Notes under the pieces: generated by a model
Told to the model about the DNA's origin: nothing
What the model saw: only the letters and a program-made list of their open reading frames with translations
Databases searched by the model: none
Shown: piece after piece, positions 1 to 64,000 of the stretch
How positions within the stretch are numbered: position 1 is the first letter of the stretch
Layout of the letters: each line of letters opens with the position of its first letter
From: Thermoanaerobaculia bacterium
Lineage (GTDB): Bacteria > Acidobacteriota > Thermoanaerobaculia > Multivoradales > UBA5704
Length of the DNA stretch: 64,000 nt
Reading direction: 5' to 3'
Assembly (NCBI GenBank): GCA_035536455.1
Contig: DATLOC010000010.1
Location: forward strand, 65,544-129,543
Position numbers and translations under genes: made by a program

Positions 1-2
1 TC

Positions 3-386
3 CGGCGCTCGGTCGAGCGCATCGCGGCGATGTCGAAAAAGTACGGCGACCGCGCGGATTTCCTCACCGTCTACATCAAGGAGGCGCACCCCGAAGACGA
101 GTGGCAGGTGGAGAGCAACGAGACCGAAGGCGTCTGTTACCCGCAGCCCAAGACGACGCGGCAGCGCCTGGCCATCGCCAACGACTTCGTGCGCCGCTTC
201 GACTACCCCATCCCGCTCCTCGTCGACCCGATCGAGAACCCCGCCAACGCCGCTTACGCCGGCTGGCCGGAGCGCTTCTACGTCATCGACGAGAACCGCA
301 AGATCGTCTACAAGGGCGAGCCCGGCCCCTACGGCTTCCACCCCGAAGAGGTCGAGAAGTGGCTGGAGCAGCGGTTCGCATCGTAA
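3..386 (+). CDS. Thioredoxin-fold, iodothyronine-deiodinase-like protein. C-terminal part only; the 5' end lies upstream of the window.
   Basis: The reading frame is open from the window edge (RRSVERIAAMSKKYGDRADFLTVYIKEAHP...). The FLTVYIKEAHP / FYVIDENRKIVYKG motifs resemble the deiodinase/thioredoxin-like fold. Stop at 384-386. Confidence 0.5.
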   Translation, partial: RRSVERIAAMSKKYGDRADFLTVYIKEAHPEDEWQVESNETEGVCYPQPKTTRQRLAIANDFVRRFDYPIPLLVDPIENPANAAYAGWPERFYVIDENRKIVYKGEPGPYGFHPEEVEKWLEQRFAS

Positions 387-392
387 CCCTTA

Positions 393-1595
393 ATGAGTTC
401 TTCACCAAGCTGGACGCCAGAAGATAGCCTTTCCGGACTCGAAGCGGCTCTACGCCCCAAGCCGCCCCGCCACCAACTTGTATTTTACGGTAGCGATCCG
501 TGGAAGCTGACGGAGACACTCTTCCTGCACTTCGAGAACACCAAGAACCTTCAGTCAATCCTCGCCACCAACGTAGGCTTCACGCCAAACGAGACACAGG
601 CGACTCACATCTCTGTTTGTCTGAGGCAAGGGAGAGAACTCTTTCGCCTTGCGCGAGAGAGTGAGCTTCTAGCTCGGCCACTACTGATCTACTATGGTAT
701 GCACAGCTTCGCGAAAGCCGTGGCTCTCTCCTTTGGCAATCCGAAGACCCATGAAGACTTTCCGGAGGCTCACGGCCTCAAAGACACGCTTCAGATTCAT
801 GCATCCGAACTGGATAGATCTACAGTCAAGATTCTCAATGATGGCGTCTTCCAGCGTTTTGTGTCTGCTCTGCGAGAGACTACCGGCTTCCAATTCCCCG
901 CACCAGTTGCTTCCTTTACATGGGCGCAGGTTCCCTCCACAGAGCCCAGCCGTTTGGCGAACCTCGAGATCTCTCTCAAGGACCTCTTCGCCCGCGTTCC
1001 TGGCCTTGGAGATTTCCTCGGGTTGACGCTCGGGGGCGAGCAAATGATCGCCCGGGCCGAGAGTCGCTTCGACCGCCTAACATCCGCCCCCGCCAAGTTC
1101 CATTTGTTGCTCTACGTTCGAGGCCCTCGAGTGACGGCAGATTGGGCAAGGACACTCCAGCCCGCTCTTCGTCAGTGGGGAGTTCTCCGTGAACAGCCAG
1201 GCGAAGTGATATTTGATAACACACCGCCCGATTGGACATATTCACAAATAGAGGAAGAAACTGCGCGGGTCGTTCGCCCAGTTGGTTCTCTTCTCTTCCC
1301 TATGGAAATGACACTTGGTGATGAAGCCTTGATAGTCGGTACTTTGGGCGGTCATACGTTGCCGAGCATGGCGATCGAGTATTTAGCAGCCTTTGCTTTG
1401 GGCAGCATTGCCCGATACCGGCCGGATCTTTGGGCCGACTTCGTCTCCCTCCGCTCAGCGAAGGGGCACTCCGGCTACCGTGCGCTTGTCGAACGGTTCC
1501 TCGACCTAATAATCGAGCGCTTCCCACTCAAAGTGCTCACAACGATGACAGAAACCCGTATCGTCCTCAGAAATCCGGGCGTGATCTCGGGATGA
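393..1595 (+). CDS. Hypothetical protein, 400 aa, in a lower-GC segment. Possibly horizontally acquired.
   Basis: Long ORF with protein-like composition. GC is visibly lower than flanking DNA. No recognisable family motif (contains LLIYYGMHSFAKAVAL). No obvious SD sequence. Confidence 0.5.
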   Translation: MSSSPSWTPEDSLSGLEAALRPKPPRHQLVFYGSDPWKLTETLFLHFENTKNLQSILATNVGFTPNETQATHISVCLRQGRELFRLARESELLARPLLIYYGMHSFAKAVALSFGNPKTHEDFPEAHGLKDTLQIHASELDRSTVKILNDGVFQRFVSALRETTGFQFPAPVASFTWAQVPSTEPSRLANLEISLKDLFARVPGLGDFLGLTLGGEQMIARAESRFDRLTSAPAKFHLLLYVRGPRVTADWARTLQPALRQWGVLREQPGEVIFDNTPPDWTYSQIEEETARVVRPVGSLLFPMEMTLGDEALIVGTLGGHTLPSMAIEYLAAFALGSIARYRPDLWADFVSLRSAKGHSGYRALVERFLDLIIERFPLKVLTTMTETRIVLRNPGVISG

Positions 1596-1616
1596 GTCGC
1601 AAGTAAAGCTCGTGCG

Positions 1617-1889
1617 CTAGTAGTGATACCGGCACTGCAGGAAGTCGATGCGGTCGTCGGTGACGACGTAGACCAGCCGGTGTTCTTCGGTCAGCCGCCG
1701 CGACCAGACGCCGCTTCCGAGGTGACGTAGCGGCTCGGGCTTGCCGATACCCTGGAAGGGATCGCGCAGGATGGCTTCGACGAGGTCGAGGACCCGCAGG
1801 GCGACCTTGCGGTCGGCGCGCACCCAGTACCGCAGGTCCTCCCGGAACTCGGGTTGGAAGACGGCGTGGCGCTCGCGCCGCCGCGTCAC
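1617..1889 (-). CDS. yoeB: YoeB/Txe-family type II toxin (mRNA interferase)
   Basis: 90 aa. C-terminal ...WSRRLTEEHRLVYVVTDDRIDFLQCRYHY is the YoeB signature. GTG start 6 bp downstream of the antitoxin stop. Confidence 0.85.
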   Translation of the reverse strand: MTRRRERHAVFQPEFREDLRYWVRADRKVALRVLDLVEAILRDPFQGIGKPEPLRHLGSGVWSRRLTEEHRLVYVVTDDRIDFLQCRYHY

Positions 1890-1895
1890 GCGCGG

Positions 1896-2180
1896 CTAGG
1901 CCTCGTCCAGGCCCAGATCGCGACGGAGGTCGGCCACCGTCTGCGGCTCTCCCTCCCCCGCTCGCGCCCTGGCCAGCGCCGCGAGCAGGCGCTCCGCGTT
2001 CTTGGGCGAGCGTAGGAGGTGCGCCGTTTCGGTCAGGCTCGCCAGCTCGTCGGCGGAGATGAGGGCGACGGCGTCGGCGCCCCGCCGCCGGATGATCACG
2101 GTCTCGCGGTCCTGTGTCACGCGGTCGAGCAGCCGAGCGAGGGCGGCGCGGGCCTGGGTGTAGGTCGTCTCGATCGCCAT
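1896..2180 (-). CDS. yefM: YefM/Phd-family antitoxin
   Basis: [65 protein letters not shown] is the Phd/YefM fold. A GGAGGAGCC SD sits upstream of the ATG at 2180. The ORF-track extension to 2459 is upstream read-through. Confidence 0.85.
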
Positions 2181-2274
2181 CTCGGCTCCTCCTTGTACAG
2201 GAAGACTGTACGGAACGGGGAAGCGACGGTCAAGGAGTGCTGTCCTCGCCACTCCGTTTTCCGTCATTCTCTGC

Positions 2275-4146
2275 ATGATGACCACCGCCCCCTCCCCCAC
2301 TCTCGCCGACGCCCGGGCCACGCTCAGGCGGGTCTTCGGCTTCGACGCCTTCCGCGGCGCGCAGGAGGCGGTGGTGGGTTCCCTCCTCGCCAGCGAGGAC
2401 GCGTTCGTCGTCTGGCCGACGGGGGGCGGGAAGTCGCTCTGCTTCCAACTCCCCGCCATCCTGCGGCCGGGGACCGGGGTGGTCGTCTCGCCGCTCGTGG
2501 CGCTGATGCAGGACCAGGTGGCGGCGCTGCGGCAGCTCGGCGTGGCGGCGGCGGCGGCGCACTCGGGGCTGCCGCCGGGCGAGCTCGCCGCCGTCGAGCG
2601 CCGCTTCGCCGCGGGCGAGCTCGACCTCCTCTACGTCGCCCCCGAGCGACTTCTCACCGACCGCTTCCTCACCCTCCTCGACCAGACGCCGCTCGCCCTC
2701 CTCGCGATCGACGAGGCGCACTGCGTCTCGCAGTGGGGGCACGACTTCCGGCCGGAGTACCTGGGTCTCGGCGTCCTCGGCCGCCGCTTCCCGGGCGTGC
2801 CGCGGCTCGCCCTCACCGCCACCGCCGACCCGACGACGCGCCGCGAGATCGTCGAGCGGCTGGACCTGCCGCGGGCGCGGCTCTTCCTCGCCAGCTTCGA
2901 CCGCCCCAACGTGCGCTACCGCGTCGTCGACAAGCGCGAGGATCCGGCGCGCCAGCTCCTCACCTTCCTGCGCGAGGAGCACGCCGGCGACTGCGGCATC
3001 GTCTACCGCCTGTCGCGCGCCAAGGTCGAGGCGACGGCGGCGTTCCTCGCCGAGCAGGGCGTGGCCGCGCTTCCCTACCACGCCGGCCTGAGTCCCGCCG
3101 AGCGCGCGGCGACGCTCGGCCGCTTCCGCGCCGGCGAGGGGCTGGTGGTCGTCGCCACCGTCGCCTTCGGCCTCGGCATCGACCGCCCCGACGTCCGCTT
3201 CGTCGCCCACCTCGACGTGCCGAGCAGCCTCGAGGCCTACCACCAGGAGACCGGGCGCGCCGGCCGCGACGGCGAGCCGGCCGACGCCTGGATGACCTAC
3301 GGCCTCGGCGACGTGCTGGCGATGCGCCGGCGGATCGACGCCGGCGAGGCCGAGGAGACGCGCAAGCAGGTCGAGCGGCGCAAGCTCGACTCGCTCCTCG
3401 GCTACTGCGAGACGACGGAGTGCCGGCGGCGCGCTCTCCTGCGCTACTTCGGCGAGGAGCCGCCCGGACCGTGCGGCAACTGCGACACCTGCCTCGAGCC
3501 GATCGCCACCTGGGACGCCACGGTGCCGGCGCAGAAGGCGCTCTCGGCGGTCTACCGCACCGGCCAGCGCTTCGGGATGATGCACGTCATCGACGTGCTG
3601 CGCGGCGAGCGCACCGAGAAGGTGCTGCGCCACGGCCACGAGCGCCTCCCCACCTTCGGCGTCGGCGCCGACCTCGAGCCCAAGGCCTGGCGGACGCTGC
3701 TGCGCCAGCTCCTGGTGCGCGGCCTGCTCGCGGCCGAGGTCGAGGGCCTGCAGACCCTGCGTCTCGAGCCCGACGCCTGGCCGGTGCTGCGCGGCGAGAA
3801 GAGCCTCCTGCTGCGCGAGGAGCGGAAGCCGTCGGCGCGCAGCCGCCGGCGCGGCGAGCGGAGCGCCGCCGGCGCGGCGCCGGGCCTTTTCGCGGCCGCG
3901 CCCCTCGATCCCGCCGCCGAGCGGCTGTTCGAGGCGCTGCGCGCCCTGCGCCGCGACCTCGCGCTGGCGCAGGGCGTGCCTGCCTACGTCGTCTTCCACG
4001 ACGCCACCCTCCGCGCTGTCGCCGCGCGCGCGCCGCGGACCCTCGCCGAGCTCGGCCAGGTCTCCGGCATCGGCGAGGCGAAGCTCGCCCGCTACGGCGA
4101 GGCGGTGCTTTCGAAAGTGCGCGAGGTGCTCGTCGGGCCCGATTGA
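2275..4146 (+). CDS. recQ: ATP-dependent DNA helicase RecQ
   Basis: [14 protein letters not shown]..., Walker [18 protein letters not shown] box [18 protein letters not shown], helicase C region, zinc-binding CxxC, and a C-terminal HRDC-like region. 623 aa. Confidence 0.95.
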
Positions 4147-4205
4147 ATTCCCCCGGCGGCCTCGCTAGTCTCCAGCATCGCTCCAACGAGACAGACCACC
4201 GGCTG

Positions 4206-7205
4206 ATGCCGGAGCCCCAGCCGCCGCTCGCCGGCGCCACTCTCGCCCACTATCGCCTCGCGAACCGGCTCGGCGCCGGCGGCATGGGCGAGGTCTATGC
4301 CGCCGAGGACACCAAGCTCGGGCGCCGCATCGCACTGAAGATCCTGCAGCCCGACTTCGCCGGCGACCCGCTGCGGCTCGAGCGGTTCCGCCGCGAGGCC
4401 CGGGCCGTGGCCGCCCTCAACCACCCCAACATCATTACGATCCATTCGGTCGAGGAGGACCGCGGGATCCACTTTCTCACCATGGAGTTGGTGGAAGGGG
4501 AGACGCTGCGGCAGCGGCTGCGCCGGGGCGGTCTGTCGCTCGCCGAGCTCTTGGAGCTGGCGGTGCCGCTCGCCGACGCGGTCGGGGCGGCGCACGAGCG
4601 CGGCATCACCCATCGCGATCTCAAGCCGGAGAACGTGATGGTGACCCGGGACGGCCGGGTCAAGGTGCTCGACTTCGGCCTCGCCCAGCTGCGCGAGCGC
4701 GCGGTCGCGGTCGACAGCCAGGCCGTGACCTACCTCACCGAGGCGGGAACGGTGATGGGGACCGCCGCCTACCTCTCACCCGAGCAGGCGATGGGGCGGG
4801 AGGTGGACGCCCGCTCCGACATCTTTTCGCTCGGCATCGTGCTCTTCGAGATGGCGTCCGGCAGGCACCCGTTCGCCGGGGCTTCCGCGGCGGAGATCAT
4901 CTCGGCGATCCTGCGGGACAAGCCGGCGCCGGTGACCGAGCGCAACGCCGCGCTCCCCGACCACCTCGGCCGGATCGTCGGCCGCTGCCTCGAGAAGAAT
5001 CCCGAGCACCGCTATCAGAGCGCCAAGGATCTTCGCAACGATCTGCGGGATCTGGGACGCGAGCTGGACGCGACGGAGCGCCTCGGCAACCGAGCTGCGG
5101 CGGCCGCGCCGGTGCGACGCCCCCGCTGGCTGCTGCCCGTCCTGCCGGCGCTTTTGGCCCTTGTGCTAGGCACGGGTTGGTGGCTGTTGAGCCATCGTCC
5201 GGAGAGCGCCCGCACGCCGCCCGCCGGGCCGGCGGACGCGCCGGACCGCGCCGCCATCGCGGTGCTCCACTTCCAGAACCTCACCGGGGACCCGAAGCTC
5301 GACTGGCTCCGCACGGGTCTCACCGAGATGCTGGTCACCGACCTCTCGCAATCCCCCGGCCTGGAGGTCCTGAGCACCGGGCGCCTCTATCAGATCCTCA
5401 AGAAGCACGACGCCCTCGATCGGGCGCCGCTGTCCTTCGAGGCCATGCGGGCGGTGGCCGAGGAGGCCGCCGTGCAGGCGATGGTGAGGGGCAGCTTCGC
5501 CCGGGTCGGCGAGCGCTATCGCCTTGCGGTCACGGTCGAGGAGCCGACGGACGGCAGGATCGTCGCCTCCGAGCGCGTCGAAGGACGCGGCCCTGAGACC
5601 CTTTTCACCCTGGTGGACCAGCTCTCGGCGGCGATCCGACGCACCTTCGAGATCCGCGCCCGGCCCGAGCTGCCGGAGACGGTGGCGGCGGTGACCACCT
5701 CCTCGGTCGAGGCTTGGCGCAACTACTCGGAGGCGAACCGGCTGGCCTTCGAGTCGAAACCGAGGGAGGCGATCGGCCTGCTCGAGCAGGCAGTCGCGAT
5801 CGACCCGACCTTCGCTCTCGCCTACGCCAGCCTGGGGCGCCTGTACGAGAACCTCGGTAACACTCCTACCGCCCGGCACCACACGCGGCGCGCCATCGCA
5901 CATGCCGAGCGGCTCCCGCTCGATCAGCGCAGCGAGATCGAGGGCTTCTACTACGCCGGCCGCTGGGCGACCAAGGACCGCGCCATCGCCGCCTTCCGGC
6001 AGGCCCTGAGGCTCTACCCCAAGCGCGAGTCGCTGCGCAACAACCTGGCCAATCTCTACGCCGAGCGGGAGCTGTACCAGCGCGCCCTCGACGAGTATCG
6101 GCAGCTCATCGAGCAGCGCACGAGCTACCCCGGCACCTACACCGCCGCGGCCAACGCCTATGCCGCGCTCGACCGGTTCGATGAAGGGTACCGGCTGCTG
6201 TCGGGGTTCGCCGGCCGCGCCCCCGACAACTGGTTCGTCCAGCTCGGGCTGGGCTGGCACCTGACCGAGTGGGGCAAGCTCGACCGGGCGGCGGCGGCAT
6301 TCGATCGGGCCGCGGAGCTGCGACCGGGCGAGCTGTTCGTCGCCTACGGCCGCTGGCGGCTGGCCGTCCTGCGCGAGGACTGGCCGGCGGCGGCCCGCCA
6401 CGCGTCGGTGATGGCAGCCGCCGACGACCCGTTCGGCCGCTGGCGGGGAGCGGCGTCGGAGGCGCGCAATCTCTTGTACCAGGGTCGATCCGACGCGGCA
6501 CTCGCGCGGCTGGACGGCGTCGTCGCAGCCTACGGGAAACCGGACGCCTTGAGCGCGCTCGGGCGCTGCTGGAAGGCGGAGCTGCTGCTGCAGAGGGGCG
6601 AGCCCGAGCAGGCGCTGGCGGAGGCGGAGCTGGCTCGGCGGGAGGGCCGCGACGAATGGCCGGAGCTGCGGGGGATCTTCTTCGCCGCCCAGGCCCAGCA
6701 GGCCCTCAGCCGGCCGGTCGAGGCGCGCAGCCTGCAGCAGCTGCTGGCGGAGCGGAACGCCGCCAACCCGAACCCTGTCGAGGAGCGCCAGCTCCACCTC
6801 CTCGCCGGCCTCCTCGCGCTGGCGCGCGGCGAGGCGGCGACCGCCGTTGAGGCCCTCAACCGGGCCGCTGCCCTCCTGCCGCCCAAAGGCGTCGAGGTGC
6901 ACTGGCACGTCTACCCCGACCACGTCCCGATCTGGACCGCGCTGGGCGAGGCCGAGCGCGCCGCCGGGCGGCCCGAGCGGGCGCTCGCGTGGTTCCAGCG
7001 GGCGGCCGCCAGCGGGTCGGAGCACCTCGAGCAGCCCGTGCCTTACGTGCGCAGCTTCTACTTCCTCGGCCGCATCCGCGAGCAACGGGGCGAGACCGAG
7101 GAGGCTCGGCGCAGCTTCGCGCGCTTCCGCGCCTTCTGGGCTGCCGGCGACCTCGACCGCGACCGGATGGCAGCGCTGCCGGCGGCTGTGCGCCCCTCTC
7201 CCTAG
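4206..7205 (+). CDS. Ser/Thr protein kinase with one TM segment and a C-terminal TPR/tetratricopeptide domain (receptor-like STK)
   Basis: Hanks kinase motifs ([29 protein letters not shown]). Hydrophobic segment [21 protein letters not shown], then about 650 aa of TPR-like helical repeats. The start is taken at the ATG at 4206, inside the long artefactual ORF 2019..7205. Confidence 0.85.
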
Positions 7206-7423
7206 CCGCCCGGCGGCTGCACGTCCGGAATCGGTCGCTCCGTGCCCTCACCGAGCAGGTCGACGATCGCCCGGAAGTTACCCGCGCGCACGGCGCTCTT
7301 CTCGTCCTCGGAGAGGCCGGCCGCGGACGTGGCGGCTTCCGGGTCGGCCTTGTAGGCCTTCAGCACCGCCGGGTTCGTTGCGAGATCGGCGATGAATCGG
7401 CCGAGGCGGTTTTGGTCGCTCAT
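7202..7423 (-). CDS. Small hypothetical protein (73 aa)
   Basis: Good GC3 codon bias and a strong SD (GAGGAGGGAGC) just upstream of the ATG at 7423. Convergent with the kinase gene, 4-bp overlap. Confidence 0.55.
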   Translation of the reverse strand: MSDQNRLGRFIADLATNPAVLKAYKADPEAATSAAGLSEDEKSAVRAGNFRAIVDLLGEGTERPIPDVQPPGG

Positions 7424-7633
7424 GCTCCCTCCTCGGGGCCGAAGGCCCCGTTCACCCGATGGAACGCCGTGTTCAGTCGATGGCGGCCAAGCTATGCCGC
7501 CTTCCGCGTCGTGTCAATGCGAGTAGCGGAGCGGGCCTAGCCTCGGCGACGACGCTTTCGTTCTTCATTTCGCGCGGGATAGACTGGCGGCACCCCGGTT
7601 GCGAAGAGAGCGCGGTTTCTCGCGGAGGTCAGG

Positions 7634-9580
7634 ATGTCCCCACCGGAGCGGACGATGAGCTCCGTAGGCCGCTCGCTCGTCGTCTTTTTCGCCTTCGCCA
7701 ACGACCGCGACGACCGCGCGCGCTACCTGCGCAACCTGCCCGAGGAGCTGCGGCGGGTGCGCGACGCCATGGCGCCAGCGGTGGAGGCCGAGCTCTGCGA
7801 GGTGGTCGAGCGGGCCAACGCCACCATCGACGAGGTGCTGGACGTCTTCCAGGACCCGATCTACCGCGACCGCGTCGCCCTCTTCCACTTCGGCGGTCAC
7901 GCCGGCGGCGCCGAGTTGCTGCTCGAGTCGCCGGCCGGCGCGGCGACCGTGGCCCACGCGGGAGGGCTGGCGCGCTTCCTCGGCGAGCAGCGCGGTCTCG
8001 TGCTGGTGTTCTTGAACGGCTGCTCATCGCGCGGGCAGGTGCAGGGCCTCCTCGACGCCGGGGTGCCGGCGGTCACCTCGCAGGCCATCGACGATGCAGT
8101 GGCGACCGAGTTCGCCGCCCGCTTCTACCAGGCCCTCGCTGGCGGCGCCCCGCTCCGCGCCGCCTATGCCGAGGCGCAGGGCGCGGTGCAGACCCGGCGC
8201 GGCGGCTTGGCGCGCGAAACCTATCGCTCCTTCGTGCCCGAGGCGATGGCGGAAGAGCGCTGGCCGTGGGACCTCCACGTCGCCCCGGGCGCCGAGGAGC
8301 GCGTCGCGCGCTGGAGCCTGCCGCTCGCCGCCCGCGATCCTCTCTTCGGGCTGCCGCCGCCGCCGGCGCTGGACCTGCCGTCCTCGCCGTTCAAGCACCT
8401 TGCCTGGTTCACCCGCGAAGATGCCGAGGTGTTCTTCGGCCGCGGGCAGGAGATCCGCGACCTCTACGAGGCGGTTACCCTGCCCGAGGCCGCCCCCATC
8501 GTGCTCCTCTTCGGCGCCACCGGGGTGGGCAAGTCGTCGCTGCTGGCGGCGGGCCTCGCGCCGCGGCTCGAAGCGACGCACGAGGTGGTCTACACGCGCC
8601 GCGACGGCGCCGGCGGTCTCGCCGCCACGCTGGCGCGGGCGCTCGGGGCCGCGGGCGCCGGCGCTCCGGCCGACCTCGGCGCGGCGTGGCGGGCGCGGGA
8701 GACGGCGGCCGGGAAACCCCTGGTGATGATCCTCGACCAGGCCGAGGAGGCCTGGACCCGCCCGCTGGCCGACGGGCGTGAAGCCGAGGAGCTGGCGGTG
8801 GCGCTGCGCTCGATCTTCGCGGTGCGGGAGGCCCGGCCGCGCGGGCGCCTGCTGCTCGGCTTCCGCAAGGAGTGGCTGGCTGAGGTGCTGCGGCTCGTTG
8901 ACGGCGAGGCGCTGCCCCGCCTGCGCGTGGAAGTCACCCACCTGGGCTGCGATGCCATCGCGGAGGCCGTCGCCGGTCCGGCAAGCAGCGAACGCCTGCG
9001 GCGGCACTACGGCCTGGAGGTCGAGCCGGAGCTGCCGGGGATCGTCGCCGATGACTTGCTGGAAGATCCGGGCGCTGCCGTCGCCCCGGCGCTGCAGATC
9101 CTGCTGACCAAGATGTGGGCCCTGGCGGCAAAGGAGAGCCCCGGCGCGCCGCGCTTCACCGTCGAGCTCTACCAGCGGCTCAAGCGCGGCGGCATCCTGC
9201 TCGACGATTTCATCGGCGAGCAGCTCGACGGTCTGCGGCAATGGCGACGGGAGCTGGTGGACTCCGGCCTGGCCCTCGACCTGCTCGGCCACCACACCAC
9301 GGCCGTGGGCACGGCCGAGACGCGCCAGGCCGCCGAAGTGGCGGAGCGCTACGGCGGCCGTGCCGACGTGAAGGACCTGCTCGCGCAGTGCAACGACCGC
9401 TATCTCCTCTCCGCCACCGAAGGCGCCAGTCGCCTTGCCACGACACCTTGGCGCCCCTGGTGCGCCGACGCTTCGAGGCCTCGGACCTGCCCGGCCAGCG
9501 GGCCTCGCGCATCCTCGGGCAGCGCGTCGTCGAATGGGCGGGGGGCAAGGAGGGGGCGCCGCTCGACGAGCTGGACCTGA
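7634..9580 (+). CDS. CHAT-like (caspase-fold His/Cys) peptidase domain fused to a STAND-class P-loop NTPase. The reading frame degenerates after about 9438, consistent with a frameshift.
   Basis: N-terminal domain has a His...Cys dyad in CHAT/caspase order (ALFHFGGHAG ... LVFLNGCSS). Then FFGRGQEIRDL, Walker A LLFGATGVGKSS and Walker B VMILDQAEE. After SATEGASRLA the translation turns Arg/Ser-rich, and sensible sequence continues in another frame. Confidence 0.7.
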   Translation: MSPPERTMSSVGRSLVVFFAFANDRDDRARYLRNLPEELRRVRDAMAPAVEAELCEVVERANATIDEVLDVFQDPIYRDRVALFHFGGHAGGAELLLESPAGAATVAHAGGLARFLGEQRGLVLVFLNGCSSRGQVQGLLDAGVPAVTSQAIDDAVATEFAARFYQALAGGAPLRAAYAEAQGAVQTRRGGLARETYRSFVPEAMAEERWPWDLHVAPGAEERVARWSLPLAARDPLFGLPPPPALDLPSSPFKHLAWFTREDAEVFFGRGQEIRDLYEAVTLPEAAPIVLLFGATGVGKSSLLAAGLAPRLEATHEVVYTRRDGAGGLAATLARALGAAGAGAPADLGAAWRARETAAGKPLVMILDQAEEAWTRPLADGREAEELAVALRSIFAVREARPRGRLLLGFRKEWLAEVLRLVDGEALPRLRVEVTHLGCDAIAEAVAGPASSERLRRHYGLEVEPELPGIVADDLLEDPGAAVAPALQILLTKMWALAAKESPGAPRFTVELYQRLKRGGILLDDFIGEQLDGLRQWRRELVDSGLALDLLGHHTTAVGTAETRQAAEVAERYGGRADVKDLLAQCNDRYLLSATEGASRLATTPWRPWCADASRPRTCPASGPRASSGSASSNGRGARRGRRSTSWT

Positions 9581-10905
9581 CGGTCGTCGAGCAGGGGGCG
9601 GATGGCATGCGCGCCTGGACCGCCGACGAGAAGCGGCTGGTGGAAAGGAGTCGCGACCAGCGGACGCGGCGCCGGCGGCTGCGGCGCAACCTGCGGTTGG
9701 CGGCGATGTTGGCCGTCCTCGTGATCGCGACGTCCGCCGCCGCAGCCTGGTGGCAGCGGGCCAGGGCCGAGAAGGAAGCGAGGACCGCTGGGCGGGTCAC
9801 CGATTTCCTGACCGGCATGTTCCAGGAGCTCGACCCGTACCGCGTGGCGCTGGACGAGAACTCCTTGCCGCACATTCTCGAGCGCAGCCGGAAGAGGATC
9901 GAGAGGGACCTCGCGGACGAACCGGAGGCGCAGGACGAGCTAAGGGCGACGATTGGTGTGGTCTACCGCAACCTGGGCTTGGTCCGTCCGGCGAGGGAGC
10001 TCCTGCAGCAGGTCGTCGCCTTCCGCCGCCGCACTCTCGGCGAGGAGCATCCGGACACGCTTGTCGCGAAGAACGACCTGGCCAATGTGTACTCCGCGGC
10101 GGCGCGCCACAAGGAAGCCGAGGAGCTGTACCGCCAGGTCCTTGCGAGCCGCCGTCGCGTGCTGGGTGAGGAGCACACGGACACGCTCAAGGCGATGAGC
10201 AATCTGGCTAATGGGTATCGCCATCAAGCCCGCCTGAAAGAAGCGGAAGACATGAACCTGCAGGTCATCGCGCGCTTCCGCCGCGTGTCGGGCGACCGGC
10301 ATCCCGACACGCTCAAAGCGATGACCAACCTAGCCAATCTGTATGCGCTCCAGGGCCGCCTGCGAAGAGCGGAAGAGCTCCATCGCCGGGTCCTCCAGAT
10401 CCGTCGGGGTCTCCTGCGCCCGGAGCACCCGGACACGCTCGCGTCGATGACCAGCCTGGCCAATGTGGTGTCGACGCGCGGGCGCCCGCGGGAGGCCGAG
10501 GAGCTGCAACGCCGAGCCTTCGCGATCTCTCGTCGGGTCCTGGGGGAGGCGCACCCGGACACGCTCATGTACCGGGAAAACCTGGCCAATGCCTACTACG
10601 AGCAGGGTCGCCTGGACGAGGCCGAGAAGCTGTACCGCGAGGTCCTAGCGCTGCGCCGCCGCGTGCAGGGCGAGGAGCATCCGGACACGGTCGCCTCGAT
10701 GAACAACCTGGCGATCTTGGCGCGGGATCGAGACCGCCCCAAGGAAGCGGCCGACCTGCTCCGCCGTGGCCTCGAGATCCATCGCCGCGTGCTGGGGCCG
10801 GAGCACCCGTCCACTCTCACCTCCATGAGCAACCTGGTCGCTGTGCACGCGATGCAGGGTCGCCTCGCAGAAGCCGAGGCCCTGCAGCGCCGGACGGGCG
10901 CCTGA
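9115..10905 (+). CDS. Continuation of the preceding STAND gene in a second frame: helical region, one TM helix, then about 10 TPR_10/12 (kinesin-light-chain-type) repeats. Ends at a second apparent frameshift.
   Basis: Sensible translation starts near 9440 (HDTLAPLVRRRFEASDLPGQ...). TM helix LRLAAMLAVLVIATSAAAAWW. Repeats follow the pattern GEEHPDTLxxMxNLAxxYxxQGRLxEAEELYRRVL. A stop at 10903 interrupts a repeat that continues in frame -1. Confidence 0.65.
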   Translation: MGPGGKGEPRRAALHRRALPAAQARRHPARRFHRRAARRSAAMATGAGGLRPGPRPARPPHHGRGHGRDAPGRRSGGALRRPCRREGPARAVQRPLSPLRHRRRQSPCHDTLAPLVRRRFEASDLPGQRASRILGQRVVEWAGGKEGAPLDELDLTVVEQGADGMRAWTADEKRLVERSRDQRTRRRRLRRNLRLAAMLAVLVIATSAAAAWWQRARAEKEARTAGRVTDFLTGMFQELDPYRVALDENSLPHILERSRKRIERDLADEPEAQDELRATIGVVYRNLGLVRPARELLQQVVAFRRRTLGEEHPDTLVAKNDLANVYSAAARHKEAEELYRQVLASRRRVLGEEHTDTLKAMSNLANGYRHQARLKEAEDMNLQVIARFRRVSGDRHPDTLKAMTNLANLYALQGRLRRAEELHRRVLQIRRGLLRPEHPDTLASMTSLANVVSTRGRPREAEELQRRAFAISRRVLGEAHPDTLMYRENLANAYYEQGRLDEAEKLYREVLALRRRVQGEEHPDTVASMNNLAILARDRDRPKEAADLLRRGLEIHRRVLGPEHPSTLTSMSNLVAVHAMQGRLAEAEALQRRTGA

Positions 10906-10988
10906 AAGCAGCGGAGGGCCTGTACCGTCGGACCCTGGCGCGTTTTCGCCGCGGGCTGGGCGAAGAGCACCCGGAGACGATCTGGTCA

Positions 10989-11258
10989 ATGAACAACCTG
11001 GCCGCCGTCGTGCGAGACCGAGGGCGCCTCGCGGAGGCCGAAGCCCTGTACCTCCAGGTCCTCGCGCGCCGGCGCCGCACGCTGGGCGAACAACACATCG
11101 ACACGCTCACCACGATGACCGAACTGGCAGGCGTCTATCGGGCGCAAGGTCGCCTACAAGAAGCGGAGGGACTGGAGAGCCAGGCTCTCACGCTCTATCA
11201 GCAGGCGCACCCTCCACCGCCTTCACCGCGAAGTGCTCCAGCAGATAGCGATGGATGA
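10989..11258 (+). CDS. Terminal TPR repeat fragment of the same disrupted STAND-TPR gene
   Basis: Read-through in this frame from about 10897 gives GRLKAAEGLYRRTLARFRRGLGEEHPETIWSMNNLAAVVRDRGRLAEAEALYLQVLARRRRTLGEQHIDTL..., which are canonical repeats. The 3' end overlaps the convergent gene. Confidence 0.55.
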   Translation: MNNLAAVVRDRGRLAEAEALYLQVLARRRRTLGEQHIDTLTTMTELAGVYRAQGRLQEAEGLESQALTLYQQAHPPPPSPRSAPADSDG

Positions 11259-12762
11259 ACATGTAGCCGCCGCCCACCTTCTGCAGGAAACCGAGATCCT
11301 CGGCGGCGTAGTCGAGGAAGTCGGAGAGCCGCAGCGGCAGGAGGCGCTTGGCCGACAGGATCAGGCGGAGGACCCAGTGGTAGATCACGTCGGCGCCGCC
11401 GTACCAGAGACCGGCGTAGAGGCCCGCGGCGAGCGCCGCGAGGATTCCGAAAAGAGTGCCGTAGAGCGGCCCGAGAGCCGGACCCACTCCCGCCTGAGAG
11501 CTCACCCAGCGCCCGAGTGCGTACCCGCCGGCGGCGCCGGCGAAGCCGAAGGCCAGGCCCACGAGGCCGCCGCCCACGAAGGCGTTGCGCAGCGACAGCC
11601 GGATGCCCTGGTTGGGCACGGTCTTGAGCGCCACGACCCGGCTCTGGAGCCCGTTGAAGATGGTCCCGGCGAGCGCGCCCACGAGGGCCGCCGCCAGCCA
11701 CACGAACCAGGGGAGGCCGAGCGAGGTCGAGAACGTGCCCGTGGCGCCGCCGAGAAGCGCGAGGCCGCCCAGCAAGGCGCTGCACACCAGCCCGCAACCC
11801 AGACCGGCGGTCCCGCCGCGGCGGAGCGCCTTCCCGACGCCGGCTCGGGCCCAGAGATTGACCGCGGCCCCGAGGACGGCGCCCACCACGGCGAGCAGCA
11901 GCATGAGGAACAACCACAGCATCAGGTACGGCCCAGCTTTCAGGAGCAGGGCGGTTCCCAACCCGGCGATCAGCCCGATCAGGGCTCCTTTGCCGACGCC
12001 GACCCATGACCACCTCAGGGTCTCCACCGTCTGGATCTCCCGCGTCCCGCTCTGGCGCGCGGCCCTCGTCCCCCAGAGCGGCGCGGCCACCACAGCGAAG
12101 GTCGGGCCGATGAAGAACGCGGCCAGCACCCCCACGAACGGCCCAATCGCCGCGTCGCCGCCTTCGTCGATCAGGCCGAAGACGGTGAAAAGGCCCCCGG
12201 CGACGACCACGGTGACGAGGGAGCAGAACAGCGTCAGGGCCACGAAGTAGAGGGCCGAGAAGGCGAGACGCCGCCATCGCGCCGGGGCCTCGTCGGCCAT
12301 CCTCCAGAAGCGGCCGGCGCGAAGCCGCCACAGCTCGAGCACGGCACCGCTCGGGCTCACAACCAGGCCGGCGAGCAGCCCGAGGACGAGGGTGCCAACC
12401 GCCGCCATCGCGATAACTTCCACCAGCCCCTCCTCGACCACGGTCACCACCGAGGTCCCCGAGCTGGTTAGGAAGTCGATGATCGACCCACTGCCGTCCT
12501 CCATCGTTCCGGCCTGGAACAGGAGGAGGATGGCGCTCGGTCCGATGATGGCGGCCCAGAGCACCCCCAAGAGCACGCCCACCGCCAGCCGCGAGGCCAG
12601 GAGGTAGAGGGCGAGCTGTCCGCGCCCCGAGAGCCAGCTCGGCTGGAGCTGCTCGATCAGGAAAACCGTCTGCCCGTGCTGCTGCATGCCCCTGGCGAGC
12701 CAGGCCAGCCAGGCGGTGGCTTGGCGTTCGCTATACGGCGGCTTGCCCTTCCGCTCAGGCAT
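11188..12762 (-). CDS. C-terminal part of a NACHT NTPase: winged-helix motifs flank an inserted multi-pass (about 8-10 TM) membrane domain
   Basis: N-terminus PYSERQATAWLAWLARGMQQHGQTVFLIEQL matches the NACHT helical/WH region. About 380 aa of hydrophobic helices follow. The C-terminus ...DFLDYAAEDLGFLQKVGGGYMFIHRYLLEHFA matches the NACHT terminal FxHxxxQEYxA-type motif. The start ATG overlaps the upstream ORF's stop (ATGCCTGA). Confidence 0.7.
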   Translation of the reverse strand: MPERKGKPPYSERQATAWLAWLARGMQQHGQTVFLIEQLQPSWLSGRGQLALYLLASRLAVGVLLGVLWAAIIGPSAILLLFQAGTMEDGSGSIIDFLTSSGTSVVTVVEEGLVEVIAMAAVGTLVLGLLAGLVVSPSGAVLELWRLRAGRFWRMADEAPARWRRLAFSALYFVALTLFCSLVTVVVAGGLFTVFGLIDEGGDAAIGPFVGVLAAFFIGPTFAVVAAPLWGTRAARQSGTREIQTVETLRWSWVGVGKGALIGLIAGLGTALLLKAGPYLMLWLFLMLLLAVVGAVLGAAVNLWARAGVGKALRRGGTAGLGCGLVCSALLGGLALLGGATGTFSTSLGLPWFVWLAAALVGALAGTIFNGLQSRVVALKTVPNQGIRLSLRNAFVGGGLVGLAFGFAGAAGGYALGRWVSSQAGVGPALGPLYGTLFGILAALAAGLYAGLWYGGADVIYHWVLRLILSAKRLLPLRLSDFLDYAAEDLGFLQKVGGGYMFIHRYLLEHFAVKAVEGAPADRA

Positions 12763-14893
12763 GCGCGCCCGCTTCCGCCCGGCGGAACATGCGGGCGACG
12801 AAAGCCTCCATCAGTTTCTGGCGCCGGGCGGCGAGGGTCTCCGCGCCGGCGCTCTCGAGGGTCGTCACGGGCAGATCCTGGTAGGCCTGGACCATCAAGC
12901 TCAGCATCAGGGGCGAGCGGGCCTCGATGAGCATCCCGGAATCGCGTTCCAAGAGGCTCTTGAGGGCCGCCAGCGGGGGGCCCGCCCGCTCCAGGAAGGC
13001 GAAGACCTGATCGCGCGTGAACGGCTGGAGGCGGATGGCGCCGTTCAGGGCGAGGCGCACCGGCAGCTCCAGGTACTCTTTGAGGCGGCAGCAGACCGCG
13101 ATGCTCGGCTGCAGGCCGGCCTCGGTAAATGCGTTGACCGCCTCGACACAGGCGCTCCGGGCCTCCGGCGCCACCTCGTCGAGACCGTCGAGCAACGGCA
13201 GCAGCCGGCCCTCGTCGAGCCAGGCACGGCCCACCCTCTTCGGGATCAGGTAGCGGACCGCCAGCCGGTCCACCAGCCAGTCGCCGAAGTCCTGTCCAGG
13301 GCCCTTCCACGAGGCGAGGTCGAAAAGGACCGGCACGGGGCAGGCGGGATCTTTCTCGGCCCGGTCGAGGAGGTCCCGAGCCAGCTCCAGGAGGCTGATC
13401 GTCTTGCCTGACCCGGGCTCGCCGAGAACGAGCAGCGAGCCGCCCAGCTCTTCGAAGACCTCGGCGACGCGCCGCCCGGCGGGCACTGCCGCGGCGCCCG
13501 CGTCCGCGGTGTCCGACACCGCGCCGAAGGGGCTCGCCGTCGCCCCCCCCACGATCTCCATCCCCAGGTCCAAGCGGGCGCTGCGCTGGAGCGAGCGCTC
13601 GAGCACCCCTTCGATCCAGAACTGGCGCACTTTGCGCAGCAGGATCAGCAGACCCTTGCGGGCATCGGGGGCGGCCACGGCCGGCGCCGGAGAAGGCCGC
13701 GCCGGGGCCGCCGGCGGCGGCGCGGAGGCCGGCGCCGCGCGGAACAGGGCCCCCGCGACGTCGACGCGGAACAGCGTGCCGTCGCGGGCGCGCAGGTGCA
13801 GCACCGGCGTGCCCCACTCGACGTTGTCTCCGAGGGCCATCTTGATCGCTTGGCGGGCCTCCGAAACCGCCGTGTCCACGGCGTCGCCGTCGGCCAGGGA
13901 GTCGTAGAACGTCCGGGCGAACTCGATGGCCGCGCGGTCGCTGATCTCGTACTGCATCGAGACCACCGCGGGGAGCCCTCGGCTCGCCAGGATCGCCCCG
14001 GCGCTCGAGCAGAGGCTCGTCTCGCTGCTGCGGGCACCTTCGCAAGCGTTGAGGACCGCGAGCTTGAGCGACGCATGGTCGGCCAGCAGCGTCCCCAAAT
14101 CGCGGGCCGGAAGCCGGTGAGGCTCCCCGCCGCCGCCCGCCTCCGCGTCGAGCAGCACCAGCCCCTCGCCCGTCGCTTCGTCGAAGCCGCCGTGGCCGAT
14201 GAAATGAAAGATGTGCCAGGGCCCTTGCTCCAGGGCCTCGCTCAGGTCCCGCCAGGTATGGCCGCCGACCCACTGGAGCCGTACCACGCCCTTGTCCGTC
14301 AGGTGCTCGATGGCGAGCGCCATCTGCTCCTGCTCGCGCGCCACGTTCAGACCGTGCCGCGCGCCCACCATGCCGAGGATCCGGATCGGCGGCTCCAGGG
14401 TCAGCGGCTCGATCGGCAGCCCCAACTCGAGGTGGCGCACGATGGGAGTCTCGCGCGAGAGGCTCAGGTAGTCCTGCTTGAAGTCCGGATCGAAGAGGTA
14501 CTCCCAGGGCAGGGCGGCGAGGTCGGGGGCCTCGATGCGCAGCCGGAGCCGCAGGCCCTTGCCCTGGCCGCGGGCCTGCACGAGGCTGGTGTGGTAGCAG
14601 GCGTAGAGGGCCTTCTCGCGGGTGAGAGCGGCGAAGAGGTCGCGGCCCAGCTCCTGGGCGCTCCGCATCCGGTCGAGCGGCGCCTCTTCCGGCCGCGTCG
14701 GGGCGAAGCTGCGGCCCGCTCTGCCGGCGCCACGGGCGGCCTCCACCAGGCGCAGGCGGTCGCGGAAGATCGGGTCGGAAAGCGTCAGCTCGAGGGTGGC
14801 GTTCGTCTCCCCCGCCGGCGAGTCCAGGACGGAGACGGCGTAGACGCCCTCGCCGCGAGGGCTGATCTTCAGCTCGAGCTCCAGGTACTCCAT
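12755..14893 (-). CDS. CHAT-domain peptidase fused to a NACHT NTPase. N-terminal part of a split NLR-like gene.
   Basis: CHAT motifs (LPWEYLFD..., HIFHFIGHGG, LAVLNACEGA). NACHT Walker A LVLGEPGSGKTIS, Walker B LLPLLDGLDEV, sensor IAVCCRL, and ARSPLMLSLMVQAY. Start taken at the ATG at 14893, 8 bp after the caspase gene's stop. The ORF-track extension to 15670 is read-through. Confidence 0.8.
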   Translation of the reverse strand: MEYLELELKISPRGEGVYAVSVLDSPAGETNATLELTLSDPIFRDRLRLVEAARGAGRAGRSFAPTRPEEAPLDRMRSAQELGRDLFAALTREKALYACYHTSLVQARGQGKGLRLRLRIEAPDLAALPWEYLFDPDFKQDYLSLSRETPIVRHLELGLPIEPLTLEPPIRILGMVGARHGLNVAREQEQMALAIEHLTDKGVVRLQWVGGHTWRDLSEALEQGPWHIFHFIGHGGFDEATGEGLVLLDAEAGGGGEPHRLPARDLGTLLADHASLKLAVLNACEGARSSETSLCSSAGAILASRGLPAVVSMQYEISDRAAIEFARTFYDSLADGDAVDTAVSEARQAIKMALGDNVEWGTPVLHLRARDGTLFRVDVAGALFRAAPASAPPPAAPARPSPAPAVAAPDARKGLLILLRKVRQFWIEGVLERSLQRSARLDLGMEIVGGATASPFGAVSDTADAGAAAVPAGRRVAEVFEELGGSLLVLGEPGSGKTISLLELARDLLDRAEKDPACPVPVLFDLASWKGPGQDFGDWLVDRLAVRYLIPKRVGRAWLDEGRLLPLLDGLDEVAPEARSACVEAVNAFTEAGLQPSIAVCCRLKEYLELPVRLALNGAIRLQPFTRDQVFAFLERAGPPLAALKSLLERDSGMLIEARSPLMLSLMVQAYQDLPVTTLESAGAETLAARRQKLMEAFVARMFRRAEAGAHA

Positions 14894-14901
14894 GCCGGGC
14901 G

Positions 14902-16956
14902 TTACCGCCGCACCCCGATCGCCACCGTGGCCGTCGCCCAGTCGCGCTCCGGCACGTCCTCGACCCTCGGCGGGGCGAAGCTGCGCGACCCCTCCCCCGA
15001 CTGGTAGAGGGCGGCCACCCGCTCGAGCGGGTTCTCGCCCCAGACGGCACGGGTCGCCTCCTGTTCCAGGAACCCGAAGTCGACGGGAGCGCGGGTGACC
15101 AGGAGCTTCAGGTGGACGAGCCCGAGGTCCGCGATCTCGCCGGGCTCGGCCGCCCAGGGGAAACCGGCGGGCAGGTGCAGGGGCAGGCCCCCGGCGAGCT
15201 TGAAGGAGTCGCGGCCGACCCGCGTCACCGCGCCTGGGGCCAGCTCCATCCCGCCCGCCACGTCGACGTCGCCCTGGAACGGGATGAGGAGCTGAATCCT
15301 GCCGTCGCTGCCGAACTCGACCAGACTCACGCGGACCGGGGCGTCGAAGCCGTTCTCGATCTCGAACTCCGCCGCCTCCCCCTCGCGGAAGACCGGGACG
15401 CCGTCGCCGGGCGCGGGCTCGGCGGCGATCAGCTCGTCGCCACGCTGGCGGTACGCGCGCAGCCCGACCCGCCCGCGCAGCCGGCTCGCCGGGTCGGGGT
15501 TGTCGAGCGCGAGGAGCGACCGGTAGCGGGCGACGCCGCGGAGGTCGCGGAGCAGGGCGTCGAGGTCGGCGGGCTGCGGCGGCTGCTCGGACCGCAGGTG
15601 CGCCGCGAGGCGCCCGTCGCGGCCGACCGCGGCCCAGGTCCAGGCGGCGAGCGGCCCCACGCCGGGGCACGGATCGCCGGGTCCGACGCCCGGCCGCGGC
15701 GGCAGGCAGCGGACGAGGACGTCGGCGTCGGCGGCGTCCTCGATCCGTTGCAGCAGGCGGTCGCCGTCGAGGAGGCCGGCGAGGCGGCCGGCCTCTGCGG
15801 CCCGCTCCGCCGGCACCGCGAGCGCGAGCCGCAGCCCCGGCGCGGGGAGCCGCTGCTCGGCGAGGAAGGCGCGCATCCCGGGCTCGGGCTCGCCGCCGCG
15901 TCCGGCCTCGAGCCGCCCGCGGGCGGTCGCGGCCGCGACGTCGCCGATGCGCACCGCCGCCACCTCCTCACCCGCGCTCCGGTCGCGGCTGCCGAAGGCG
16001 CGGATCGTCCACAGCGAGCCCGGCGCCACGCCGTGGGCGGCGCCGCCGGCGAGCTCCACCTCGTCTCCCGTGCGCGACAGGACCCGCAGGTAGGAGCCCG
16101 GCCGCACCTCCTCCGTACCGAACAGCAGCTCGTCCAGCTTGCCCTCGGCCTGCGGGTGCTGGCGGCCGTAACGCGCGGTGACCGCCGGCGCGACCTGCTC
16201 GATGAGATCGCGCCAGGTGACCGCCCGGTCGAGTCGCGCCAGCGCCTCGCCGAGAAAGAAGGTCAGGGCGCCATGCCGCACGACCTGGGTGCCGTCGAAG
16301 ACCCGGTGCTCGCTCGCCAGCTCGTCGGCGCGGCAGGCGGCCACCATGACCGCGCGCCGCCGCCCCGGGAGCCATCCGGCCCGGCCGGCCTCCTCAGGCG
16401 CGCTCAAGCTCCGAGTCGCCGCGAGGACGGGCGGCGGCTCGCCGCCGGCGAACATCTCCGCCGGCGCGCGCAGGTCGGCCTCCACCTCGCGCGTCGCCTC
16501 GCCGAACGCGTCGCGGGTGACCGCGCCCGAGTGGCAGCAGTCGAAGAGCAGTGTGACGTACGGGGTCTTCTCGTTGACCCGCCGCACCCAGGCGTCGATC
16601 TCCTCGTCGATCAGGTCGCGGTTGGGCTTGCTGCCGCGGCCGCTGTCGTGGGTGACCATCGACTCGATCATCCGCCCCGGGGCGCGCGGGTCGGCCATCC
16701 GCGAGCCGTGCCCCGCATAGAAGAGGACGACGACGTCCTCCTCCCCTGCCGCGGCCGCCAGCTCCTCGAGCGCCGCCAGGACGCCCGCGCGCGTCGCCTC
16801 GGAGTCGCGCAGCGCGCGCGCCTCGGCCTCCGGGAAGCCGAAGCGGTCGACGAGCAGCGAGCGCATCAGCTCCATGTCGTTGACGCACCCCTCGAGGTCC
16901 GCGCCGGCGATCTCGGGGTAGCGGTTGATCCCGATGAGCAGGGCTCGTCTCTCCAT
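14902..16956 (-). CDS. Peptidase C14 (caspase/metacaspase-family) protein with a C-terminal domain of about 400 aa and unknown function
   Basis: RALLIGINRYP...VNDMELM...VVLFYAGHGS (His) and LLFDCCHSGA (Cys). Strong SD (GGGAGGGCGCGAGG) before the ATG at 16956. First gene of a two- or three-cistron minus-strand operon. Confidence 0.85.
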   Translation of the reverse strand: MERRALLIGINRYPEIAGADLEGCVNDMELMRSLLVDRFGFPEAEARALRDSEATRAGVLAALEELAAAAGEEDVVVLFYAGHGSRMADPRAPGRMIESMVTHDSGRGSKPNRDLIDEEIDAWVRRVNEKTPYVTLLFDCCHSGAVTRDAFGEATREVEADLRAPAEMFAGGEPPPVLAATRSLSAPEEAGRAGWLPGRRRAVMVAACRADELASEHRVFDGTQVVRHGALTFFLGEALARLDRAVTWRDLIEQVAPAVTARYGRQHPQAEGKLDELLFGTEEVRPGSYLRVLSRTGDEVELAGGAAHGVAPGSLWTIRAFGSRDRSAGEEVAAVRIGDVAAATARGRLEAGRGGEPEPGMRAFLAEQRLPAPGLRLALAVPAERAAEAGRLAGLLDGDRLLQRIEDAADADVLVRCLPPRPGVGPGDPCPGVGPLAAWTWAAVGRDGRLAAHLRSEQPPQPADLDALLRDLRGVARYRSLLALDNPDPASRLRGRVGLRAYRQRGDELIAAEPAPGDGVPVFREGEAAEFEIENGFDAPVRVSLVEFGSDGRIQLLIPFQGDVDVAGGMELAPGAVTRVGRDSFKLAGGLPLHLPAGFPWAAEPGEIADLGLVHLKLLVTRAPVDFGFLEQEATRAVWGENPLERVAALYQSGEGSRSFAPPRVEDVPERDWATATVAIGVRR

Positions 16957-17174
16957 CCTCGCGCCCTCCCGCGGAGGCCCCGGCCGCTCGTTTGTCAGAG
17001 TGGTGGCAGCATAGCATTCGCCTTCCGCTATCTTTCCGACAGACGGCGCTTGAATCGCAAAAGAGCGATATCGCTCCGCGGCGACGAGAGTTGGCGCGGA
17101 GTTGACCTTCTCCACGAAGCGTGTCAGAAATGGCGCGCAAATCGGTCCACAATCGACTCAACGAAGGGGGAAGA

Positions 17175-20123
17175 ATGAAGAGCATGCTGCTTCGTCGGCA
17201 CGTGGTGGTTTTCGCCGCCTTTCTCATCCCGCTGCTCGCCGCCTCGTGCACGATCCAGCGCGCGATGGTCAAGCCCGAGGGCGCGAGCGGGGGGAAGAAG
17301 GCTCCGGCCGCGCTGGCCAACAAGATGGCGCAGGCGCAGAAGTTCGCGCCCTGGGACGAAACAAGGCTGCAGGACGCCGGCCCCGCCAGCTTCGCCGAGC
17401 AGGACTGGCTGGAGAAGAACACGGACGGCCAGGGGAACGGGCCCACTCCGCTCAGCGCTCTCAGCGGGGCGCTCGCCGGCTGGAAGGGGTTCAAGGCGCG
17501 GCCGGCCGAGGGGGGCGGGGCGTGGCAGCCGTTCGGCCCCACCAACGGCATCAACGACCTGGCCAACCCGTACCGCGACCGCTCCGTGTACAACGCGGGG
17601 ACCGAGAACTTCAGCGGCCGCACGGTCCACGCCGTGATCTCGCCGGACTGCACGGCGGGCGATTGCACCCTGTGGATCGCCAATGCCAACGGCGGCGTCT
17701 GGCGGACCGCCGACGCGCTCGCTCCAGAGCCGGCGTGGGAGTACGTCTCGTATGCCTTCGAGCAGAACAACGTCTCGTCCCTCGCGCTCGACCCCAACGA
17801 CGCCAGCCACAGGACGCTGTGGGCCGGCACCGGCGAGCCCAACGCCTGCGGCAGCGGCTGTGAGGCCGGGGTCGGCGTCTACGTGTCGACCAACGGCGGC
17901 AACTCCTGGAGCGGCCCGCTCGGCGTGGAGGCCTTCTTCGGCCGCGCCGCCGGCACGGTCGAGGTCAAGCCGGGCGACCCCAACACCATCTTCGTCGGCG
18001 CCGGCCGCGGCGTCGTGGGCGTCAGCAACACCTGCTGCGGCGGCGCCGACGCGCTAATTCCCGGCGCGCCGCACTTCGGGGTCTGGCGGTCGCAGGACCG
18101 CGGCCAGACCTGGGAGCTGGTCAACCAGGGCGACGCCGCGCTCTGCACCGCGTTCACCCCCGATCAGGTGTCCTTGAACGGCACGCCCTGCTCGCCGCGC
18201 GGCGCCCGCCGCGTGAAATTCGACCCGGTCGATCCGAACACGGTCTACGCCTCGTTCTTCGCCCGCGGCATCTGGCGCTCGAAGTCGAACGGCGATCCGG
18301 GAACCTGGGAGCAGATCATGCCGCGGCTCGGGCCCGCCACGGTCACCACCGAGCGCGCCGAGTTCGACGTCGTCGAGCTGCCGAGCGGCGAGACGCGGAT
18401 GTACGTCGGCGTCGGCGGCGGCGGCCTCTTCGCCCGCTTCCGCCGCAACGACGCGGTGCGCAACCCGGCCGCCGCCACGGTCGCGGCCTCCTGGGTGACC
18501 ACCACTAGCTCTGTCGTCAACTCGCCGGGCTACTCCAGCTTCGGCTTCTGCGACGGGCAGTGCTCCTACGACAGCTACGTGTACGTCCCGCCGGCGTCGT
18601 CGGGGGCCACGGTCGACACCGTCTACCTCTCGGGCGCCAACCAGTACAACGAGAACAACTACGCCCCCAGCACCAGCGGGCGGTCGAACGGCCGCGCCGT
18701 CCTGGTCTCCACCGACGCCGGGGCGACGTTCACCGACCTGACCGAGGACAGCCGCAGCAACACTCAGCCGGGCGCGCTGCACCCGGACCACCACGCGGTG
18801 GTGGTCAACCCGACGAACTGGATGCAGTTCTTCGACTTCGGGGACGGCGGCGTCAACCGCTCGGACGGCGTCTTCGTCGACGAGTCGGCCGACTGCGCGG
18901 CGCCGCCGAAGTCCTACACCGGCGGGAACCGCACGTTCTGCGAGCTGGTGCTGTCGCGGGTGCCGCAGGAGCTCAAGGCGATCAACAAGGGCCTGCGGAC
19001 CCTCCACTTCTACCAGGTCGAGTACGACCGGACGAACCCGGACCGGCTCGCCGGCGGCACCCAGGACAACGGCTCGTGGGAGACGCTGGGCGACAAGGAC
19101 ACCTGGGTCAACGTCAACGTCGCCGACGGCGGCCACAACGCCTTCGACGCGCCGGGGCCGGGCCACGATCCGGAGTTCGCGCTGACCTCCTTCCAGGTCG
19201 GCCAGCTCTCGGTGCGCTACAACTCGCTCGACCAGTCCGACGTCAACTGGATCTCGGACACCCTGTTCATCCTCTTCAACGAGGCCTCGCCGTTCATCAC
19301 CAGCGCGATCACCGACCCGGTGACGCCGGGCACCCTCTTCACCGGCCGCGAGCACGTGTTCCGCTCGAAGAACTGGGGCCGCGCCGTCGGGCTGACCAAG
19401 GCCAAGCACCGGCAGCACTGCAACATCTGGACCGGCGACGGCGACATCGACGAGGACGGCACCTACGAGCCGCTCACCGACCTCTGCGACGACTGGAGGG
19501 CGCTGGGCAATCAGACCGCGGCCGGCAGGCTGACCAACGCGGTCTTCGGCGACCGCGCCGGCGGGCACATCTCCACGGTGGAGCGCGCCTACAGCGACAC
19601 CAGCACGCTGTGGGCGACGACGAGCACCGGCCGCGTCTTCATCTCCAAGAACGTCGACAACGCGGACCCCACGACCGTCACCTTCACCCGGCTCGACAGC
19701 CTGGCCGCCAACGACCCGCCGCGCTACCCGACGGCGATCTTCGTCGACCGCACCAACCCGAACCACGCCTGGATCAGCTACAGCGGCTTCACCGCCAAGA
19801 CGCCGCTCACGCCGGGCCACATCTTCGAAGTGACCTACAACCCCGGGGCGGGAACGGCGACGTTCACGATGCTCGACTCGCTGGACCCGGAAAAGAACTA
19901 CCCGGACATCCCGGCCAACGCGATCGTCGTCACCAACGCGGGCTCCATCTACGTCGGCAACAGCTTCGGAGTCGCGGTGAAGAAGGCCGGCACCGACAAG
20001 TGGAAGCCCTCGCCGGCCGGTCTGCCCAACGTCAACGTGGCCGACCTGGTCTACATGCCGGAGAGGGACTCCCTCTTGGCCGGTACGCACGGCCAGGGCA
20101 TCTGGAAGCTGAAGGTGAAGTAA
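17175..20123 (+). CDS. Secreted lipoprotein with BNR/Asp-box (SxDxGxTW) beta-propeller repeats. Sialidase or GH74/Ycf48-like.
   Basis: Lipoprotein signal MKSMLLRRHVVVFAAFLIPLLAASC. A GAAGGGGGAAGA SD precedes the ATG at 17175. Repeated S-x-D/N-x-G-x-(T/S)-W motifs (VSTNGGNSWSG, SKSNGDPGTWEQ, RSQDRGQTWEL, VSTDAGATFTD). Confidence 0.8.
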   Translation: MKSMLLRRHVVVFAAFLIPLLAASCTIQRAMVKPEGASGGKKAPAALANKMAQAQKFAPWDETRLQDAGPASFAEQDWLEKNTDGQGNGPTPLSALSGALAGWKGFKARPAEGGGAWQPFGPTNGINDLANPYRDRSVYNAGTENFSGRTVHAVISPDCTAGDCTLWIANANGGVWRTADALAPEPAWEYVSYAFEQNNVSSLALDPNDASHRTLWAGTGEPNACGSGCEAGVGVYVSTNGGNSWSGPLGVEAFFGRAAGTVEVKPGDPNTIFVGAGRGVVGVSNTCCGGADALIPGAPHFGVWRSQDRGQTWELVNQGDAALCTAFTPDQVSLNGTPCSPRGARRVKFDPVDPNTVYASFFARGIWRSKSNGDPGTWEQIMPRLGPATVTTERAEFDVVELPSGETRMYVGVGGGGLFARFRRNDAVRNPAAATVAASWVTTTSSVVNSPGYSSFGFCDGQCSYDSYVYVPPASSGATVDTVYLSGANQYNENNYAPSTSGRSNGRAVLVSTDAGATFTDLTEDSRSNTQPGALHPDHHAVVVNPTNWMQFFDFGDGGVNRSDGVFVDESADCAAPPKSYTGGNRTFCELVLSRVPQELKAINKGLRTLHFYQVEYDRTNPDRLAGGTQDNGSWETLGDKDTWVNVNVADGGHNAFDAPGPGHDPEFALTSFQVGQLSVRYNSLDQSDVNWISDTLFILFNEASPFITSAITDPVTPGTLFTGREHVFRSKNWGRAVGLTKAKHRQHCNIWTGDGDIDEDGTYEPLTDLCDDWRALGNQTAAGRLTNAVFGDRAGGHISTVERAYSDTSTLWATTSTGRVFISKNVDNADPTTVTFTRLDSLAANDPPRYPTAIFVDRTNPNHAWISYSGFTAKTPLTPGHIFEVTYNPGAGTATFTMLDSLDPEKNYPDIPANAIVVTNAGSIYVGNSFGVAVKKAGTDKWKPSPAGLPNVNVADLVYMPERDSLLAGTHGQGIWKLKVK

Positions 20124-20149
20124 GCGGAGGAGGGATCCTGCGGTAGCTG

Positions 20150-20191
20150 GCGGCGGGTCGCGGCGACGCGGTCCGCCGCTTTTCTTTTTCC
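20150..20191 (+). terminator. Putative rho-independent terminator after the BNR lipoprotein gene
   Basis: GC-rich imperfect hairpin GCGGCGGGTCGCG...CGCGGTCCGCCGC followed by TTTTCTTTTTCC. Confidence 0.45.
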
Positions 20192-20286
20192 GGCGGCGAA
20201 GGGCCAACCGGGCCCGCGGCGCTGCGTCTAAGGAGAAGCAGCGCGGCCGCCGGCCCGGCGGCGCGCTCTTCAGAGGAGACGATCCG

Positions 20287-21165
20287 ATGCGCATTCACTC
20301 GCTGTACTTCGCGGCCGCGGCCCTGCTGCTCGCGTCCGCGCCCGCCTGCGCCGACGGTTTCAACGTCAGCACGCGGGGGGACGACATCCGCGACTGCTCG
20401 GACCTCGAAGTCACTGCCCACGGCCGGCGGGTGGCGCGGGCCGAGGAATCCTTCACCCTGCCGGCGCCCCGCGGCGCGCGGCTGGTCGTCGAGGGTTCGC
20501 GCAACGGCGGCGTCTACGTCACCGGCGGCGCCGGGCGGGACTACGAGGTGCAGGTCTGCAAGGCCGCCGTGGCGGGCACGCAGGAGGCCGCGGAGCGGCA
20601 GCTCGCGCGCATCCGTGTCGAGTCCGGCGATGGCCGGCTCGCCGGCAGCGGGCCGGGCGGCGGCGACTGGCTGGTCTACTTCCTGATCGCGGCGCCGCGC
20701 GACGCGGCCATGGACGTGGCGGTGCGCAACGGCCCGCTCGCCGTGCGCGACACCGCCGGCGACTTCCGGCTGCGCGCCGAGAACGGACCGATTGCGCTGC
20801 GCGGCACCGAAGGCGCCTACGACGTCGCGGTGCAGAACGGTCCGGTCTCGATCTCCGGCGGCGGCGACGACGTGAAGGTGCGCGCCAACAACGGCCCCAT
20901 CTCGGTGCGCCTCGCCGACGGCGACTGGGACGGCGAGGGCCTCGACGCCCGCGCGGTCAACGGCCCGCTCAGCCTCTCGGTCGGCGAGTCCTTCCGCTCC
21001 GGCGTCGTCGTCGAGGCCTCCGGCAACTCCCCTTGGAGCTGCTCCGGCTGCGCCGCCGCCCGCCGCACCTGGCAAGACGAAGGCCGCCGCTTCGAGCTCG
21101 GCGAAGGCCCCGTCCGCGTGCGCCTCTCGACGGTCAACGGACCGGTATCGATCAAGGTGCGCTGA
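20287..21165 (+). CDS. Secreted DUF4097-like (putative adhesin / beta-helical) protein
   Basis: Signal peptide MRIHSLYFAAAALLLASAPACA. Repeated NGP(I/L/V)xxR motifs typical of DUF4097. Confidence 0.65.
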   Translation: MRIHSLYFAAAALLLASAPACADGFNVSTRGDDIRDCSDLEVTAHGRRVARAEESFTLPAPRGARLVVEGSRNGGVYVTGGAGRDYEVQVCKAAVAGTQEAAERQLARIRVESGDGRLAGSGPGGGDWLVYFLIAAPRDAAMDVAVRNGPLAVRDTAGDFRLRAENGPIALRGTEGAYDVAVQNGPVSISGGGDDVKVRANNGPISVRLADGDWDGEGLDARAVNGPLSLSVGESFRSGVVVEASGNSPWSCSGCAAARRTWQDEGRRFELGEGPVRVRLSTVNGPVSIKVR

Positions 21166-21178
21166 GCGGGGCTGTTCC

Positions 21179-23173
<1,995 letters not shown>

Positions 23174-23182
23174 ACGGCGATT

Positions 23183-23965
23183 CTAACCAGCGGGAGGGGG
23201 CGCTTCCTTCCGCCGCAGCTCGGCGATGAGGCGGGGGGAGGTGGCGCGGTGCCAGGGGGTGCGGTCGTAGTCGCCCCAGAGGTTGGTGACGGCGAGGCCG
23301 GCGGTGCGGGCGCGGCGCTGCAGCTCGGCGAGCGACCAGAGGCGGCCGCGGAAGCTGGCCGCGACGGCAGGCGCGCCGGGAGGCTCGTAGGTGAAGCGCA
23401 CGGCGCAGACGCGGCTCCCCGGCTCGCAGCGCAAGACCTCCTCCACCGCCAGGCCGCCAGCAACGCGGTGCGCGATGACGAGCCCGGCGCGCGACGCGGC
23501 CACCCGCCGCCGGCGCGGCGAGAGCCAGGCGGCGTCGAGGACGAAGCGCCCGTCCGGCGCCAAGTGGCGGGCCGCGGCGCGCAGCGCCCGGTCCCGGTCG
23601 GCGTCGTTCAGGAGATGGACAAAGGGGTCGTCCACGGCGGCGACGAGGTCGAAGACGGCGCGCAGCCGAAGATCACGGGCGTCGGCCGCGAGAAGCCGTA
23701 CGTTGGCCAGTCCCGCCAGCCCTCGCCGCGCCACGGCGAGCAGCTCGGGCGCGACGTCGAAGGCCGTGACCGCGCCGGCCGTTTGTGCGAGGAAGGCGGT
23801 CGCCCGCCCCGTGCCGCAGCCGATCTCCAGCACCCGGCACCCCGGCGGCTCCCCCGCCGCCGCGCTCCAGAACGGCCCGTCGCCGCGCCCGGCGAGCTCA
23901 CGCTCGTAGAATGGCAGGATGCGCCGGTAGTAGGCACGGACCTCCTCGGCGCTCTCTCGTCGCAC
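23183..23965 (-). CDS. Class I SAM-dependent methyltransferase
   Basis: VLEIGCGTGRATAFL motif I. GTG start. Confidence 0.75.
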   Translation of the reverse strand: MRRESAEEVRAYYRRILPFYERELAGRGDGPFWSAAAGEPPGCRVLEIGCGTGRATAFLAQTAGAVTAFDVAPELLAVARRGLAGLANVRLLAADARDLRLRAVFDLVAAVDDPFVHLLNDADRDRALRAAARHLAPDGRFVLDAAWLSPRRRRVAASRAGLVIAHRVAGGLAVEEVLRCEPGSRVCAVRFTYEPPGAPAVAASFRGRLWSLAELQRRARTAGLAVTNLWGDYDRTPWHRATSPRLIAELRRKEAPPPAG

Positions 23966-24036
23966 GCGCTCTCCGGCCTCCCCTCTCCACTACGATACTG
24001 TGCAGAGACAAGAGGCACAGCCAAAGGAGAAACCCC

Positions 24037-24240
24037 ATGTCCGTGGCCAAGATCATCGAGATCAGCAGCGACTCCACCGTCAGCTTCGAGGACGCCATCC
24101 GCGACGGCCTCCGCCGGGCGGGCAAGACGGTCAAGAACATCAAGCGCGCCTGGGTCGCGGATCACCTCGTGGAAGTGACGGGGAACGAGATCACCTCGTT
24201 CCGCGTCCACCTCAAGATCACCTTCGTCGTCGACGACTAA
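24037..24240 (+). CDS. Dodecin (small flavin-binding protein)
   Basis: 67 aa, MSVAKIIEISSDSTVSFEDAIRDGLRRAGKTVKNIKRAWVADHLVEVTGNEITSFRVHLKITFVVDD fits the dodecin family. AAAGGAGAAA SD 5 nt upstream. Confidence 0.85.
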   Translation: MSVAKIIEISSDSTVSFEDAIRDGLRRAGKTVKNIKRAWVADHLVEVTGNEITSFRVHLKITFVVDD

Positions 24241-24278
24241 ACGCCTCGCGGCCGCGCGACCGGCTGCCTGAATGAAGC

Positions 24279-24680
24279 ATGGCGACCCACGCCGGCCTCT
24301 ACGCCAAGGGGTTCGCGGCCTGGCTCGGCTTCGGCGCCGTCGTCGTAGCGCTCGGTGCGGTGCGCGAGGCGCTGCTGCGGCCGCGCCTCGGCCCGCTCCG
24401 CGCCGAGCAGCTCGAGACGATCGTCGCCTCCGGCGTCGTTCTCGCGCTCATCGTCTGGTTCGTGCGCGCCACGCGCCCCACGCGCCGGCAGGCGTTCGTC
24501 CTCGGCGTCGCCTGGGTCGTCCTGACTCTGCTCTTCGAGTTCGGCGTCTTCCACCTCGCCCTCGGCATGCCGATGGACGAGCTCCTCGCCGCCTTCGACC
24601 TGCCGCACGGGCGACTCTGGCCGGTGTTCCTGCTGACGCTGTTGGTGGGGCCGTGGCTGGCGGCGAGGCGCGGGTCGTAA
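24279..24680 (+). CDS. Small integral membrane protein (about 4 TM), hypothetical
   Basis: Hydrophobic helices (FAAWLGFGAVVVALGAV, VVLALIVWFV, FVLGVAWVVLTLLFEFGVF, WPVFLLTLLVGPWL). The overlapping alternative frame is Arg-rich and low-complexity. Confidence 0.55.
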   Translation: MATHAGLYAKGFAAWLGFGAVVVALGAVREALLRPRLGPLRAEQLETIVASGVVLALIVWFVRATRPTRRQAFVLGVAWVVLTLLFEFGVFHLALGMPMDELLAAFDLPHGRLWPVFLLTLLVGPWLAARRGS

Positions 24681-24699
24681 CCTGCAGGTTGCATTCGGT

Positions 24700-25950
24700 G
24701 GTGGACACATGGGTTCGCCGACTGCCGGCTCGGTGGTGTGCCCTACAAGCGGGCCGCTTACCTCTGGATTACGAGGCGCAATGATGGGATGGACTCCTCC
24801 TGCGACTCAGACGGCATCGACGTGCCAGAGTCGCCGGCGGCAACCGAAAGGAGGAGTCCGCCATGCAGTCTACGACCATCGCTGTCGACCTCGCAAAGAA
24901 CGTTTTTCCAGGTGGCGGTCTCCCGCCACCCCGGCAAGGTCGCCGAGACGCACCGACTCACGCGCGGCGAGCTCGTACGCTTCTTCGCCGAGCGCCAGCC
25001 GGCGGTTGTCCTGCTCGAGGCCTGTGGCACCGCCCATTTCTGGGCGCGACAGCTCCAGCAGCTCGGCCACCGCGTCCTGCTCCTGCCGCCTGCCCATGTC
25101 CGCCGCTACGTAACCCGGAACAAGACCGACCAAGCCGACGCGAAGGCGCTGCTCGAAGCCCACCGCAACGAGGAGATCCGCCCCGTTCCGGTCAAGTCGG
25201 TCGCCCAGCAGACCCTCGCGGCTCTCCATCGCCTGCGTTCGGCCTGGATCGCCGATCGCACCGCGCGCATCAACCTCGTCCGCGGCGTGCTCCGCGAGCT
25301 GGGGCACCCGATCCCCGTCGGCGCTCGCCACGTCGTCCCACAGGCCTGGGCTCTTCTCGAATCTGCCGCAGCGAGCTGCCGGATCCGCTCCGGCTCGCCC
25401 TGGCGGAGGCCTGCCTCGAGATCCGCGACTTTGAAGCCCGTCTCCAAGCGATCGAAAAACAGCTCGAGGCTCTCGCCAAGCAGACGCCCGTCGTCGAGCG
25501 CTTGCGCTCCATCCCGGGCGTCGGGCTTCTGACCGCCACCGCCTTGGTCGCCTTCGTCGGAGAGGTCGGCCGCTTCACCACCTGCCGCCACTTCGCCAGC
25601 TATCTCGGCCTCACTCCCCGCGAGCGCTCCAGCGGGCAGACGCGACAACTCGGCCGCATCAGCAAACGCGGCGACGCCTACCTGCGCACTCTCCTCATCC
25701 ACGGCGCCCGCGCCGTCCTCTGGGCCGCCAAACGTCTGCAGAAACCTGATCGCCTGCGCGCCTGGGCACTCGCGGTCGAACGGCTCCGCGGCCACAACCG
25801 AGCCGCCGTGGCGCTGGCCAACAAGATGGCCCGCATCGCCTGGGCCGTCTGGAGGAGCGACACGGCCTACCAAGCGCGGCCGCTGGCCGCGTGAAATCGG
25901 CCGGGTAGGAGAGAGAAACGCTTCCTCCCGCAAGCTGCTGTGAGATCGAA
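24700..25950 (+). mobile_element. IS110-family insertion sequence remnant. Boundaries approximate.
   Basis: Contains the IS110/DEDD transposase pseudogene. IS110 elements lack clear terminal inverted repeats, so the ends cannot be fixed from sequence alone. Confidence 0.5.
24863..25894 (+). pseudogene. IS110-family transposase disrupted by two frameshifts
   Basis: N-terminus MQSTTIAVDLAKNVF then +1 frame QVAVSRHPGKVAETHRLTRGELVRFFAERQPAVVLLEACGTAHFW (DEDD N-domain). Shift 1 is in a T5 run at about 24897. Shift 2 is near 25360-25380. The C-terminal domain ...ERLRSIPGVGLLTATALVAFVGEVGRFTTCRHFASYLGLTPRERSSGQTRQLGRISKRGDAYLRTLLIHGA is the typical IS110 C-terminus. Confidence 0.8.
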
Positions 25951-26170
25951 CGGATGGCACGATCGGTAAGACCGGCGTTTGGAATAAGCCGATAACCCCG
26001 GTGGCCCGCTCAAGGCCGCTGTCAACGATTGGCTCCCGACGCGCGACTTCCATCATGGCCCGGAGCTCCGAATGCTCCACTCAGAGGCCGGAGATACGAG
26101 TGCAGTCTTTCACGATCGCCCACCCGCCCTCCCCGCGCGCAGCTTGACGGAGGAGTCCAGATACGAGGGG

Positions 26171-27109
26171 TTAGGCGACGGGCCCTCGGAAGGTCCATAG
26201 GCCTGACTCAAGAAATGCCCTTATGCCGTCAGCGCTCACAATAGCAATGCGTCGCAGAGCCTCCGCGTAAAACGCATCCGTTAGTTCGGAGCGGACTGAG
26301 GCGTGCAGGATTGAATGGGTAATTCCTGGTGATTGGGGATAGTCGAACCAGAGCCATTCCGACTTGTCGAGCTTGACATTCTCCGCAGTCAAACGGCCTG
26401 TCGAGATTTCAGCCGTTCCTAGGTCAACGGAGGATGACCAGAGAGAAGCCGTTGTGAACACAGCGGGGACGAAAGCAGCCGCCTTTCCCCTTGGAAGCAG
26501 GTCCTCGCGATCGCGGAGAAACTCCATTAGGCCATTGAGGCCGCGGCACACCTGAGTCGCGGCGTCCTCGATCTCGCCACGACCAGATCCACCGGTGTCA
26601 CCCAGGTCGCCTGTGCGTACCTCCAAGCCAACCTGATAGGCGTTCTGGGTTGGAAGGAGCCCTTGTCTGGTGGCTAAGACGTGACCCTCGGAAGTCCGCC
26701 GCACGACTGAAGCCGAGGACGTGCCGCTGTAGTAGTCTTTCTGGGGCCAATCGGCCTGCGCGAAGCACCAGTTGGCGACCGCTGGATTGGCCCGCTTACA
26801 TTCACAAACGAGGAAGATGTTCGGCAAGTTGTTGTGCAGAACGAAGTCGATGCGGGTGTCACGGCCCTTTGCTTCAACGCCGAACTCAGCGACGACGGGA
26901 TACCACGGAGAGCCTTGCTTGCGGAGTTCCTGCACGTGCCGCAGGACGGCATATTGGAAGCCATAACCATGACGGTCGAGAGCCTTTCTGAACCCTGCTT
27001 CGACTAGCGCCCCCTCGTCCACAGGTGATCCCCCCTGCAGCCTAAAGCGTATGAGCTGAGCAACGGCCCCCGCGCGAATGCGGGAGTGACGACCGCTGCA
27101 ACGCTGCAC
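26171..27109 (-). CDS. PD-(D/E)xK-type nuclease-like protein (restriction-endonuclease fold), hypothetical, in a low-GC cassette
   Basis: Candidate catalytic triad ...VAEFGVEAKGRDTRIDFVLHNNLPNIFLVCECKRANP (E...D...ExK). Lower GC and atypical codon usage. GTG start. 312 aa. Confidence 0.5.
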   Translation of the reverse strand: MQRCSGRHSRIRAGAVAQLIRFRLQGGSPVDEGALVEAGFRKALDRHGYGFQYAVLRHVQELRKQGSPWYPVVAEFGVEAKGRDTRIDFVLHNNLPNIFLVCECKRANPAVANWCFAQADWPQKDYYSGTSSASVVRRTSEGHVLATRQGLLPTQNAYQVGLEVRTGDLGDTGGSGRGEIEDAATQVCRGLNGLMEFLRDREDLLPRGKAAAFVPAVFTTASLWSSSVDLGTAEISTGRLTAENVKLDKSEWLWFDYPQSPGITHSILHASVRSELTDAFYAEALRRIAIVSADGIRAFLESGLWTFRGPVA

Positions 27110-27141
27110 TAGCTCATCTCAGTGGCCCAGCGATATGGAGT

Positions 27142-27621
27142 TCAACGGCGAGCCGAGCGAGACCTCTGCAACGATGCGCTCGCCGGCAGCTGCCCCTGCG
27201 CTTGAGCAAGCGCTACCCATTCGGCAACGACGAGTGCCTGGCCGAGATCGCGGGTCCTTGTGTGAGCCCGGATGAATTCTCCCTCCTGCACGTGTCCGGC
27301 CTTGAGGGATCCGAGGATGGTACTGATGGCGGCAATCAGGGTAGCGTGAGCTGATAGTTGGGGGTCGAGAAGGAGCTCCAATTCGTACCGTAGCTGGTCG
27401 ATGTGAAGGTACTCCACGTCGTCGCGATCCTCGAAGCCCGCGGTGAAGTAGTGCAATGTCTTTCCCAGGAACTCGGCTAGTTTCTGCCGGACCTCTGCTG
27501 CCCAAGCGGTGCGCCGATCGCTTTCGAGCTTGAGGCAAGTGGTCCGCCAGGTGACGAACGGCCCCACGAAGACGGCGAGCAGAGCGACGGTCAATGAGAG
27601 GACTGTAATGAGGTCTTTCAC
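27142..27621 (-). CDS. Membrane-anchored hypothetical protein (N-terminal TM helix), co-oriented 32 bp upstream of the PD-(D/E)xK gene
   Basis: VKDLITVLSLTVALLAVFVGPFVTW TM helix, then a soluble helical domain. The overlapping alternative ORF is Arg-rich junk. GTG start. Confidence 0.5.
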   Translation of the reverse strand: MKDLITVLSLTVALLAVFVGPFVTWRTTCLKLESDRRTAWAAEVRQKLAEFLGKTLHYFTAGFEDRDDVEYLHIDQLRYELELLLDPQLSAHATLIAAISTILGSLKAGHVQEGEFIRAHTRTRDLGQALVVAEWVALAQAQGQLPASASLQRSRSARR

Positions 27622-27795
27622 GTACGATACCTTGAACTTGTAGGATCTCCTGCCCGAAGCATAGAGAGGACGTTACCACTGCCGCCTAAGGGCAAGCCTA
27701 CGAGGGTCGAGGTGCGGGCGGGGCGGCTGGTCGTCCGGACTGTCTAGAAAAAGAGGACGGGGGGCGTCGCCGCCCCCCGTGGTGCGCTTGTCGGC

Positions 27796-28179
27796 TTACT
27801 CGGTGGTCTCCGCCGTCCGTGCCGGGGTCGGTGCCGGAGCCGGGGTCTCGGGCTTCTTCGTGCGGCGGACGCCGCGCGGCCGGAGGCCGAACTCGTGGAG
27901 CACCTTGTTCTTGGTGCCGAACTGCCCGCGCAGGGCCGCGTCGGCCTGGCTACGCAGCTCGACGCCGCGAGCCTCGGCTCGCCGGCGCTTCTCGTTGGTC
28001 TCCCGCAGGCGCGCGGTGTAGATCTCCTGCTGGTTCTCGAGGCCGCGGGTCTCGGCGAGCCAGGCTTCGAGGTCGGTCTGCAGGGGCTCGAGCAGGGGGA
28101 TCTCGGGCAGGCGCGCCTTCAGGTTGGTGCTCAGGACGTCCATCGCGGCGATGAGCTCGATCAGGTTGCGGTCCGGCAT
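27796..28179 (-). CDS. Small basic coiled-coil protein with a Lys/Arg/Pro-rich C-terminal tail, hypothetical. Possible DNA-binding protein.
   Basis: ATG at 28179 with AAGGAGAG SD. MPDRNLIELIAAMDVL...ARLRETNEKRRRAEARGVELR... ends ...RRTKKPETPAPAPTPARTAETTE. Divergent from the repeat array. Confidence 0.55.
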   Translation of the reverse strand: MPDRNLIELIAAMDVLSTNLKARLPEIPLLEPLQTDLEAWLAETRGLENQQEIYTARLRETNEKRRRAEARGVELRSQADAALRGQFGTKNKVLHEFGLRPRGVRRTKKPETPAPAPTPARTAETTE

Positions 28180-28261
28180 GGGGCTCTCCTTCATTCCAGT
28201 CGACTGGAGAAGCGCCGGGCGGAGGATTCCGCCGGCGGGGGTGAGACGGAGGGGGCGGCGG

Positions 28262-28560
28262 GGGGAAGCTTCGCTTCCCGGAGGGGAAGCTTCCCCACCC
28301 GAAAGGGAGGCTTCACTTTTCAAAAGGGGAGCTTCGCCATCCAAAGGGGAAGCTTGACCTTTGAGGAAGCTTCGCCATCGGAAAGCGAAGCTCCGCTCTT
28401 CAAGAGGGAAGCTTCCCTACCCGAAAGGGAAGCTTCGCCTTTCAAAGGTGAAGCTTCGCTCTCGGAAGGGAAGGCTTCGCTTTTCAAAAGGGAAGCTTCG
28501 CCATCCAAAGGGGAAGCTTCGCTTTTCAAAAGGGAGGCTTCTCCTGAGGCGGGGAGGGAA
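28262..28560. repeat. Tandem direct-repeat array: about 14 copies of a 19-22 bp unit (consensus about GGGAAGCTTCGCYWTYCAAAAG), each with the 8-bp palindrome GAAGCTTC (8 perfect, 6 degenerate)
   Basis: Read directly from the sequence. Units are head-to-tail with no spacers. Unit length varies, so there is no conserved reading frame. Lies in a roughly 500 bp divergent intergenic region. Confidence 0.9.
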
Positions 28561-28571
28561 GCCCGGTTCCG

Positions 28572-28600
28572 TGTTGTCAGAGCACGCATAGCGGGTATCT
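28572..28600 (+). promoter_or_regulatory. Putative sigma70-like promoter for the XRE regulator (TTGTCA-16 nt-TATCTT)
   Basis: Hexamers with 16-nt spacing about 85 nt upstream of the ATG at 28683. Weak evidence. Confidence 0.25.
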
Positions 28601-28682
28601 TACCTGCCTATCGTGGCCTGTCAACCCACTCAGGCGGGCAGAGCGGGAATAGCTACCCGGACCCGTGGTGTACACTCCCAGC

Positions 28683-29096
28683 ATGGACCCGAGCGGGGCG
28701 GCGCAGCCCGAAGGCCAGCAGCTCGCCCAGGCGCTCCGGCGGAAGATCCGCGAGGCGGGGTTGAGCTACGGCGAGGTCGAGCGCCGGCTGGGCATGGGGA
28801 AAGACACCCTGCGCCACATCCTGAGCGGCAGGGTCGAGCTCAAGGTCAAACACCTCTACGGAGTCCTGGGCGCCCTGGGGATCGAGCCCGCCCAGTTCTT
28901 CGCCGAGCACTACGGCCTGCTGACGCCGCTCCAGGCCGCCAATCAGAACCACCACCCGCACGTGCCGAGCCTGTCCCTCATCCAGAGCGCGGCGATCTGG
29001 TTCATCGCCCGGAGGCTCAAGGAGAAGGGAATCCTGGCCGAGGACGAGATGGAGGCGTTCGTCACGGAGCACGAGCGGAAGGCGTCGGCGCCCTAG
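28683..29096 (+). CDS. XRE-family helix-turn-helix transcriptional regulator
   Basis: LRRKIREAGLSYGEVERRLGMGKDTLRHILSGRVELKVKHLYGVLGALGI is an HTH_3 motif. An alternative GTG start at 28665 is possible. Confidence 0.75.
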   Translation: MDPSGAAQPEGQQLAQALRRKIREAGLSYGEVERRLGMGKDTLRHILSGRVELKVKHLYGVLGALGIEPAQFFAEHYGLLTPLQAANQNHHPHVPSLSLIQSAAIWFIARRLKEKGILAEDEMEAFVTEHERKASAP

Positions 29097-29145
29097 CTTC
29101 CGGGGCGGGTTGGCCACCTCCGCTCGGAATGCTATGGTGGCATAT

Positions 29146-29871
29146 ATGAAGACCTCGATCGTCCGTTTCTTCGTCCTGGTGTTCCTCTTCCTGGCGGCGT
29201 CCACGGGCGCCGCGGCGACCGAAATCACCTTCTCCCCTGCCCCGCCGGTGACCGGGCAGTCGTTCACCATCACCTTCCACGGCGTCGCCATGGCCTGCGA
29301 GGACGTCGGGACGCTGGCGGTTCAGAGCATCGCCTTCGACACGATCAGCCTCGTGGTGACCGATCCCGGCTGCCCCGTCATCCCGATCGGTCCGGTGGAG
29401 TACACCGCCAGCGTCAACGTGGGGCCGCTCGCCGCCGGCACCTACGCGGTGCAGGTGCGCGCGGAAGGTACGTCCGTGCTGCTCGACTTCCAGCTCTTCG
29501 AGGTGAAGCCGGCCCCGGCCTGCGACGCCACCGACACCGCCCTCTGCCTCGACGGCCGGTTCGAGGTGACCGCCGAGTGGACCGACTTCGACGGCAACGA
29601 CGGCGTCGCGCACACGATGCCGGACGACTTCGACGGGCTGGGCGACTGGGGGACCCTCTGGTTCTTCGGGCAGGACAACCCCGAAATGCTGGTCAAGATC
29701 CTGGACGCCTGCGCGGTGAACGGCCACTACTGGGTCTTCCTCTCCCCGGCCTCGACGGTGCGCTACGAGATCACCGTGCGCGACGTCCGCACCGGGGCGG
29801 TGAAGACCTACTCGAAGCCCCTCCACGTGGTGCCGGAGCTCTTCGCCGACACCAGCGCCTTCGACTGCTAG
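29146..29871 (+). CDS. Secreted hypothetical protein
   Basis: Signal peptide MKTSIVRFFVLVFLFLAASTGAAA. No recognisable family. 241 aa. Confidence 0.55.
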   Translation: MKTSIVRFFVLVFLFLAASTGAAATEITFSPAPPVTGQSFTITFHGVAMACEDVGTLAVQSIAFDTISLVVTDPGCPVIPIGPVEYTASVNVGPLAAGTYAVQVRAEGTSVLLDFQLFEVKPAPACDATDTALCLDGRFEVTAEWTDFDGNDGVAHTMPDDFDGLGDWGTLWFFGQDNPEMLVKILDACAVNGHYWVFLSPASTVRYEITVRDVRTGAVKTYSKPLHVVPELFADTSAFDC

Positions 29872-30797
29872 CCGGCGTCGTGGTGCCGGACCACCTGCCG
29901 CGCCGCGGCCGGCGGGACGACGAGGACGCTGCAGCGCGCCTGGCGGACGACGGTGGCGGCGACGCTGCCGACCAGGAAGCGGTCGAAGCCGCTGCGGCCG
30001 TGGGTGCCGAGGACGGCGAGGTCCACGCCGCGGCCGAGGGCGCGCAGGATCTCGTTGCGCGGGTCGCCGGAGCGGGGGATGGCGCGGAGCTCGAGCGGCG
30101 TCCCCGCCTGCTCGCGCTCGACGAACGCCGCGAGCTCCGCGGCGGAGCGCCGCTCGGCCTCCTCCTCGGTGAGCTGGGGCTCCGCCTGGCGCTCGGCCAC
30201 GAACTTCATGAACGTGTGGACTTGGAGGACGTCCACCCGCACCGGCGCGCCGCCGGCCACCTGCGCCAGGAGCGCCAGGCCGGTGTGGAAGGCTTCGGTC
30301 GAGAGCGGCGAGAGGTCGACCGCCGCCACGACCTTGGCCGGCGGCACGCGCAGGGCGGGGCGCACGACCAGGACCGGGCAGGGGGCGGTGCGCACCACCC
30401 GGTCGGCGGTCGAGCCGAGCCGGTCGCGGAAGGCCTTGCCGGGAACCTTGGCGCCTACCACGATCAGGTCGGCGTCGCCGTCGCGCGCCGCCTGGACGAG
30501 CCCCCGCGCCGGCGGTCCTTCCAGCACCTCGTAGCGGACCGCGACCGCTGGCGCGCCGGCCTCCTCGGCCTGGCGGCGGAGGGCCTCGCGATGGTGCGCC
30601 AGGGCCTCCTCGCGCAGGTCGGCGGGGTCCACGGGCTCCTCGCCGAGAAAGTGCGGCTGCGGCCCCAGGGCGTGGACCAGGTCCACCTCGGCGCCGGCGG
30701 CGCGGGCCAGGGCGAGGACGACGCGGACGACCTCGTCGCTCCCCTCCTCCAGCGAGCTGCCGACGACGAGGCGCTTCAGAGGGGCCTCGGCGCTCAT
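29868..30797 (-). CDS. Universal stress protein, tandem UspA domains
   Basis: Two USP-type alpha/beta domains (KRLVVGSSLEEGSDEVVRVVLALARAAGAEVDLVHAL... and ...AVLGTHGRSGFDRFLVGSVAATVVRQARCSVLVVP). ATGA start/stop overlap with the upstream gene. Confidence 0.8.
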   Translation of the reverse strand: MSAEAPLKRLVVGSSLEEGSDEVVRVVLALARAAGAEVDLVHALGPQPHFLGEEPVDPADLREEALAHHREALRRQAEEAGAPAVAVRYEVLEGPPARGLVQAARDGDADLIVVGAKVPGKAFRDRLGSTADRVVRTAPCPVLVVRPALRVPPAKVVAAVDLSPLSTEAFHTGLALLAQVAGGAPVRVDVLQVHTFMKFVAERQAEPQLTEEEAERRSAAELAAFVEREQAGTPLELRAIPRSGDPRNEILRALGRGVDLAVLGTHGRSGFDRFLVGSVAATVVRQARCSVLVVPPAAARQVVRHHDAG

Positions 30798-31273
30798 CCG
30801 GGCCGCCCCGCCGGCGGCTTGCCGGCGCCCACGGCTTCCAGCGCCTCCGCCAGGGCGAGCGCCTGCTCGCGCGAGATCGGCCCCTGGCTCCCCACCGTGT
30901 CCATCAGCCGGCGCTGCAGCGTCTGCATCGCCACCGGGTCCATCCGCCCCTCCTCCACCGCCTCGCTGGCGGCGGCGAAGGCGGCGTGCAGGCGGGCGCG
31001 GTCCGCGTCGGTGACGTCGGGGGCGTAGCGGGCCTCGATCTGCGTCTCGGTGTACCCGAGGAGCCAGCCGAAGAGCTTCGGCCCCTGGGTGACCATGACG
31101 ATGAGGCCGATCCCGAGGACGATCAGGAGCCCCAGGCAGCCGACCAGCGCCACCTTGGCGCAGCCCGAGCCCGCCGGGTTGCGCGGCGCGCCGGGCTCGA
31201 AGGGTGCGGGCGGGAGCTGCGAGTCGTCGGGGGCGGGGCCGTCCGGCTCGGTCATCGCCGCTCTTTGTACCAC
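30794..31273 (-). CDS. Membrane-anchored hypothetical protein (single TM, periplasmic helical domain)
   Basis: TM helix VALVGCLGLLIVLGIGLIVMV. A GGGAG SD lies before the GTG at 31273. Translationally coupled to the USP gene. Confidence 0.6.
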   Translation of the reverse strand: MVQRAAMTEPDGPAPDDSQLPPAPFEPGAPRNPAGSGCAKVALVGCLGLLIVLGIGLIVMVTQGPKLFGWLLGYTETQIEARYAPDVTDADRARLHAAFAAASEAVEEGRMDPVAMQTLQRRLMDTVGSQGPISREQALALAEALEAVGAGKPPAGRPG

Positions 31274-31292
31274 GACTCCCTATAATCGCCGC

Positions 31293-33854
31293 GTGGACTA
31301 CGACCCGCCCCGCCGCACCCACGGTCCGCCCCCCGCCCCGCCGCGCCGCCGCCGACCGCTGCCGCCGGGCCGCGCCCTGCGCTGGGCCTGGCCGCTCCTC
31401 GGCGCGCTCCTCCTCGGCGCCGCCAGCGGTGTCATCTTCGCCGCGGCGATCCACGTGCCGCGCGTCGACTCGGTCGTCGACTTCACGCCCGGCCTCGTCA
31501 CCCAGCTCCTCGACCGTAACGGCAAGGTCTTCACCACCTTCGCGCGCGAGCGGCGGGTGATGCTGGAGGAGGGGCAGATCCCCAAGGTGCTCGAGAACGC
31601 CGTCCTGGCCTCGGAGGACAGCAACTTCTTCCGCCACGGCGGCGTCGACGCCTTCGGCATCGGCCGCGCCGCCCTCGCCGACCTGCGCGCCGGCGAGGTG
31701 GTCGAGGGGGCCTCGACGATCACCATGCAGCTCGCGCGCAGCCTCTTCCTGTCGCGCGAGCAGGTCTGGCGGCGGAAGATCGAGGAGGCCTTCCTGGCGG
31801 TCGAGCTGGAGAAGACCTTCAGCAAGCAGCAGATCCTGACCATGTACCTCAACCTGATGAACTTCGGCCACGGCAACTACGGCGTCGAGGCCGCCTCGCG
31901 CTACTACTTCGGCAAGCCCGCGGCGAAGCTGACGTTGGCCGAGGCGGCGACGCTGGTCGGCATCCTGCCGGCGCCCAGCCGCTACAGCCCGTACCGCCGG
32001 CCGGAGGTGGTGCTCAGCCAGCGCCAGCGCGTGCTGCGGCGGATGCTCGAGGAGGGGATGATCGACCGCCCCGCCCACGACCGCGCCGCGGCGCAGCCGC
32101 TCCTCGTCTCGCGCCAGCAGCCGCAGCAGGCCTTCGCGCCGTACTTCGCCGAGGACGTGCGCAAGCACCTGGAGGCGACCTACGGCGCCGACGCGCTCTA
32201 CGAGGGCGGGTTGCAGGTGCAGACGACGCTCGACCCGGCGATCCAGCGCTCGGCCGAGAAGGCGGTGCGCGAGGGGCTGGCGCGGCTCGACCACCGCCGC
32301 GGCTGGCGCGGCCCGGTCGCCGAGCTGGAGGGCGACCCGGCGCAGCAGACGCTCCCCTCCTGGAGCGGCGCCGAGCCGGCCGTCGGCCGCTGGCACCAGG
32401 GGATCGTGCTGGAGTCCGGGCCGAAGACCGCGACGGTGCGGATCGACAAGGGGACCTACACCCTCGAGCCCGCGGGCTTCCGCTGGACCGGCCGCACGCG
32501 GCCGGACTCGCTGCTCGATCCGGGGGACGTCGCCTGGTTCCGGCTCGACGTGCCGAAGGAGAAGGGCAAGCCGAAGGAGGGCGCCGCGCCGCGCCTCTAC
32601 CTCGAGCAGGAGCCGCGCATGGAGGCGGCGGCGGTGGTCATCGAGCATGCCCGCGGCGCCGTCCGCGCCATGGTCGGCGGCTGGGACTTTGAGCGCAACA
32701 AGTTCAACCGCGTCTCCCAGGCCAAGCGGCAGACGGGGTCGGCCTTCAAGGTCTTCGTCTACGGCGCCGCGCTGGAGAACGGCTGGACGCCGTCCGACAC
32801 CATCCTCGACGCCCCCACCGTCTTCATCGGCGCCGACGGCCGCCTCTCCTACCGGCCGCAGAACTACTACCGGAAGTACTACGGCATCGTCACCCTGCGG
32901 CGGGCGCTGGCGCTGTCGCTCAACATCTCGTCGGTCAAGCTCCTCGACCTCGTCGGGGTGCGGCGGGTGATCGCCTTCGCCCGCCGTTGCGGCGTCGACC
33001 AGCCGCTGCCGCCCTACCCCAGCCTCGCGCTCGGCACCGCGGACCTGACGCCGCTGCGCTTCGCCGCCGCCTACGCCGCGATCGCCAATCAGGGGACCTG
33101 GATCGAGCCCTACCTCGTCCAGCGCATCGCCAGCCCCGAGGGGCAGGTGCTCGAGCAGCACGTCCCCAACACCCGCACGGCGACCGACCCGGCGGTGGCC
33201 TACGTCCTCACCCACATGATGGAAGGGGTGATCGACCACGGCACCGCGACGCCGGTCAAGGACCTGCCGATCGACATCGCCGGCAAGACCGGCACGACCG
33301 ACGACTTCTCCGACGCCTGGTTCGTCGGCTTCACGCCGCGCTACACCATCCTCACCTGGGTCGGCTACGACGTGAAGAAGTCGCTCGGCGGCGGCATGAG
33401 CGGGACAGTGGCGGCGCTGCCGATGTGGCGCGGCATCGTCGAGGACGGGCTCGGGACGGGGTGGCTGACGAAGGGCGAGGAGTTCGCGGTCCCCGGCGGC
33501 GTCACCACCCGCGACGTCGAGTACTACACCGGCCTCCTGCCCGGCGCCGGCAGCCAACGCAGGCAGAGAGAAGCCTTCGTCGCCGGCACCGAGCCCTCCG
33601 GCCAGCACGGCCCGGAGTGGAACTCGATCCTGAACCTCCCCTGGTACCAGCAGAAGTCGTTCTACATCCCGAAGCAGGGGGAGGAGATGCGCCCCGCGCC
33701 GGAGGGCCCGGAGGGCGCGGCCCCACCGGGCGCCACCGAAGGCGCGGCACCGGAGGCGGGGGCGGTCGAGGAGGGCGAAGCGGTACCCCCGGTCGGCGGC
33801 GAGGAGCCGCCCGCGGACCAGCCCGCGCCTACCGCGGAGCCGCCGCCGCCGTAG
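31293..33854 (+). CDS. mrcA: Class A penicillin-binding protein (PBP1A; transglycosylase + transpeptidase)
   Basis: GT51 motifs (EDSNFFRHGGVD, TITMQLAR), transpeptidase SxxK/SxN/KTG (GKTGTT) regions, and a low-complexity Pro/Glu/Ala-rich C-terminal tail. The start is uncertain: the in-frame GTG at 31293 lies just after a TATAAT at 31281, and the upstream part of the 31050 ORF is antisense junk. Confidence 0.85.
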   Translation: MDYDPPRRTHGPPPAPPRRRRPLPPGRALRWAWPLLGALLLGAASGVIFAAAIHVPRVDSVVDFTPGLVTQLLDRNGKVFTTFARERRVMLEEGQIPKVLENAVLASEDSNFFRHGGVDAFGIGRAALADLRAGEVVEGASTITMQLARSLFLSREQVWRRKIEEAFLAVELEKTFSKQQILTMYLNLMNFGHGNYGVEAASRYYFGKPAAKLTLAEAATLVGILPAPSRYSPYRRPEVVLSQRQRVLRRMLEEGMIDRPAHDRAAAQPLLVSRQQPQQAFAPYFAEDVRKHLEATYGADALYEGGLQVQTTLDPAIQRSAEKAVREGLARLDHRRGWRGPVAELEGDPAQQTLPSWSGAEPAVGRWHQGIVLESGPKTATVRIDKGTYTLEPAGFRWTGRTRPDSLLDPGDVAWFRLDVPKEKGKPKEGAAPRLYLEQEPRMEAAAVVIEHARGAVRAMVGGWDFERNKFNRVSQAKRQTGSAFKVFVYGAALENGWTPSDTILDAPTVFIGADGRLSYRPQNYYRKYYGIVTLRRALALSLNISSVKLLDLVGVRRVIAFARRCGVDQPLPPYPSLALGTADLTPLRFAAAYAAIANQGTWIEPYLVQRIASPEGQVLEQHVPNTRTATDPAVAYVLTHMMEGVIDHGTATPVKDLPIDIAGKTGTTDDFSDAWFVGFTPRYTILTWVGYDVKKSLGGGMSGTVAALPMWRGIVEDGLGTGWLTKGEEFAVPGGVTTRDVEYYTGLLPGAGSQRRQREAFVAGTEPSGQHGPEWNSILNLPWYQQKSFYIPKQGEEMRPAPEGPEGAAPPGATEGAAPEAGAVEEGEAVPPVGGEEPPADQPAPTAEPPPP

Positions 33855-33884
33855 CCGTCTATCCCTGCAGCGCGTACGCTTTCG

Positions 33885-34196
33885 TTGTATGACGTTCCGC
33901 GTTATACTCGCGGTGTGATCCGCTCCTTCCGTTCCGCGGAGACCGAACGGATCTGGCGGGGCGAGGTCTCGCGGAAGCTGCCGCGTGACATCCAAGACGT
34001 CGCTCGGCGGAAGCTCAGGATGCTCAACAACGCGGAGAGCCTCAGCGACCTGCGAGTGCCGCCGGGCAACCGGCTCGAAGCTCTTAGAGGGCGACGCGCC
34101 GGCCAGCACAGCATCCGCATCAACGACCAGTTCCGGATCTGCTTCGTCTGGCGCGTCGGAGGCGCCGACGACGTGGAGATCGTGGACTATCACTGA
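33885..34196 (+). CDS. higB: HigB-family toxin (RelE/ParE superfamily, plasmid-killer type)
   Basis: ...IRSFRSAETERIWRGEVSRKLPRDIQDVARRKLRMLNNAESLSDLRVPPGNRLEALRGRRAGQHSIRINDQFRICFVWRVGGADDVEIVDYH. An alternative GTG start at 33915 gives the typical 93 aa. Confidence 0.85.
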   Translation: MYDVPRYTRGVIRSFRSAETERIWRGEVSRKLPRDIQDVARRKLRMLNNAESLSDLRVPPGNRLEALRGRRAGQHSIRINDQFRICFVWRVGGADDVEIVDYH

Positions 34197-34210
34197 AGGA
34201 CGAACGCCCA

Positions 34211-34512
34211 TGGCAGAGCGACTGCCCAACATCCATCCCGGCGAGGTGCTGCTCGAGGAGTTCCTGGCGCCGCTCCAGTTGAGCCAGAACGCCCTCGCGC
34301 GCGCTCTCGGTGTACCACCGCGGCGGATCAACGAGATCGTCCTCGCCAAGCGGGCGATCACGCCGGATACCGCGCTGCGGCTGGCACGCTACTTCGGCAC
34401 CTCGGAGCGCTTCTGGCTGGGGCTGCAGGCCGACTACGACCTCGAGGAGGCACGCCGCGGGCTCGGGGCTCGCATCCAGCGAGAGGTCAAGCCTCGGCAG
34501 TCGGCGGCTTGA
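34211..34512 (+). CDS. higA: HigA antitoxin (XRE-family HTH)
   Basis: MAERLPNIHPGEVLLEEFLAPLQLSQNALARALGVPPRRINEIVLAKRAITPDTALRLARYFGTSERFWLGLQADYDLEEAR. Toxin-first HigBA order. Confidence 0.85.
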
Positions 34513-34876
34513 GCGGAAGAGAGGCTAGGCTTTCGTGATCACCGCGTGGTCCGGGCTTCCGCTAATAGGCGGGTGAGCGGAGGGACGGGGTAGGGGAAAA
34601 GCTACTCGTCGAGAGGTCGCGCAGGAGGGTGCTGCCGGTCCTGCCAGAACCGTCCCGACCAGTCCGGCCGTCAGACTAGGCCGCCGCTCCATTCAACCTC
34701 CGTCTGGAGGTGTCTCCTGAGCATCTCTTTCCAGCCGTCGAGCGCCCACTCCGCCAACTGTGGAGGTTTCAGGTCCATATCGAACCCAAACTGCCCTCGC
34801 GCCATGGTGAGAACGGTGACCTGGGATCCGACGCGAGCCACGACAATTCCTCTCTTTCTCGGATCGCGAAGACAGT

Positions 34877-36055
34877 CTATGATTTCACGCTGCCGCCCTT
34901 GGTCCCAATCACCGCGTAGTCCTGGCTCCCGAACAGCAGGTCGTCGAGGCGGTCGCGGAGGCGGTTGACGCGGTCGGCGAGCTCGTACTGCGCGGGGGGG
35001 AGGGTCGCGAGGTCGATCTCGGGGAGGCGCTCGGCGTCGGCGAAGGGGCGGAGCTCGAGGTGCTCGACGGCGGCGAAGCCGGCTTGCTGGAGGAGGAGCT
35101 GCAGCGCCTCGGGGTGCACCGGGCGGACATGCGTCGGGTCGAGCCAGAAGTTGCGCGCGGCGACGACCAAGGAGAGCGGGTTCGGGGTCTCGAGGATCAG
35201 CACGCCGCCGGGGCGGAGGGCGCGCCAGGCGAGGCGGACGAGGCGGTCGAGCGCCTCGGGGGGCAGGTGCTCGACGACGTGGAAGGAGACGACGGCGCCG
35301 AGATTTCCCTCCTCCACTCCCGCCAAGTGCGCGAAGAGGTCTCCGGCCGCGGCGTCGAGCCCGCGCTCGCGGCAGAGGGCGACCATGCGCTCGCTCGAAT
35401 CCACCCCGCGCGCCGCCACGCCGCGCTCACGCAGCAGGGCGAGCGCCTCGCCGCGGCCGCAGCCGAGGTCGAGCACGTTGTGCTTCCCTTCCAGGTACGG
35501 CAGGTAGCGGGCGATCCGCTCGCCGATCTCCTCCTCGGTGCCGCGGTAGCGCCGCTCGAGCTCGAAGTAGGCGTGCTCCTCGCGGGCGCGGGCGAGGGTC
35601 TCTTGGGGAGGCGCGGCGCCCCCTTCCAGCGCGGCCAGTGCAGCGCCGAGGCTGCCGAGTAGGTCGCGCGCCTCCCGTCGGTAGCCGTCGAGCTTCTGGT
35701 CGACGCGCGCGAAGAGGGCGTCGTTGTGCCGCATGATCTCGGTCAGGCCTTCGGCGAGCGTGCCTTCGAGCGGCAGGAGGCGGGCGCCGTGCCAGGTCTC
35801 GACGGCCTTGGCGCGCTCCAGGTGGTCGAGCAGGATGAGGTTGAAGACCCGCTGCCGCTCCCAGAGGTCGTTCTGCGGCACCTTGACCAGCGGGCGGAAG
35901 AGCCGCTTCCAGCCGACCAGAAAGCGGCCGAGGAGGCCGCGGTGGCTGCGGATGGGGAACTCGCGGTCCCCCCGCCACAGCCACCGCCAGGAGTCGATGT
36001 CGCGGGTCGGCTCGGTGAGGAAGTCGTCTAGTGAGGGCGGCCGGTCGTCGCTCAC
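34877..36055 (-). CDS. Class I SAM-dependent methyltransferase (Methyltransf_11/12-like)
   Basis: VLDLGCGRGEALALL motif I. About 190 aa N-terminal extension. 4-bp overlap with the rplI stop. Confidence 0.7.
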   Translation of the reverse strand: MSDDRPPSLDDFLTEPTRDIDSWRWLWRGDREFPIRSHRGLLGRFLVGWKRLFRPLVKVPQNDLWERQRVFNLILLDHLERAKAVETWHGARLLPLEGTLAEGLTEIMRHNDALFARVDQKLDGYRREARDLLGSLGAALAALEGGAAPPQETLARAREEHAYFELERRYRGTEEEIGERIARYLPYLEGKHNVLDLGCGRGEALALLRERGVAARGVDSSERMVALCRERGLDAAAGDLFAHLAGVEEGNLGAVVSFHVVEHLPPEALDRLVRLAWRALRPGGVLILETPNPLSLVVAARNFWLDPTHVRPVHPEALQLLLQQAGFAAVEHLELRPFADAERLPEIDLATLPPAQYELADRVNRLRDRLDDLLFGSQDYAVIGTKGGSVKS

Positions 36056-36498
36056 TCCGCCCGCACGACGGTGACGGTGACCTCGGCGACGACGTCGTGG
36101 TGGAGCTCGACGCGCACCGGGTGGTCGCCGAGGGTCTTGATGCCGCCTTCGAGGTCGATGCGCCGGCGGTCCACCTCGATCCCCTCCTTGGCGATCAGGT
36201 CGGCCACTTCGCCGGCGGTCACCGAGCCGTAGAGGGTGTCGGTCTCCCCCACTCGCTTGGGAATCGTGAGGCGCAGGCCGGCCAGCCGCGCCGCCACCTC
36301 GGCGGCGGCGTCCTTCTCGCGCTGGTGGCGGGCGTCGATCTTGTGCTTCTGCTGCTCGAAGTAGGCGCTGTTGGCGGTCGTCGCCTCCAGCGCCAGCCCC
36401 TGCGGGATCAGGTAGTTGCGCGCGTAGCCGGGCTTGACCTCGACCACCTGGCCGCGGCGGCCGAGGTGGCGCTGGTCGCTCATCAGGATGACTCGCAT
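36052..36498 (-). CDS. rplI: 50S ribosomal protein L9
   Basis: MRVILMSDQRHLGRRGQVVEVKPGYARNYLIPQGLA... is the canonical L9 N-domain. 148 aa. Confidence 0.95.
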   Translation of the reverse strand: MRVILMSDQRHLGRRGQVVEVKPGYARNYLIPQGLALEATTANSAYFEQQKHKIDARHQREKDAAAEVAARLAGLRLTIPKRVGETDTLYGSVTAGEVADLIAKEGIEVDRRRIDLEGGIKTLGDHPVRVELHHDVVAEVTVTVVRAE

Positions 36499-36507
36499 GG
36501 TCCCCTC

Positions 36508-36804
36508 CTAGTCCGTCGCGAAGGGGATCAGCGCCAGGTGGCGCGCCCGCTTGATGCCCTGCTGCAGCAGCCTCTGGTGGCGGGCGCAGGTGCCGGAGAT
36601 CCGCCGCGGCAGGATCTTCGAGCGCTCGGGGATAAACCCCGCCAGGAGCTTGACGTCCTTGTAATCGACGTAGTCGATCTTGTCGGCGCAGAACTTACAG
36701 ACTTTGCGGCGGCGGTAGAAGACCTTCTTCCCCTTGGCGCCCTTGGCGCCCGCCTTGCCCGCTCCCCTGCCGCCTGGTCCGCGGCCGCCTGTGCGTGGTG
36801 GCAT
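36508..36804 (-). CDS. rpsR: 30S ribosomal protein S18
   Basis: KVCKFCADKIDYVDYKDVKLLAGFIPERSKILPRRISGTCARHQRLLQQGIKRARHLALIPF. Confidence 0.95.
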   Translation of the reverse strand: MPPRTGGRGPGGRGAGKAGAKGAKGKKVFYRRRKVCKFCADKIDYVDYKDVKLLAGFIPERSKILPRRISGTCARHQRLLQQGIKRARHLALIPFATD

Positions 36805-36807
36805 GGC

Positions 36808-37224
36808 TTACTCCTCCCTTCCGGGCCGGTCGCCCTCGCGGGCGGCGGGTGCGGCGACGGCCTCGGCAGTGGGAGGCGCGCTGGTCTCGGCCGACGGCTC
36901 GGGGATCAGCGGCTTGCCCGCGCGCTTGAGGTCCTGGTCGGTGCGCACCGACAGGTAGCGCAGCACCTTGTCGTTCTGGTTCATGCGGTGCTCGACGTCG
37001 GCGAGGGTCCGCGTCCCGTTCTCGCTGGAGAGGTAGAGGACGACGTACTTGCCTTCGGTGAGCTTCGAGATCGGATAGGCCAGCTTGCGCCGGCCCCAGC
37101 TCTCCTCGCGGTTGATCGTGAGACCCCCGCCGGTGAGCATCTGCTTGTACTCCCCGGTCAGCTCGACGACTTCCTCGTCGGTGACACGTGGATCGACAAC
37201 GAACACCAACTCATAGGTACGCAT
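36808..37224 (-). CDS. rpsF: 30S ribosomal protein S6
   Basis: MRTYELVFVVDPRVTDEEVVELTGEYKQMLTGGGLTINREESWGRRKLAYPI. GGGAGGTG SD before the ATG at 37224. The ORF-track extension to 37383 is read-through. Confidence 0.92.
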   Translation of the reverse strand: MRTYELVFVVDPRVTDEEVVELTGEYKQMLTGGGLTINREESWGRRKLAYPISKLTEGKYVVLYLSSENGTRTLADVEHRMNQNDKVLRYLSVRTDQDLKRAGKPLIPEPSAETSAPPTAEAVAAPAAREGDRPGREE

Positions 37225-37434
37225 GGGATTCCTAGGCACCTCCCTATGGCCTGGCAGCCCCGCTGCGAGATGGCGCGGAGCAGAGAGGAACGGGATGCAG
37301 GCCCGGCAGGACCGGCCCGCGGCGAATGAGAGGCGCATTATACACGGGCGGCGGGCGAACCCAGCGAGTCGGCCGCCGAACACCGTGGATCCACGGCGGA
37401 ACCGAGCGGTTCGGCGGGCGAACCGGATGGGTCG

Positions 37435-37995
37435 CTAGCCGTTGAAGCGGCTCATTGCCGCTTCGGGGCCTTCGCGGGCCCAGGCTTCGCAGGCGTCGGC
37501 GGCGCGGGCGATCATTTCCGCGGCGGTCTCGCGCTCTTCGGGGGCGAAGGGGGAGAGGACGTAGTCGGCGATCACGTCGCCGGCCGGGGGGCCGTCGGGG
37601 CCGGCGACGCCGCAGCGCAAGCGGGGGACCTGGTCGGTCTGCAGGCTCTCGAGGATCGACTCCATGCCGCGGTGCCCGGCCGGGCTGCCGGCGAGGCGCA
37701 GGCGGAGGCGGCCGAGCGGCAGGGCGACCTCGTCGTAGACCACCAGCAGCGCCTCGGGCGGGAGCTCCCAGCGCTCGACCAGGCAGCGGGCGGCGTAGCC
37801 GCTGCGGTTCATGTAGGTCTGGGGCCGCGCCAGGGCCAGCTCGGGGTCGGGCACCACGAGCGCGTTGCACTCCAGGCGCTCGGGCGGCGACCCCCGCCGC
37901 CGCGCCAGCTCCTCGACGACGCGGAAGCCGACGTTGTGGCGGGTGTCGCGGTAGCGCTCCCCCGGATTGCCGAGGCCGAGAATCAGCTTGAGCAC
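37435..37995 (-). CDS. pth: Peptidyl-tRNA hydrolase
   Basis: LKLILGLGNPGERYRDTRHNVGFRVVEELARR...YMNRSGYAARCL...GHRGMESI. Probable GTG start at 37995. The longer ORF overlaps rplY. Confidence 0.85.
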   Translation of the reverse strand: MLKLILGLGNPGERYRDTRHNVGFRVVEELARRRGSPPERLECNALVVPDPELALARPQTYMNRSGYAARCLVERWELPPEALLVVYDEVALPLGRLRLRLAGSPAGHRGMESILESLQTDQVPRLRCGVAGPDGPPAGDVIADYVLSPFAPEERETAAEMIARAADACEAWAREGPEAAMSRFNG

Positions 37996-38039
37996 GCGGT
38001 CCAGGGCGCGAAGGCTTTCGCGCCGGGCTCCGATCGCTC

Positions 38040-38693
38040 CTAGGCTTCCTCTTCCGGCTTCCCGCCCTTCTTGATGACCTCCGGCTCCGCCGGCTCGGCG
38101 GCCTCCACCTCTTCGGCCGGTTTCTCCTCGATGCGGGCGTGCGACACCGAGACGATGACGCGCGCCGGGTCCTCGAGGAGCGTCACGCCCGGCGGCAGCT
38201 CGAGCTGCCGGGCCTCGACGTGCTGGCCGACGTGGAGCGCCGAGACGTCGAGTTTGATGTGCTGCGGGATGTCGCCGGGGAGGCACTCGACGTGGAGCGC
38301 GCGGGTGACGAAGTCGAGGATGCCGGCCTCGTTCTTGACGCCGTAGGGGAGGCCTTCGACCTCGACGTGCACCTCGACGCGCACCTTCTGCGACATCTCG
38401 ATGCGCTGGAAGTCGATGTGGACGATGTGGCGCTGCAGCGGGTCGATCTGCAGGTCGCGGATCATGGCGTGCCGCTCCTTGCCGGTCTCGCCGAGCTTGA
38501 GCAGGAAGACGGCGTTCTCGCTCCCCGCCTTCTTGAGCAGGTCGAGGACGGTCTTGCGGTCCACCTCCAGCGGCACCGACTCGCGGCCGCCGCCGTAGAG
38601 CACCGCCGGGATGCGGCCCTGGGCGCGGAGCTGGCGGTTGGTGTTCTTGCCCTTGGTCTCGCGCTTCTGCACTTCGAGGGTCAGTTCGCTCAT
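38040..38693 (-). CDS. rplY: 50S ribosomal protein L25 / general stress protein Ctc
   Basis: MSELTLEVQKRETKGKNTNRQLRAQGRIPAVLYGGG... with a C-terminal acidic tail. 217 aa. Confidence 0.92.
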   Translation of the reverse strand: MSELTLEVQKRETKGKNTNRQLRAQGRIPAVLYGGGRESVPLEVDRKTVLDLLKKAGSENAVFLLKLGETGKERHAMIRDLQIDPLQRHIVHIDFQRIEMSQKVRVEVHVEVEGLPYGVKNEAGILDFVTRALHVECLPGDIPQHIKLDVSALHVGQHVEARQLELPPGVTLLEDPARVIVSVSHARIEEKPAEEVEAAEPAEPEVIKKGGKPEEEA

Positions 38694-38732
38694 GGTCTCC
38701 TCACTTCCATTCCATTCTGACGGCGAGCACGC

Positions 38733-39674
38733 CTAGACGAAGAGCGAGCTCACCGAGCTGTTCTCGTGGATGCGCCGGATCGCCTCGCCCAGGAGCGGCG
38801 CGACCGACAGCGGCCGCAGCTTGCTCGAGCGGGCGAGCTTCTCGTCGAGCGGCGTGGTGTTGGTGATCAGCAAGGCCTCGATCGGCGAGGCCTCGAGGCG
38901 CTGCAGCGCCGGCCCCGAGAGGATGCCGTGCACGCCGGCTGCCAGCACCCGCTGCGCGCCCTCGCGCTTGAGCGCCTCGACGGTCTTGGTCAGGGTGCCG
39001 GCGGTGTCGATGATGTCGTCGACGACGAGGCAGTTGCAGCCGTCCACGTCGCCGATGACGCGCAGCACCTCGGCCTCGTTGGGGGCGGTGCGCCGCTTGT
39101 CGACGATCGCCAGGCCGACCTCCAGCCGTTTGGCGATCGCCCGCGCGCGCTCGACGCCGCCGGTGTCGGGCGAGACGATGACCAGCTTCGGGACGTCCAT
39201 CTCGCGCACCGCCTCGAGCAGCACCGGCGCGGCGAAGAGGTGGTCCACCGGCACGTCGAAGAAGCCCTGGATCTGGTCGGCGTGGAGGTCCATGGTGAGG
39301 ACGCGGTCGGCGCCGGCCTTCGAGATCAGGTCGGCCACGAGCTTGGCGGTGATCGGCACCCGCGGCCGGTCCTTCTTGTCCTGGCGCGCGTAGCCGTAGT
39401 AGGGCAGCACGGCGGTGATCCGCGAGGCCGAGGAGCGCTTGAAGGTGTCGAGCAGGATGAGCAGCTCCATCAGGTTCTCGTTGACCGGCGCCGAGGTGGG
39501 CTGGACGACGAAGACGTCCGAGCCGCGGACGTTCTCGTCGATCTGGCAGAAGGTCTCGCCGTCGGAGAACTTGTAGCCCACGACGTTGCCCGCCTCGATG
39601 TTGAGGTATTCGCAGATTTCCTGCACCAGGGCGGGGTGGGCGCGCCCCCCGAATATCTTCAGCTCGCCGGGCAT
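38733..39674 (-). CDS. prs: Ribose-phosphate pyrophosphokinase (PRPP synthetase)
   Basis: KIFGGRAHPALVQEICEYL...SDGETFCQIDENVRGSDVFVVQPT...DLHADQIQGFF...CNCLVVDDIIDTAGT. Confidence 0.95.
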   Translation of the reverse strand: MPGELKIFGGRAHPALVQEICEYLNIEAGNVVGYKFSDGETFCQIDENVRGSDVFVVQPTSAPVNENLMELLILLDTFKRSSASRITAVLPYYGYARQDKKDRPRVPITAKLVADLISKAGADRVLTMDLHADQIQGFFDVPVDHLFAAPVLLEAVREMDVPKLVIVSPDTGGVERARAIAKRLEVGLAIVDKRRTAPNEAEVLRVIGDVDGCNCLVVDDIIDTAGTLTKTVEALKREGAQRVLAAGVHGILSGPALQRLEASPIEALLITNTTPLDEKLARSSKLRPLSVAPLLGEAIRRIHENSSVSSLFV

Positions 39675-39687
39675 GGTCCCTCAGGTT

Positions 39688-39761
39688 GGTTGGGGCGGGA
39701 GGATTCGAACCTCCGGTGCCAGATCCAAAGTCTGGTGCCTTACCACTTGGCGACGCCCCAG
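39688..39761 (-). tRNA. tRNA-Gln (anticodon TTG), 3' CCA encoded
   Basis: Reverse complement TGGGGCGTCGCCAAGTGGTAAGGCACCAGACTTTGGATCTGGCACCGGAGGTTCGAATCCTCCCGCCCCAACCA. The 7-bp acceptor stem pairs U1:A72. Anticodon loop CUUUGGA. T-loop GGAGG-TTCGAAT-CCTCC. Closely matches E. coli tRNA-Gln. Confidence 0.9.
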
Positions 39762-39820
39762 TGCCGAAGCCGTGCCTTCATGGCCGGCGCCGCCGTCTTC
39801 CTCCGCCGGATGATACGGGC

Positions 39821-40225
39821 TTACGTGATCGTCCAGAACGAATCGCGGAGGTGCATCTCCTGGATCTCCTCCAGGCTCTTGTCCGGCGGCGGCTGCATAA
39901 CGGCCGGCGGCGCTTCCGCCGCCCCGTTGTCGGGCCGCCGTTGCACCCCTTCGGCGGGACGCTCGCCGCGCTCGGCCAGCACCCGCTCGTACTCTCCCAG
40001 GATGCGCGTCTCGATGACCCGCCGCGTCTCGTTGTTCAGCGGGTGCGCCACGTCCTTGAACTCGCCGTTCTTCTTCTTGCGGCTGGGCATGCTGATGAAG
40101 AGGCCGTCCTTGCCGTGGATGATCTTGATGTCGTTGACCATGAAGCAGTGGTCGAAAACCACCGAGACAAAGGCCTTCAGCTTCTCTTCCTGCACCGGGA
40201 ACACCTTCACCTCGGTGATCTCCAT
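39821..40225 (-). CDS. spoVG: Septation protein SpoVG with a roughly 40-aa C-terminal extension
   Basis: MEITEVKVFPVQEEKLKAFVSVVFDHCFMVNDIKIIHGKDGLFISMPSRKKKNGEFKDVAHPLNNETRRVIE. GGAGGAAG SD before the ATG at 40225. Confidence 0.85.
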   Translation of the reverse strand: MEITEVKVFPVQEEKLKAFVSVVFDHCFMVNDIKIIHGKDGLFISMPSRKKKNGEFKDVAHPLNNETRRVIETRILGEYERVLAERGERPAEGVQRRPDNGAAEAPPAVMQPPPDKSLEEIQEMHLRDSFWTIT

Positions 40226-40328
40226 CGCCTCTTCCTCCACCCCCTCCGAGCGCGCCGGCGCCTGCCGGCGATTCCTAGATGGCGCGTCTACGGGAGAGAG
40301 CCAATGCTATGTGAAGTCGGCAGATAGA

Positions 40329-41009
40329 TCAACCGCCGGCCCCGGCCGGCGCCGGACGGCAGTCGCCGGCGCGGAAGCCCTCGGGCGGCGTGAGGACCGC
40401 CGGCGCCGCCCCGAGCGGCTCGCTCAGCACCTGCCGCCAGCGCACCTGCACCCCCTGCCGGCGGTCGGAGAGGATGGCCCAGTCGCCGCGCCGCACCCAG
40501 AGGTAGGCCGGCGTCTCCCCGTCCCACACCGTCCAGCTCGCCACCCGGCCGCCGTCGAGGGTCGCCGTCCAGCGGCGGCCGCCGGCGTCCGCGAAGGCCA
40601 CCTCGCGGCCGCTCTGGCGGGGCGGCGCGGCGGGCTCCCCCGGCACCCGCTCCAGCAGGAGGGCGGGGAGCGACATCAGCGGGAAGGGCGCCAGCGGCAC
40701 GCCCGAGAGGTCGAAGCGCCCCTCGAAGACGCAGTAGGCGCTGCTGCGGTGGTCCAGGAAGAGGCCGCGCTCCGCCTCGACGTCGAGGGTCCAGAGCGCG
40801 CGGCCGACCGGATCGACGGCCCGCACCTGGTAGCGCTCCGGGGAGGCGAGGAGGAGGCTCAGGCGGAAGCTCCCCTCCCCTTGCGTCCCCGAGGTGGTCA
40901 CCCGGTAAAGGCGCTGCGAACCGAGGGCCGCGGCGGGGATCTCCCAGACGGGAGTCTCGGGGTGGTGGACCGGGGCCGGCCCGGCCCCGGCGCAGCCGGC
41001 GAAAAGCAC
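40329..41009 (-). CDS. Hypothetical lipoprotein. The true start is probably upstream of the annotated GTG.
   Basis: The in-frame upstream sequence encodes ...SLKTSLGLAAVLFAGC, a lipoprotein signal ending in a lipobox. The only canonical in-frame start is GTG at 41075, which would overlap the 3' end of the upstream TPR gene. There is an apparent CTG right before KTSLGL. Confidence 0.5.
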   Translation of the reverse strand: MLFAGCAGAGPAPVHHPETPVWEIPAAALGSQRLYRVTTSGTQGEGSFRLSLLLASPERYQVRAVDPVGRALWTLDVEAERGLFLDHRSSAYCVFEGRFDLSGVPLAPFPLMSLPALLLERVPGEPAAPPRQSGREVAFADAGGRRWTATLDGGRVASWTVWDGETPAYLWVRRGDWAILSDRRQGVQVRWRQVLSEPLGAAPAVLTPPEGFRAGDCRPAPAGAGG

Positions 41010-41032
41010 CGCGGCGAGGCCGAGGGAGGTTT

Positions 41033-43027
41033 TCAGGGACGCGCGGTCTCGAGCTCGCGCAGCTTGTTGCGCACCGCGTCGGCGTTCTCGTCGTCGAGGG
41101 CGAGCGCGCGGCGGTAGTGCTGGAGCGCGTCGTCGGCGCGCCCGAGCGCCCGGTAGGTGTCGGCCAGGTGCTCATAGATGGTGGCGTCGCCGGGCTCGAG
41201 CCGCGCCGCCCGCTCGAGGAAGGAGAGGGCCTCCTGGTACTGGCCGAGCTGGAAGTGGGCCCAGCCCAGCGAGTCGACGTAGGCGCCGTTGTCCGGCTCG
41301 AGGGCGACGGCGCGGCGCACCAGGCCGAGCGCCTCCTCCAGCCGCTCCCCCTTCTCGGCCAGCATGTAGCCGAGGTAGTTGAGCGCCGGATGGAAGCCGG
41401 GCTCGATCTCCAGGGCGCGCCGGAAGGCGCTCTCGGCCTCGCCGCGCTCGCCCTCGCGCTCGTGCGCCGCGCCGAGGAGGAAGGCCACCGGGGCGGTGGC
41501 CGGCTGGCGCGCCAGCAGGCGCTCCAGCGGCGCGATCGAGGCCTCGTAGCGCTCCAGGCGGTGGTAGGCCTGGACCGCCGCCAGCACGTCCTCGGGCTTC
41601 TCGGAGGCGGCGAGGTCGGCGAGGAGGGCCTCCCCTTCGGCGCCGCGGCCGGTGCGCACCAGGAGCTCCCCGCGCTTGCCGGCGAAGTCGCGCTCCGCCG
41701 CGCCGGCGTCCCGCTCCTCCAGCAGCTCCAAGGCCTCGGTATACCGCTTCAGCTCGCCCAGGGCGTCGAGGCGCAAGGCTAAGGCCGCAGCCTGTACCTC
41801 CGGATCGGCCGCGCCCGCCAGCTCCGCCGCCGCCTTGACGGCCGCGTCCCACTGCTCCCCTTCGGCGTGCACGCGCACGATCTCGAGCCCCGCCTCCTCG
41901 GCCTCCTTCGCCTTGCCTTCCGCGGCGAGGTCGGCCCGCAGCTCGGCGAGGAGCTCGGCGCCCTCGGCGGCGCGCCCGTCGCGCACCATCAGGCGCGCCT
42001 GCATGCCGGCGAGCGCCAGGTTCGCGGGGTCTTCGCGGCGCAGGCCCGCCAGCAGCTCGCCGGCCTCGCGGTTCTTCCCCTGGGCGGCGAGGACGAGCGC
42101 CTTGAGCAGCACCGGCTGGCGCTCGCCCGGCTCGCGGGCGAGGACCGCCTCGGCGGCCGCCAGCGCCCCCTCGAGGTCGCCGGCGCGGTAGAGGGCCGAG
42201 CCGATCTGCCGCTGCAGGCGGGGGTCGTCCCGCTGCGCCGCCGGCGCGCCGCGCAGGGTGTCGAGCGCCGCGGCGTGGTCGCCGCGCTCGCTCTGGAGGT
42301 CGGCGAGGGTGATGCGCGCCTCGAGCGCCGACGGGTCGCGCGCCAGCAGCTCGGCGAGCGGCACCTCGGCCTCCGCGCCCTTCTTGGCCTTGAGCAGCGC
42401 CTCGATCAGGAAGCCGGTGGCGGCGCGGTTCTCGGGGGTGAGGGCCGCGACGCGGCGGAAGGCCTCGGCGGCGGCTTCCGCGTCGCCGCGGTCGAGCCGC
42501 AGCCGGCCGAGGGCGAAGAGCGCCTGCACGTCCTCGGGATCGAGGCGGGTGAGCGTCTCCAGGACCTCCTCCAGGGCCGCCGGCGCTTCGGGGCTGGCGG
42601 CGGCGAGGTCGAGGTAGACCTCCGCGGCGCCGCGCAGCACGTCGAGCGACTCGGGCGCCAGCTCCCGCGCCCGCCCGACCGCGCGCGACGCCTCGGCCAG
42701 CCGCTCGGCCGCGCCCGGCCCGCGCGCCACCCGTGCCGCGCGGACGATCAGTTGGGCGCGCTCGAGCGGGATGAACGGGTCGCGCGGATCGAGCCGCTCG
42801 GCCTCGGCGAAGGCGGCGAGGGCGGCGTCGTACTCCCCTTCGCCGGCGAGGGCCTTGGCGAGAGCGAAGTGATACGCGGCGGTGTCGGAGTCGGTGGCGG
42901 CGGGCGTCTGGGCGAGGGCCGGCGCCGGGAGGAGGAGCAAAAGGAGCGCGCAAACCGGCTTCACGGCGAGAGGATAGCGCGCGCGCCGGCGCTTGCCAAG
43001 GCGACGACGCCGCTCGTATAATTCCAT
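41033..43027 (-). CDS. Secreted TPR-repeat protein (664 aa)
   Basis: ATG at 43027 with AGGAG SD. Signal peptide MELYERRRRLGKRRRARYPLAVKPVCALLLLLLPAPALA. More than 12 TPR units through to ...NYLGYMLAEKG...YVDSLGWAHFQLGQYQEAL. The ORF-track extension to 44206 is read-through. Confidence 0.8.
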   Translation of the reverse strand: MELYERRRRLGKRRRARYPLAVKPVCALLLLLLPAPALAQTPAATDSDTAAYHFALAKALAGEGEYDAALAAFAEAERLDPRDPFIPLERAQLIVRAARVARGPGAAERLAEASRAVGRARELAPESLDVLRGAAEVYLDLAAASPEAPAALEEVLETLTRLDPEDVQALFALGRLRLDRGDAEAAAEAFRRVAALTPENRAATGFLIEALLKAKKGAEAEVPLAELLARDPSALEARITLADLQSERGDHAAALDTLRGAPAAQRDDPRLQRQIGSALYRAGDLEGALAAAEAVLAREPGERQPVLLKALVLAAQGKNREAGELLAGLRREDPANLALAGMQARLMVRDGRAAEGAELLAELRADLAAEGKAKEAEEAGLEIVRVHAEGEQWDAAVKAAAELAGAADPEVQAAALALRLDALGELKRYTEALELLEERDAGAAERDFAGKRGELLVRTGRGAEGEALLADLAASEKPEDVLAAVQAYHRLERYEASIAPLERLLARQPATAPVAFLLGAAHEREGERGEAESAFRRALEIEPGFHPALNYLGYMLAEKGERLEEALGLVRRAVALEPDNGAYVDSLGWAHFQLGQYQEALSFLERAARLEPGDATIYEHLADTYRALGRADDALQHYRRALALDDENADAVRNKLRELETARP

Positions 43028-43093
43028 ACTTACTCCTAAGTCGCTGGCCTCCAATGGCTTAGAGGTACCAATCTGAAACCGTCCGCGGCCTCG

Positions 43094-44425
43094 ATGAACA
43101 AGCTCGGTCAGCTGCTCGTGACGCGCGGCTGGATCAGCGTGCAGCAACTGACGCGCGCGCTCAAGAACCAGCAGGCCGTTGGCGGCCAGCTCGGCACGTG
43201 CCTGCTCGAGATGGAGGCGCTGAGCGAGGACCTGCTGCTGAAGGGGCTGGCTGAGCAGCTCGGCGTGCCGGCGGCCGGCGTCGACGACCTGCGCAGCGTC
43301 GCGGAGGACGCGCTCGCCCTGCTGCCGCCGAAGGTGGCACGGCGCTGCCGCGCCGTCCCCATCCGCGTCGCCGGCGGGCGGCTCGACGTGGCGATGCTCG
43401 ATCCGCACAACCTCACCGCCCAGGACGAGCTGGCCTTCGCCACCGGCAAGCGGGTGCGGGTGCACGTGCTCCACGAGGCACGCATCCACGAGGCGCTCGA
43501 CCGCTACTACGGCGAGGAGCCGCCGCTGCGCTTCGTCCATCTGCTGGACCGCCTGAACCGCGCGCGCTACCTCTGGGAGCGCGAGTCGCAGGCGGGCGAG
43601 CCGGCGGCCGCGGCCCCGGTCGCGGCGGCGCTCGGCGGCCGGCCGGGGCTCGGCGCGACCGCGCCCGTCCGGACGATCGAGGGCGAGTGGGAGCTGTCCC
43701 TGCCGGAGCTGTCCGAGCCGGCGGCGCCGCCGCCGCCCCGGGACGCCAAGCCGCGGCCGGCGGTCGTCGCCACGCCGGTCCCGAAACCGGCGCCGGCCGC
43801 GAAACCGGCCCCGCCGCCGCCCGCGCCGGCGGAGCCGGAGCCCGCCCGGCCGCGCACGGTGGCGCTCACCGTCTCCGAGCGCGCCGCGCTGGGGGCCGGG
43901 CCGGGAGAGGCGCCACCTTCCCCGAGCCTCGCTTCTCTGCCCGAGCTGGAGGAGGCGCTGACGGCAGCCGCCGGGCGCGACGAGATCGGGCGCCTCCTCG
44001 TCGCCTTCCTGGCGCCGACCTACCGCCGCGTCGCCCTGCTGCAGGTGGCGCGCGAGCGGGTCGCCGGCTGGCTGGCGCAGGGCGAGGGGATCGATCCCGA
44101 GCGCTTCGCGCGCTTCGCCGTCGGCTTCGACCAGCCGTCGGCCTTCTTGAACCTCCGCCAGGGGAGCGGCCTCCACCTCGGCCCGCTCGCCGACATGCCG
44201 GCGCACCGCGAGCTGGCCGCCTGCTGGGGCGGCCAGCTGCCGCGCGAGTGCCTGCTCCTGCCGGTCCGCCTGCGCGACCGGCTGGTGACCGTGCTCTACC
44301 TCGACGCCGCCGGCGGCCCGCTCGGCCGCGTCGACCTCGAGGGGTTGCAGCGGCTGGCGGCGGCGGTGGCGCGGGCCCTGGAGCGCCTCATCCTGCAGAA
44401 GAAGAAGGGGAGCGCCGCACGCTGA
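43094..44425 (+). CDS. MshEN / T2SS-GspE N-terminal-domain protein (probable c-di-GMP-binding adaptor) with a Pro-rich linker and a C-terminal domain of unknown function
   Basis: N-terminus LGQLLVTRGWISVQQLTRALKNQQAVGGQLGTCLLEMEALSEDLLLKGLAEQLGVP matches the GspE-N/MshEN fold. [19 protein letters not shown] linker. Confidence 0.6.
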   Translation: MNKLGQLLVTRGWISVQQLTRALKNQQAVGGQLGTCLLEMEALSEDLLLKGLAEQLGVPAAGVDDLRSVAEDALALLPPKVARRCRAVPIRVAGGRLDVAMLDPHNLTAQDELAFATGKRVRVHVLHEARIHEALDRYYGEEPPLRFVHLLDRLNRARYLWERESQAGEPAAAAPVAAALGGRPGLGATAPVRTIEGEWELSLPELSEPAAPPPPRDAKPRPAVVATPVPKPAPAAKPAPPPPAPAEPEPARPRTVALTVSERAALGAGPGEAPPSPSLASLPELEEALTAAAGRDEIGRLLVAFLAPTYRRVALLQVARERVAGWLAQGEGIDPERFARFAVGFDQPSAFLNLRQGSGLHLGPLADMPAHRELAACWGGQLPRECLLLPVRLRDRLVTVLYLDAAGGPLGRVDLEGLQRLAAAVARALERLILQKKKGSAAR

Positions 44426-44447
44426 GCGGGAACCCGCCGCCCGGACC

Positions 44448-46581
44448 GGTGGACGTCATCGTGCCGGTCTACGCGGCGGCCGAGGAGCTCGCCGCCTGCC
44501 TGGCGAGCCTCGAGCGCCACACCGACCTCCACCGCCACCGGCTGGTCGTCGTCGACGACGCCGGCCCCGGCTTCGATCCGGCGCCGGTCGCGGCGCTGGC
44601 GGCGCGGCTCGCGGCCGCCGCCCCGCCGGCGGGCGCCGGTGCGGACAGCGGCGTCCTCCTGCTCCGCAACGCGAAGCGGCGGGGCTTCGTGGCCAGCGTC
44701 AACCGCGGCATGGCGCTGTCGGGGCGCGACGTCGTGCTGCTCAACAGCGACACGGTCGTGACCCGCGGCTGGCTCGAGAAGCTGCAGGCGGCCGCCCTCT
44801 CGGCGCCGGACGTCGCCACCGCCACGCCGTTCTCCAACCACGCCACCATCTGCTCGCTCCCCCGCTTCCTCGAGATCAACGCCCTCCCCGCCGGCTGGGA
44901 CCTGAACGCCTTCGCCGCGCTGGTCGAGCGCGCGGCGGCGCGCGAGCGCCCGCCCCTCCCCACCGGGATCGGCGTCTGTCTCTACATCCGCCGCGCGGCG
45001 CTCGAGCGCGTCGGTCCGTTCGACGAGCGGGCCTTCGGCCTCGGCTACGGCGAGGAGAGCGACTTCTGCTGCCGCGCCACGGCGGCCGGCTGGCGGCACG
45101 TGCTCGACGACGCGACCTTCATCTGGCACGCCGGCCAGAGCAGCTTCGGGGCGTCGCGGGGAGCGCGCGTGCGCGCCGCCCACCGGGTGATGCGCCGCCG
45201 CCACCCCGGCTACCTGCCGGCCGTGGCGCGCTTCATCGCCGAGGACCCGCTGGCGCCGGCGCGCGAGCGGGTGATCGCGGCGCTGCGGCCGCGCCGGCAG
45301 CGGCCGCCCCGCGGCCCGCGCCGGGTGGTCCACCTCGTCCACGGCTGGCCTCCCTGGAGCCCGGCCGGCACCGAGACCTACGCCCGCGGCCTCGCCCTGC
45401 GCCAGGCCGAGCGGCGGGAGGTGGCGGTCTACGCCCGCTCCGCGGACCCGCGCCGCGGCAAGGGCGAAGCGCTCGAGCTGCTCGACGGCGGCGCCCGGGT
45501 CCGTCTCGTCACCAACAACTTCACGCAGCGCGACCCGCTGTCGCGCAACGCCATCCGCGACCGCGCCTTCGACGCCGACTTCGCGCGCCTGCTCGACGAG
45601 GCGCGCCCCGAGCTGGTGCACGTCCACCACCTGGCCGGCCACGCCTTCTCGCTGACCCGCGCCGCGGCGCGGCGGCGTGTCCCCCTGCTCTACCAGGTCC
45701 AGGACTGGTGGACGCCCTGCGCCCGCGCCAACCTGCTCGACCACCGGCGGCGGCTGTGCAGCGGGCCCGGGCTCGGCAAGTGCGCGGCCTGCCTGCCGCT
45801 CACGCGGCGGCCGCCCGCCGGGCTCTGGAACCGCCTGCTGTATGCCGAGCGCGGGCGCGCGGCGCGCGCCGCCTTTCGCCGCGCCGACGCCTGGCTCATA
45901 GGATCGCACGCCATCCGCGACAGCTACCTCGCGCTCGGGCTGCTGCGCCCCGAGGACCCCGCGTACGTCATCCCGTACGGCGTCGAGACGCCGCCCCGAG
46001 CGCCGCGCCCGACGCGCGCCGAGAGAGACCCGTTGCGCTGCGGCGTCATCGGGTCGCTCATGCCGCACAAGGGGGCGCACGTCGCCGCGGCCGCCTTCCG
46101 CGCCATCGATCCGGCGCGCGCCCGCCTGACCGTCTGGGGGGACCGGACGATCGACCCCGCCTACGCCGCCGAGGTCGAGGCGCTGGGGGGCGGCCGGGTC
46201 GAGATCCGGCCCCCCTTCGCCGAGGCGGAGAAGCCGGCGCTCTTCGCGACGCTCGACCTGCTCGTCGTCCCCTCGCTGGGGCTGGAGTCCTTCGGCCTGG
46301 TGGCCCGCGAGGCGCTCCACCATGGCGTGCCGGTGCTGGCGAGCCGCCGCGGCGCCCTCGCCGAGCTGTGGGCCGACTCGCCGGGCGAGGCGGCGGGCGC
46401 GCTCTTCGACCCCGAGCGCCCCGAGGAGCTGCGCGCCTGGGTCGAGCGGCTGATCGCCGAGCCGGAGCTGCTCGCCGCATGGCGGGCCCGTCTGCCGGCG
46501 GTCAAGGGCATGGACGAGCACGCCGAAGAGATCGAGGAGGTCTACGAGCGGGTGCTGGCAGGGAAGAAGAGGGCGGGGTAA
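44448..46581 (+). CDS. Bifunctional glycosyltransferase: N-terminal GT2 fused to C-terminal GT1/GT4
   Basis: VIVPVYAA...VVVDDAG...NSDT (GT-A/GT2), then ...LVVPSLGLESFGLVAREALHHGVPVLASRRGAL (GT4 ExxxxxxE region). Start uncertain: GTG at 44448, or CTG overlapping the upstream stop. Confidence 0.8.
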
Positions 46582-46588
46582 GGAAGAA

Positions 46589-47830
46589 ATGAGCCTCGTG
46601 CCGACGGCGCTGCGCGTGATGCGGGCGGAGGGGCTGCTGGCCGTGCGCGACCGGACGCTGGATCGGATGGCCGAGGCGCGGCGGCGGCGGGCGTTCCGGG
46701 TGGCGGAGCGCGCGCCAGCGGGGTTCCGCGCCGAGACCCTCGACCTCCTCCCTACCCCGCCCTTCCCCTGGCTCGGCGGCGTGCAGACGCAGCTCCTGCA
46801 CCGCCTGGAGCGGGAAGCGCGCGCGGGGAGCACGGCCCTCCTCTACCCCGACGGCGCCCGCTCCCGCCTGGAGCTGGCCGCCGGCGAGCGACGGACGGCG
46901 CTCTACCTGAACGCTTGGTCCCGCGACATGACGGCGCTCGAGGACCCGGCGCTGGAGGAGGCGGCGCTCGGCGGTCTCGAGGCCAGCGGCGCCGAGCGGC
47001 TGCACGTGGAGGGGCTCGCGGGGCTGCCGCTCGGCTCGCTCCTCGCGCTCGGCCGCCGCGGCGTGCGGCTGTCGATCGCCCTTCACGACTTCGCCCCCTT
47101 CTGTCCGCGCCCGCACCTGCTCGAACGGCCGCAGCTCGCGTTCTGCCATTACTCGCGCGATCCGCACCGCTGCGCCCGTTGTCTCAACGAAGACTGGCGG
47201 GTGGAGGTCGGCTGGCAGGAGGGGCGGCGCGCGCTCGCGGCGGAGCTGCTGGCCGGCGCGGAGCGCATCGCCTACCCGTCGGCGTTCCTCCGTTCGACCT
47301 GCCTGGATCTTTTTCCCGGTCTGCCGCCGGAGCGACAGGTGGTCGTCGCGCCGGACGACCCGCCGGCGCTCCCGGCTCACCGCACCCCTGCCCAGCCCCC
47401 CCGCCACATCGCCTACGTCGGCAGCGTCCTCCCCCACAAGGGCGCGCTGGTCTTCGAGGAGGTCGTGCGGCGGCTGGGGCGCGGCGGGGCGGCGGGCGTG
47501 CGCTGGAGCGCCTACGGCGGCGGCGACGCGGCGCTGCTGGCGCGCCTGCGGCGCCTGCCGCGAGTGCGCGTCCGCGGCTACTACCGGAGCGGCTCCCTCC
47601 CCCGCCTCCTGGCCGCCGACGAGGTGGACCTGGCGCTGCTGCTGTCGATCGTCCCGGAGTCCTACGGCTTCACCCTGTCGGAGTGCCGTGCCGCGGGCGT
47701 GCCGGTGGTGGCTTTCGACCTCGGGGCGCTGGGCGAGCGGGTGCGCGCCGAAGCGGGGGGCACGCTGGTGCCGCTCGCCGAGGGCGCCGCGGGCGTCGCC
47801 GCCCGCCTCGGCGAGCTCCTGGGCGGCTAG
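46589..47830 (+). CDS. Glycosyltransferase family 1 (GT4-like)
   Basis: ...LLLSIVPESYGFTLSECRAAGVPVVAFDLGALGE is the GT4 C-terminal motif. 413 aa. Confidence 0.75.
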   Translation: MSLVPTALRVMRAEGLLAVRDRTLDRMAEARRRRAFRVAERAPAGFRAETLDLLPTPPFPWLGGVQTQLLHRLEREARAGSTALLYPDGARSRLELAAGERRTALYLNAWSRDMTALEDPALEEAALGGLEASGAERLHVEGLAGLPLGSLLALGRRGVRLSIALHDFAPFCPRPHLLERPQLAFCHYSRDPHRCARCLNEDWRVEVGWQEGRRALAAELLAGAERIAYPSAFLRSTCLDLFPGLPPERQVVVAPDDPPALPAHRTPAQPPRHIAYVGSVLPHKGALVFEEVVRRLGRGGAAGVRWSAYGGGDAALLARLRRLPRVRVRGYYRSGSLPRLLAADEVDLALLLSIVPESYGFTLSECRAAGVPVVAFDLGALGERVRAEAGGTLVPLAEGAAGVAARLGELLGG

Positions 47831-49266
47831 GGCGCCGGCTCCTCGCGCCGGGCGACCGCGATCATCCCCAGGCCCGGCCAGGGCAGGACGCGGTCGGCGC
47901 GGCGCACCAGCGGCACCAGCATGTTGAAGAGCTTGAGCTGTACGCGGCTGAAGTGACGCCGCTTGAGCGCCACGCCGTTGATCCACCAGCCGGGGACGGC
48001 GGCGCGGTTGAAGTCGCGTACCGCCTCCAGCCGGAACCCGGCCGCGGCGAGCTCCCGTTCGAGCATCGGGCGGTCGTAGCGGGTGCGATGCCCCAGCACC
48101 TCGTCGAGGCTGGAGTAGAGGCGCTGCCCGGCGGGGACGTAGAGCACGAGCCGGCCGCCGGGGGCGAGCGCGCCGTGCATGTTGCGCAGCGCCGGCAACG
48201 GGTCGCGCACGTGCTCGAGGACGTTGAGGCAGATCACGGTGTCGAAGGCGCCGCGCCAGGGTGCGAGGTCTTCCGGCTCCTCGACGTCGACGCGGGCGAC
48301 CTCGAGGTAGGGCTTGCCGAGCGCCAGGTTGCGCAGGTAGGCGAGGTAGTGCGGGTTGATGTCGCTCGCCAGGTAGCGGTCGCGCGGCAGCAGCCACGAG
48401 GTGATGTTGCCGATCCCGGCGCCGATCTCCAGCACCCGCGCGCCGACGTGCGGCGCGATCGACTCCGCCATCCAGCGGTTGAAGCGCTGCGCCCGCTCCA
48501 GGCTGTGCAGGATGTGCGAGCCGTACTCGTCCTCGGCATAGAGGTCGTCGACGAGCTTGTACTTGAGGATGGCCTTGATGGCCTTGAAGCCGTCGCGCCA
48601 GCCGATCTTCTTCCCCTCGCGGTAGGTGCGCCCGAGGTAGCTGATCGGCACTTCGAAGATGCGCACGTCGCGCTTGGCGATCTTGGCGGTGATCTCGGGC
48701 TCCATCGCGAAGTCGTTCGAGCGGATCGGGATCGACTTGAGCAGCGGCGCCCGGAACATCTTGTAGCAGGTCTCCATGTCGGTGAGGTTGAGGTCCGTCG
48801 CCCAGTTGCTCAGACCGGTGAGCAGCCGGTTGCCGAGCGCGTGCCGGTGGTAGAGGACGCGCCGCCGCTCGCTGGGCAGGAAGCGCGAGCCGTAGACGAC
48901 GTCGGCGCCGTCCTCGAGGAACGGCCGCACCAGCCGCGCGTAGTCGCGCGGGTCGTACTCGAGGTCCGCGTCCTGGAAGACGATGAGGTCGCCCGTCGCC
49001 TCGGCGATGCCGCGGCGGATGGCGCTCCCCTTCCCCTGGTTGCGCCCCTGCTCGAGCAGGCGCACCCGGTCCGGGTGGGCGGCGGCCAGTTGGCGGAGCA
49101 CGTCCAGGCTGCCGTCGGTCGAGCCGTCGTCGACGAGCAGGAGCTCGAGCTCGCGCACCTCCGGCATCTCGACCGCCAGCACCCGGGCGACGAGCTCGCC
49201 GACCAGGTAGCGCTCGTTGTAGACCGGGACGACGACGGAGAGCTTGGGCGCGAACTCGCGCTTCAC
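47827..49266 (-). CDS. Bifunctional GT2 glycosyltransferase (DPM1/GtrB-like) fused to a class I SAM methyltransferase
   Basis: LSVVVPVYNERYLV...LLLVDDGSTDGS...QDADLEYDP (GT2), then VLEIGAGIGNITSWL (MTase motif I). Confidence 0.85.
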   Translation of the reverse strand: MKREFAPKLSVVVPVYNERYLVGELVARVLAVEMPEVRELELLLVDDGSTDGSLDVLRQLAAAHPDRVRLLEQGRNQGKGSAIRRGIAEATGDLIVFQDADLEYDPRDYARLVRPFLEDGADVVYGSRFLPSERRRVLYHRHALGNRLLTGLSNWATDLNLTDMETCYKMFRAPLLKSIPIRSNDFAMEPEITAKIAKRDVRIFEVPISYLGRTYREGKKIGWRDGFKAIKAILKYKLVDDLYAEDEYGSHILHSLERAQRFNRWMAESIAPHVGARVLEIGAGIGNITSWLLPRDRYLASDINPHYLAYLRNLALGKPYLEVARVDVEEPEDLAPWRGAFDTVICLNVLEHVRDPLPALRNMHGALAPGGRLVLYVPAGQRLYSSLDEVLGHRTRYDRPMLERELAAAGFRLEAVRDFNRAAVPGWWINGVALKRRHFSRVQLKLFNMLVPLVRRADRVLPWPGLGMIAVARREEPAP

Positions 49267-49380
49267 ATCTGGCCTCGCGGGGCGGAGGGTAGCATCGGCG
49301 CCGAGAGGGTGCGCCCGGCCAGAAGCAGAGCGGCCGCCCGCAGGCGGCCGCTAGACCCGGAGGGTGGGAGGGCGAGAGGG

Positions 49381-49890
49381 CTACTCGAAGTAGCCGGTCA
49401 CGTCGAGCACGACGTGCGCGGTGTTGTTGTTGGAGATGTTCGGAGTCTCGGTGTCGCCCCAAATGATGTGGAGGTCGGCGTTATTGCTCGAGAGAGGCAC
49501 GATCGCGCCATTAGCGATCACCGACTCGCCGGTGTTGAAGTTGATCGTTGAAAACCCCGAGAACCAGACGTTGGAGGGCGAAATGGCGAGCCAGCCGGCG
49601 GCGGTAGGAGCCACCACCGTGATGTTCAAGGTGGCCGCCTTCGCTCCCACGGGTATGCCGCAGTTGCCCTGGACCTTGAACTGCCTCGGCGAGTAGTCGA
49701 AGATCACCGGGCCGGCGTTCAGCCCGTTGGGGGTGTTTCGGGTGTCGGCCACCCGACAGGGACTCACCGCATAGAACTGGTAGGGGCCTTCGCCCTGCGC
49801 CATCGCCGCCGCCGTCGACGCCAGCAAGAGAGCGACCGTCGCGAGCCAACGAACCGCACCGCACCGCTTGATCCCGTTCACGAGTAGCAC
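49381..49890 (-). CDS. Secreted hypothetical protein (169 aa), lower-GC segment
   Basis: Signal peptide ...WLATVALLLASTAAAMA. N/T/S/G-rich beta-type composition. Confidence 0.5.
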   Translation of the reverse strand: MLLVNGIKRCGAVRWLATVALLLASTAAAMAQGEGPYQFYAVSPCRVADTRNTPNGLNAGPVIFDYSPRQFKVQGNCGIPVGAKAATLNITVVAPTAAGWLAISPSNVWFSGFSTINFNTGESVIANGAIVPLSSNNADLHIIWGDTETPNISNNNTAHVVLDVTGYFE

Positions 49891-50060
49891 CTCCTAGGGT
49901 TTCGAGCGCCGAGAATACCACGCCAGTCGGGTGCAGGGTGTTGTCGGCGTCACAAACACAACCCCCCTGGGGGGAATTCCACAGCAAGGTTCCTGACTCC
50001 TAGTCCCATACTAGCATAAACCAAGGAGGGCTGAGGCTGAGCGTACCCCCACGCCTGTCC

Positions 50061-50936
50061 GTGGTCGTGCCGACGCACGACACTCGGGAGCTGACCCTGC
50101 GCTGTGTCACCGCGCTCCAGGGGTCGCGGGAACCCCTGGAGGTCCTCGTCGTGGACGACGCCAGCTCCGACGGCACTGGCGACGCCCTGGCCGCCCGCTT
50201 CCCTCATGTCGCGGTGCTCCGCTGCCCTGCCAGGACGGGCTTCACGCGCGCAGCGAACAGCGGGCTCGCGCGGGCGCAAGGAGAGATCGTCCTCCTCCTC
50301 AACAGCGACACCGAGGTCGAGCCTGGCGCCCTGACGGCGCTTCTCGCCGCTTTCGACGCGGATCATCGTCTGGGAGCGGCGGGGGGCTTGCTGCACTACC
50401 CCGACGGGAGCGCGCAGTGGAGCGGGGGGCGCGAGCCCGGCCTGTTCTGGCTGGCGGCGCTGGCGAGCGGCCTACCCAGGGCCCTGGCGCGATGGCCGGC
50501 CTACCGGCGGTGGAAGCCGGTGGGTGCCCGCGCCGGCGGGAGAGTGGACTGGGTGACCGGCGCGGCGCTGGCGGTTCGTCGTCGTGCTCTCGCCGAGGTG
50601 GGCTCCCTTGACGAGCGCTTCCGCTTCTACGCCCAGGACCTGGATCTCTGCTTGCGGCTGCGCGATGCGGGTTGGGGGATCGCGCTGCTCGCCGACTTCC
50701 GCGTCCTCCACCATCACGGCGCCACGATCGGCAAGGAGGCGGGCGCGGCCGAAGGGCGCCAGCACGCCGAGCTCCTCTGGCGCGACCTCTTGCGGTGGGC
50801 CGCCAAGAGACATGGGGAGCGGTGGGCTCGGCGGGCGGCTCTTGCCCTTTGGCTCGGCGGGACGGCGCGTCTCCTGTCGCTGCGCTTGCGCGATGTCTTC
50901 GCAGGGGGCTCTGGAGATCGACCGCATCGGAAGTAG
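50061..50936 (+). CDS. Glycosyltransferase family 2. The annotated GTG start may be wrong: a consensus SD is followed by an in-frame CTG at 50037.
   Basis: VVVPTHDTREL...VLVVDDASSDGT...LNSDTEV (GT2). Upstream AAGGAGGG (50023-50030), then 7 nt, then CTG AGC GTA CCC CCA CGC CTG TCC, which would add a typical (M)SVPPRLS N-terminus. Confidence 0.8.
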   Translation: MVVPTHDTRELTLRCVTALQGSREPLEVLVVDDASSDGTGDALAARFPHVAVLRCPARTGFTRAANSGLARAQGEIVLLLNSDTEVEPGALTALLAAFDADHRLGAAGGLLHYPDGSAQWSGGREPGLFWLAALASGLPRALARWPAYRRWKPVGARAGGRVDWVTGAALAVRRRALAEVGSLDERFRFYAQDLDLCLRLRDAGWGIALLADFRVLHHHGATIGKEAGAAEGRQHAELLWRDLLRWAAKRHGERWARRAALALWLGGTARLLSLRLRDVFAGGSGDRPHRK

Positions 50937-50951
50937 TAACCTCACGCTCGC

Positions 50952-53765
50952 ATGCCGCGACCCGTCGCTTGCACCATCATCGCCAACAACTACCTGGCGT
51001 TCGCGCGTGTCTTCGCCGCTTCCTTTCGCGAGCACCATCCGAACGGCGAGGTGCATGTTCTGGTGGTGGACGGCGCCGAGCCGCCGCACGACGCCCGCTC
51101 GGAGCCCTTCATCCGCCATTCCGTCGAGCGGCTGCAGATTCCCGACTTCCCGAACCTCGCCTTCCGCTACTCGCTGCTCGAGCTGAGCACCGCCCTCAAG
51201 CCCTCCTTCCTCGCCTATCTCCTCCGCTCTCTCGGTGTCCAGGGCGTCGCCTACTTCGACCCCGACATCCTCGTCACGGCCGACCTCGAGCCGGTCTTCG
51301 GGGCGCTCGCGACGCACGACCTCCTGCTCACTCCGCACATCACGGCGCCGCTCGAGGACGAGCGAGTGCCGGGCGAGCACGACATCCTGGTCTCCGGGGC
51401 GTACAACCTGGGCTTCGTCGCCGTCGCCGCCGGCGAGCGAAGCTTCGCGTTCCTCGACTGGTGGCGGCGGCGGCTCCACTTCGAGTGCTTGCACGACGTG
51501 GCGCGCGGGCTCTTCGTCGACCAGCGTTGGATGGATCTCGCGCCGGCCTTCGTGCCCCGGACTCGCATCCTGCACGACCCCGGGCTCAACGTCGCGTACT
51601 GGAACCTGCCCCACCGCCGCCTCGAGCGCCGGGAGGGCGCCTGGTGGGTCGAGGGCCAACCGCTGCGCTTCTTTCACTTCAGCGGCTTCGACCCGCTGCA
51701 GCCCCAGCGCCTCTCCCGTTTCCAGAACCGCTACGAATTCGCGGACCGCCCCGACATCGCGCCCCTCTTCGCCGAGTACGCGCGGCTGGTGGCGGCGGCG
51801 GGCCATGAACAGCTCAGCAAGACCCCTTATCGCTTCAGCCGCTTCGCCAACGGCGTCGCCGTCCCTGAGGTTGCGCGCCGGGCGCTGCAGGGCGCCGATC
51901 CCCACGGCCGGCGCTGGAACGATCCCTTCGCGACCACCGGACCCGACAGCTATTTCGAGTGGTTACGGGCGCCCGTCCTGGCCGACCACCAGCCCCCGCT
52001 GCCCCGCCTCGCGCTGCTGCTTTGGGACCGCCGTCCCGACCTGCAGGCGCGCTTCCCGCGGCCGGACGGCGCCGATCGCGTCGCGTTCGGCGAATGGTTC
52101 GTCGCCGCGGCCGCGCAGGAAGGGATCGATCCCGCCTTCGTGACGGCGCTCGCGGAGGGTCTCCGTCGGATCGGGGCCGGCCCGGTCGCGGCCGAGCGCG
52201 AAGCGGCCGCCGAGCGGCTGTTCGCGGCGCCCGGCGACGAGCGGGCACCGTTCGAGAGCGACGCGCGGGCCTTGACGCCCGATCTCGTCGCCTGGCTCAC
52301 CGCCGACGCCGGGTTCGAACCCGGCCGCAGGCCCCGCATCCCCCATTTCGCTCTCTCGCTGTACCGGCAGCGCGCAGACCTCCGGCGGGTCTTCCCCGAC
52401 CCGCTCGGACGCGACCGCGACGCCTTCGCCCTCTGGCTGGTCACCTCCGGACGGCTGGAGCACGGCTTGCCCGCGGCTCTCCTGGCTCCGACGCTTCGCA
52501 CCCTTTCTTGGCGGCGGCGCCTCTATGCCCGCCTCTGGTGGCACCGCCATCGACGAGAGGACCGGCGCGTCGAGCGTGTCGGGCCCCCGCCGGCCGCGGG
52601 CCCGACACCAGACGCCGACGCCAAGCCGGCAGCTCGACGCGAAATCGTCGCGCCCCGGCACGGCGTCAACGTGGTCGGATGGGCCGACGCGCCGACCGGC
52701 GTCGGCGAGGCCTGCCGCGGCACCTTGCGGGCGCTGGAGCATGCGGGCATCCCCCTCGCCCTGTACAACCTGGGCGGCTCGGCCGACAGCCCGCAGCGGG
52801 CCTCGCGGACCGCCGGCGAGCTCCCTTTCGAGACCATCCTCTATCACGTCAACGCCGACATGATGGAGACCGTCGGTCGGCAGCTTCCACGCGGCCTCAC
52901 GGCCGGACGGCGTGCGATCGGCTACTGGTTTTGGGAGCTCTCCTACTTCCCGCGGGAGTTCGCGCCCGCCTTCCGTCGCGTCGACGAGCTTTGGGCTCCC
53001 AGCCGCTTTTGTCTCGAGACGTTCCGGACCCTCGCACCGGTGCCGGTGCACTGGATGCCTCCTTGCGTGGCGCCGCCGAGCGCAAGTCCCCTCGATCGCT
53101 CGACGCTCGGCATCGACCCGGAATGCGTCCTGTTCCTGAATGTCTTCGACACGCTGAGCGTCCCCGAGCGCAAGAACCCTTTCGGCCTCCTTGCGGCATT
53201 TGCCGAGGTCGCCACGCGCAGCGCCGTGCCCGTTCACCTCGCGCTCAAGATCACGCACGCGGAGGCCGAGCCGGAACTCATCGCCGAGCTCCAGGAGCGG
53301 GCGCGCGGGTCCCCTGTCACGCTCTTGACCGGCGGCATGACGCGCGCCGAGCTCGACGCCCTGCTCGCGACCTGCGACGCCTACGTGTCACTCCATCGCT
53401 CGGAGGGACTGGGGCTGCCGCTGATCGAGGCCCTGTACTTGGACAAGCCCGTCATCGCGACCGGCTACGGGGGCGTCACCGACTTCTTCGACGAGTCGAC
53501 CGGCTTCGTCGTGAGCCACCGCCTCGTCGCGCTCGAACGGCCGCGCGGCCCCTACCCGTCGGGAAGCGTGTGGGCCGATCCGGACCTCGAGCACGCCGCC
53601 GGGCTGATGCTCGAGGTCGCCGCCGATCCGCAGCGAGCCGCGGCCCGCGGCCGGGCCGGGCACGAGCGCGTCGCCGCCCTCTACGGCGTCGAGGCCGCAG
53701 CGGCTCGCTTCCGCGCCCGGCTGGGCGCAGTGACGACGAGCGTCGCATCGTGCGTGCTCGTATAG
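50952..53765 (+). CDS. Large multidomain glycosyltransferase: N-terminal nucleotide-diphospho-sugar transferase-like domain (DxD), central helical region, C-terminal GT4 domain
   Basis: N-terminus TIIANNYLAFARVFAASF...YFDPDILV (DxD). C-terminus ...YVSLHRSEGLGLPLIEALYLDKPVIATGYGGVTDF (GT4). 937 aa. Confidence 0.7.
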   Translation: MPRPVACTIIANNYLAFARVFAASFREHHPNGEVHVLVVDGAEPPHDARSEPFIRHSVERLQIPDFPNLAFRYSLLELSTALKPSFLAYLLRSLGVQGVAYFDPDILVTADLEPVFGALATHDLLLTPHITAPLEDERVPGEHDILVSGAYNLGFVAVAAGERSFAFLDWWRRRLHFECLHDVARGLFVDQRWMDLAPAFVPRTRILHDPGLNVAYWNLPHRRLERREGAWWVEGQPLRFFHFSGFDPLQPQRLSRFQNRYEFADRPDIAPLFAEYARLVAAAGHEQLSKTPYRFSRFANGVAVPEVARRALQGADPHGRRWNDPFATTGPDSYFEWLRAPVLADHQPPLPRLALLLWDRRPDLQARFPRPDGADRVAFGEWFVAAAAQEGIDPAFVTALAEGLRRIGAGPVAAEREAAAERLFAAPGDERAPFESDARALTPDLVAWLTADAGFEPGRRPRIPHFALSLYRQRADLRRVFPDPLGRDRDAFALWLVTSGRLEHGLPAALLAPTLRTLSWRRRLYARLWWHRHRREDRRVERVGPPPAAGPTPDADAKPAARREIVAPRHGVNVVGWADAPTGVGEACRGTLRALEHAGIPLALYNLGGSADSPQRASRTAGELPFETILYHVNADMMETVGRQLPRGLTAGRRAIGYWFWELSYFPREFAPAFRRVDELWAPSRFCLETFRTLAPVPVHWMPPCVAPPSASPLDRSTLGIDPECVLFLNVFDTLSVPERKNPFGLLAAFAEVATRSAVPVHLALKITHAEAEPELIAELQERARGSPVTLLTGGMTRAELDALLATCDAYVSLHRSEGLGLPLIEALYLDKPVIATGYGGVTDFFDESTGFVVSHRLVALERPRGPYPSGSVWADPDLEHAAGLMLEVAADPQRAAARGRAGHERVAALYGVEAAAARFRARLGAVTTSVASCVLV

Positions 53766-53856
53766 CCTTCCGGTCCGGGGCGGACGGTGCGGTGGCGGAC
53801 CGCAGCGCAGATCTGCTAGCGTTAACCGTCGCTTTGGCCAATCGAGAAACTACCGC

Positions 53857-54603
53857 GTGTCCGAGCTGAGCTCCGCCCAGATCCGCGAGCTCGTCGCGTC
53901 AGTTCCCCACTGGCACCACATCTTCGCTTTCCCGCAGGGAATCACTACGCCGGGTGCCTACGACCCCCGCGACCTCTTCTCCCGCCTCCGTTTCCCCGAT
54001 CTCAGTGGCAAGCGAGTGCTCGACGTGGGGACCCGCGACGGGTTTTTTGCATTCGAGTGCGAGCGCCGCGGCGCCCATGTGGTGGCTCTCGATCACGTGG
54101 ACGCGGAGAAGACCGGCTTCGCGGTGGCCCGGCGCATTCTCGGGTCGCAGGTAGAGTACGTTCGCGCCAACGTCTACGACCTGACGCCGGAGGAGTTCGG
54201 CCACTTCGACGTGATCCTCTTCCTCGGCGTCCTCTATCACCTGCGCCACCCGCTGCTCGCGCTCGACCGGCTGCGCGCTATGGCGAAGAACCTGCTGATC
54301 GTCGAGTCCCTGGTGTGCGACTCGAGCTTCTTTGTCGGCTACGGCGAGGCGAGGCCCCTGGCCTCCTTCGCTCCTGAGCTAGCGGACCTGCCGCTGGCCC
54401 AGTTCCTGGTCGCTAACCGTTTCCACCCCGACTGGACCAACAAGTGGTCCCCGAACGTGGCCTGTCTCAAGGCGCTGCTCGAAGATGCCCTCTTCGCGCC
54501 CACCGCGGTCGAGGTGTGGGGAGAACGGGCTCTGGTGCACGCCCGCGTCGCCGAGGACCCCGGTCTCAGCCGGCGCGCACAGCTCGACGCGGGACTCGCA
54601 TGA
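53857..54603 (+). CDS. Class I SAM-dependent methyltransferase (DUF1698/Methyltransf_23-like)
   Basis: KRVLDVGTRDGFFAFECERRGAHVVALD. GTG start. ATGA overlap with the downstream gene. Confidence 0.65.
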   Translation: MSELSSAQIRELVASVPHWHHIFAFPQGITTPGAYDPRDLFSRLRFPDLSGKRVLDVGTRDGFFAFECERRGAHVVALDHVDAEKTGFAVARRILGSQVEYVRANVYDLTPEEFGHFDVILFLGVLYHLRHPLLALDRLRAMAKNLLIVESLVCDSSFFVGYGEARPLASFAPELADLPLAQFLVANRFHPDWTNKWSPNVACLKALLEDALFAPTAVEVWGERALVHARVAEDPGLSRRAQLDAGLA

Positions 54604-55577
54604 CACGAGGCATGATCGACCGGGTGTTCGCCAGGTCGGCTCAAGCCCTCCTCCTGCTGGGGGTCTGCAGCGCGCTCCTCCTCACCGGCTGCGGTCGCCG
54701 GACTGAGGACGCCGCCGTGAAAAGAACCGCCTCACCCGCGGATTTCGACGGCGACAAGGTCTCCGACTGGTTCATCTACCGGAGCGGTGGCTGGGTGTAC
54801 TACGGACCCTCTACAGGGACGGATGCCCTGCCCGCGGTGAGGACTGAAGCGCCCGACTCGAACTGCATCCCCGCTCCGGCCGACTACGACGGTGACGGCA
54901 AGATCGATCTCTCGCAACAGTGCGGGGGAGTCTGGCACTTCTACGATGCGGACGGCACTTATCGCAAGGGCATTTGGACGGGAGGGCTGCCGGGGGACCT
55001 CCCCGTCCCTGCCGATTACGACGGCGACGGCGATGCCGACATCGTGGTCTTCCGCGCCGGCTCCTGGATGTTTTATGACTTCGCGAGCGGCACCTGCACG
55101 CGCGGCCTCTGGACCGGTCCGGGAGCCGGGGGCATACCCATTCCCATGGACTACGACGGGGACGGACGCGCCGACTTCACGGTCTACCAGAACGGCGCTT
55201 GGCATTTCTACAACGACGACGGCACCCACGACAAAGGAATCTGGACGGGCGGCGTCGCTGGGGACGTGCCGGTACCCGGGGATTACCACGGCGTCGGCCG
55301 GGAGGAAGTGGTGATCTTCCGTGGCGGATCCTGGCTGTTCTATAGCCTGGAAACACAGAAGCAAACTTCAGACAGCGTATGGACCGGCGCCAACGCTTCT
55401 CCCGACACACCGTTGCAGCCGGCTCCCCTGGACCTCGACGGCGATGGCACGCTGGAGTTCACCGTCTATGCCGGAGGACCCTGGCACTTCTACGAGGATG
55501 ACGGCACGTATCGCAAAGGTGTTTGGACCGGCGGCGTGGCCAACGACCAGCCGATTTCCCGGCGCCAGCTCCCTTAA
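54599..55577 (+). CDS. Lipoprotein with FG-GAP-like repeats (DYDGDGxxD + G-W-x-FY blades; integrin-alpha-type beta-propeller)
   Basis: Signal and lipobox MTRGMIDRVFARSAQALLLLGVCSALLLTGC. Seven or more repeats of the pattern PxDYDGDG(K/R)xDxxVxxxGxWxFY...G.WTGG. Confidence 0.75.
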
Positions 55578-57955
55578 CCGCACCCGTTCTGCCGCGTACG
55601 TTCCCAACCGATGACATCGACGCGCGATGCCAAGTGAGGCGTCCCCTTTTCGCCGAACCAAGCGACTAGCTCCTGGAGCAGATCGAGCTGGAGGTCGTAG
55701 CTACCCGGAATGACTGGCGTGATGACACGTGCCACCAGGGTGATCGACTCGCCAGGGGAGAGGCGTCGTGGGAGGTCGATCCGGTTGCCCTTACTTCCGA
55801 TCATCCGGCCTTCCCGCTCCCACCAATACCCAAGCCGTATCGCGTAGCGCCCGTCGGCGCCGGTCGAGGCGCGGTTGGGCCAGACGTGCGTCCCGGCGTT
55901 CTTGATCGTCACCAGGACCGGGACTACCTCCCCCGCCGCGACGCGTCCCGGGATCTTGGAATGAAGCCACGTCAGCTGGAAGGCGCTGTCGGGGAGAGGC
56001 CCGAGCGGCTCCACCTGAGCGCGCGACTTGACCGGTGAAGCGAGCGCAAGCTCCTCCACGAGAGCCGACACCCTCGCGCCGAGGAGCGCCAGGTCGTAGC
56101 GCTCGCAGACGTGACGGCGCGCCTCCTCGCCGAGCGCCGCGCGCACCGACTCGTCGTCGAGGAGAGCCTCGATCTCACGTTCCATCGCCGGCAGGTCGAG
56201 ATAGGGGACCACGCGTCCCGCCTCGCGGCAGAACTCCGGGGCTCCTCCCGCCCGGTCGAAGCAGAGGGCAGGCTTGCCGAGCGCGGCCGCCTCCAGCAAG
56301 ACGAGCGGGAAAGGGTCCTCGCGTGAGGTCAGGAGGAAGAGGTCGGCGGCGTCGATTACCGGGAGCGGATCAACGCGCTCGCCCAGGAAGAAAATCCGCG
56401 GCGGGTGCCCGAGCTTGGCCAGGTCATGGTTCAGCCGCAGCTCCTCGATGGACGAGGAGGTCCCCCCTACCCAAGCGAAGGCGACATCGGGGCGGCGGGC
56501 GGTAAGGACGTGCCCCACTTGGATGAAGAGATCCGTCCCCTTCCGCCAGTCTGCCGTCCCCGCCCCGACGACGATCCGCGTTTCCGGAGTGAGCCCCAGC
56601 TCGGCTTTGAGCGCGCGGGCGTGTTCGGGTGTCGAGCGCGCGGCGAGCGCCGCCGTGTCGACCGCCTCGTGGAAGACCACCACTTTCTCTGCGGGGATAC
56701 CCTCGTTCTCGACGAGGTTCGAACGAACCGCCTCCGAGCAGGCGACGAAGCGCGAGGTGCGCCGTGCCTGCTCGCGGAAAAGCTCCCTGCCGAAGGCCGA
56801 GAGGGCGTACGAGAGCTCATGCACGTGGCTGATGACCGGCAGCTCGTCGTGCCCGAGGCGGGCAAGGAACGAGCCGTTCGTCGCCGTGTTTGCCCAGACG
56901 AGCGAGACGCTGTCGCAGAAGGCGGGATCGAAGAGCGACTCAGTGGTCACGACGGTGTCCCCGACGGCGCGGAACTCCGCTTCGAGCGGCCCCTCGTCCC
57001 GCAGGACGAAGCGAGGCTCGACACAGCCGTGGCTCTTCAGCCAGGTGGCGAGCCTGAGGAGCATGAGCGGCGCGCCGGTGCGCGTCGCCCCGTGAGAGAG
57101 GAAGAGGACCTGCCGCGCGGGCGGCGTCGGGGCCGCGATCGCTCTGAGCGCGGTGCACGCCTCCGAGAACGCCTCGAGCGCCTCGGGGCTCTCTCCCTCG
57201 TCCACCAGGCGACGCGCGACGGCCGCTACTTCCTCCGCCGCGGCGGCGAGCGCCTCGCCGGCGTCCTCTGGCGGCGGGGGCCGCCGCCAATGGCGCCCCG
57301 AGGGAGAGAGAAACGACATGAGGACGCCGCGGGCATCCTCCGGTGAGACGGGAAATGAGAGCTCGAGTGCAGCGGACAGCCTCGAGAGCTCGGCGACGCC
57401 GTCCTCGAGGAGCCGGTCGAGGCTCGAGAAGGCTCGCGGACGACCGCGCGTTAGGCGCTCGGCCTCCGAGACGTGCCGCTCCCAGAGCGCGAGCGCCTCG
57501 CGCGTCGGGACGGCGCTCCGCACGGCGAGCGAGCGGACCACCTCCCATGGGGATCGAAAGACGAGAGCGAAGCGACGCTCGACGCCGAGATCGTCGAGAA
57601 GCTCTTCCCACAGCGGCAAGAGGACCGAGAGGCGCGGGTCTTTCACTCCCCACAGCGGAACATCCGCGAACTCTCTCCGCAGCACCCCAGCGAGCCTCTC
57701 CCTGGCCGCGCGAGCCTCTGGCCGCTCGCGCCAATCGGCGGGGAGCGGGGCCAGGTCGAGGTGCGAAGCGCCGAGCGCCGCGAGGAGCTCGTCGTGGATC
57801 TCGACCACTTCGCGGAGCTCCCAGAAACCGCGCTCGTTGTCCGGACCAGGGGGGAGCAGAGGCCCGCCGAACGAGACTCCCAAGTGATGGAGCGCCCCCG
57901 CCAGCGCGGAGGTGCCGCTCCGGTGCATCCCCAGGACAATGACAGCGATGCCCAT
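55574..57955 (-). CDS. Sulfotransferase domain fused to GT4 glycosyltransferase and a C-terminal domain of unknown function
   Basis: N-terminus MGIAVIVLGMHRSGTSALAG (PAPS 5'-PSB-like motif, Sulfotransfer_3-like). Central ...DLFLLTSREDPFPLVLLEAAALGKPALCFD (GT4). Start taken at the ATG at 57955. An upstream ATG at 58012 is also possible. Confidence 0.6.
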   Translation of the reverse strand: MGIAVIVLGMHRSGTSALAGALHHLGVSFGGPLLPPGPDNERGFWELREVVEIHDELLAALGASHLDLAPLPADWRERPEARAARERLAGVLRREFADVPLWGVKDPRLSVLLPLWEELLDDLGVERRFALVFRSPWEVVRSLAVRSAVPTREALALWERHVSEAERLTRGRPRAFSSLDRLLEDGVAELSRLSAALELSFPVSPEDARGVLMSFLSPSGRHWRRPPPPEDAGEALAAAAEEVAAVARRLVDEGESPEALEAFSEACTALRAIAAPTPPARQVLFLSHGATRTGAPLMLLRLATWLKSHGCVEPRFVLRDEGPLEAEFRAVGDTVVTTESLFDPAFCDSVSLVWANTATNGSFLARLGHDELPVISHVHELSYALSAFGRELFREQARRTSRFVACSEAVRSNLVENEGIPAEKVVVFHEAVDTAALAARSTPEHARALKAELGLTPETRIVVGAGTADWRKGTDLFIQVGHVLTARRPDVAFAWVGGTSSSIEELRLNHDLAKLGHPPRIFFLGERVDPLPVIDAADLFLLTSREDPFPLVLLEAAALGKPALCFDRAGGAPEFCREAGRVVPYLDLPAMEREIEALLDDESVRAALGEEARRHVCERYDLALLGARVSALVEELALASPVKSRAQVEPLGPLPDSAFQLTWLHSKIPGRVAAGEVVPVLVTIKNAGTHVWPNRASTGADGRYAIRLGYWWEREGRMIGSKGNRIDLPRRLSPGESITLVARVITPVIPGSYDLQLDLLQELVAWFGEKGTPHLASRVDVIGWERTRQNGCG

Positions 57956-58072
57956 CGTAGCGTCAGGCCTTGGCTGCGAGGATCTCCAGGGTGCGCGCTC
58001 GTCGCGACCCATCGACGCGGCGCATTCTCGCGCGCCCGCCGCGCCTGGACAAGGTGACCTGCCGCTCTCGCC

Positions 58073-58798
58073 TCAACCCAGCCACCTGCGGCGCAGCGCC
58101 CAGAGGTACCAGCGCAGGTAGTGCGGGAGCCAGGCGAGGAGGCGGAAGCGGCTCTTGCCGGCGCTGCGGTCCCGCCAGGTGGCGGGAACCTCCTCGACGC
58201 GCTCGCCGCCGAAGTGCGCCTTCACCGTGAGCTCCAACGCCAAGCAGAACCCCGCCTTGCTCTCGATGGGCGTGCAGGCGAGGAAGTCGCTGCGGTAGGC
58301 CTTGTAGCTGTTCGTGGGGTCGCGCGTCGGCAGCCCGGCCAAGCGGTGGAGGGTGAGGCCGGCGGCGCGGCTGAGCAGCCCCTTCAACGGGGGTCCGCCG
58401 ATCTGCCGGCCGCCCGGCATGTAGCGGCTGGGGGAGACCACCGCCGCTCCCGACTCGGCGCGGGCCACGATCTCTTCCACGATCCGGAAGTCGTCCGAGA
58501 GGTCCGCCATGATGACGACCACGACCGGGGTACGAGCGGCCTGCATCCCGGCCTCGATGGCGTAGCGGGCGCCTCGGCCCAAAGTGTTGTGGACGAGGCG
58601 AACCACCGGCGGCTTGTCGTCCGCGGGCAGGGCGCTGAGGGCCGGCAGCGTCCGGTCCTCCTCCATGTCGTAGCAGACCAGCAGCTCGTAGCCCGGCGGG
58701 AACGACTCGCGGACCGCGCGGCACAGGGGGCCGATGTTCTCGGCTTCGTTGAAGACCGGCACCACCACCGAGTAGCGGAGAGGCGCCGGGTCGCTCAC
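58073..58798 (-). CDS. Glycosyltransferase family 2 (polyprenol-phosphate sugar transferase-like)
   Basis: YSVVVPVFNEAENIGPL...LLVCYDMEED...VVIMADLSDD. GTGA overlap with the upstream methyltransferase stop. The longer ORF-track N-terminus is read-through. Confidence 0.8.
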   Translation of the reverse strand: MSDPAPLRYSVVVPVFNEAENIGPLCRAVRESFPPGYELLVCYDMEEDRTLPALSALPADDKPPVVRLVHNTLGRGARYAIEAGMQAARTPVVVVIMADLSDDFRIVEEIVARAESGAAVVSPSRYMPGGRQIGGPPLKGLLSRAAGLTLHRLAGLPTRDPTNSYKAYRSDFLACTPIESKAGFCLALELTVKAHFGGERVEEVPATWRDRSAGKSRFRLLAWLPHYLRWYLWALRRRWLG

Positions 58799-59556
58799 GG
58801 CTTGCGGCCCCAGGTGACCGCGAAGCTGCCGAACCAGCGACCCAGCCCGACCGCTTCCCACAGCCGGTCGGCCCGGTTGTAGAGCGACAGCAGCGCATTG
58901 AAGCCCCTGGGGGCCACCGCGCGGTAGGGCAGGTCCGATTGGCAACGCTGGCCGATCGCGCCGTAGCCCGCCGCCGAGAAATCCTCGCGCAGCGCCCGCG
59001 GCAGCAGGGGCCGCTCGTCGGGGCTCACCCCTTCGGCGCGATAGAACGGGCTCTTCGGATGCCGGAAGAGCAGCATGGCAGGATGCAGGAGGTTGGGATC
59101 GAAGGCGAAGACTAAACCACCCGGCCGCAGTACGCGCGCCGCTTCGGCGAGGGCCCTCCGGCGATCGGCGATGTGGTGGAGCACGCTGCTGAAGGCGACG
59201 ACGTCGAAGCTCTCGTCGTGAAAGGGAAGGCGGAGCGCGTCGCCCTGGAGCCACGACGAGTCGAGAAAACGGCGGCGGGCAAGGCGCAGGGCGCCGAGAG
59301 AGAGGTCGATGCCGGCGTAGCGCGAGCAGCGGTCGACGTAGGTACGCCGCGATCGACCCGTGCCGCAGCCGACGTCGAGGACGCTCAGGCCGATCTCGGG
59401 GGCGACGGCGGCGAAGCGGCTCGCCAAGGTCTGCCAGCCGCGGTCGGTGAAGGGGTTGAAGTCGCCGCTCGCTTCGACGATGCGGTCGAAATGGCGGCCC
59501 TCGCGCCGGGCGGCCGACGAGCGGTTACCGCCTTCTGCTGTCGGGGGTGGGCACAA
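58795..59556 (-). CDS. Class I SAM-dependent methyltransferase (Methyltransf_11)
   Basis: VLDVGCGTGRS motif I. Start chosen at TTG 59556, preceded by AGGAG plus 7 nt. The ORF-track TTG at 59595 would collide with the divergent gene. Confidence 0.65.
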   Translation of the reverse strand: MCPPPTAEGGNRSSAARREGRHFDRIVEASGDFNPFTDRGWQTLASRFAAVAPEIGLSVLDVGCGTGRSRRTYVDRCSRYAGIDLSLGALRLARRRFLDSSWLQGDALRLPFHDESFDVVAFSSVLHHIADRRRALAEAARVLRPGGLVFAFDPNLLHPAMLLFRHPKSPFYRAEGVSPDERPLLPRALREDFSAAGYGAIGQRCQSDLPYRAVAPRGFNALLSLYNRADRLWEAVGLGRWFGSFAVTWGRKP

Positions 59557-59594
59557 ACCGCAACTCCTATACCATCCGCCCGCCGGCAAGCGCA

Positions 59595-60551
59595 ATGCTC
59601 TTCCTCCGCAAGCGCCCCACGCTCGAGGTCCACGTCCCGGTGAGTCCCACCCGGACGTTCCTCAACATGGCGCACTACCTGACGCGCTCGCTGCGCGCCC
59701 GCGGGGGCCGCTACCGCGACGCGCCGGTCGTCCTGACCGTCGGCGCGGAAAGGCGCGATCCCGACCTCGCTCGCAACCACCCCTGGATGGCCGCCAACGG
59801 CGTCGAGGTCCGCTGGATCGACGAGGCGCTGTTCGCGCGCGAAACCTGGTATGCCACCGCGTGCGAGCGCTTCCGCTACGAGTTCAAGAGTGATGTAGTG
59901 CTGGCGCTGGACGCCGATACCCTGATCGCCGGCCCTCTCGATGAGCTGGTCGAAGAGGCCCAGCGGACGGGGGCGGTGTGCGGCGTCGTGGCGCACGTGC
60001 CGCCGCTATCGACTCGCGAGCAGTGGCAGACGATCTATCGCGCCTGCGGCCTGGGCGAGCTCGAGACCCCCTGCGAGCACACCGGCTGGGGCTACATGTT
60101 CCAGAACGAGTCGCTGCGCCATTGCCCGCCGTACTTCAACCTCGGCGTGCTGGCCGCCTCGGCGCCGGCGATGCGGGACATCGGCAGCGCTATCTACGAG
60201 CTGATGGCGGCCGTCGACGCCGTCCACCGCACGAGCTTCCGCGTCCAGTTGGCGGTCTCGCTCGCGGTGACGCGGTTCGGTCTGCCCTTCCGCGCCCTGC
60301 CCTTTCGTTGGAACTTCGTCAACGATCCCCTGCTCGAGGCGCTCCATGCCGCGGAGCTGGGGGACGTCCGCATCATCCATCTCTTGCGCAAGCATCAGGT
60401 CGACAAGGAGGAGCTCTACTCCAGCCTGGACAACGTCGAGGCGATGCTCGCCCGCACCGATCTGCGGGTGATCAACGCGCTCGCCCAGCGATTGCTCGGC
60501 GAGATCCACCCGCGGGTCAAGGCCGAGGACGCCGCCCGGCCCGGCGCATGA
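59595..60551 (+). CDS. Putative GT-A-fold nucleotide-sugar transferase (DxD motif), hypothetical
   Basis: ...FKSDVVLALDADTLIAG... (DxD). No strong family match. ATG at 59595; GTG at 59547 is an alternative. Confidence 0.45.
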   Translation: MLFLRKRPTLEVHVPVSPTRTFLNMAHYLTRSLRARGGRYRDAPVVLTVGAERRDPDLARNHPWMAANGVEVRWIDEALFARETWYATACERFRYEFKSDVVLALDADTLIAGPLDELVEEAQRTGAVCGVVAHVPPLSTREQWQTIYRACGLGELETPCEHTGWGYMFQNESLRHCPPYFNLGVLAASAPAMRDIGSAIYELMAAVDAVHRTSFRVQLAVSLAVTRFGLPFRALPFRWNFVNDPLLEALHAAELGDVRIIHLLRKHQVDKEELYSSLDNVEAMLARTDLRVINALAQRLLGEIHPRVKAEDAARPGA

Positions 60552-61591
60552 TCGCCTTCGTCGAGGCCAAGCGTCCGGACTACGAGCACGTCCGGGACCT
60601 GCTCGCGCGCAGTGAGGCGAGCGGTGTGTGGTCGAACTTCGGCCCCCTGTCCCTGCAGCTCGAAGAGACCGTGACGGAGCTGTTGGCCCTACCGCGCGAC
60701 CGCCGGGTGGTGGCCTGCGCCAGCGGCACCGCGGCCCTCCACGGCCTCGTTCAACTCTACGAGCACCTCGCCGGGCGTCCGCTGCGCTGGGTCGTCTCGG
60801 CCTTCACCTTCTACGCCCAACGGCAGGGTCCGCTCGCCGCCGCGCGGGTGCTCGACTGCGACGCACAGGGGTTCCTCGATCTCGATGCGCTCGCCGCCCT
60901 GTCCACCGACTCGTACGACGGCATCGTGGTGACCAACCTGTTCGGGACGGCGGCCCACGTCGAACGCTACGAGGACCTCGCGGCGCGCGCCGGCAAGGTC
61001 CTCCTCTTCGACTCGGCCACCTGCTTCGGCTCGCGGCACCCCGGCAGGCCCTTCGGCACCCTCGGCGCGGGGGAGCTCTTCAGCTTCCATCACACCAAGC
61101 CTTGCGGCTTCGGTGAGGGAGGGTGCGCCGTGGTGCCTGCCGAGCTCGAGGACACGTTCCGCTCGCTGATCAATTTCGGGCTCTACCGGGGGATCGACAC
61201 CGGCGCGCGATCGAGCAATGGCAAGATGTCCGACGTGGCCGCCGCCTTCATCCTCGACCGGCTCTCTCGTCGCGACGCGATCCGCACGGCCCACCTGCAG
61301 CAGTTCCGGCGTTTGGCCGGCATTGCCCGCGCTCTCGGCCTCGAGCTCCTCGTCGACGGCGGGAACGAGGGGTCGTTTCCGAGCCTCGTGGCGGTCCTCT
61401 TTCCCCATCCGGTGGGGCTCGAGCGGCTGTCAGGCGGCCCGCTGGTCGTTCACAAGTACTACCGGTCGGTGGCGTCCCGGCCTCGAGCCGACGCGCTCTA
61501 CGCGCACGTGGTGTGCTTTCCGTGCCATAGCGGCGTGGTCCAGGTCCCGGACGACGAGCTGCTCACGGCCTTGAGTGTCTTGGCTCAATAA
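60548..61591 (+). CDS. DegT/DnrJ/EryC1/StrS-family PLP-dependent aminotransferase (sugar aminotransferase)
   Basis: ...VVACASGTAALH...GELFSFHHTKPCGFGEGG (catalytic Lys region). ATGA overlap with the upstream gene. The ORF-track extension to 59978 is read-through. Confidence 0.8.
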   Translation: MIAFVEAKRPDYEHVRDLLARSEASGVWSNFGPLSLQLEETVTELLALPRDRRVVACASGTAALHGLVQLYEHLAGRPLRWVVSAFTFYAQRQGPLAAARVLDCDAQGFLDLDALAALSTDSYDGIVVTNLFGTAAHVERYEDLAARAGKVLLFDSATCFGSRHPGRPFGTLGAGELFSFHHTKPCGFGEGGCAVVPAELEDTFRSLINFGLYRGIDTGARSSNGKMSDVAAAFILDRLSRRDAIRTAHLQQFRRLAGIARALGLELLVDGGNEGSFPSLVAVLFPHPVGLERLSGGPLVVHKYYRSVASRPRADALYAHVVCFPCHSGVVQVPDDELLTALSVLAQ

Positions 61592-61598
61592 CGGAGGG

Positions 61599-62168
61599 AT
61601 GGGTATGGGAACGCTCTCTGCCGATCAGATTGCCCAGCTCGGTCTCGCCGGCGTAGGTACCGACGTCGCGATCAGCGATCGCTGCTCGATCTACGGCGCC
61701 GGCTCGATCAGCATCGGAGACCACGTGCGGATCGACGACTTCGCCATCCTCACCGCGCGCGAGCCGGTGGCCATCGGCTCTTACGTCCACATCTCCGCGT
61801 TCGCCTTCCTGAGCGGTCCGTTCGGCCTCGTCATCGAAGACTTCGTCAACGTCGGGCCGCGGGCCGCGCTGCTCTCGGGAAACGACGACTTCTCGGGTCA
61901 ATGGCTTCCCGGCCCGGTCGTCCCGGAGGAGCTGCGCAACGTACAGGGAGGTTGCATCCACCTCGAGCGGCACACCATCGTGGGGACGCATAGCGTCGTC
62001 CTCCGCGGGGTGAGCTTCGGCGAAGGGGCGGTCGTTGGTGCCCTCTCGCTGGTCAAGGAGTCGCTCGCCCCTTGGGGAATCTATGGCGGGATTCCTGCGC
62101 GGCTAATCCGACCGCGTGGCCGCGGACCTCGAGAGCTTGCGGCTCGCCTCACCACAGGATCGGCCTAG
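61599..62168 (+). CDS. Left-handed beta-helix (hexapeptide-repeat) acetyltransferase (WbbJ/PglD-like sugar O-/N-acetyltransferase)
   Basis: Repeated [LIV]GxxxxI hexapeptides (ISDRCSIYGAGSISIGDHVRIDDFAIL..., IVGTHSVVLRGVSFGEGAVVGALSLV). Confidence 0.75.
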   Translation: MGMGTLSADQIAQLGLAGVGTDVAISDRCSIYGAGSISIGDHVRIDDFAILTAREPVAIGSYVHISAFAFLSGPFGLVIEDFVNVGPRAALLSGNDDFSGQWLPGPVVPEELRNVQGGCIHLERHTIVGTHSVVLRGVSFGEGAVVGALSLVKESLAPWGIYGGIPARLIRPRGRGPRELAARLTTGSA

Positions 62169-62244
62169 AGGGGTAAGCGGCCGCAGGCTCCCTCCCGGCC
62201 TCGTTTCGGAGGCCGGGAGGGGATGCGAAACAGCTCGCTTGGCC

Positions 62245-63162
62245 CTACTGCTCGCCGCCCGCGGTGAGGGGCGGGACGATGACGGCGTCGGAGTCGTTGT
62301 TCCCGAACGAGAAGCAGTTGACGCCGGCCGTAGTCACGGCGGTCGTATTGCCGGAGAAACTGCTGCGGCCGACACGGACGGTGCCGTTCGAACAGACGAT
62401 CCCGGTCAAATTGTTGGCTACCGTGCTTCCCTCGATGTTCAGCACCGCGCTGCCGTTGACGACCGAGAAGCCGGCGGCCGAGTTGCCCGCGGCGACGCTG
62501 TTCTTCACCGAGGCCGTAGAATTGCCTTGATTCTTGAAGCCGAAGACGTTGTGCTCCATCCGAACGTTGTCGAGCGAGGCCTTCACGACGGCGCTGCCGG
62601 TAGGGTTCACGAAGATGCCGCCGCCGGTGCCCTGGCCGTTGTTGCGCACGATCGTGTCCTTGATGTAAACCTGGGTGGTGCCGGCCGCGGTCGTCGCGAT
62701 CTCGATCCCCGAGCCGTTGGCCCCGCGGAAATTGTTGACCGTGCACTTCTCGACGTGAAGGGACGCCAGGGCGCCGAGCGCCTTGATGCCCACCAGGCCC
62801 GTGCCCAACCCCTCGATGTCGAGGCCGCGCAGCACCACGTGGCTGGTCGACGTGGCGTTGATGACGATGGCGTTGGTGCCGGACACCAGCACGCCGGCCT
62901 CAAAGCCTTCGCTGGAGATGGTGATCGACTTGGTGATCGTCACCCCGCCGAAGCCACCGGGATCGAGGACGTTGATCTCTCCCGCGGTCGCGGTCTTCGA
63001 GATGGCGCCCGCAAAGGTCTTGCAGGGTGCCGTCCGACTGCAGGGGTTGGCGTCGTCGCCGACGCCCGAGACCCAGGTACGGGTCGCCTGCGCCTGCGCG
63101 GACGCGGGAAGAAGGACCAGAAGGGCCGCGATCGCGGCGAGACACAGCACAGCTCTCTTCAT
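62245..63162 (-). CDS. Secreted right-handed parallel beta-helix (pectate-lyase-fold) protein
   Basis: ATG at 63162 with AAAGGAGAG SD. Signal MKRAVLCLAAIAALLVLLPASAQA. N/G/T/S-rich beta-helix repeats (VKNSVAAGNSAAGFSVVNGSAVLNIEGSTVANN). Confidence 0.7.
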   Translation of the reverse strand: MKRAVLCLAAIAALLVLLPASAQAQATRTWVSGVGDDANPCSRTAPCKTFAGAISKTATAGEINVLDPGGFGGVTITKSITISSEGFEAGVLVSGTNAIVINATSTSHVVLRGLDIEGLGTGLVGIKALGALASLHVEKCTVNNFRGANGSGIEIATTAAGTTQVYIKDTIVRNNGQGTGGGIFVNPTGSAVVKASLDNVRMEHNVFGFKNQGNSTASVKNSVAAGNSAAGFSVVNGSAVLNIEGSTVANNLTGIVCSNGTVRVGRSSFSGNTTAVTTAGVNCFSFGNNDSDAVIVPPLTAGGEQ

Positions 63163-63246
63163 TTGGAACTCTCCTTTGCTTAATCCAATGAGCATAAGTG
63201 GTTGAGCGCCGACGGGTTAAGGGCGCACCATACCACAGGTTGGAGC

Positions 63247-64000
63247 TCAGATGCGTCCCGCCGCGATCTCGCGTTCCACCCAGGGAATGACCTCGTCGAG
63301 TACCGTGGAAAGCGTCGTGGTGGCCTCGAAGCCCAGCGCCTCCCGAGCCTTCCGAGTCTCCGGCACCCGCATCTGCACGTCGTGGGGGAAGGGCGGGTCG
63401 GAGACGTGGCGGAACGGCTTCCCGTGGCCGTGGACCTTGTGCCAGATCAGCTCGGCCAGGTCGAGCACGGTGGTGGAGACCGGCGTCGAGAGGTTGAAGT
63501 CCTCGTTTTCGGCCGCCGGATGCAGCATCGCCGTGAGGATCCCTCGGGCCAAGTCGCCGCCGTACGTGTAGCAGCGCACCTGATTGCCGGCGCCGAGGAC
63601 GTGGAGCGGGTCCTGTCCCTTGAGCACCTTCTGCACCAGGTCGGGCACGACGTGGCTCATCGCCAGCTTGACGTTGCCGCTGCGAATCTCCTTGTCCCCC
63701 AGGGCGCGGCCTTCGCCGATGCCGACGCAGTTGAACGGGCGGCAGATGGTGAAGGGGAGCCGATACTGCTCCCAGGCACCGCGGGCGAAGTACTCGCAGG
63801 CCAGCTTCTGGAAGCCGTAGGTGCTGGAAGGCGGTGGACACTGCCGCTCGTGCCCCTCGGGGCTGGGGAAGACCGTGGCGTTCTCGAACACCATGCTGCT
63901 CGAGAGCACCGTGATCTTCTGCAGGCGGTGATGGCGATGAGCGTGAAGGGCGGCGTCGAACGCCGTCGCCGTGATGCGCTCATTCTCGGCCAGCAGGTCG
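63247..64000 (-). CDS. NAD-dependent epimerase/dehydratase (extended SDR). C-terminal part only; the 5' end lies beyond the window.
   Basis: The frame stays open to the window edge (...LHAHRHHRLQKITVLSSSMVFEN...). Motifs ...CRPFNCVGIGE...VPDLVQKVLKGQDPLHVLGAGNQVRCYTYGGDLARGI are typical of sugar-nucleotide epimerases/reductases. Confidence 0.8.
   Translation of the reverse strand, partial: DLLAENERITATAFDAALHAHRHHRLQKITVLSSSMVFENATVFPSPEGHERQCPPPSSTYGFQKLACEYFARGAWEQYRLPFTICRPFNCVGIGEGRALGDKEIRSGNVKLAMSHVVPDLVQKVLKGQDPLHVLGAGNQVRCYTYGGDLARGILTAMLHPAAENEDFNLSTPVSTTVLDLAELIWHKVHGHGKPFRHVSDPPFPHDVQMRVPETRKAREALGFEATTTLSTVLDEVIPWVEREIAAGRI

Follow-up and report, generated by a model that had tools for sequence, protein, structure and literature searches.

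HSDR_N_2 (PF13588) is the N-terminal nuclease domain, of PD-(D/E)xK type, in the R subunits of Type I restriction systems, and it also occurs in stand-alone relatives. Shedu is a single-gene defence based on a PD-(D/E)xK nuclease, which has no methylase partner and spreads horizontally. In E. coli K-12, mrr and mcrBC flank hsdRMS. To our knowledge, few defence systems of Acidobacteriota, Chloroflexota and Planctomycetota have been tested so far. We analyzed a two-gene locus in a stretch of 64,000 nucleotides of an Acidobacteriota genome (the window), for which an earlier note had proposed a membrane sensor and nuclease effector cassette. One of the two genes codes for a restriction-enzyme-like nuclease whose family, large and so far undescribed, moves as a single gene. 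The features of the locus are the following:

24738 to 25894, plus strand: remnant of an IS110-family transposase, frameshifted and 5'-truncated, convergent with the nuclease gene and forming one edge of the islet.
26171 to 27022, minus strand: gene of the PD-(D/E)xK-like nuclease (database protein VNJ70_03270, 283 aa), its start backed by the database protein and the homologue alignment.
27023 to 27141, minus strand: spacer of 119 bp between the nuclease and membrane-protein genes, in which a G-rich run resembling a Shine-Dalgarno sequence precedes the GTG and no terminator is predicted.
27142 to 27621, minus strand: gene of the membrane-anchored helical-bundle protein (VNJ70_03275, 159 aa).
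27757 to 27780, minus strand: terminator-like GC hairpin with a T-run, at the end of the native upstream gene.

The two co-oriented minus-strand ORFs announced by the earlier note are present, at 26171-27109 and 27142-27621 when the longest ORFs are taken. Its gap of 32 bp is valid only for the longest ORF: the GTG at 27022, preceded by GGGGGGA, is shared as the start by the database protein and all homologues, and with this start the gap is 119 bp. Since no terminator separates the two genes they may be co-transcribed, and since the terminator-like hairpin ends the native upstream gene, the pair begins a new transcription unit. The low GC content and deviant codon usage were both recovered. 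The GC content of 26171-27621 is 59.9%, against a mean of 70.9% (sd 3.8) for same-size windows; only 1.1% of these are as low, the other low ones being located at positions 1 to about 600. GC3 is 0.65 in the nuclease gene and 0.71 in the membrane-protein gene, against 0.90-0.98 in native genes (uvrB, PBP1A, the HTH gene and others). The HTH gene (28665-29096) and a generic class I methyltransferase (Methyltransf_25/11, 23183-23965) have native GC3; the IS110 element is intermediate (0.82). The nuclease and membrane-protein genes are foreign to the genome. The adjoining IS110 was rightly called a remnant: its DEDD_Tnp_IS110 domain covers profile positions 42-153 only (1-41 are missing) and lies in another frame than Transposase_20, so that there is no intact single-frame transposase. 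No DNA methyltransferase is present inside the islet, and an Rfam scan of the 23.5-30 kb region gave just two sub-threshold matches to miRNA models, both within a 21-nt repeat array. As for the toxin-antitoxin loci said to flank the pair, none is present in its immediate vicinity; YoeB/YefM (1617-2459), the closest confirmed locus of this type, is at a distance of 24 kb.

Two features inside the nuclease gene bear on its classification:

26795 to 26887, minus strand: codons of the predicted catalytic residues (E46 at 26885-26887, D59 at 26846-26848, E74 at 26801-26803, K76 at 26795-26797).
26633 to 26752, minus strand: variable beta-hairpin insertion (residues 91-130) between the ExK strand and a conserved helix.

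The peptide with an E...D...ExK arrangement, quoted by the earlier note, is indeed found in the protein, and the residues E46...D59...E74-x-K76 are invariant in 36 diverse homologues whose identity to the window protein goes down to 36%. The 283-aa protein thus carries the acidic residue, D and (D/E)xK of the PD-(D/E)xK superfamily. In the AlphaFold model (pLDDT 92.4) these residues are on or beside the predicted beta strands 40-44, 54-64 and 69-76, and the order of elements is helix, three strands, helix, strand. E134-V-R136 was considered as an alternative ExK motif and discarded, its third position being variable (R/K/N/Q/H). The conserved helix of the family carries E152, Q157 and R160; the C-terminal extension, about 100 residues long, is conserved too and contains TTA, SPGxxH and R257. 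Mean top-residue frequency is 0.26-0.39 in residues 91-130 (modelled hairpin strands 101-109 and 115-124), against 0.8-0.9 in the flanking blocks, and this hairpin may have a role in specificity. Pfam matches of the 36 family members are weak and all below gathering thresholds: HSDR_N_2 in 26 (best E 4e-4, over residues 44-89), PDDEXK_11 in 5 and YhcG_C in 3. The Foldseek comparison suggested by the earlier note gave a divided answer: the lists obtained with the nuclease model hold many PD-(D/E)xK nucleases (AF1548, R2 endonuclease domain, Bax1, DrdV, MGME1, Cas4, AddB, viral PD-(D/E)xK proteins), but no match is significant (best E 0.024), and the membrane protein retrieved generic bundles. 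With Foldseek not significant and Pfam sub-threshold, the fold assignment rests on the motif and on consistent weak signals; the similarity to PD-(D/E)xK nucleases is weak but consistent.

The extent of the family was then considered. The nuclease has no Pfam, NCBIfam, PADLOC or PHROG model, no sequence relative in the PDB by profile search, and no name in its source. Nothing was found in the literature on the motif ECKRANP, or on PF13588 in defence. A word-indexed search returned 238 homologues, and with clusters drawn at 50% identity the family comprises 1,963 representatives at E<=1e-3, 701 of them at E<=1e-30. By pattern scan it is present in 48 of 185,579 species genomes. It is scattered over Acidobacteriota, Chloroflexota, Planctomycetota, Nitrospirota, Syntrophales, Bacteroidota, Gemmatimonadota and Thermotogae, with a concentration in the first three. 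The family is horizontally mobile. In 39 of 44 loci the family gene has a lower GC content than the surrounding DNA (median difference -8.5 points, Wilcoxon p=4e-8), its position differs even inside Pyrinomonadaceae, and on a prophage-like contig (L059) a copy lies in the accessory region between lysis module and integrase, beside a DDE transposase. A tblastn search of GenBank phages and PLSDB plasmids gave no match. One MAG contains two copies; as they are merely 48% identical, they give no sign of recent multiplication.

Neighbours were analyzed in 50 family loci, over 6-8 kb around the nuclease gene, and at two relatives looked up later. All-against-all clustering of the ORFs of 53 loci (50 with a family member) returned a sole recurrent cluster, the family itself. 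The commonest Pfam family reaches 4 of 145 neighbours, so that no recurrent partner emerges, and no transposase family recurs. Comparison of flanks by blastn gave no conserved flanking DNA, similarity being limited to closely related genomes. Two hidden partners were considered and rejected: the 239-aa ORFs that follow the nuclease gene in L055 and L056 show no relationship to one another, and for an RNA or conserved flanking element there is neither flank DNA shared beyond closely related genomes nor an Rfam match above threshold in the 23.5-30 kb region of the window. In five loci the family gene is co-oriented with, and within about 130 bp of, systems containing a DNA methylase: type IIG/Eco57I methylase genes (L012, L026, L034), the Hma genes DUF1156/DUF499 (L014) and a type I hsdR-hsdS operon (L057). 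Other neighbours include MNT-HEPN, BanI R-M, TIR, PIN and Phd; the enrichment in defence neighbours is a judgement by eye, made with no genome-wide background. Several other loci have surroundings of the housekeeping type: dnaG-rpoD (L005), PBP1A (L027), an iron ABC transporter (L056), and L058. According to bioRxiv 10.1101/2022.05.11.491447, defence genes cluster in islands.

The upstream protein has the single N-terminal transmembrane helix attributed to it, by hydropathy and by its conservation in homologues:

27547 to 27609, minus strand: codons of the N-terminal transmembrane helix (residues 5-25).

The Kyte-Doolittle 19-residue mean is 2.4 at residues 5-23, with no other such segment. 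The AlphaFold model is all-helical (pLDDT 79.5), and the R/K cluster after the transmembrane helix suggests that the helical bundle probably faces the cytoplasm. Its Foldseek matches (all E>=0.13) are generic four-helix bundles, among them chemoreceptor and histidine-kinase sensor domains and de novo designed bundles. Scans of PADLOC, NCBIfam and PHROGs gave no match. This family, of 28 proteins, moves on its own. The window protein is 36% identical to a Vibrio lentus protein that is found, identical, in four contexts with varying ORFs as neighbours. In one of them (L060) a repeat of about 125 nt, starting ATAACAAA and ending GGCGTTA, comes after every ORF, the homologue included; repeats at 5859-5986 and 6467-6564 flank the homologue (6001-6474). 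In L063 a divergent Phage_integrase (tyrosine-recombinase) gene adjoins the homologue, which is the first ORF next to it. We take this arrangement of repeats and integrase to be the attC and integron-integrase layout; the V. lentus homologue has the organization of an integron gene cassette, an ORF between attC-type repeats with an integrase gene adjoining. A repeat scan of the window found no integron-type repeats around its own membrane-protein gene. In a Stellaceae genome the homologue is solitary, between dapA and a DegP-like protease gene. Genes of PD-(D/E)xK type are present near four homologues: an HSDR_N_2-like gene 153 bp upstream in L002, Mrr 1.1 kb upstream in L001, an SduA_C gene of Shedu type in L060, where it occupies the neighbouring unit between repeats, and in L063 NERD, upstream by about 1.6 kb on the far side of the recombinase gene. 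A loose functional link might be behind this. As far as the scans reached, the family of the window nuclease was not recovered at these loci: the L002 gene, considered as a distant family member, reached an hhalign probability of 5%, tblastn found the nuclease family neither in L001 nor in L002 (nor did blastn in L001), and the gene tables of L060-L065 contain no unannotated ORF of 270-300 aa apart from one in L063.

Do the two genes of the window form a dedicated system, in which the membrane protein acts as an envelope sensor of infection and switches on the nuclease, for abortive infection or defence? Co-orientation, a 119-bp gap with no predicted terminator, a terminator just upstream of the pair, foreign origin with similar GC3 and the PD-(D/E)xK-type genes near homologues all speak for it, and the shared deviant GC3 and unterminated gap mean that the two genes could have arrived, and could act, together here. 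However, the pair is known from the source organism only (L054 is the same sequence in another assembly). No membrane-protein homologue is present within 6-8 kb of the nuclease in the 50 family loci, none was called beside it at the two later relatives, and of 84 immediate neighbours only one is a small ORF with an N-terminal transmembrane segment. Beside the closest nuclease relatives considered (62%, 56% and 55% identity, a relative at 54% being left out) there are unrelated genes, and the membrane protein is found alone, between Vibrio integron-type repeats or solitary in the Stellaceae genome. PADLOC-DB v2, also suggested by the earlier note, gave no match at E<=1 for either protein. The pair is thus not kept as neighbours, the outcome named beforehand as speaking against the cassette, and we consider the two-gene system very improbable. 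The nuclease could instead be the restriction subunit of a Type II-like R-M system, with its methyltransferase elsewhere in the genome and the hairpin 91-130 setting specificity. The five loci with adjoining methylase systems, and a variable segment inside an otherwise conserved core, are what such an enzyme would give, but most loci, the window included, have no adjoining DNA methyltransferase (N6_Mtase and Eco57I occur in 2-3 of 145 neighbours), and the window methyltransferase is generic, with native GC3. The cross-phylum conservation of the family is moreover unlike that of Type II enzymes, for which, as general knowledge, at least 40% identity with about 50 invariant or near-invariant positions across phyla is rare. 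We regard this explanation as unlikely.

A selfish mobile nuclease, homing-endonuclease-like or transposon-associated, would cut empty sites or ride on IS without benefit to the host. This would account for solitary genes of consistently low GC at unrelated intergenic sites, including between housekeeping genes, and for the IS110 remnant here, the DDE transposase in L059 and an IS481-type gene 7 kb from the family gene in L003. It is hardly to be expected, however, with no recurrent transposase family, no conserved terminal DNA, no intron or intein context, and two copies in one MAG at 48% identity; we give it a small chance, similar to that of the Type II-like system. Very strong sequence conservation, and the adjoining core genes (dnaG-rpoD in L005, PBP1A in L027, and uvrB 3 kb from the nuclease gene in the window), would also fit a housekeeping nuclease of DNA repair or recombination, resolvase- or NucS-like, in certain soil lineages. 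Such a role is difficult to reconcile with a presence in so few genomes, scattered over phyla, with a position that varies inside Pyrinomonadaceae, with a GC content below that of the host in most loci and with a prophage copy, and it seems to us as improbable as the two-gene system.

On balance, we think it probable that the locus is a small islet, gained by horizontal transfer and lying next to a decayed IS110, made of two independent single-gene accessory units, and that the nuclease is a stand-alone defence endonuclease. It would be a Mg2+-dependent DNA endonuclease acting alone in defence. As it is nearly always without a cognate methyltransferase, it would have to be harmless to host DNA, which might be spared through a Type IV or Mrr-like dependence on modified phage DNA, or through a Shedu-like restraint of the nuclease until foreign DNA ends appear. 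The membrane protein would be a second, membrane-anchored unit, mobile by itself and independent of the nuclease. A more ambitious reading is conceivable but doubtful: the 283-aa protein would be the founder of a widespread and new anti-phage defence by a single nuclease gene, represented by about 2,000 sequence clusters, chiefly from poorly cultured phyla of soil and sediment. Its core would be restrained from cutting host DNA and its hairpin 91-130 would tune recognition of foreign DNA, and the membrane protein would act as another exclusion factor, likewise encoded by one gene and independent of the first, such as is found between Vibrio integron-type repeats. As the window has no new two-gene system, the cassette proposal can be set aside. 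There is still a large nuclease family with no model in the four collections scanned, mobile and recurrent within R-M-type defence loci. Should it prove to act in defence, one more single-gene system would be gained, and perhaps a new enzyme of restriction type; otherwise the family is nevertheless well delimited and merits a curated model.

Compared to described systems, the resemblance to Kiwa and Zorya is superficial and limited to layout, in that the gene of a membrane protein precedes a nuclease-like one; there is no homology to any PADLOC model and the window pair is not conserved. The V. lentus homologue recalls Vibrio chromosomal-integron cassettes by its repeats of about 125 nt and by the integrase gene adjoining in L063, whereas the window copy is without repeats, beside an IS110 remnant in an Acidobacteriota genome, at 36% identity. 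With HSDR_N_2, the sole Pfam family touched by most members, the nuclease shares the E...D...ExK core on consecutive strands; it differs by scores that are all below the gathering cut-off and by its architecture, a stand-alone protein of 280 aa with a 40-residue variable insertion, the conserved C-terminal extension and no helicase module. Like Shedu (SduA, PF14082 SduA_C / DUF4263), the family is single-gene, without methylase partner and horizontally spread, but it has no Pfam or PADLOC match to it, its length and architecture differ, and no Shedu structure is present among the 50 PDB matches listed by Foldseek. From Mrr-type Type IV enzymes the nuclease differs by having no Mrr_cat or Mrr_N match and no recognisable modified-base-binding domain, and its dependence on modified DNA is hypothetical. 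It resembles them as a solitary nuclease of predicted restriction fold with no cognate methylase, often beside Type I or II R-M genes, a placement found for the family in L057, L012, L026, L034 and L014.

The two genes are foreign to the genome of their host, a Thermoanaerobaculia MAG in which both (VNJ70_03270 and VNJ70_03275) are annotated as hypothetical, since their composition clearly deviates. The GC content of region 26171-27621 is 59.9%, compared to a mean of 70.9% (sd 3.8) in same-sized windows, which places it within the lowest 1.1%. GC3 is 0.65 in the nuclease gene and 0.71 in the membrane-protein gene versus 0.90-0.98 in neighbouring genes, among them uvrB, PBP1A and the HTH gene. 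The low GC reported in an earlier note is thus confirmed, as is the adjoining IS110 remnant, which is truncated, frameshifted and intermediate in GC3 (0.82). The elements concerned are:

393-1595, plus strand: YaaC-like 400-aa protein
1617-1889 and 1896-2459, minus strand: YoeB toxin/Phd-YefM antitoxin pair
26171-27109, minus strand: longest ORF of the nuclease-like protein
27142-27621, minus strand: ORF of the membrane protein
27780-27757, minus strand: terminator-like hairpin closing the native upstream gene
27796-28176, minus strand: native 126-aa ORF, on one side of a 21-nt repeat array
28665-29096: XRE-type HTH gene, on the other side of the array

In the database protein and in every homologue the nuclease begins at the GTG of position 27022 rather than 27109, so the intergenic spacer is really 119 bp, and not 32 bp as first measured. 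Toxin-antitoxin loci had been described as flanking the pair. None was found in the immediate flanks, and the nearest confirmed one, YoeB/YefM (1617-2459), is 24 kb from the two-gene islet and is probably the locus that was meant. This pair and the YaaC-like gene occupy a second low-GC stretch (1-2459, GC 0.59-0.62). The array at 28263-28541 consists of about 13.5 tandem copies of the unit GGGAAGCTTCGCTTTCCAAAA, every one containing the palindrome GAAGCTTC, and has a lower GC (0.57-0.59). It could be a binding-site array or a heptad-repeat coding segment; Rfam gave sub-threshold matches only, to miRNA models.

Using a word-indexed search we identified 238 homologues of the nuclease-like protein. 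An exhaustive profile search returned, at E<=1e-3, 1,963 representatives of clusters cut at 50% identity; 701 of these reach E<=1e-30. Of the 150 matches listed, almost all are 275-320 aa long and none is a fusion. The family has no matching model in Pfam, NCBIfam, PADLOC or PHROG and no related PDB sequence, and is nameless in every source searched. In an alignment of 36 diverse members, 24 positions are invariant and 26 nearly so; the conserved ones include E46, D59, E74-C-K76-R-A-N-P, E152, Q157, T190-T-A192, S231-P-G...H236 and R257, and residues 91-130 form a highly variable block. The AlphaFold model is confident (pLDDT 92.4, pTM 0.91) and shows, in order, helix 20-35, the motif-bearing strands 40-76, an inserted hairpin, helix 150-170 and strand 181-190, beyond which lies a further conserved subdomain. 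Foldseek against PDB and BFVD gave no significant match, the non-significant local matches listed including many PD-(D/E)xK nucleases. Sub-threshold Pfam matches were to HSDR_N_2 (26/36 members), PDDEXK_11 (5/36) and YhcG_C (3/36). The PD-(D/E)xK-type catalytic motif of the earlier note is invariant in all 36 sequences; motif and consistent weak signals together make membership of this superfamily very likely.

The membrane protein has the single N-terminal TM helix initially described. Its remainder is a helical bundle (AlphaFold pLDDT 79.5) with structural matches to generic four-helix bundles only; by the positive-inside rule, the R/K cluster past the helix points to a cytoplasmic location of the bundle. 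A single-sequence search found 2 homologues and a profile search brought the family to 28 proteins, whose neighbours vary among loci:

L002: HSDR_N_2-like gene next to the homologue
L001: Mrr, 1.1 kb from the homologue
L064: dapA and a DegP-like protease gene next to the homologue

In Vibrio lentus, one and the same homologue occurs in four arrays of same-strand ORFs, amid integron-type repeats (L060 5859-7811, L063 4794-6474). Every ORF of L060 is followed by a ~125-nt repeat, and in L063 the homologue comes first among the ORFs, adjoining a divergent tyrosine-recombinase gene. Judged by the layout of attC sites, we take this arrangement to be a chromosomal-integron cassette, in which a single gene forms a unit complete in itself. 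What follows as the next unit depends on the strain: an SduA_C gene of the Shedu type, an ORF of 83 aa or one of 299 aa. In L060 the SduA_C nuclease gene lies within the adjoining repeat-bounded unit and a DUF4365 gene further along the array; in L063 a NERD-domain gene lies beyond the recombinase gene. Short peptide-level repeats at ORF ends of L001 (2724-2921, 3609-3917, 5034-5519, 6045-6878; NTR[LF]NRTRCARRLT and LTPGS[ST]GLA[AV]LA) suggest a dispersed intergenic repeat element.

In 39 of 44 loci the nuclease gene is poorer in GC than the DNA on either side of it (median -8.5 points, Wilcoxon p=4e-8), so that the low GC seen in the window is a property of the family. Members are scattered across at least eight phyla, and two paralogous copies, 48% identical (L010 1601-2464, L051 184-1059), occur in one Anaerolineae MAG, W92_265, a possible chimera. 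Searches of GenBank phages and PLSDB plasmids gave no copy of the family. Among 2.9 million contigs of IMG/VR, 1 has a copy (UViG_3300001798_000017, L059 7980-8834), the only one on a viral contig. It lies in a Mu-portal-type prophage, between endolysin and integrase genes and adjoining a DDE transposase gene, and is encoded on the other strand from the portal and terminase genes. In five loci, the family gene is co-oriented with, and at most ~130 bp from, modification-based defence genes:

L012, L026, L034, co-oriented, within ~130 bp: type IIG/Eco57I methylases
L014, co-oriented, within ~130 bp: Hma genes DUF1156/DUF499
L057, co-oriented, within ~130 bp: type I hsdR-hsdS operon

In L014 (143-11212) the gene has the DUF499 (HmaC-like) gene on one side and a 1,405-aa ORF on the other, and in L057 (8001-13694) it lies 52 bp upstream of hsdR. 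The family might supply an accessory nuclease to modification-based systems. Further neighbours are MNT-HEPN, BanI R-M, TIR, PIN and Phd, and still other loci have plain housekeeping surroundings. Because defence genes cluster in islands (bioRxiv 10.1101/2022.05.11.491447), this recurrent placement beside R-M-type genes suggests a defence role, the enrichment being qualitative and without background control. In a Pyrinomonadaceae MAG (L027 1219-4880) the family gene starts 18 bp past the PBP1A stop; in the window a PBP1A gene is 4 kb off, in an unlike arrangement (segment 26171-33854), and its nearness in both is probably a coincidence.

Partners were sought in 48 genome loci and in the Pfam-annotated contexts of homologues P0003, P0009, P0109, P0002, P0005, P0057 and P0100. 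All-against-all ORF clustering of 53 loci, 50 with a family member, recovered one cluster from 48 distinct loci, which is the family itself. The sole other cluster reaching nine loci consists of antisense ORFs inside the family gene, and true neighbour clusters cover at most five loci each, mostly from closely related genomes. The most frequent Pfam family among 145 nearest neighbours, amidohydrolase (4/145), is probably the ~430-aa downstream ORF common to three Pyrinomonadaceae loci and one unclassified MAG. The DNA on either side of the gene shows no conservation, and the genes around its nearest relatives covered here (62%, 56% and 55% identity; P0004, 54%, left out) are unrelated. In these loci the family has no conserved partner. 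The proposed two-gene module was not recovered: scanned family loci contain no membrane-protein homologue, and of 84 immediate neighbours just 1 is a small ORF whose N-terminus holds a TM segment. No terminator is predicted between the two window genes; an obligate partnership of the nuclease with the membrane protein is very improbable.

The nuclease-like protein would act as a metal-dependent DNA endonuclease, and would have to spare host DNA, since most genomes lack a protecting methylase. Either modified DNA would be required, as in Type IV systems, or the nuclease would be kept inactive until foreign DNA arrives, as in Shedu; the variable hairpin may set the choice of substrate. A defence role is possible, at somewhat less than even chances. 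Both window genes are solitary and mobile in character. Three rival readings of the nuclease, as the restriction subunit of an R-M system with a distant methylase, as a selfish nuclease and as a repair enzyme, are each improbable, to about the same degree.

The proposed two-gene "cassette" does not amount to a system. As the nuclease family is large and unmodelled, it would be a reasonable choice for a defence screen, and nothing in these results would be a great surprise to a specialist. The nuclease-like protein fell outside HSDR_N_2, Shedu, Mrr and all PADLOC systems. Its proposed mode of working is like that of stand-alone restriction-fold defence nucleases, and the most fitting place for it is as a new family of this known kind.

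Follow-up and report, generated by a model that had tools for sequence, protein, structure and literature searches.

The window, by which we mean the whole 64,000-nucleotide stretch of DNA that we analyzed, comes from an uncultured member of the Thermoanaerobaculia (Acidobacteriota). Between positions 43,094 and 64,000 we called 17 genes by GC3 frame analysis and checked the calls with Pfam and NCBIfam (Table 1). Together they encode eight firm glycosyltransferase (GT) domains and one probable GT8-like domain, three SAM methyltransferases, and three secreted proteins (the FG-GAP lipoprotein, the beta-helix protein, and a 169-amino-acid protein). The domain E-values are far beyond chance, although none of the enzymes reaches an NCBIfam equivalog cut-off. 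The glycan-biosynthesis locus that a sequence-only reading had proposed here is thus genuine, with at least eight GT domains as claimed. The GT2-GT4, GT2-methyltransferase and sulfotransferase-GT4 fusions that it named are all real, and Pfam matches its DegT aminotransferase, LbH acetyltransferase, and epimerase. (It also allowed for a fourth methyltransferase, but the possible candidate, at 34877-36055, is outside the interval in a conserved housekeeping block. Similarly, it listed FG-GAP, beta-helix, and TPR proteins as secreted products of the cluster, but only the first two are inside.) The interval spans the initial 21 kb of a patchwork island for a sugar polymer, which is cut off by the window end and runs on past 64000.

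Table 1. Features in and next to the left part of the island, in window coordinates.
Position	Strand	Feature	Layer	Evidence
41033..43027	-	Secreted TPR protein, 664 aa		Pfam TPR_2 7e-33; signal-peptide-like N-terminus in translation
42993..43022	+	Sigma-70-like promoter site, TTGCCA-18-TATAAT		11/12 matches; consensus match only
43094..44425	+	MshEN (1-145), Pro/Ala-rich disordered linker, GAF (about 280-443)		Pfam MshEN 5.4e-20
44449..46581	+	Bifunctional GT2-GT4, 710 aa	core	Pfam GT2 3.7e-12, GT4 2.2e-16
46589..47830	+	GT4 glycosyltransferase, 413 aa	core	Pfam Glyco_trans_1_4 6.9e-11
47827..49266	-	Dpm1/ArnC/AglJ-like GT2 + class I SAM methyltransferase, 479 aa	core	Pfam GT2 7.9e-35, Methyltransf_12 1.6e-17
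49381..49890	-	Small secreted protein, 169 aa		One N-terminal hydrophobic segment
50061..50936	+	GT2 glycosyltransferase, 291 aa	backbone	Pfam GT2 2.7e-23; 84% identity to L089
50952..53765	+	Probable GT8-like N-domain, apparently duplicated middle, C-terminal GT4, 937 aa	core	Pfam GT4 5.2e-12
53857..54603	+	SAM methyltransferase, 248 aa	cassette A	Pfam Methyltransf_23 4.4e-12
54612..55577	+	FG-GAP repeat lipoprotein, lipobox LTGC	cassette A	Pfam FG-GAP_3 1.4e-13; internal repeats
55574..58012	-	Sulfotransferase fold (20-245), helical hairpin (249-293), GT4 (about 296-655), Ig-like C-domain (about 150 aa)	cassette A	AF2, Foldseek; Pfam GT4 1.5e-19
58073..58798	-	Small Dpm1-like GT2, 241 aa	backbone	Pfam GT2 1.8e-16; 93% identity to L089
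58795..59556	-	SAM methyltransferase, 253 aa	backbone	Pfam Methyltransf_11 3.1e-27; 91% identity to L089
59595..60551	+	LDADTL-motif protein, possibly GT-A-like, 318 aa	cassette B	Motif by eye in translation
60548..61591	+	DegT/DnrJ-family PLP sugar aminotransferase	cassette B	Pfam 6.3e-30
61605..62168	+	Left-handed beta-helix (hexapeptide, LbH) acetyltransferase	cassette B	Pfam Hexapep 3.8e-7
62245..63195	-	Secreted right-handed beta-helix protein	backbone	Pfam Beta_helix 4.1e-6; signal-peptide-like segment; 75% identity to L089
63247..64000	-	SDR epimerase/dehydratase, N-terminus past window end	backbone	Pfam Epimerase 1.4e-20; 82% identity to L089

The locus is a mosaic of a class-conserved core, a backbone shared with close relatives, and two cassettes, rather than a single unit. 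The four core GTs remain clustered in distant genomes, with 55-79% identity at one locus (L090) and a layout recognized from Pfam domains at another (L091). The GT2-methyltransferase gene is the best conserved of the island (95-99.6% identity to close relatives, 79% to L090); the GT2-GT4 protein, whose public gene call starts at 44461, is 92-95% identical in close relatives and 64% identical in L090, and the neighboring GT4 gene is kept in relatives. Orthologues of the 937-amino-acid protein (900-938 amino acids) are widespread in Thermoanaerobaculia. The sole PDB profile match of its N-terminal domain is LgtC, a GT8 enzyme (E = 0.18); the DxD motifs align and D103xD105 is invariant, which makes it a probable fourth fusion, of a GT8-like domain and a GT4. 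By eye, the middle region of its translation appears to be duplicated.

Collinearity of the DNA with four close relatives (92-96% identity) ends at about 49,246-49,250. Just beyond is the gene for the 169-amino-acid protein, which has no match in Pfam or NCBIfam but is semi-conserved: homologues with 40-44% identity occupy the same position, beside the GT2-methyltransferase gene, in two relatives (L086 and L087). From 50 to 64 kb, the cassettes could be compared to one relative only (L089). The contiguous relative locus (L087 plus L089) has blocks 50038-53716, 58036-59542, and 62534-64000, but lacks 53717-58035 (cassette A) and 59543 to about 62240 (cassette B). In cassette A, the methyltransferase matches nothing in L089 at the DNA or protein level, and the FG-GAP lipoprotein gene is not present there. 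In cassette B, the 318-amino-acid protein is absent from L089 and has no Pfam, NCBIfam, or PDB match. (The DegT protein, with an SFHHTK lysine motif in its translation, is DesI-like at 7.2e-28, and the LbH protein matches WcaF, WbbJ, and NeuD/VioB-type acetyltransferases; all of these NCBIfam matches are under the cut-off.) In the backbone, the small Dpm1-like GT2 gene and the methyltransferase gene upstream of it share 4 bp, and in L089 the SDR gene is followed by a UDP-glucose dehydrogenase, polytopic membrane proteins, a methyltransferase, and a GT2. GC3 is about 0.93-0.98 in the core; past 49.4 kb it falls to 0.79-0.91 for the majority of genes, with the small GT2 gene an exception at 0.95. 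The sequence-only reading would need the genes to be co-transcribed or co-conserved, but the island comprises at least six strand-alternating transcription units, and the sulfotransferase-GT4 and DegT/LbH cassettes are missing from the one close relative that is readable across the stretch.

We then examined the N-terminal domain of the sulfotransferase-GT4 protein, which contains an HRSGTS motif. The AF2 model has a pLDDT of 91.7. (The public gene call for this protein begins at M20, position 57955.) In a Foldseek search of the PDB, the top 24 matches of the domain were all sulfotransferases (the best being TPST1/2, SULTs, Stf0, and OLS-ST), with TM-scores of only about 0.5. The domain is under the Pfam gathering score (17.2 versus 22.8 bits), but Pfam assigns 23 of 31 homologues to Sulfotransfer_3. 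Both PAPS motifs, 5'-PSB and 3'-PB, are invariant; the invariant residues are G28-S35, K124, R153, and S161, and E65 is nearly so. The domain therefore has the fold of a sulfotransferase, with PAPS-binding motifs, and the enzyme looks real, so its earlier identification withstood both profiles and structure. No PAPS synthesis genes were seen in the window. A library of 1.84 billion proteins holds this exact protein and one 43%-identical homologue of the same architecture; more broadly, the domain is combined with a GT4 in 58 of the best 147 cluster representatives of the sulfotransferase-like family.

The sequence-only reading had also likened such fusions, together with the density of methyltransferases, to polymannan methyl/phosphate terminators, and this hunch gains support from gene neighborhoods. 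E. coli O9a WbdD, a kinase/methyltransferase with a coiled coil, terminates O-antigen chains in an ABC-transporter-dependent pathway, and WbbB of Klebsiella O12 and Raoultella is a terminating Kdo-transferase fused to polymerizing GTs. As in WbdD and WbbB, a single polypeptide begins with a transferase for a small group or terminal residue and continues with a helical linker and GT modules. In Rhodanobacter, and at at least 11 of the 45 metagenome loci, homologues of the sulfotransferase domain are encoded directly 3' of wzm-wzt(Wzt_C), the position that wbdD and other O-antigen chain terminators occupy. In contrast to those terminators, the catalytic fold here is that of a PAPS sulfotransferase and not a kinase, methyltransferase, or GT99; the linker is merely a hairpin of about 45 residues; and no wzm, wzt, or Wzt_C lies near the gene within the window. 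We found no sulfate-capped O-antigen in the searchable literature. The Synechocystis xss locus reportedly has stand-alone sulfotransferases and Wzx/Wzy-type export. It is a sulfated-exopolysaccharide (synechan) cluster (PMC8205485), and it likewise combines GTs with PAPS-type sulfotransferases. The sulfotransferase of our window, by contrast, forms one protein with a GT4 and lies in a cassette that varies between strains, and we see no export genes.

At the left edge of the island, the MshEN-GAF gene is exactly where the earlier reading placed it. The protein is a candidate c-di-GMP receptor that is kept across Thermoanaerobaculia. It scores 46.8 bits against a c-di-GMP motif model (NCBIfam NF053729; cut-off 38), and the C-terminal domain of its AF2 model (pLDDT about 90) matches GAF structures with a TM-score of 0.72. 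Residues 1-145 align with the N-terminal MshEN domains of V. cholerae MshE, T. thermophilus PilF, and M. xanthus PilB (E = 1e-15 to 8e-30; PMC5013675; PDB 5htl, 6f8l, 3jc8). In the family alignment, motif 1 and the 5-residue spacer agree with the published 24-residue consensus (PMC5013675), but motif 2 has Q32 instead of the arginine and E41 instead of the turn glycine. Also, unlike these proteins, it has no ATPase domain, but a disordered linker and a GAF domain instead.

Could this protein be a dedicated c-di-GMP receptor that activates the adjacent GT2-GT4 enzyme post-translationally, in trans? There is a precedent in E. coli NfrB, a GT2 exopolysaccharide synthase that is activated by c-di-GMP and carries an MshEN domain at its C-terminus (PMC8669469, PMC5013675), and the MshEN protein has a partial NCBIfam match to that region (6.6e-12). 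The two genes are on the same strand, 23-35 bp apart, with no terminator-like hairpin in the gap (35 bases, to the public start). The promoter-like site is about 70 bp 5' of the MshEN start codon and is by far the stronger of only two such sites in 42.8-62.4 kb (mean in shuffled sequences, 0.4). Furthermore, every subclade member with downstream sequence retains the adjacency, so a local functional link is possible, and the MshEN gene and the first GT genes may be co-transcribed in this subclade. Nevertheless, we consider a dedicated receptor unlikely. Any of 16 glycan genes are found downstream of MshEN in only 5 of 65 loci, and the glycan core is separated from MshEN by about 238 kb in one large genome and by about 548 kb in another, so a dedicated c-di-GMP switch is unsupported. 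Instead, in most of about 80 loci, MshEN is flanked by prs-spoVG-TPR upstream and HU-M50-dtd-ssb downstream (HU in 67 loci, M50 in 64, dtd in 57, and ssb in 57). The divergent TPR gene stays syntenic with MshEN at about 70 of the 79 genome loci and is part of this conserved neighborhood, outside the glycan island. MshEN thus belongs to the adjoining block and, contrary to what had been proposed, is not the head of the cluster. In contrast to NfrB, the MshEN protein is separate, soluble, and fused to GAF, the adjoining GT has no membrane segments, and the association is limited to a single subclade. The deviations in motif 2 also count against a dedicated receptor. Finally, Rfam identified one tRNA and nothing else in the window, so no c-di-GMP riboswitch was found.

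Overall, we think that this is probably the left part of a mosaic envelope-glycan island of over 30 kb, of which the MshEN-GAF gene is not a component. That gene is a class-wide member of the adjoining block, and the island was probably inserted between MshEN and HU in one subclade, where the first two GT genes probably use the MshEN promoter. The three layers are four class-conserved multidomain GTs; a backbone of a GT2, a Dpm1-like GT2 with its methyltransferase, the secreted beta-helix protein, and the SDR; and cassettes A (methyltransferase, FG-GAP lipoprotein, and sulfotransferase-GT4) and B (the protein of unknown family, DegT, and LbH). We predict that soluble GTs working at the cytoplasmic face build the glycan on a lipid carrier and that the SAM methyltransferases O-methylate it. 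Cassette B may supply an acetamido-dideoxy sugar. The sulfotransferase-GT4 might add a sugar and then sulfate that sugar from PAPS, possibly capping the chain end.

None of the genes in 43-64 kb encodes an integral membrane protein, and the window shows no initiating phosphoglycosyltransferase, flippase, polymerase, or ABC transporter, so we infer the carrier, the pathway type, and the label "polysaccharide". Polytopic membrane proteins, of which the window has none, are present in the relatives' islands. An alternative is that the enzymes glycosylate proteins (of the S-layer, lipoproteins, or other secreted proteins), with the Dpm1/AglJ-like GT2s supplying lipid-linked sugars and the FG-GAP, beta-helix, and 169-amino-acid proteins as substrates or partners. 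The lack of a polymerase or exporter in the window would fit, as would the interleaving of enzymes with three secreted proteins. Among NCBIfam families, the GT2-methyltransferase best matches AglJ (2.3e-26), which is an S-layer N-glycosyltransferase, and it also matches ArnC and PpgS-type enzymes, but every supporting match is below its family cut-off. Moreover, no recognizable oligosaccharyltransferase (PglB, PglL, or AglB type) is present in the window or in the relatives' domain lists (in which Pfam assigns no family to the polytopic proteins), and 8-9 GT domains with a class-wide core better suit a long or complex polymer. We find this even less likely than the dedicated receptor. An intracellular polysaccharide for storage or as a chaperone, like the polymethylated MGLP and MMP of mycobacteria, would account for many GT4s and three methyltransferases, all soluble, without exporters, but it is very improbable given the signal-peptide proteins, the Dpm1-like GT2s (which imply lipid-linked donors for extracytoplasmic steps), the polytopic membrane proteins in the relatives' continuation, and the DegT/LbH amino-sugar branches, which are typical of surface glycans.

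Returning to the envelope-glycan island, the N-terminal domains of 47827-49266 and 58073-58798 have their best NCBIfam matches among polyprenyl-phosphate sugar synthases (Dpm1, ArnC, GtrB, PpgS, and AglJ). Unlike those enzymes, they score far under the equivalog cut-offs and have no C-terminal membrane helices, and one of them is fused to a methyltransferase. They might synthesize polyprenyl-phosphate sugars for use by polytopic membrane proteins in later modification; in one relative, such proteins are encoded just past the position of the window end. In one relative, a GT2 gene is followed by DUF2304, a pair that resembles PpgS-Rv3632 of mycobacteria.

The DNA between 43,094 and 64,000 is an uncharacterised mosaic surface-glycan locus, of a familiar kind and in a poorly known class. 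The window has a G+C content of about 70%, and we called genes by their GC3 frame pattern and then by translation. This gave 17 genes in at least six units of alternating strand (see the table), which argues against co-transcription of the cluster as one unit. The domain content described in the sequence-only reading is confirmed by Pfam and NCBIfam: the island (the glycan biosynthesis genes from 44,449 to beyond 64,000, adjoining the MshEN gene at 43094-44425) encodes eight glycosyltransferase (GT) domains, three methyltransferase domains, DegT, LbH, SDR, FG-GAP, and beta-helix. The E-values are mostly 1e-10 to 1e-35, with weaker matches for LbH (3.8e-7) and beta-helix (4.1e-6). The TPR protein that was counted with the cluster does exist, but its gene lies at 41033-43027, just outside 43094-64000. 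Similarly, "three or four" methyltransferases becomes three. Another methyltransferase of 392 amino acids (34877-36055, minus strand) lies between the PBP1A and rplI genes, and because this position is conserved in all relatives examined, we assign it to the housekeeping block.

Several island proteins required a closer look. The N-terminal domain of the 937-amino-acid GT has an invariant DxD motif and is probably a ninth GT domain. (We do not consider this firm because the profile's sole match in PDB was to the GT8 enzyme LgtC, at E = 0.18, with the DxD motifs aligned; a single-sequence search of PDB found no match.) The DegT protein matches its Pfam family at 6.3e-30 (cutoff 19.8 bits). In the DegT family, aminotransferases have a PLP-binding lysine where the dehydratase members have histidine, and the translation contains SFHHTK. 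The sequence thus fits a sugar aminotransferase of the DegT/DnrJ/EryC1 type in both its profile match and its lysine. Pfam, NCBIfam, and PDB searches found no match for the 318-amino-acid protein (59595-60551) or for the 169-amino-acid protein.

Each of the 17 products has at most one hydrophobic segment. By Pfam, hydropathy, and homologue searches, we found no flippase, polymerase, synthase, ABC transporter, or initiating phosphoglycosyltransferase within 43-64 kb, so this interval does not hold a complete locus of the Wzx/Wzy-, ABC-, or synthase-dependent type. The island is cut by the end of the window, where the SDR gene continues beyond 64000. In a close relative, the genes past the shared SDR encode UDP-glucose dehydrogenase, proteins with 7-8 transmembrane segments and no Pfam assignment, a methyltransferase, and a GT2. 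Therefore, the missing membrane steps are probably encoded just past 64000. More broadly, relatives' islands encode polytopic proteins (443-887 amino acids with 6-11 hydrophobic segments) that lack Pfam assignments and could serve the glycan system as polymerases, flippases, or GT-C enzymes.

Features of the window and of related loci (aa, amino acids)
Sequence	Position	Strand	Feature
Window		+	Unit: MshEN, GT2-GT4, GT4
Window		-	Unit: GT2-methyltransferase, 169-aa secreted protein
Window		+	Unit: GT2, 937-aa GT, methyltransferase, FG-GAP lipoprotein
Window		-	Unit: sulfotransferase-GT4, small GT2, methyltransferase
Window		+	Unit: uncharacterised 318-aa protein, DegT, LbH
Window		-	Unit: beta-helix protein, SDR
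Window	4143-7205		Ser/Thr kinase-TPR protein, adjoining the conflict-system-like run
Window	7634-9580		CHAT-nSTAND NTPase
Window	11188-12762		Uncharacterised 524-aa protein
Window	12755-14893		CHAT-NACHT protein
Window	14902-16956		Caspase-domain protein
Window	26171-27109		Unassigned 312-aa ORF in lower-GC stretch
L002 (MshEN locus)	18591-21254		Polytopic protein
L089 (close relative)	2949-5108		Polytopic protein
L089	18006-19739		Polytopic protein
L089	20414-22216		Polytopic protein
L090 (distant genome)	17435-18766		Polytopic protein
L091 (distant genome)	2802-4757		Polytopic protein
L091	17413-18798		Polytopic protein
L091	19692-22354		Polytopic protein
L092	7784-11293		Sulfotransferase-family gene directly after wzm and a wzt with C-terminal glycan-binding domain
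L114			As in L092
L119			As in L092
L120			As in L092
L133			As in L092
L143			As in L092
L172			As in L092

If these assignments are correct, the glycan would be built on a lipid carrier by soluble GTs. Two GT2s resemble Dpm1, ArnC, or AglJ (these are the best NCBIfam matches, all below the cutoffs) and might form polyprenyl-phosphate sugars, which polytopic proteins could use to decorate the glycan outside the cytoplasm. The island's methyltransferases would O-methylate the product, and an acetamido-dideoxy sugar could be the joint product of DegT and LbH. The sulfotransferase-GT4 protein (812 amino acids, encoded at 55574-58012 on the minus strand) may add a residue and sulfate that same residue, possibly at the end of the chain. 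Among the window genes that we scanned, we saw none for PAPS synthesis. As a prediction, the methylated, sulfated, acetylated, and aminated product proposed earlier is reasonable. The sulfate and the amino sugar, as discussed next, would be variable decorations encoded by cassettes rather than properties of the conserved glycan.

The DNA of four close relatives is collinear with the window (at 92-96% identity) from 32 kb to about 49,246-49,250, where collinearity breaks at the 5' end of the GT2-methyltransferase gene. Most genes from 49.4 kb onwards have lower GC3 than the core. Only one relative (L089) can be read further, from two contiguous loci of one 1.43-Mb contig, and its island exceeds 33 kb. 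Blocks corresponding to 50038-53716, 58036-59542, and 62534-64000 are present in that relative at 82-92% DNA identity. It lacks 53717-58035 (methyltransferase, FG-GAP, and sulfotransferase-GT4) and 59543 to about 62240 (the 318-amino-acid protein, DegT, and LbH), and it has about 13 kb of other genes where the window has none. So, conservation of the cluster as a block is contradicted by the absence of two cassettes from the one relative compared. We also rejected the idea that 49.25-64 kb has no counterpart in relatives, since L089 shares the downstream backbone and only the two cassettes are absent there. Other relatives have different gene sets again within the first 10 kb past the core. 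A repeat search found no repeats flanking the cassettes; the only repeats were internal to the FG-GAP gene. In another relative (L086, 98% identical), the GT2-GT4 gene appears as short ORFs (3666-5700). A true break-up of this gene is unlikely, given DNA identity of 95% versus only about 50% for the protein HSPs; the split is probably an assembly frameshift error and not a pseudogene.

These results amount to a first map of how an envelope-glycan locus is laid out in the Thermoanaerobaculia, which are a widespread but almost uncultured class of Acidobacteriota from soil and sediment. The map separates a class-wide core (four multidomain GTs) from cassettes that vary between close relatives, as in O-antigen serotype loci.

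We then considered whether the MshEN protein is a dedicated c-di-GMP switch for polymer synthesis, as the sequence-only reading had suggested. Its residues 1-145 are, by sequence, a bona fide MshEN domain (Pfam PF05157, 5.4e-20, 71.6 bits versus a threshold of 23.1), with PDB matches to MshE, PilF, and PilB. The NCBIfam model for the c-di-GMP motif (NF053729) also matches, at 46.8 bits versus a cutoff of 38. The MshEN consensus has two tandem 24-residue motifs, RLGxx(L/V/I)(L/V/I)xxG(L/V/I)(L/V/I)xxxxLxxxLxxQ, with a 5-residue spacer (Wang et al. 2016; PMC5013675). Motif 1 (K3-Q26) matches a relaxed form of this consensus, and the spacer (Q27-G31) has 5 residues. Motif 2 (Q32-Q55) retains LG, L..L, and Q, but it departs from the consensus at Q32, an arginine in most family members, and at E41 (aspartate in the family), where Gly or [GAS] is expected at the turn. 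Because of these two residues, binding of c-di-GMP is plausible but not assured. (The change from arginine to glutamine at the first residue of motif 2 is a trait of the window's subclade.) The MshEN domain is followed by a disordered linker rich in proline and alanine and by a confidently modelled C-terminal GAF domain. This MshEN-linker-GAF architecture is a class-wide family in Thermoanaerobaculia, with near-invariant N- and C-terminal domains. In NfrB, a glycan synthase activated by c-di-GMP, MshEN and a membrane-embedded GT2 synthase are fused in one polypeptide, whereas here MshEN is a separate gene and the GT2-GT4 protein is soluble by hydropathy. A search of the window against Rfam found one tRNA and no riboswitch of any kind. 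(The tRNA gene, at 39690-39760 on the minus strand, lies between prs and spoVG.)

Co-conservation argues against a dedicated switch. Across 79 genome loci, the genes before MshEN are nearly always prs, the tRNA, spoVG, a hypothetical gene, and the TPR gene (secreted product; divergent). Downstream sequence of 3 kb or more is available for 65 loci, and just five of these have any homologue of any of the 16 glycan-island proteins after MshEN; these five come from three sources, including the window's own contig. Elsewhere, the genes that come after MshEN are HU (67 loci), an M50 peptidase (64), dtd (57), and ssb (57). Two large genomes keep the orthologues of the GT2-methyltransferase, GT2-GT4, 937-amino-acid GT, and GT4 genes clustered, at about 238 kb and about 548 kb from MshEN. 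In the closest subclade, GT genes follow MshEN in every locus with downstream sequence. These gene orders are most simply explained by insertion of the island between MshEN and HU in a single lineage, whose members probably transcribe the first two GT genes together with MshEN: the 23-35 bp that separate MshEN from the first GT gene contain nothing resembling a terminator, and, within the 19.6 kb that we scanned, the strong sigma-70-like site is upstream of MshEN. A local link between MshEN and the GTs is therefore possible within the subclade. Overall, we view the association as mostly an accident of neighbourhood, with MshEN-GAF as a conserved neighbour and not a member of the cluster. This case illustrates that gene adjacency by itself can be misleading about regulation.

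The most useful lead, and the one worth following, is the sulfotransferase-like family, with its GT4 fusions and its place after wzm-wzt. On their own, the N-terminal 300 residues of the 812-amino-acid protein match only the P-loop of Pfam Sulfotransfer_4, below the gathering threshold (17.2 bits versus 22.8). A direct sequence search of PDB found no match for this domain, and a search with a family profile found only weak matches to sulfotransferases (E about 0.02), among spurious coiled-coil matches caused by homologues' tails, so we relied on structure prediction and Foldseek. The AlphaFold2 model is confident (pLDDT 91.7, pTM 0.88). Its PDB matches at ranks 1-24 (probability 0.98-1.0, E from 3.6e-4, TM about 0.35-0.5) are all sulfotransferase-fold proteins that were solved with PAP or PAPS, including TPST1/2, SULT2A1, the sulfotransferase domain of olefin synthase (OLS-ST), Stf0, Teg14, and retinol dehydratase.

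Homologues of the domain number in the hundreds. We aligned 31 sequences: G28-M-H-R-S-G-T-S35, K124, R153, and S161 do not vary, and E65 is nearly invariant; R153 and S161 are spaced as RxxxxxxxS. We take GMHRSGTS to be the 5'-phosphosulfate loop and R-x7-S to be the 3'-phosphate motif, by inspection against the motifs of TPST and SULT enzymes and not by superposition. K124 and E65 are candidate catalytic residues. Of these 31 homologues, 23 match PF13469 (Sulfotransfer_3) at E of 0.01 or less (best 9.4e-9) and five match PF00685 (Sulfotransfer_1). The assignment of the HRSGTS domain as a sulfotransferase survives the refuting condition named in the sequence-only reading (failure by profile or structure): the model has the fold, most aligned homologues match a sulfotransferase profile, the sequence has the PAPS motifs, and the activity is predicted. 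In the model, a two-helix hairpin (residues 249-293) is all that joins the sulfotransferase domain to GT4. At the C-terminus, a domain of about 150 amino acids (residues about 660-812; window 55574-56030) matches Pfam N_BRCA1_IG weakly (E = 0.052). It is found in nine of the top 147 matches, and other large proteins (P0246, P0316, and P0340) have it in tandem arrays of 6-12 copies, a pattern that points to an Ig-like binding module.

We searched 1.84 billion cluster representatives exhaustively with HMMER and recovered the exact protein and one 43%-identical protein of the same architecture. When we dissected the domains of the top 147 matches, 58 had an N-terminal sulfotransferase-family domain together with GT4, mostly in giant proteins of 745-2041 residues. 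The architecture is therefore recurrent and uncharacterised rather than a one-off.

The genomic context of the homologues is informative as well. In the cultured bacterium Rhodanobacter geophilus, a 47%-identical homologue is encoded directly 3' of wzm and a wzt with Wzt_C, and before GT genes, in an rml-type locus. In E. coli O9a, the gene in this place directly after wzm-wzt is wbdD, for the chain terminator. We surveyed 80 metagenome loci, and of the 45 with enough upstream sequence, at least 11 have the order wzm-wzt-sulfotransferase; some of the sulfotransferase-containing ORFs have 1000-1500 residues. The likeness to chain terminators in the sequence-only reading thus gains support from genomic context alone. 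However, neither the window nor eight relatives' loci contain a homologue of Wzm, the Wzt nucleotide-binding domain, or Wzt_C. A wzm-wzt locus with the Wzt C-terminal domain, which we used as the mark of a terminator, is found for other members of the family. Terminators of the WbdD/WbbB type are marked by an extended coiled-coil ruler between the terminator and the membrane or GT modules. The window's protein has just the hairpin there, and many homologues of the sulfotransferase domain have long linkers or coiled-coil tails. In the searchable literature, we found no description of a sulfate cap and nothing relevant that links sulfotransferases with O-antigen termination. The one near miss is an unexplained ORF with a sulfotransferase domain that adjoins wzt in Aeromonas salmonicida.

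A bolder proposal, which we consider rather unlikely, is that the HRSGTS proteins are an unrecognised family of chain-end capping enzymes that end polymers with sulfate. Stand-alone and giant multidomain members would act from the wbdD position after wzm-wzt. Here, the compact sulfotransferase-GT4-Ig-like form would place the last sugar on an envelope glycan shared across the class and sulfate it, and its swappable cassette would set strain-specific surface chemistry. If the family does cap glycans with sulfate, this would be a new terminating chemistry for ABC-transporter-dependent polysaccharide assembly, and the genes would be a marker for sulfated bacterial glycans.

Elsewhere in the window, 7634-16956 is a run of conflict-system-like genes. 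The stretch at 24700-28600 has lower GC (0.62-0.68), and an ORF within it (24863-25894) may encode an IS110-type transposase, which we presume from the look of its translation. A degenerate tandem repeat at 28263-28541, with 13.5 copies of GGGAAGCTTCGCTTTCCAAAA and a periodicity of 21/42/63 bp, lies directly upstream of a small gene (28665-29096).
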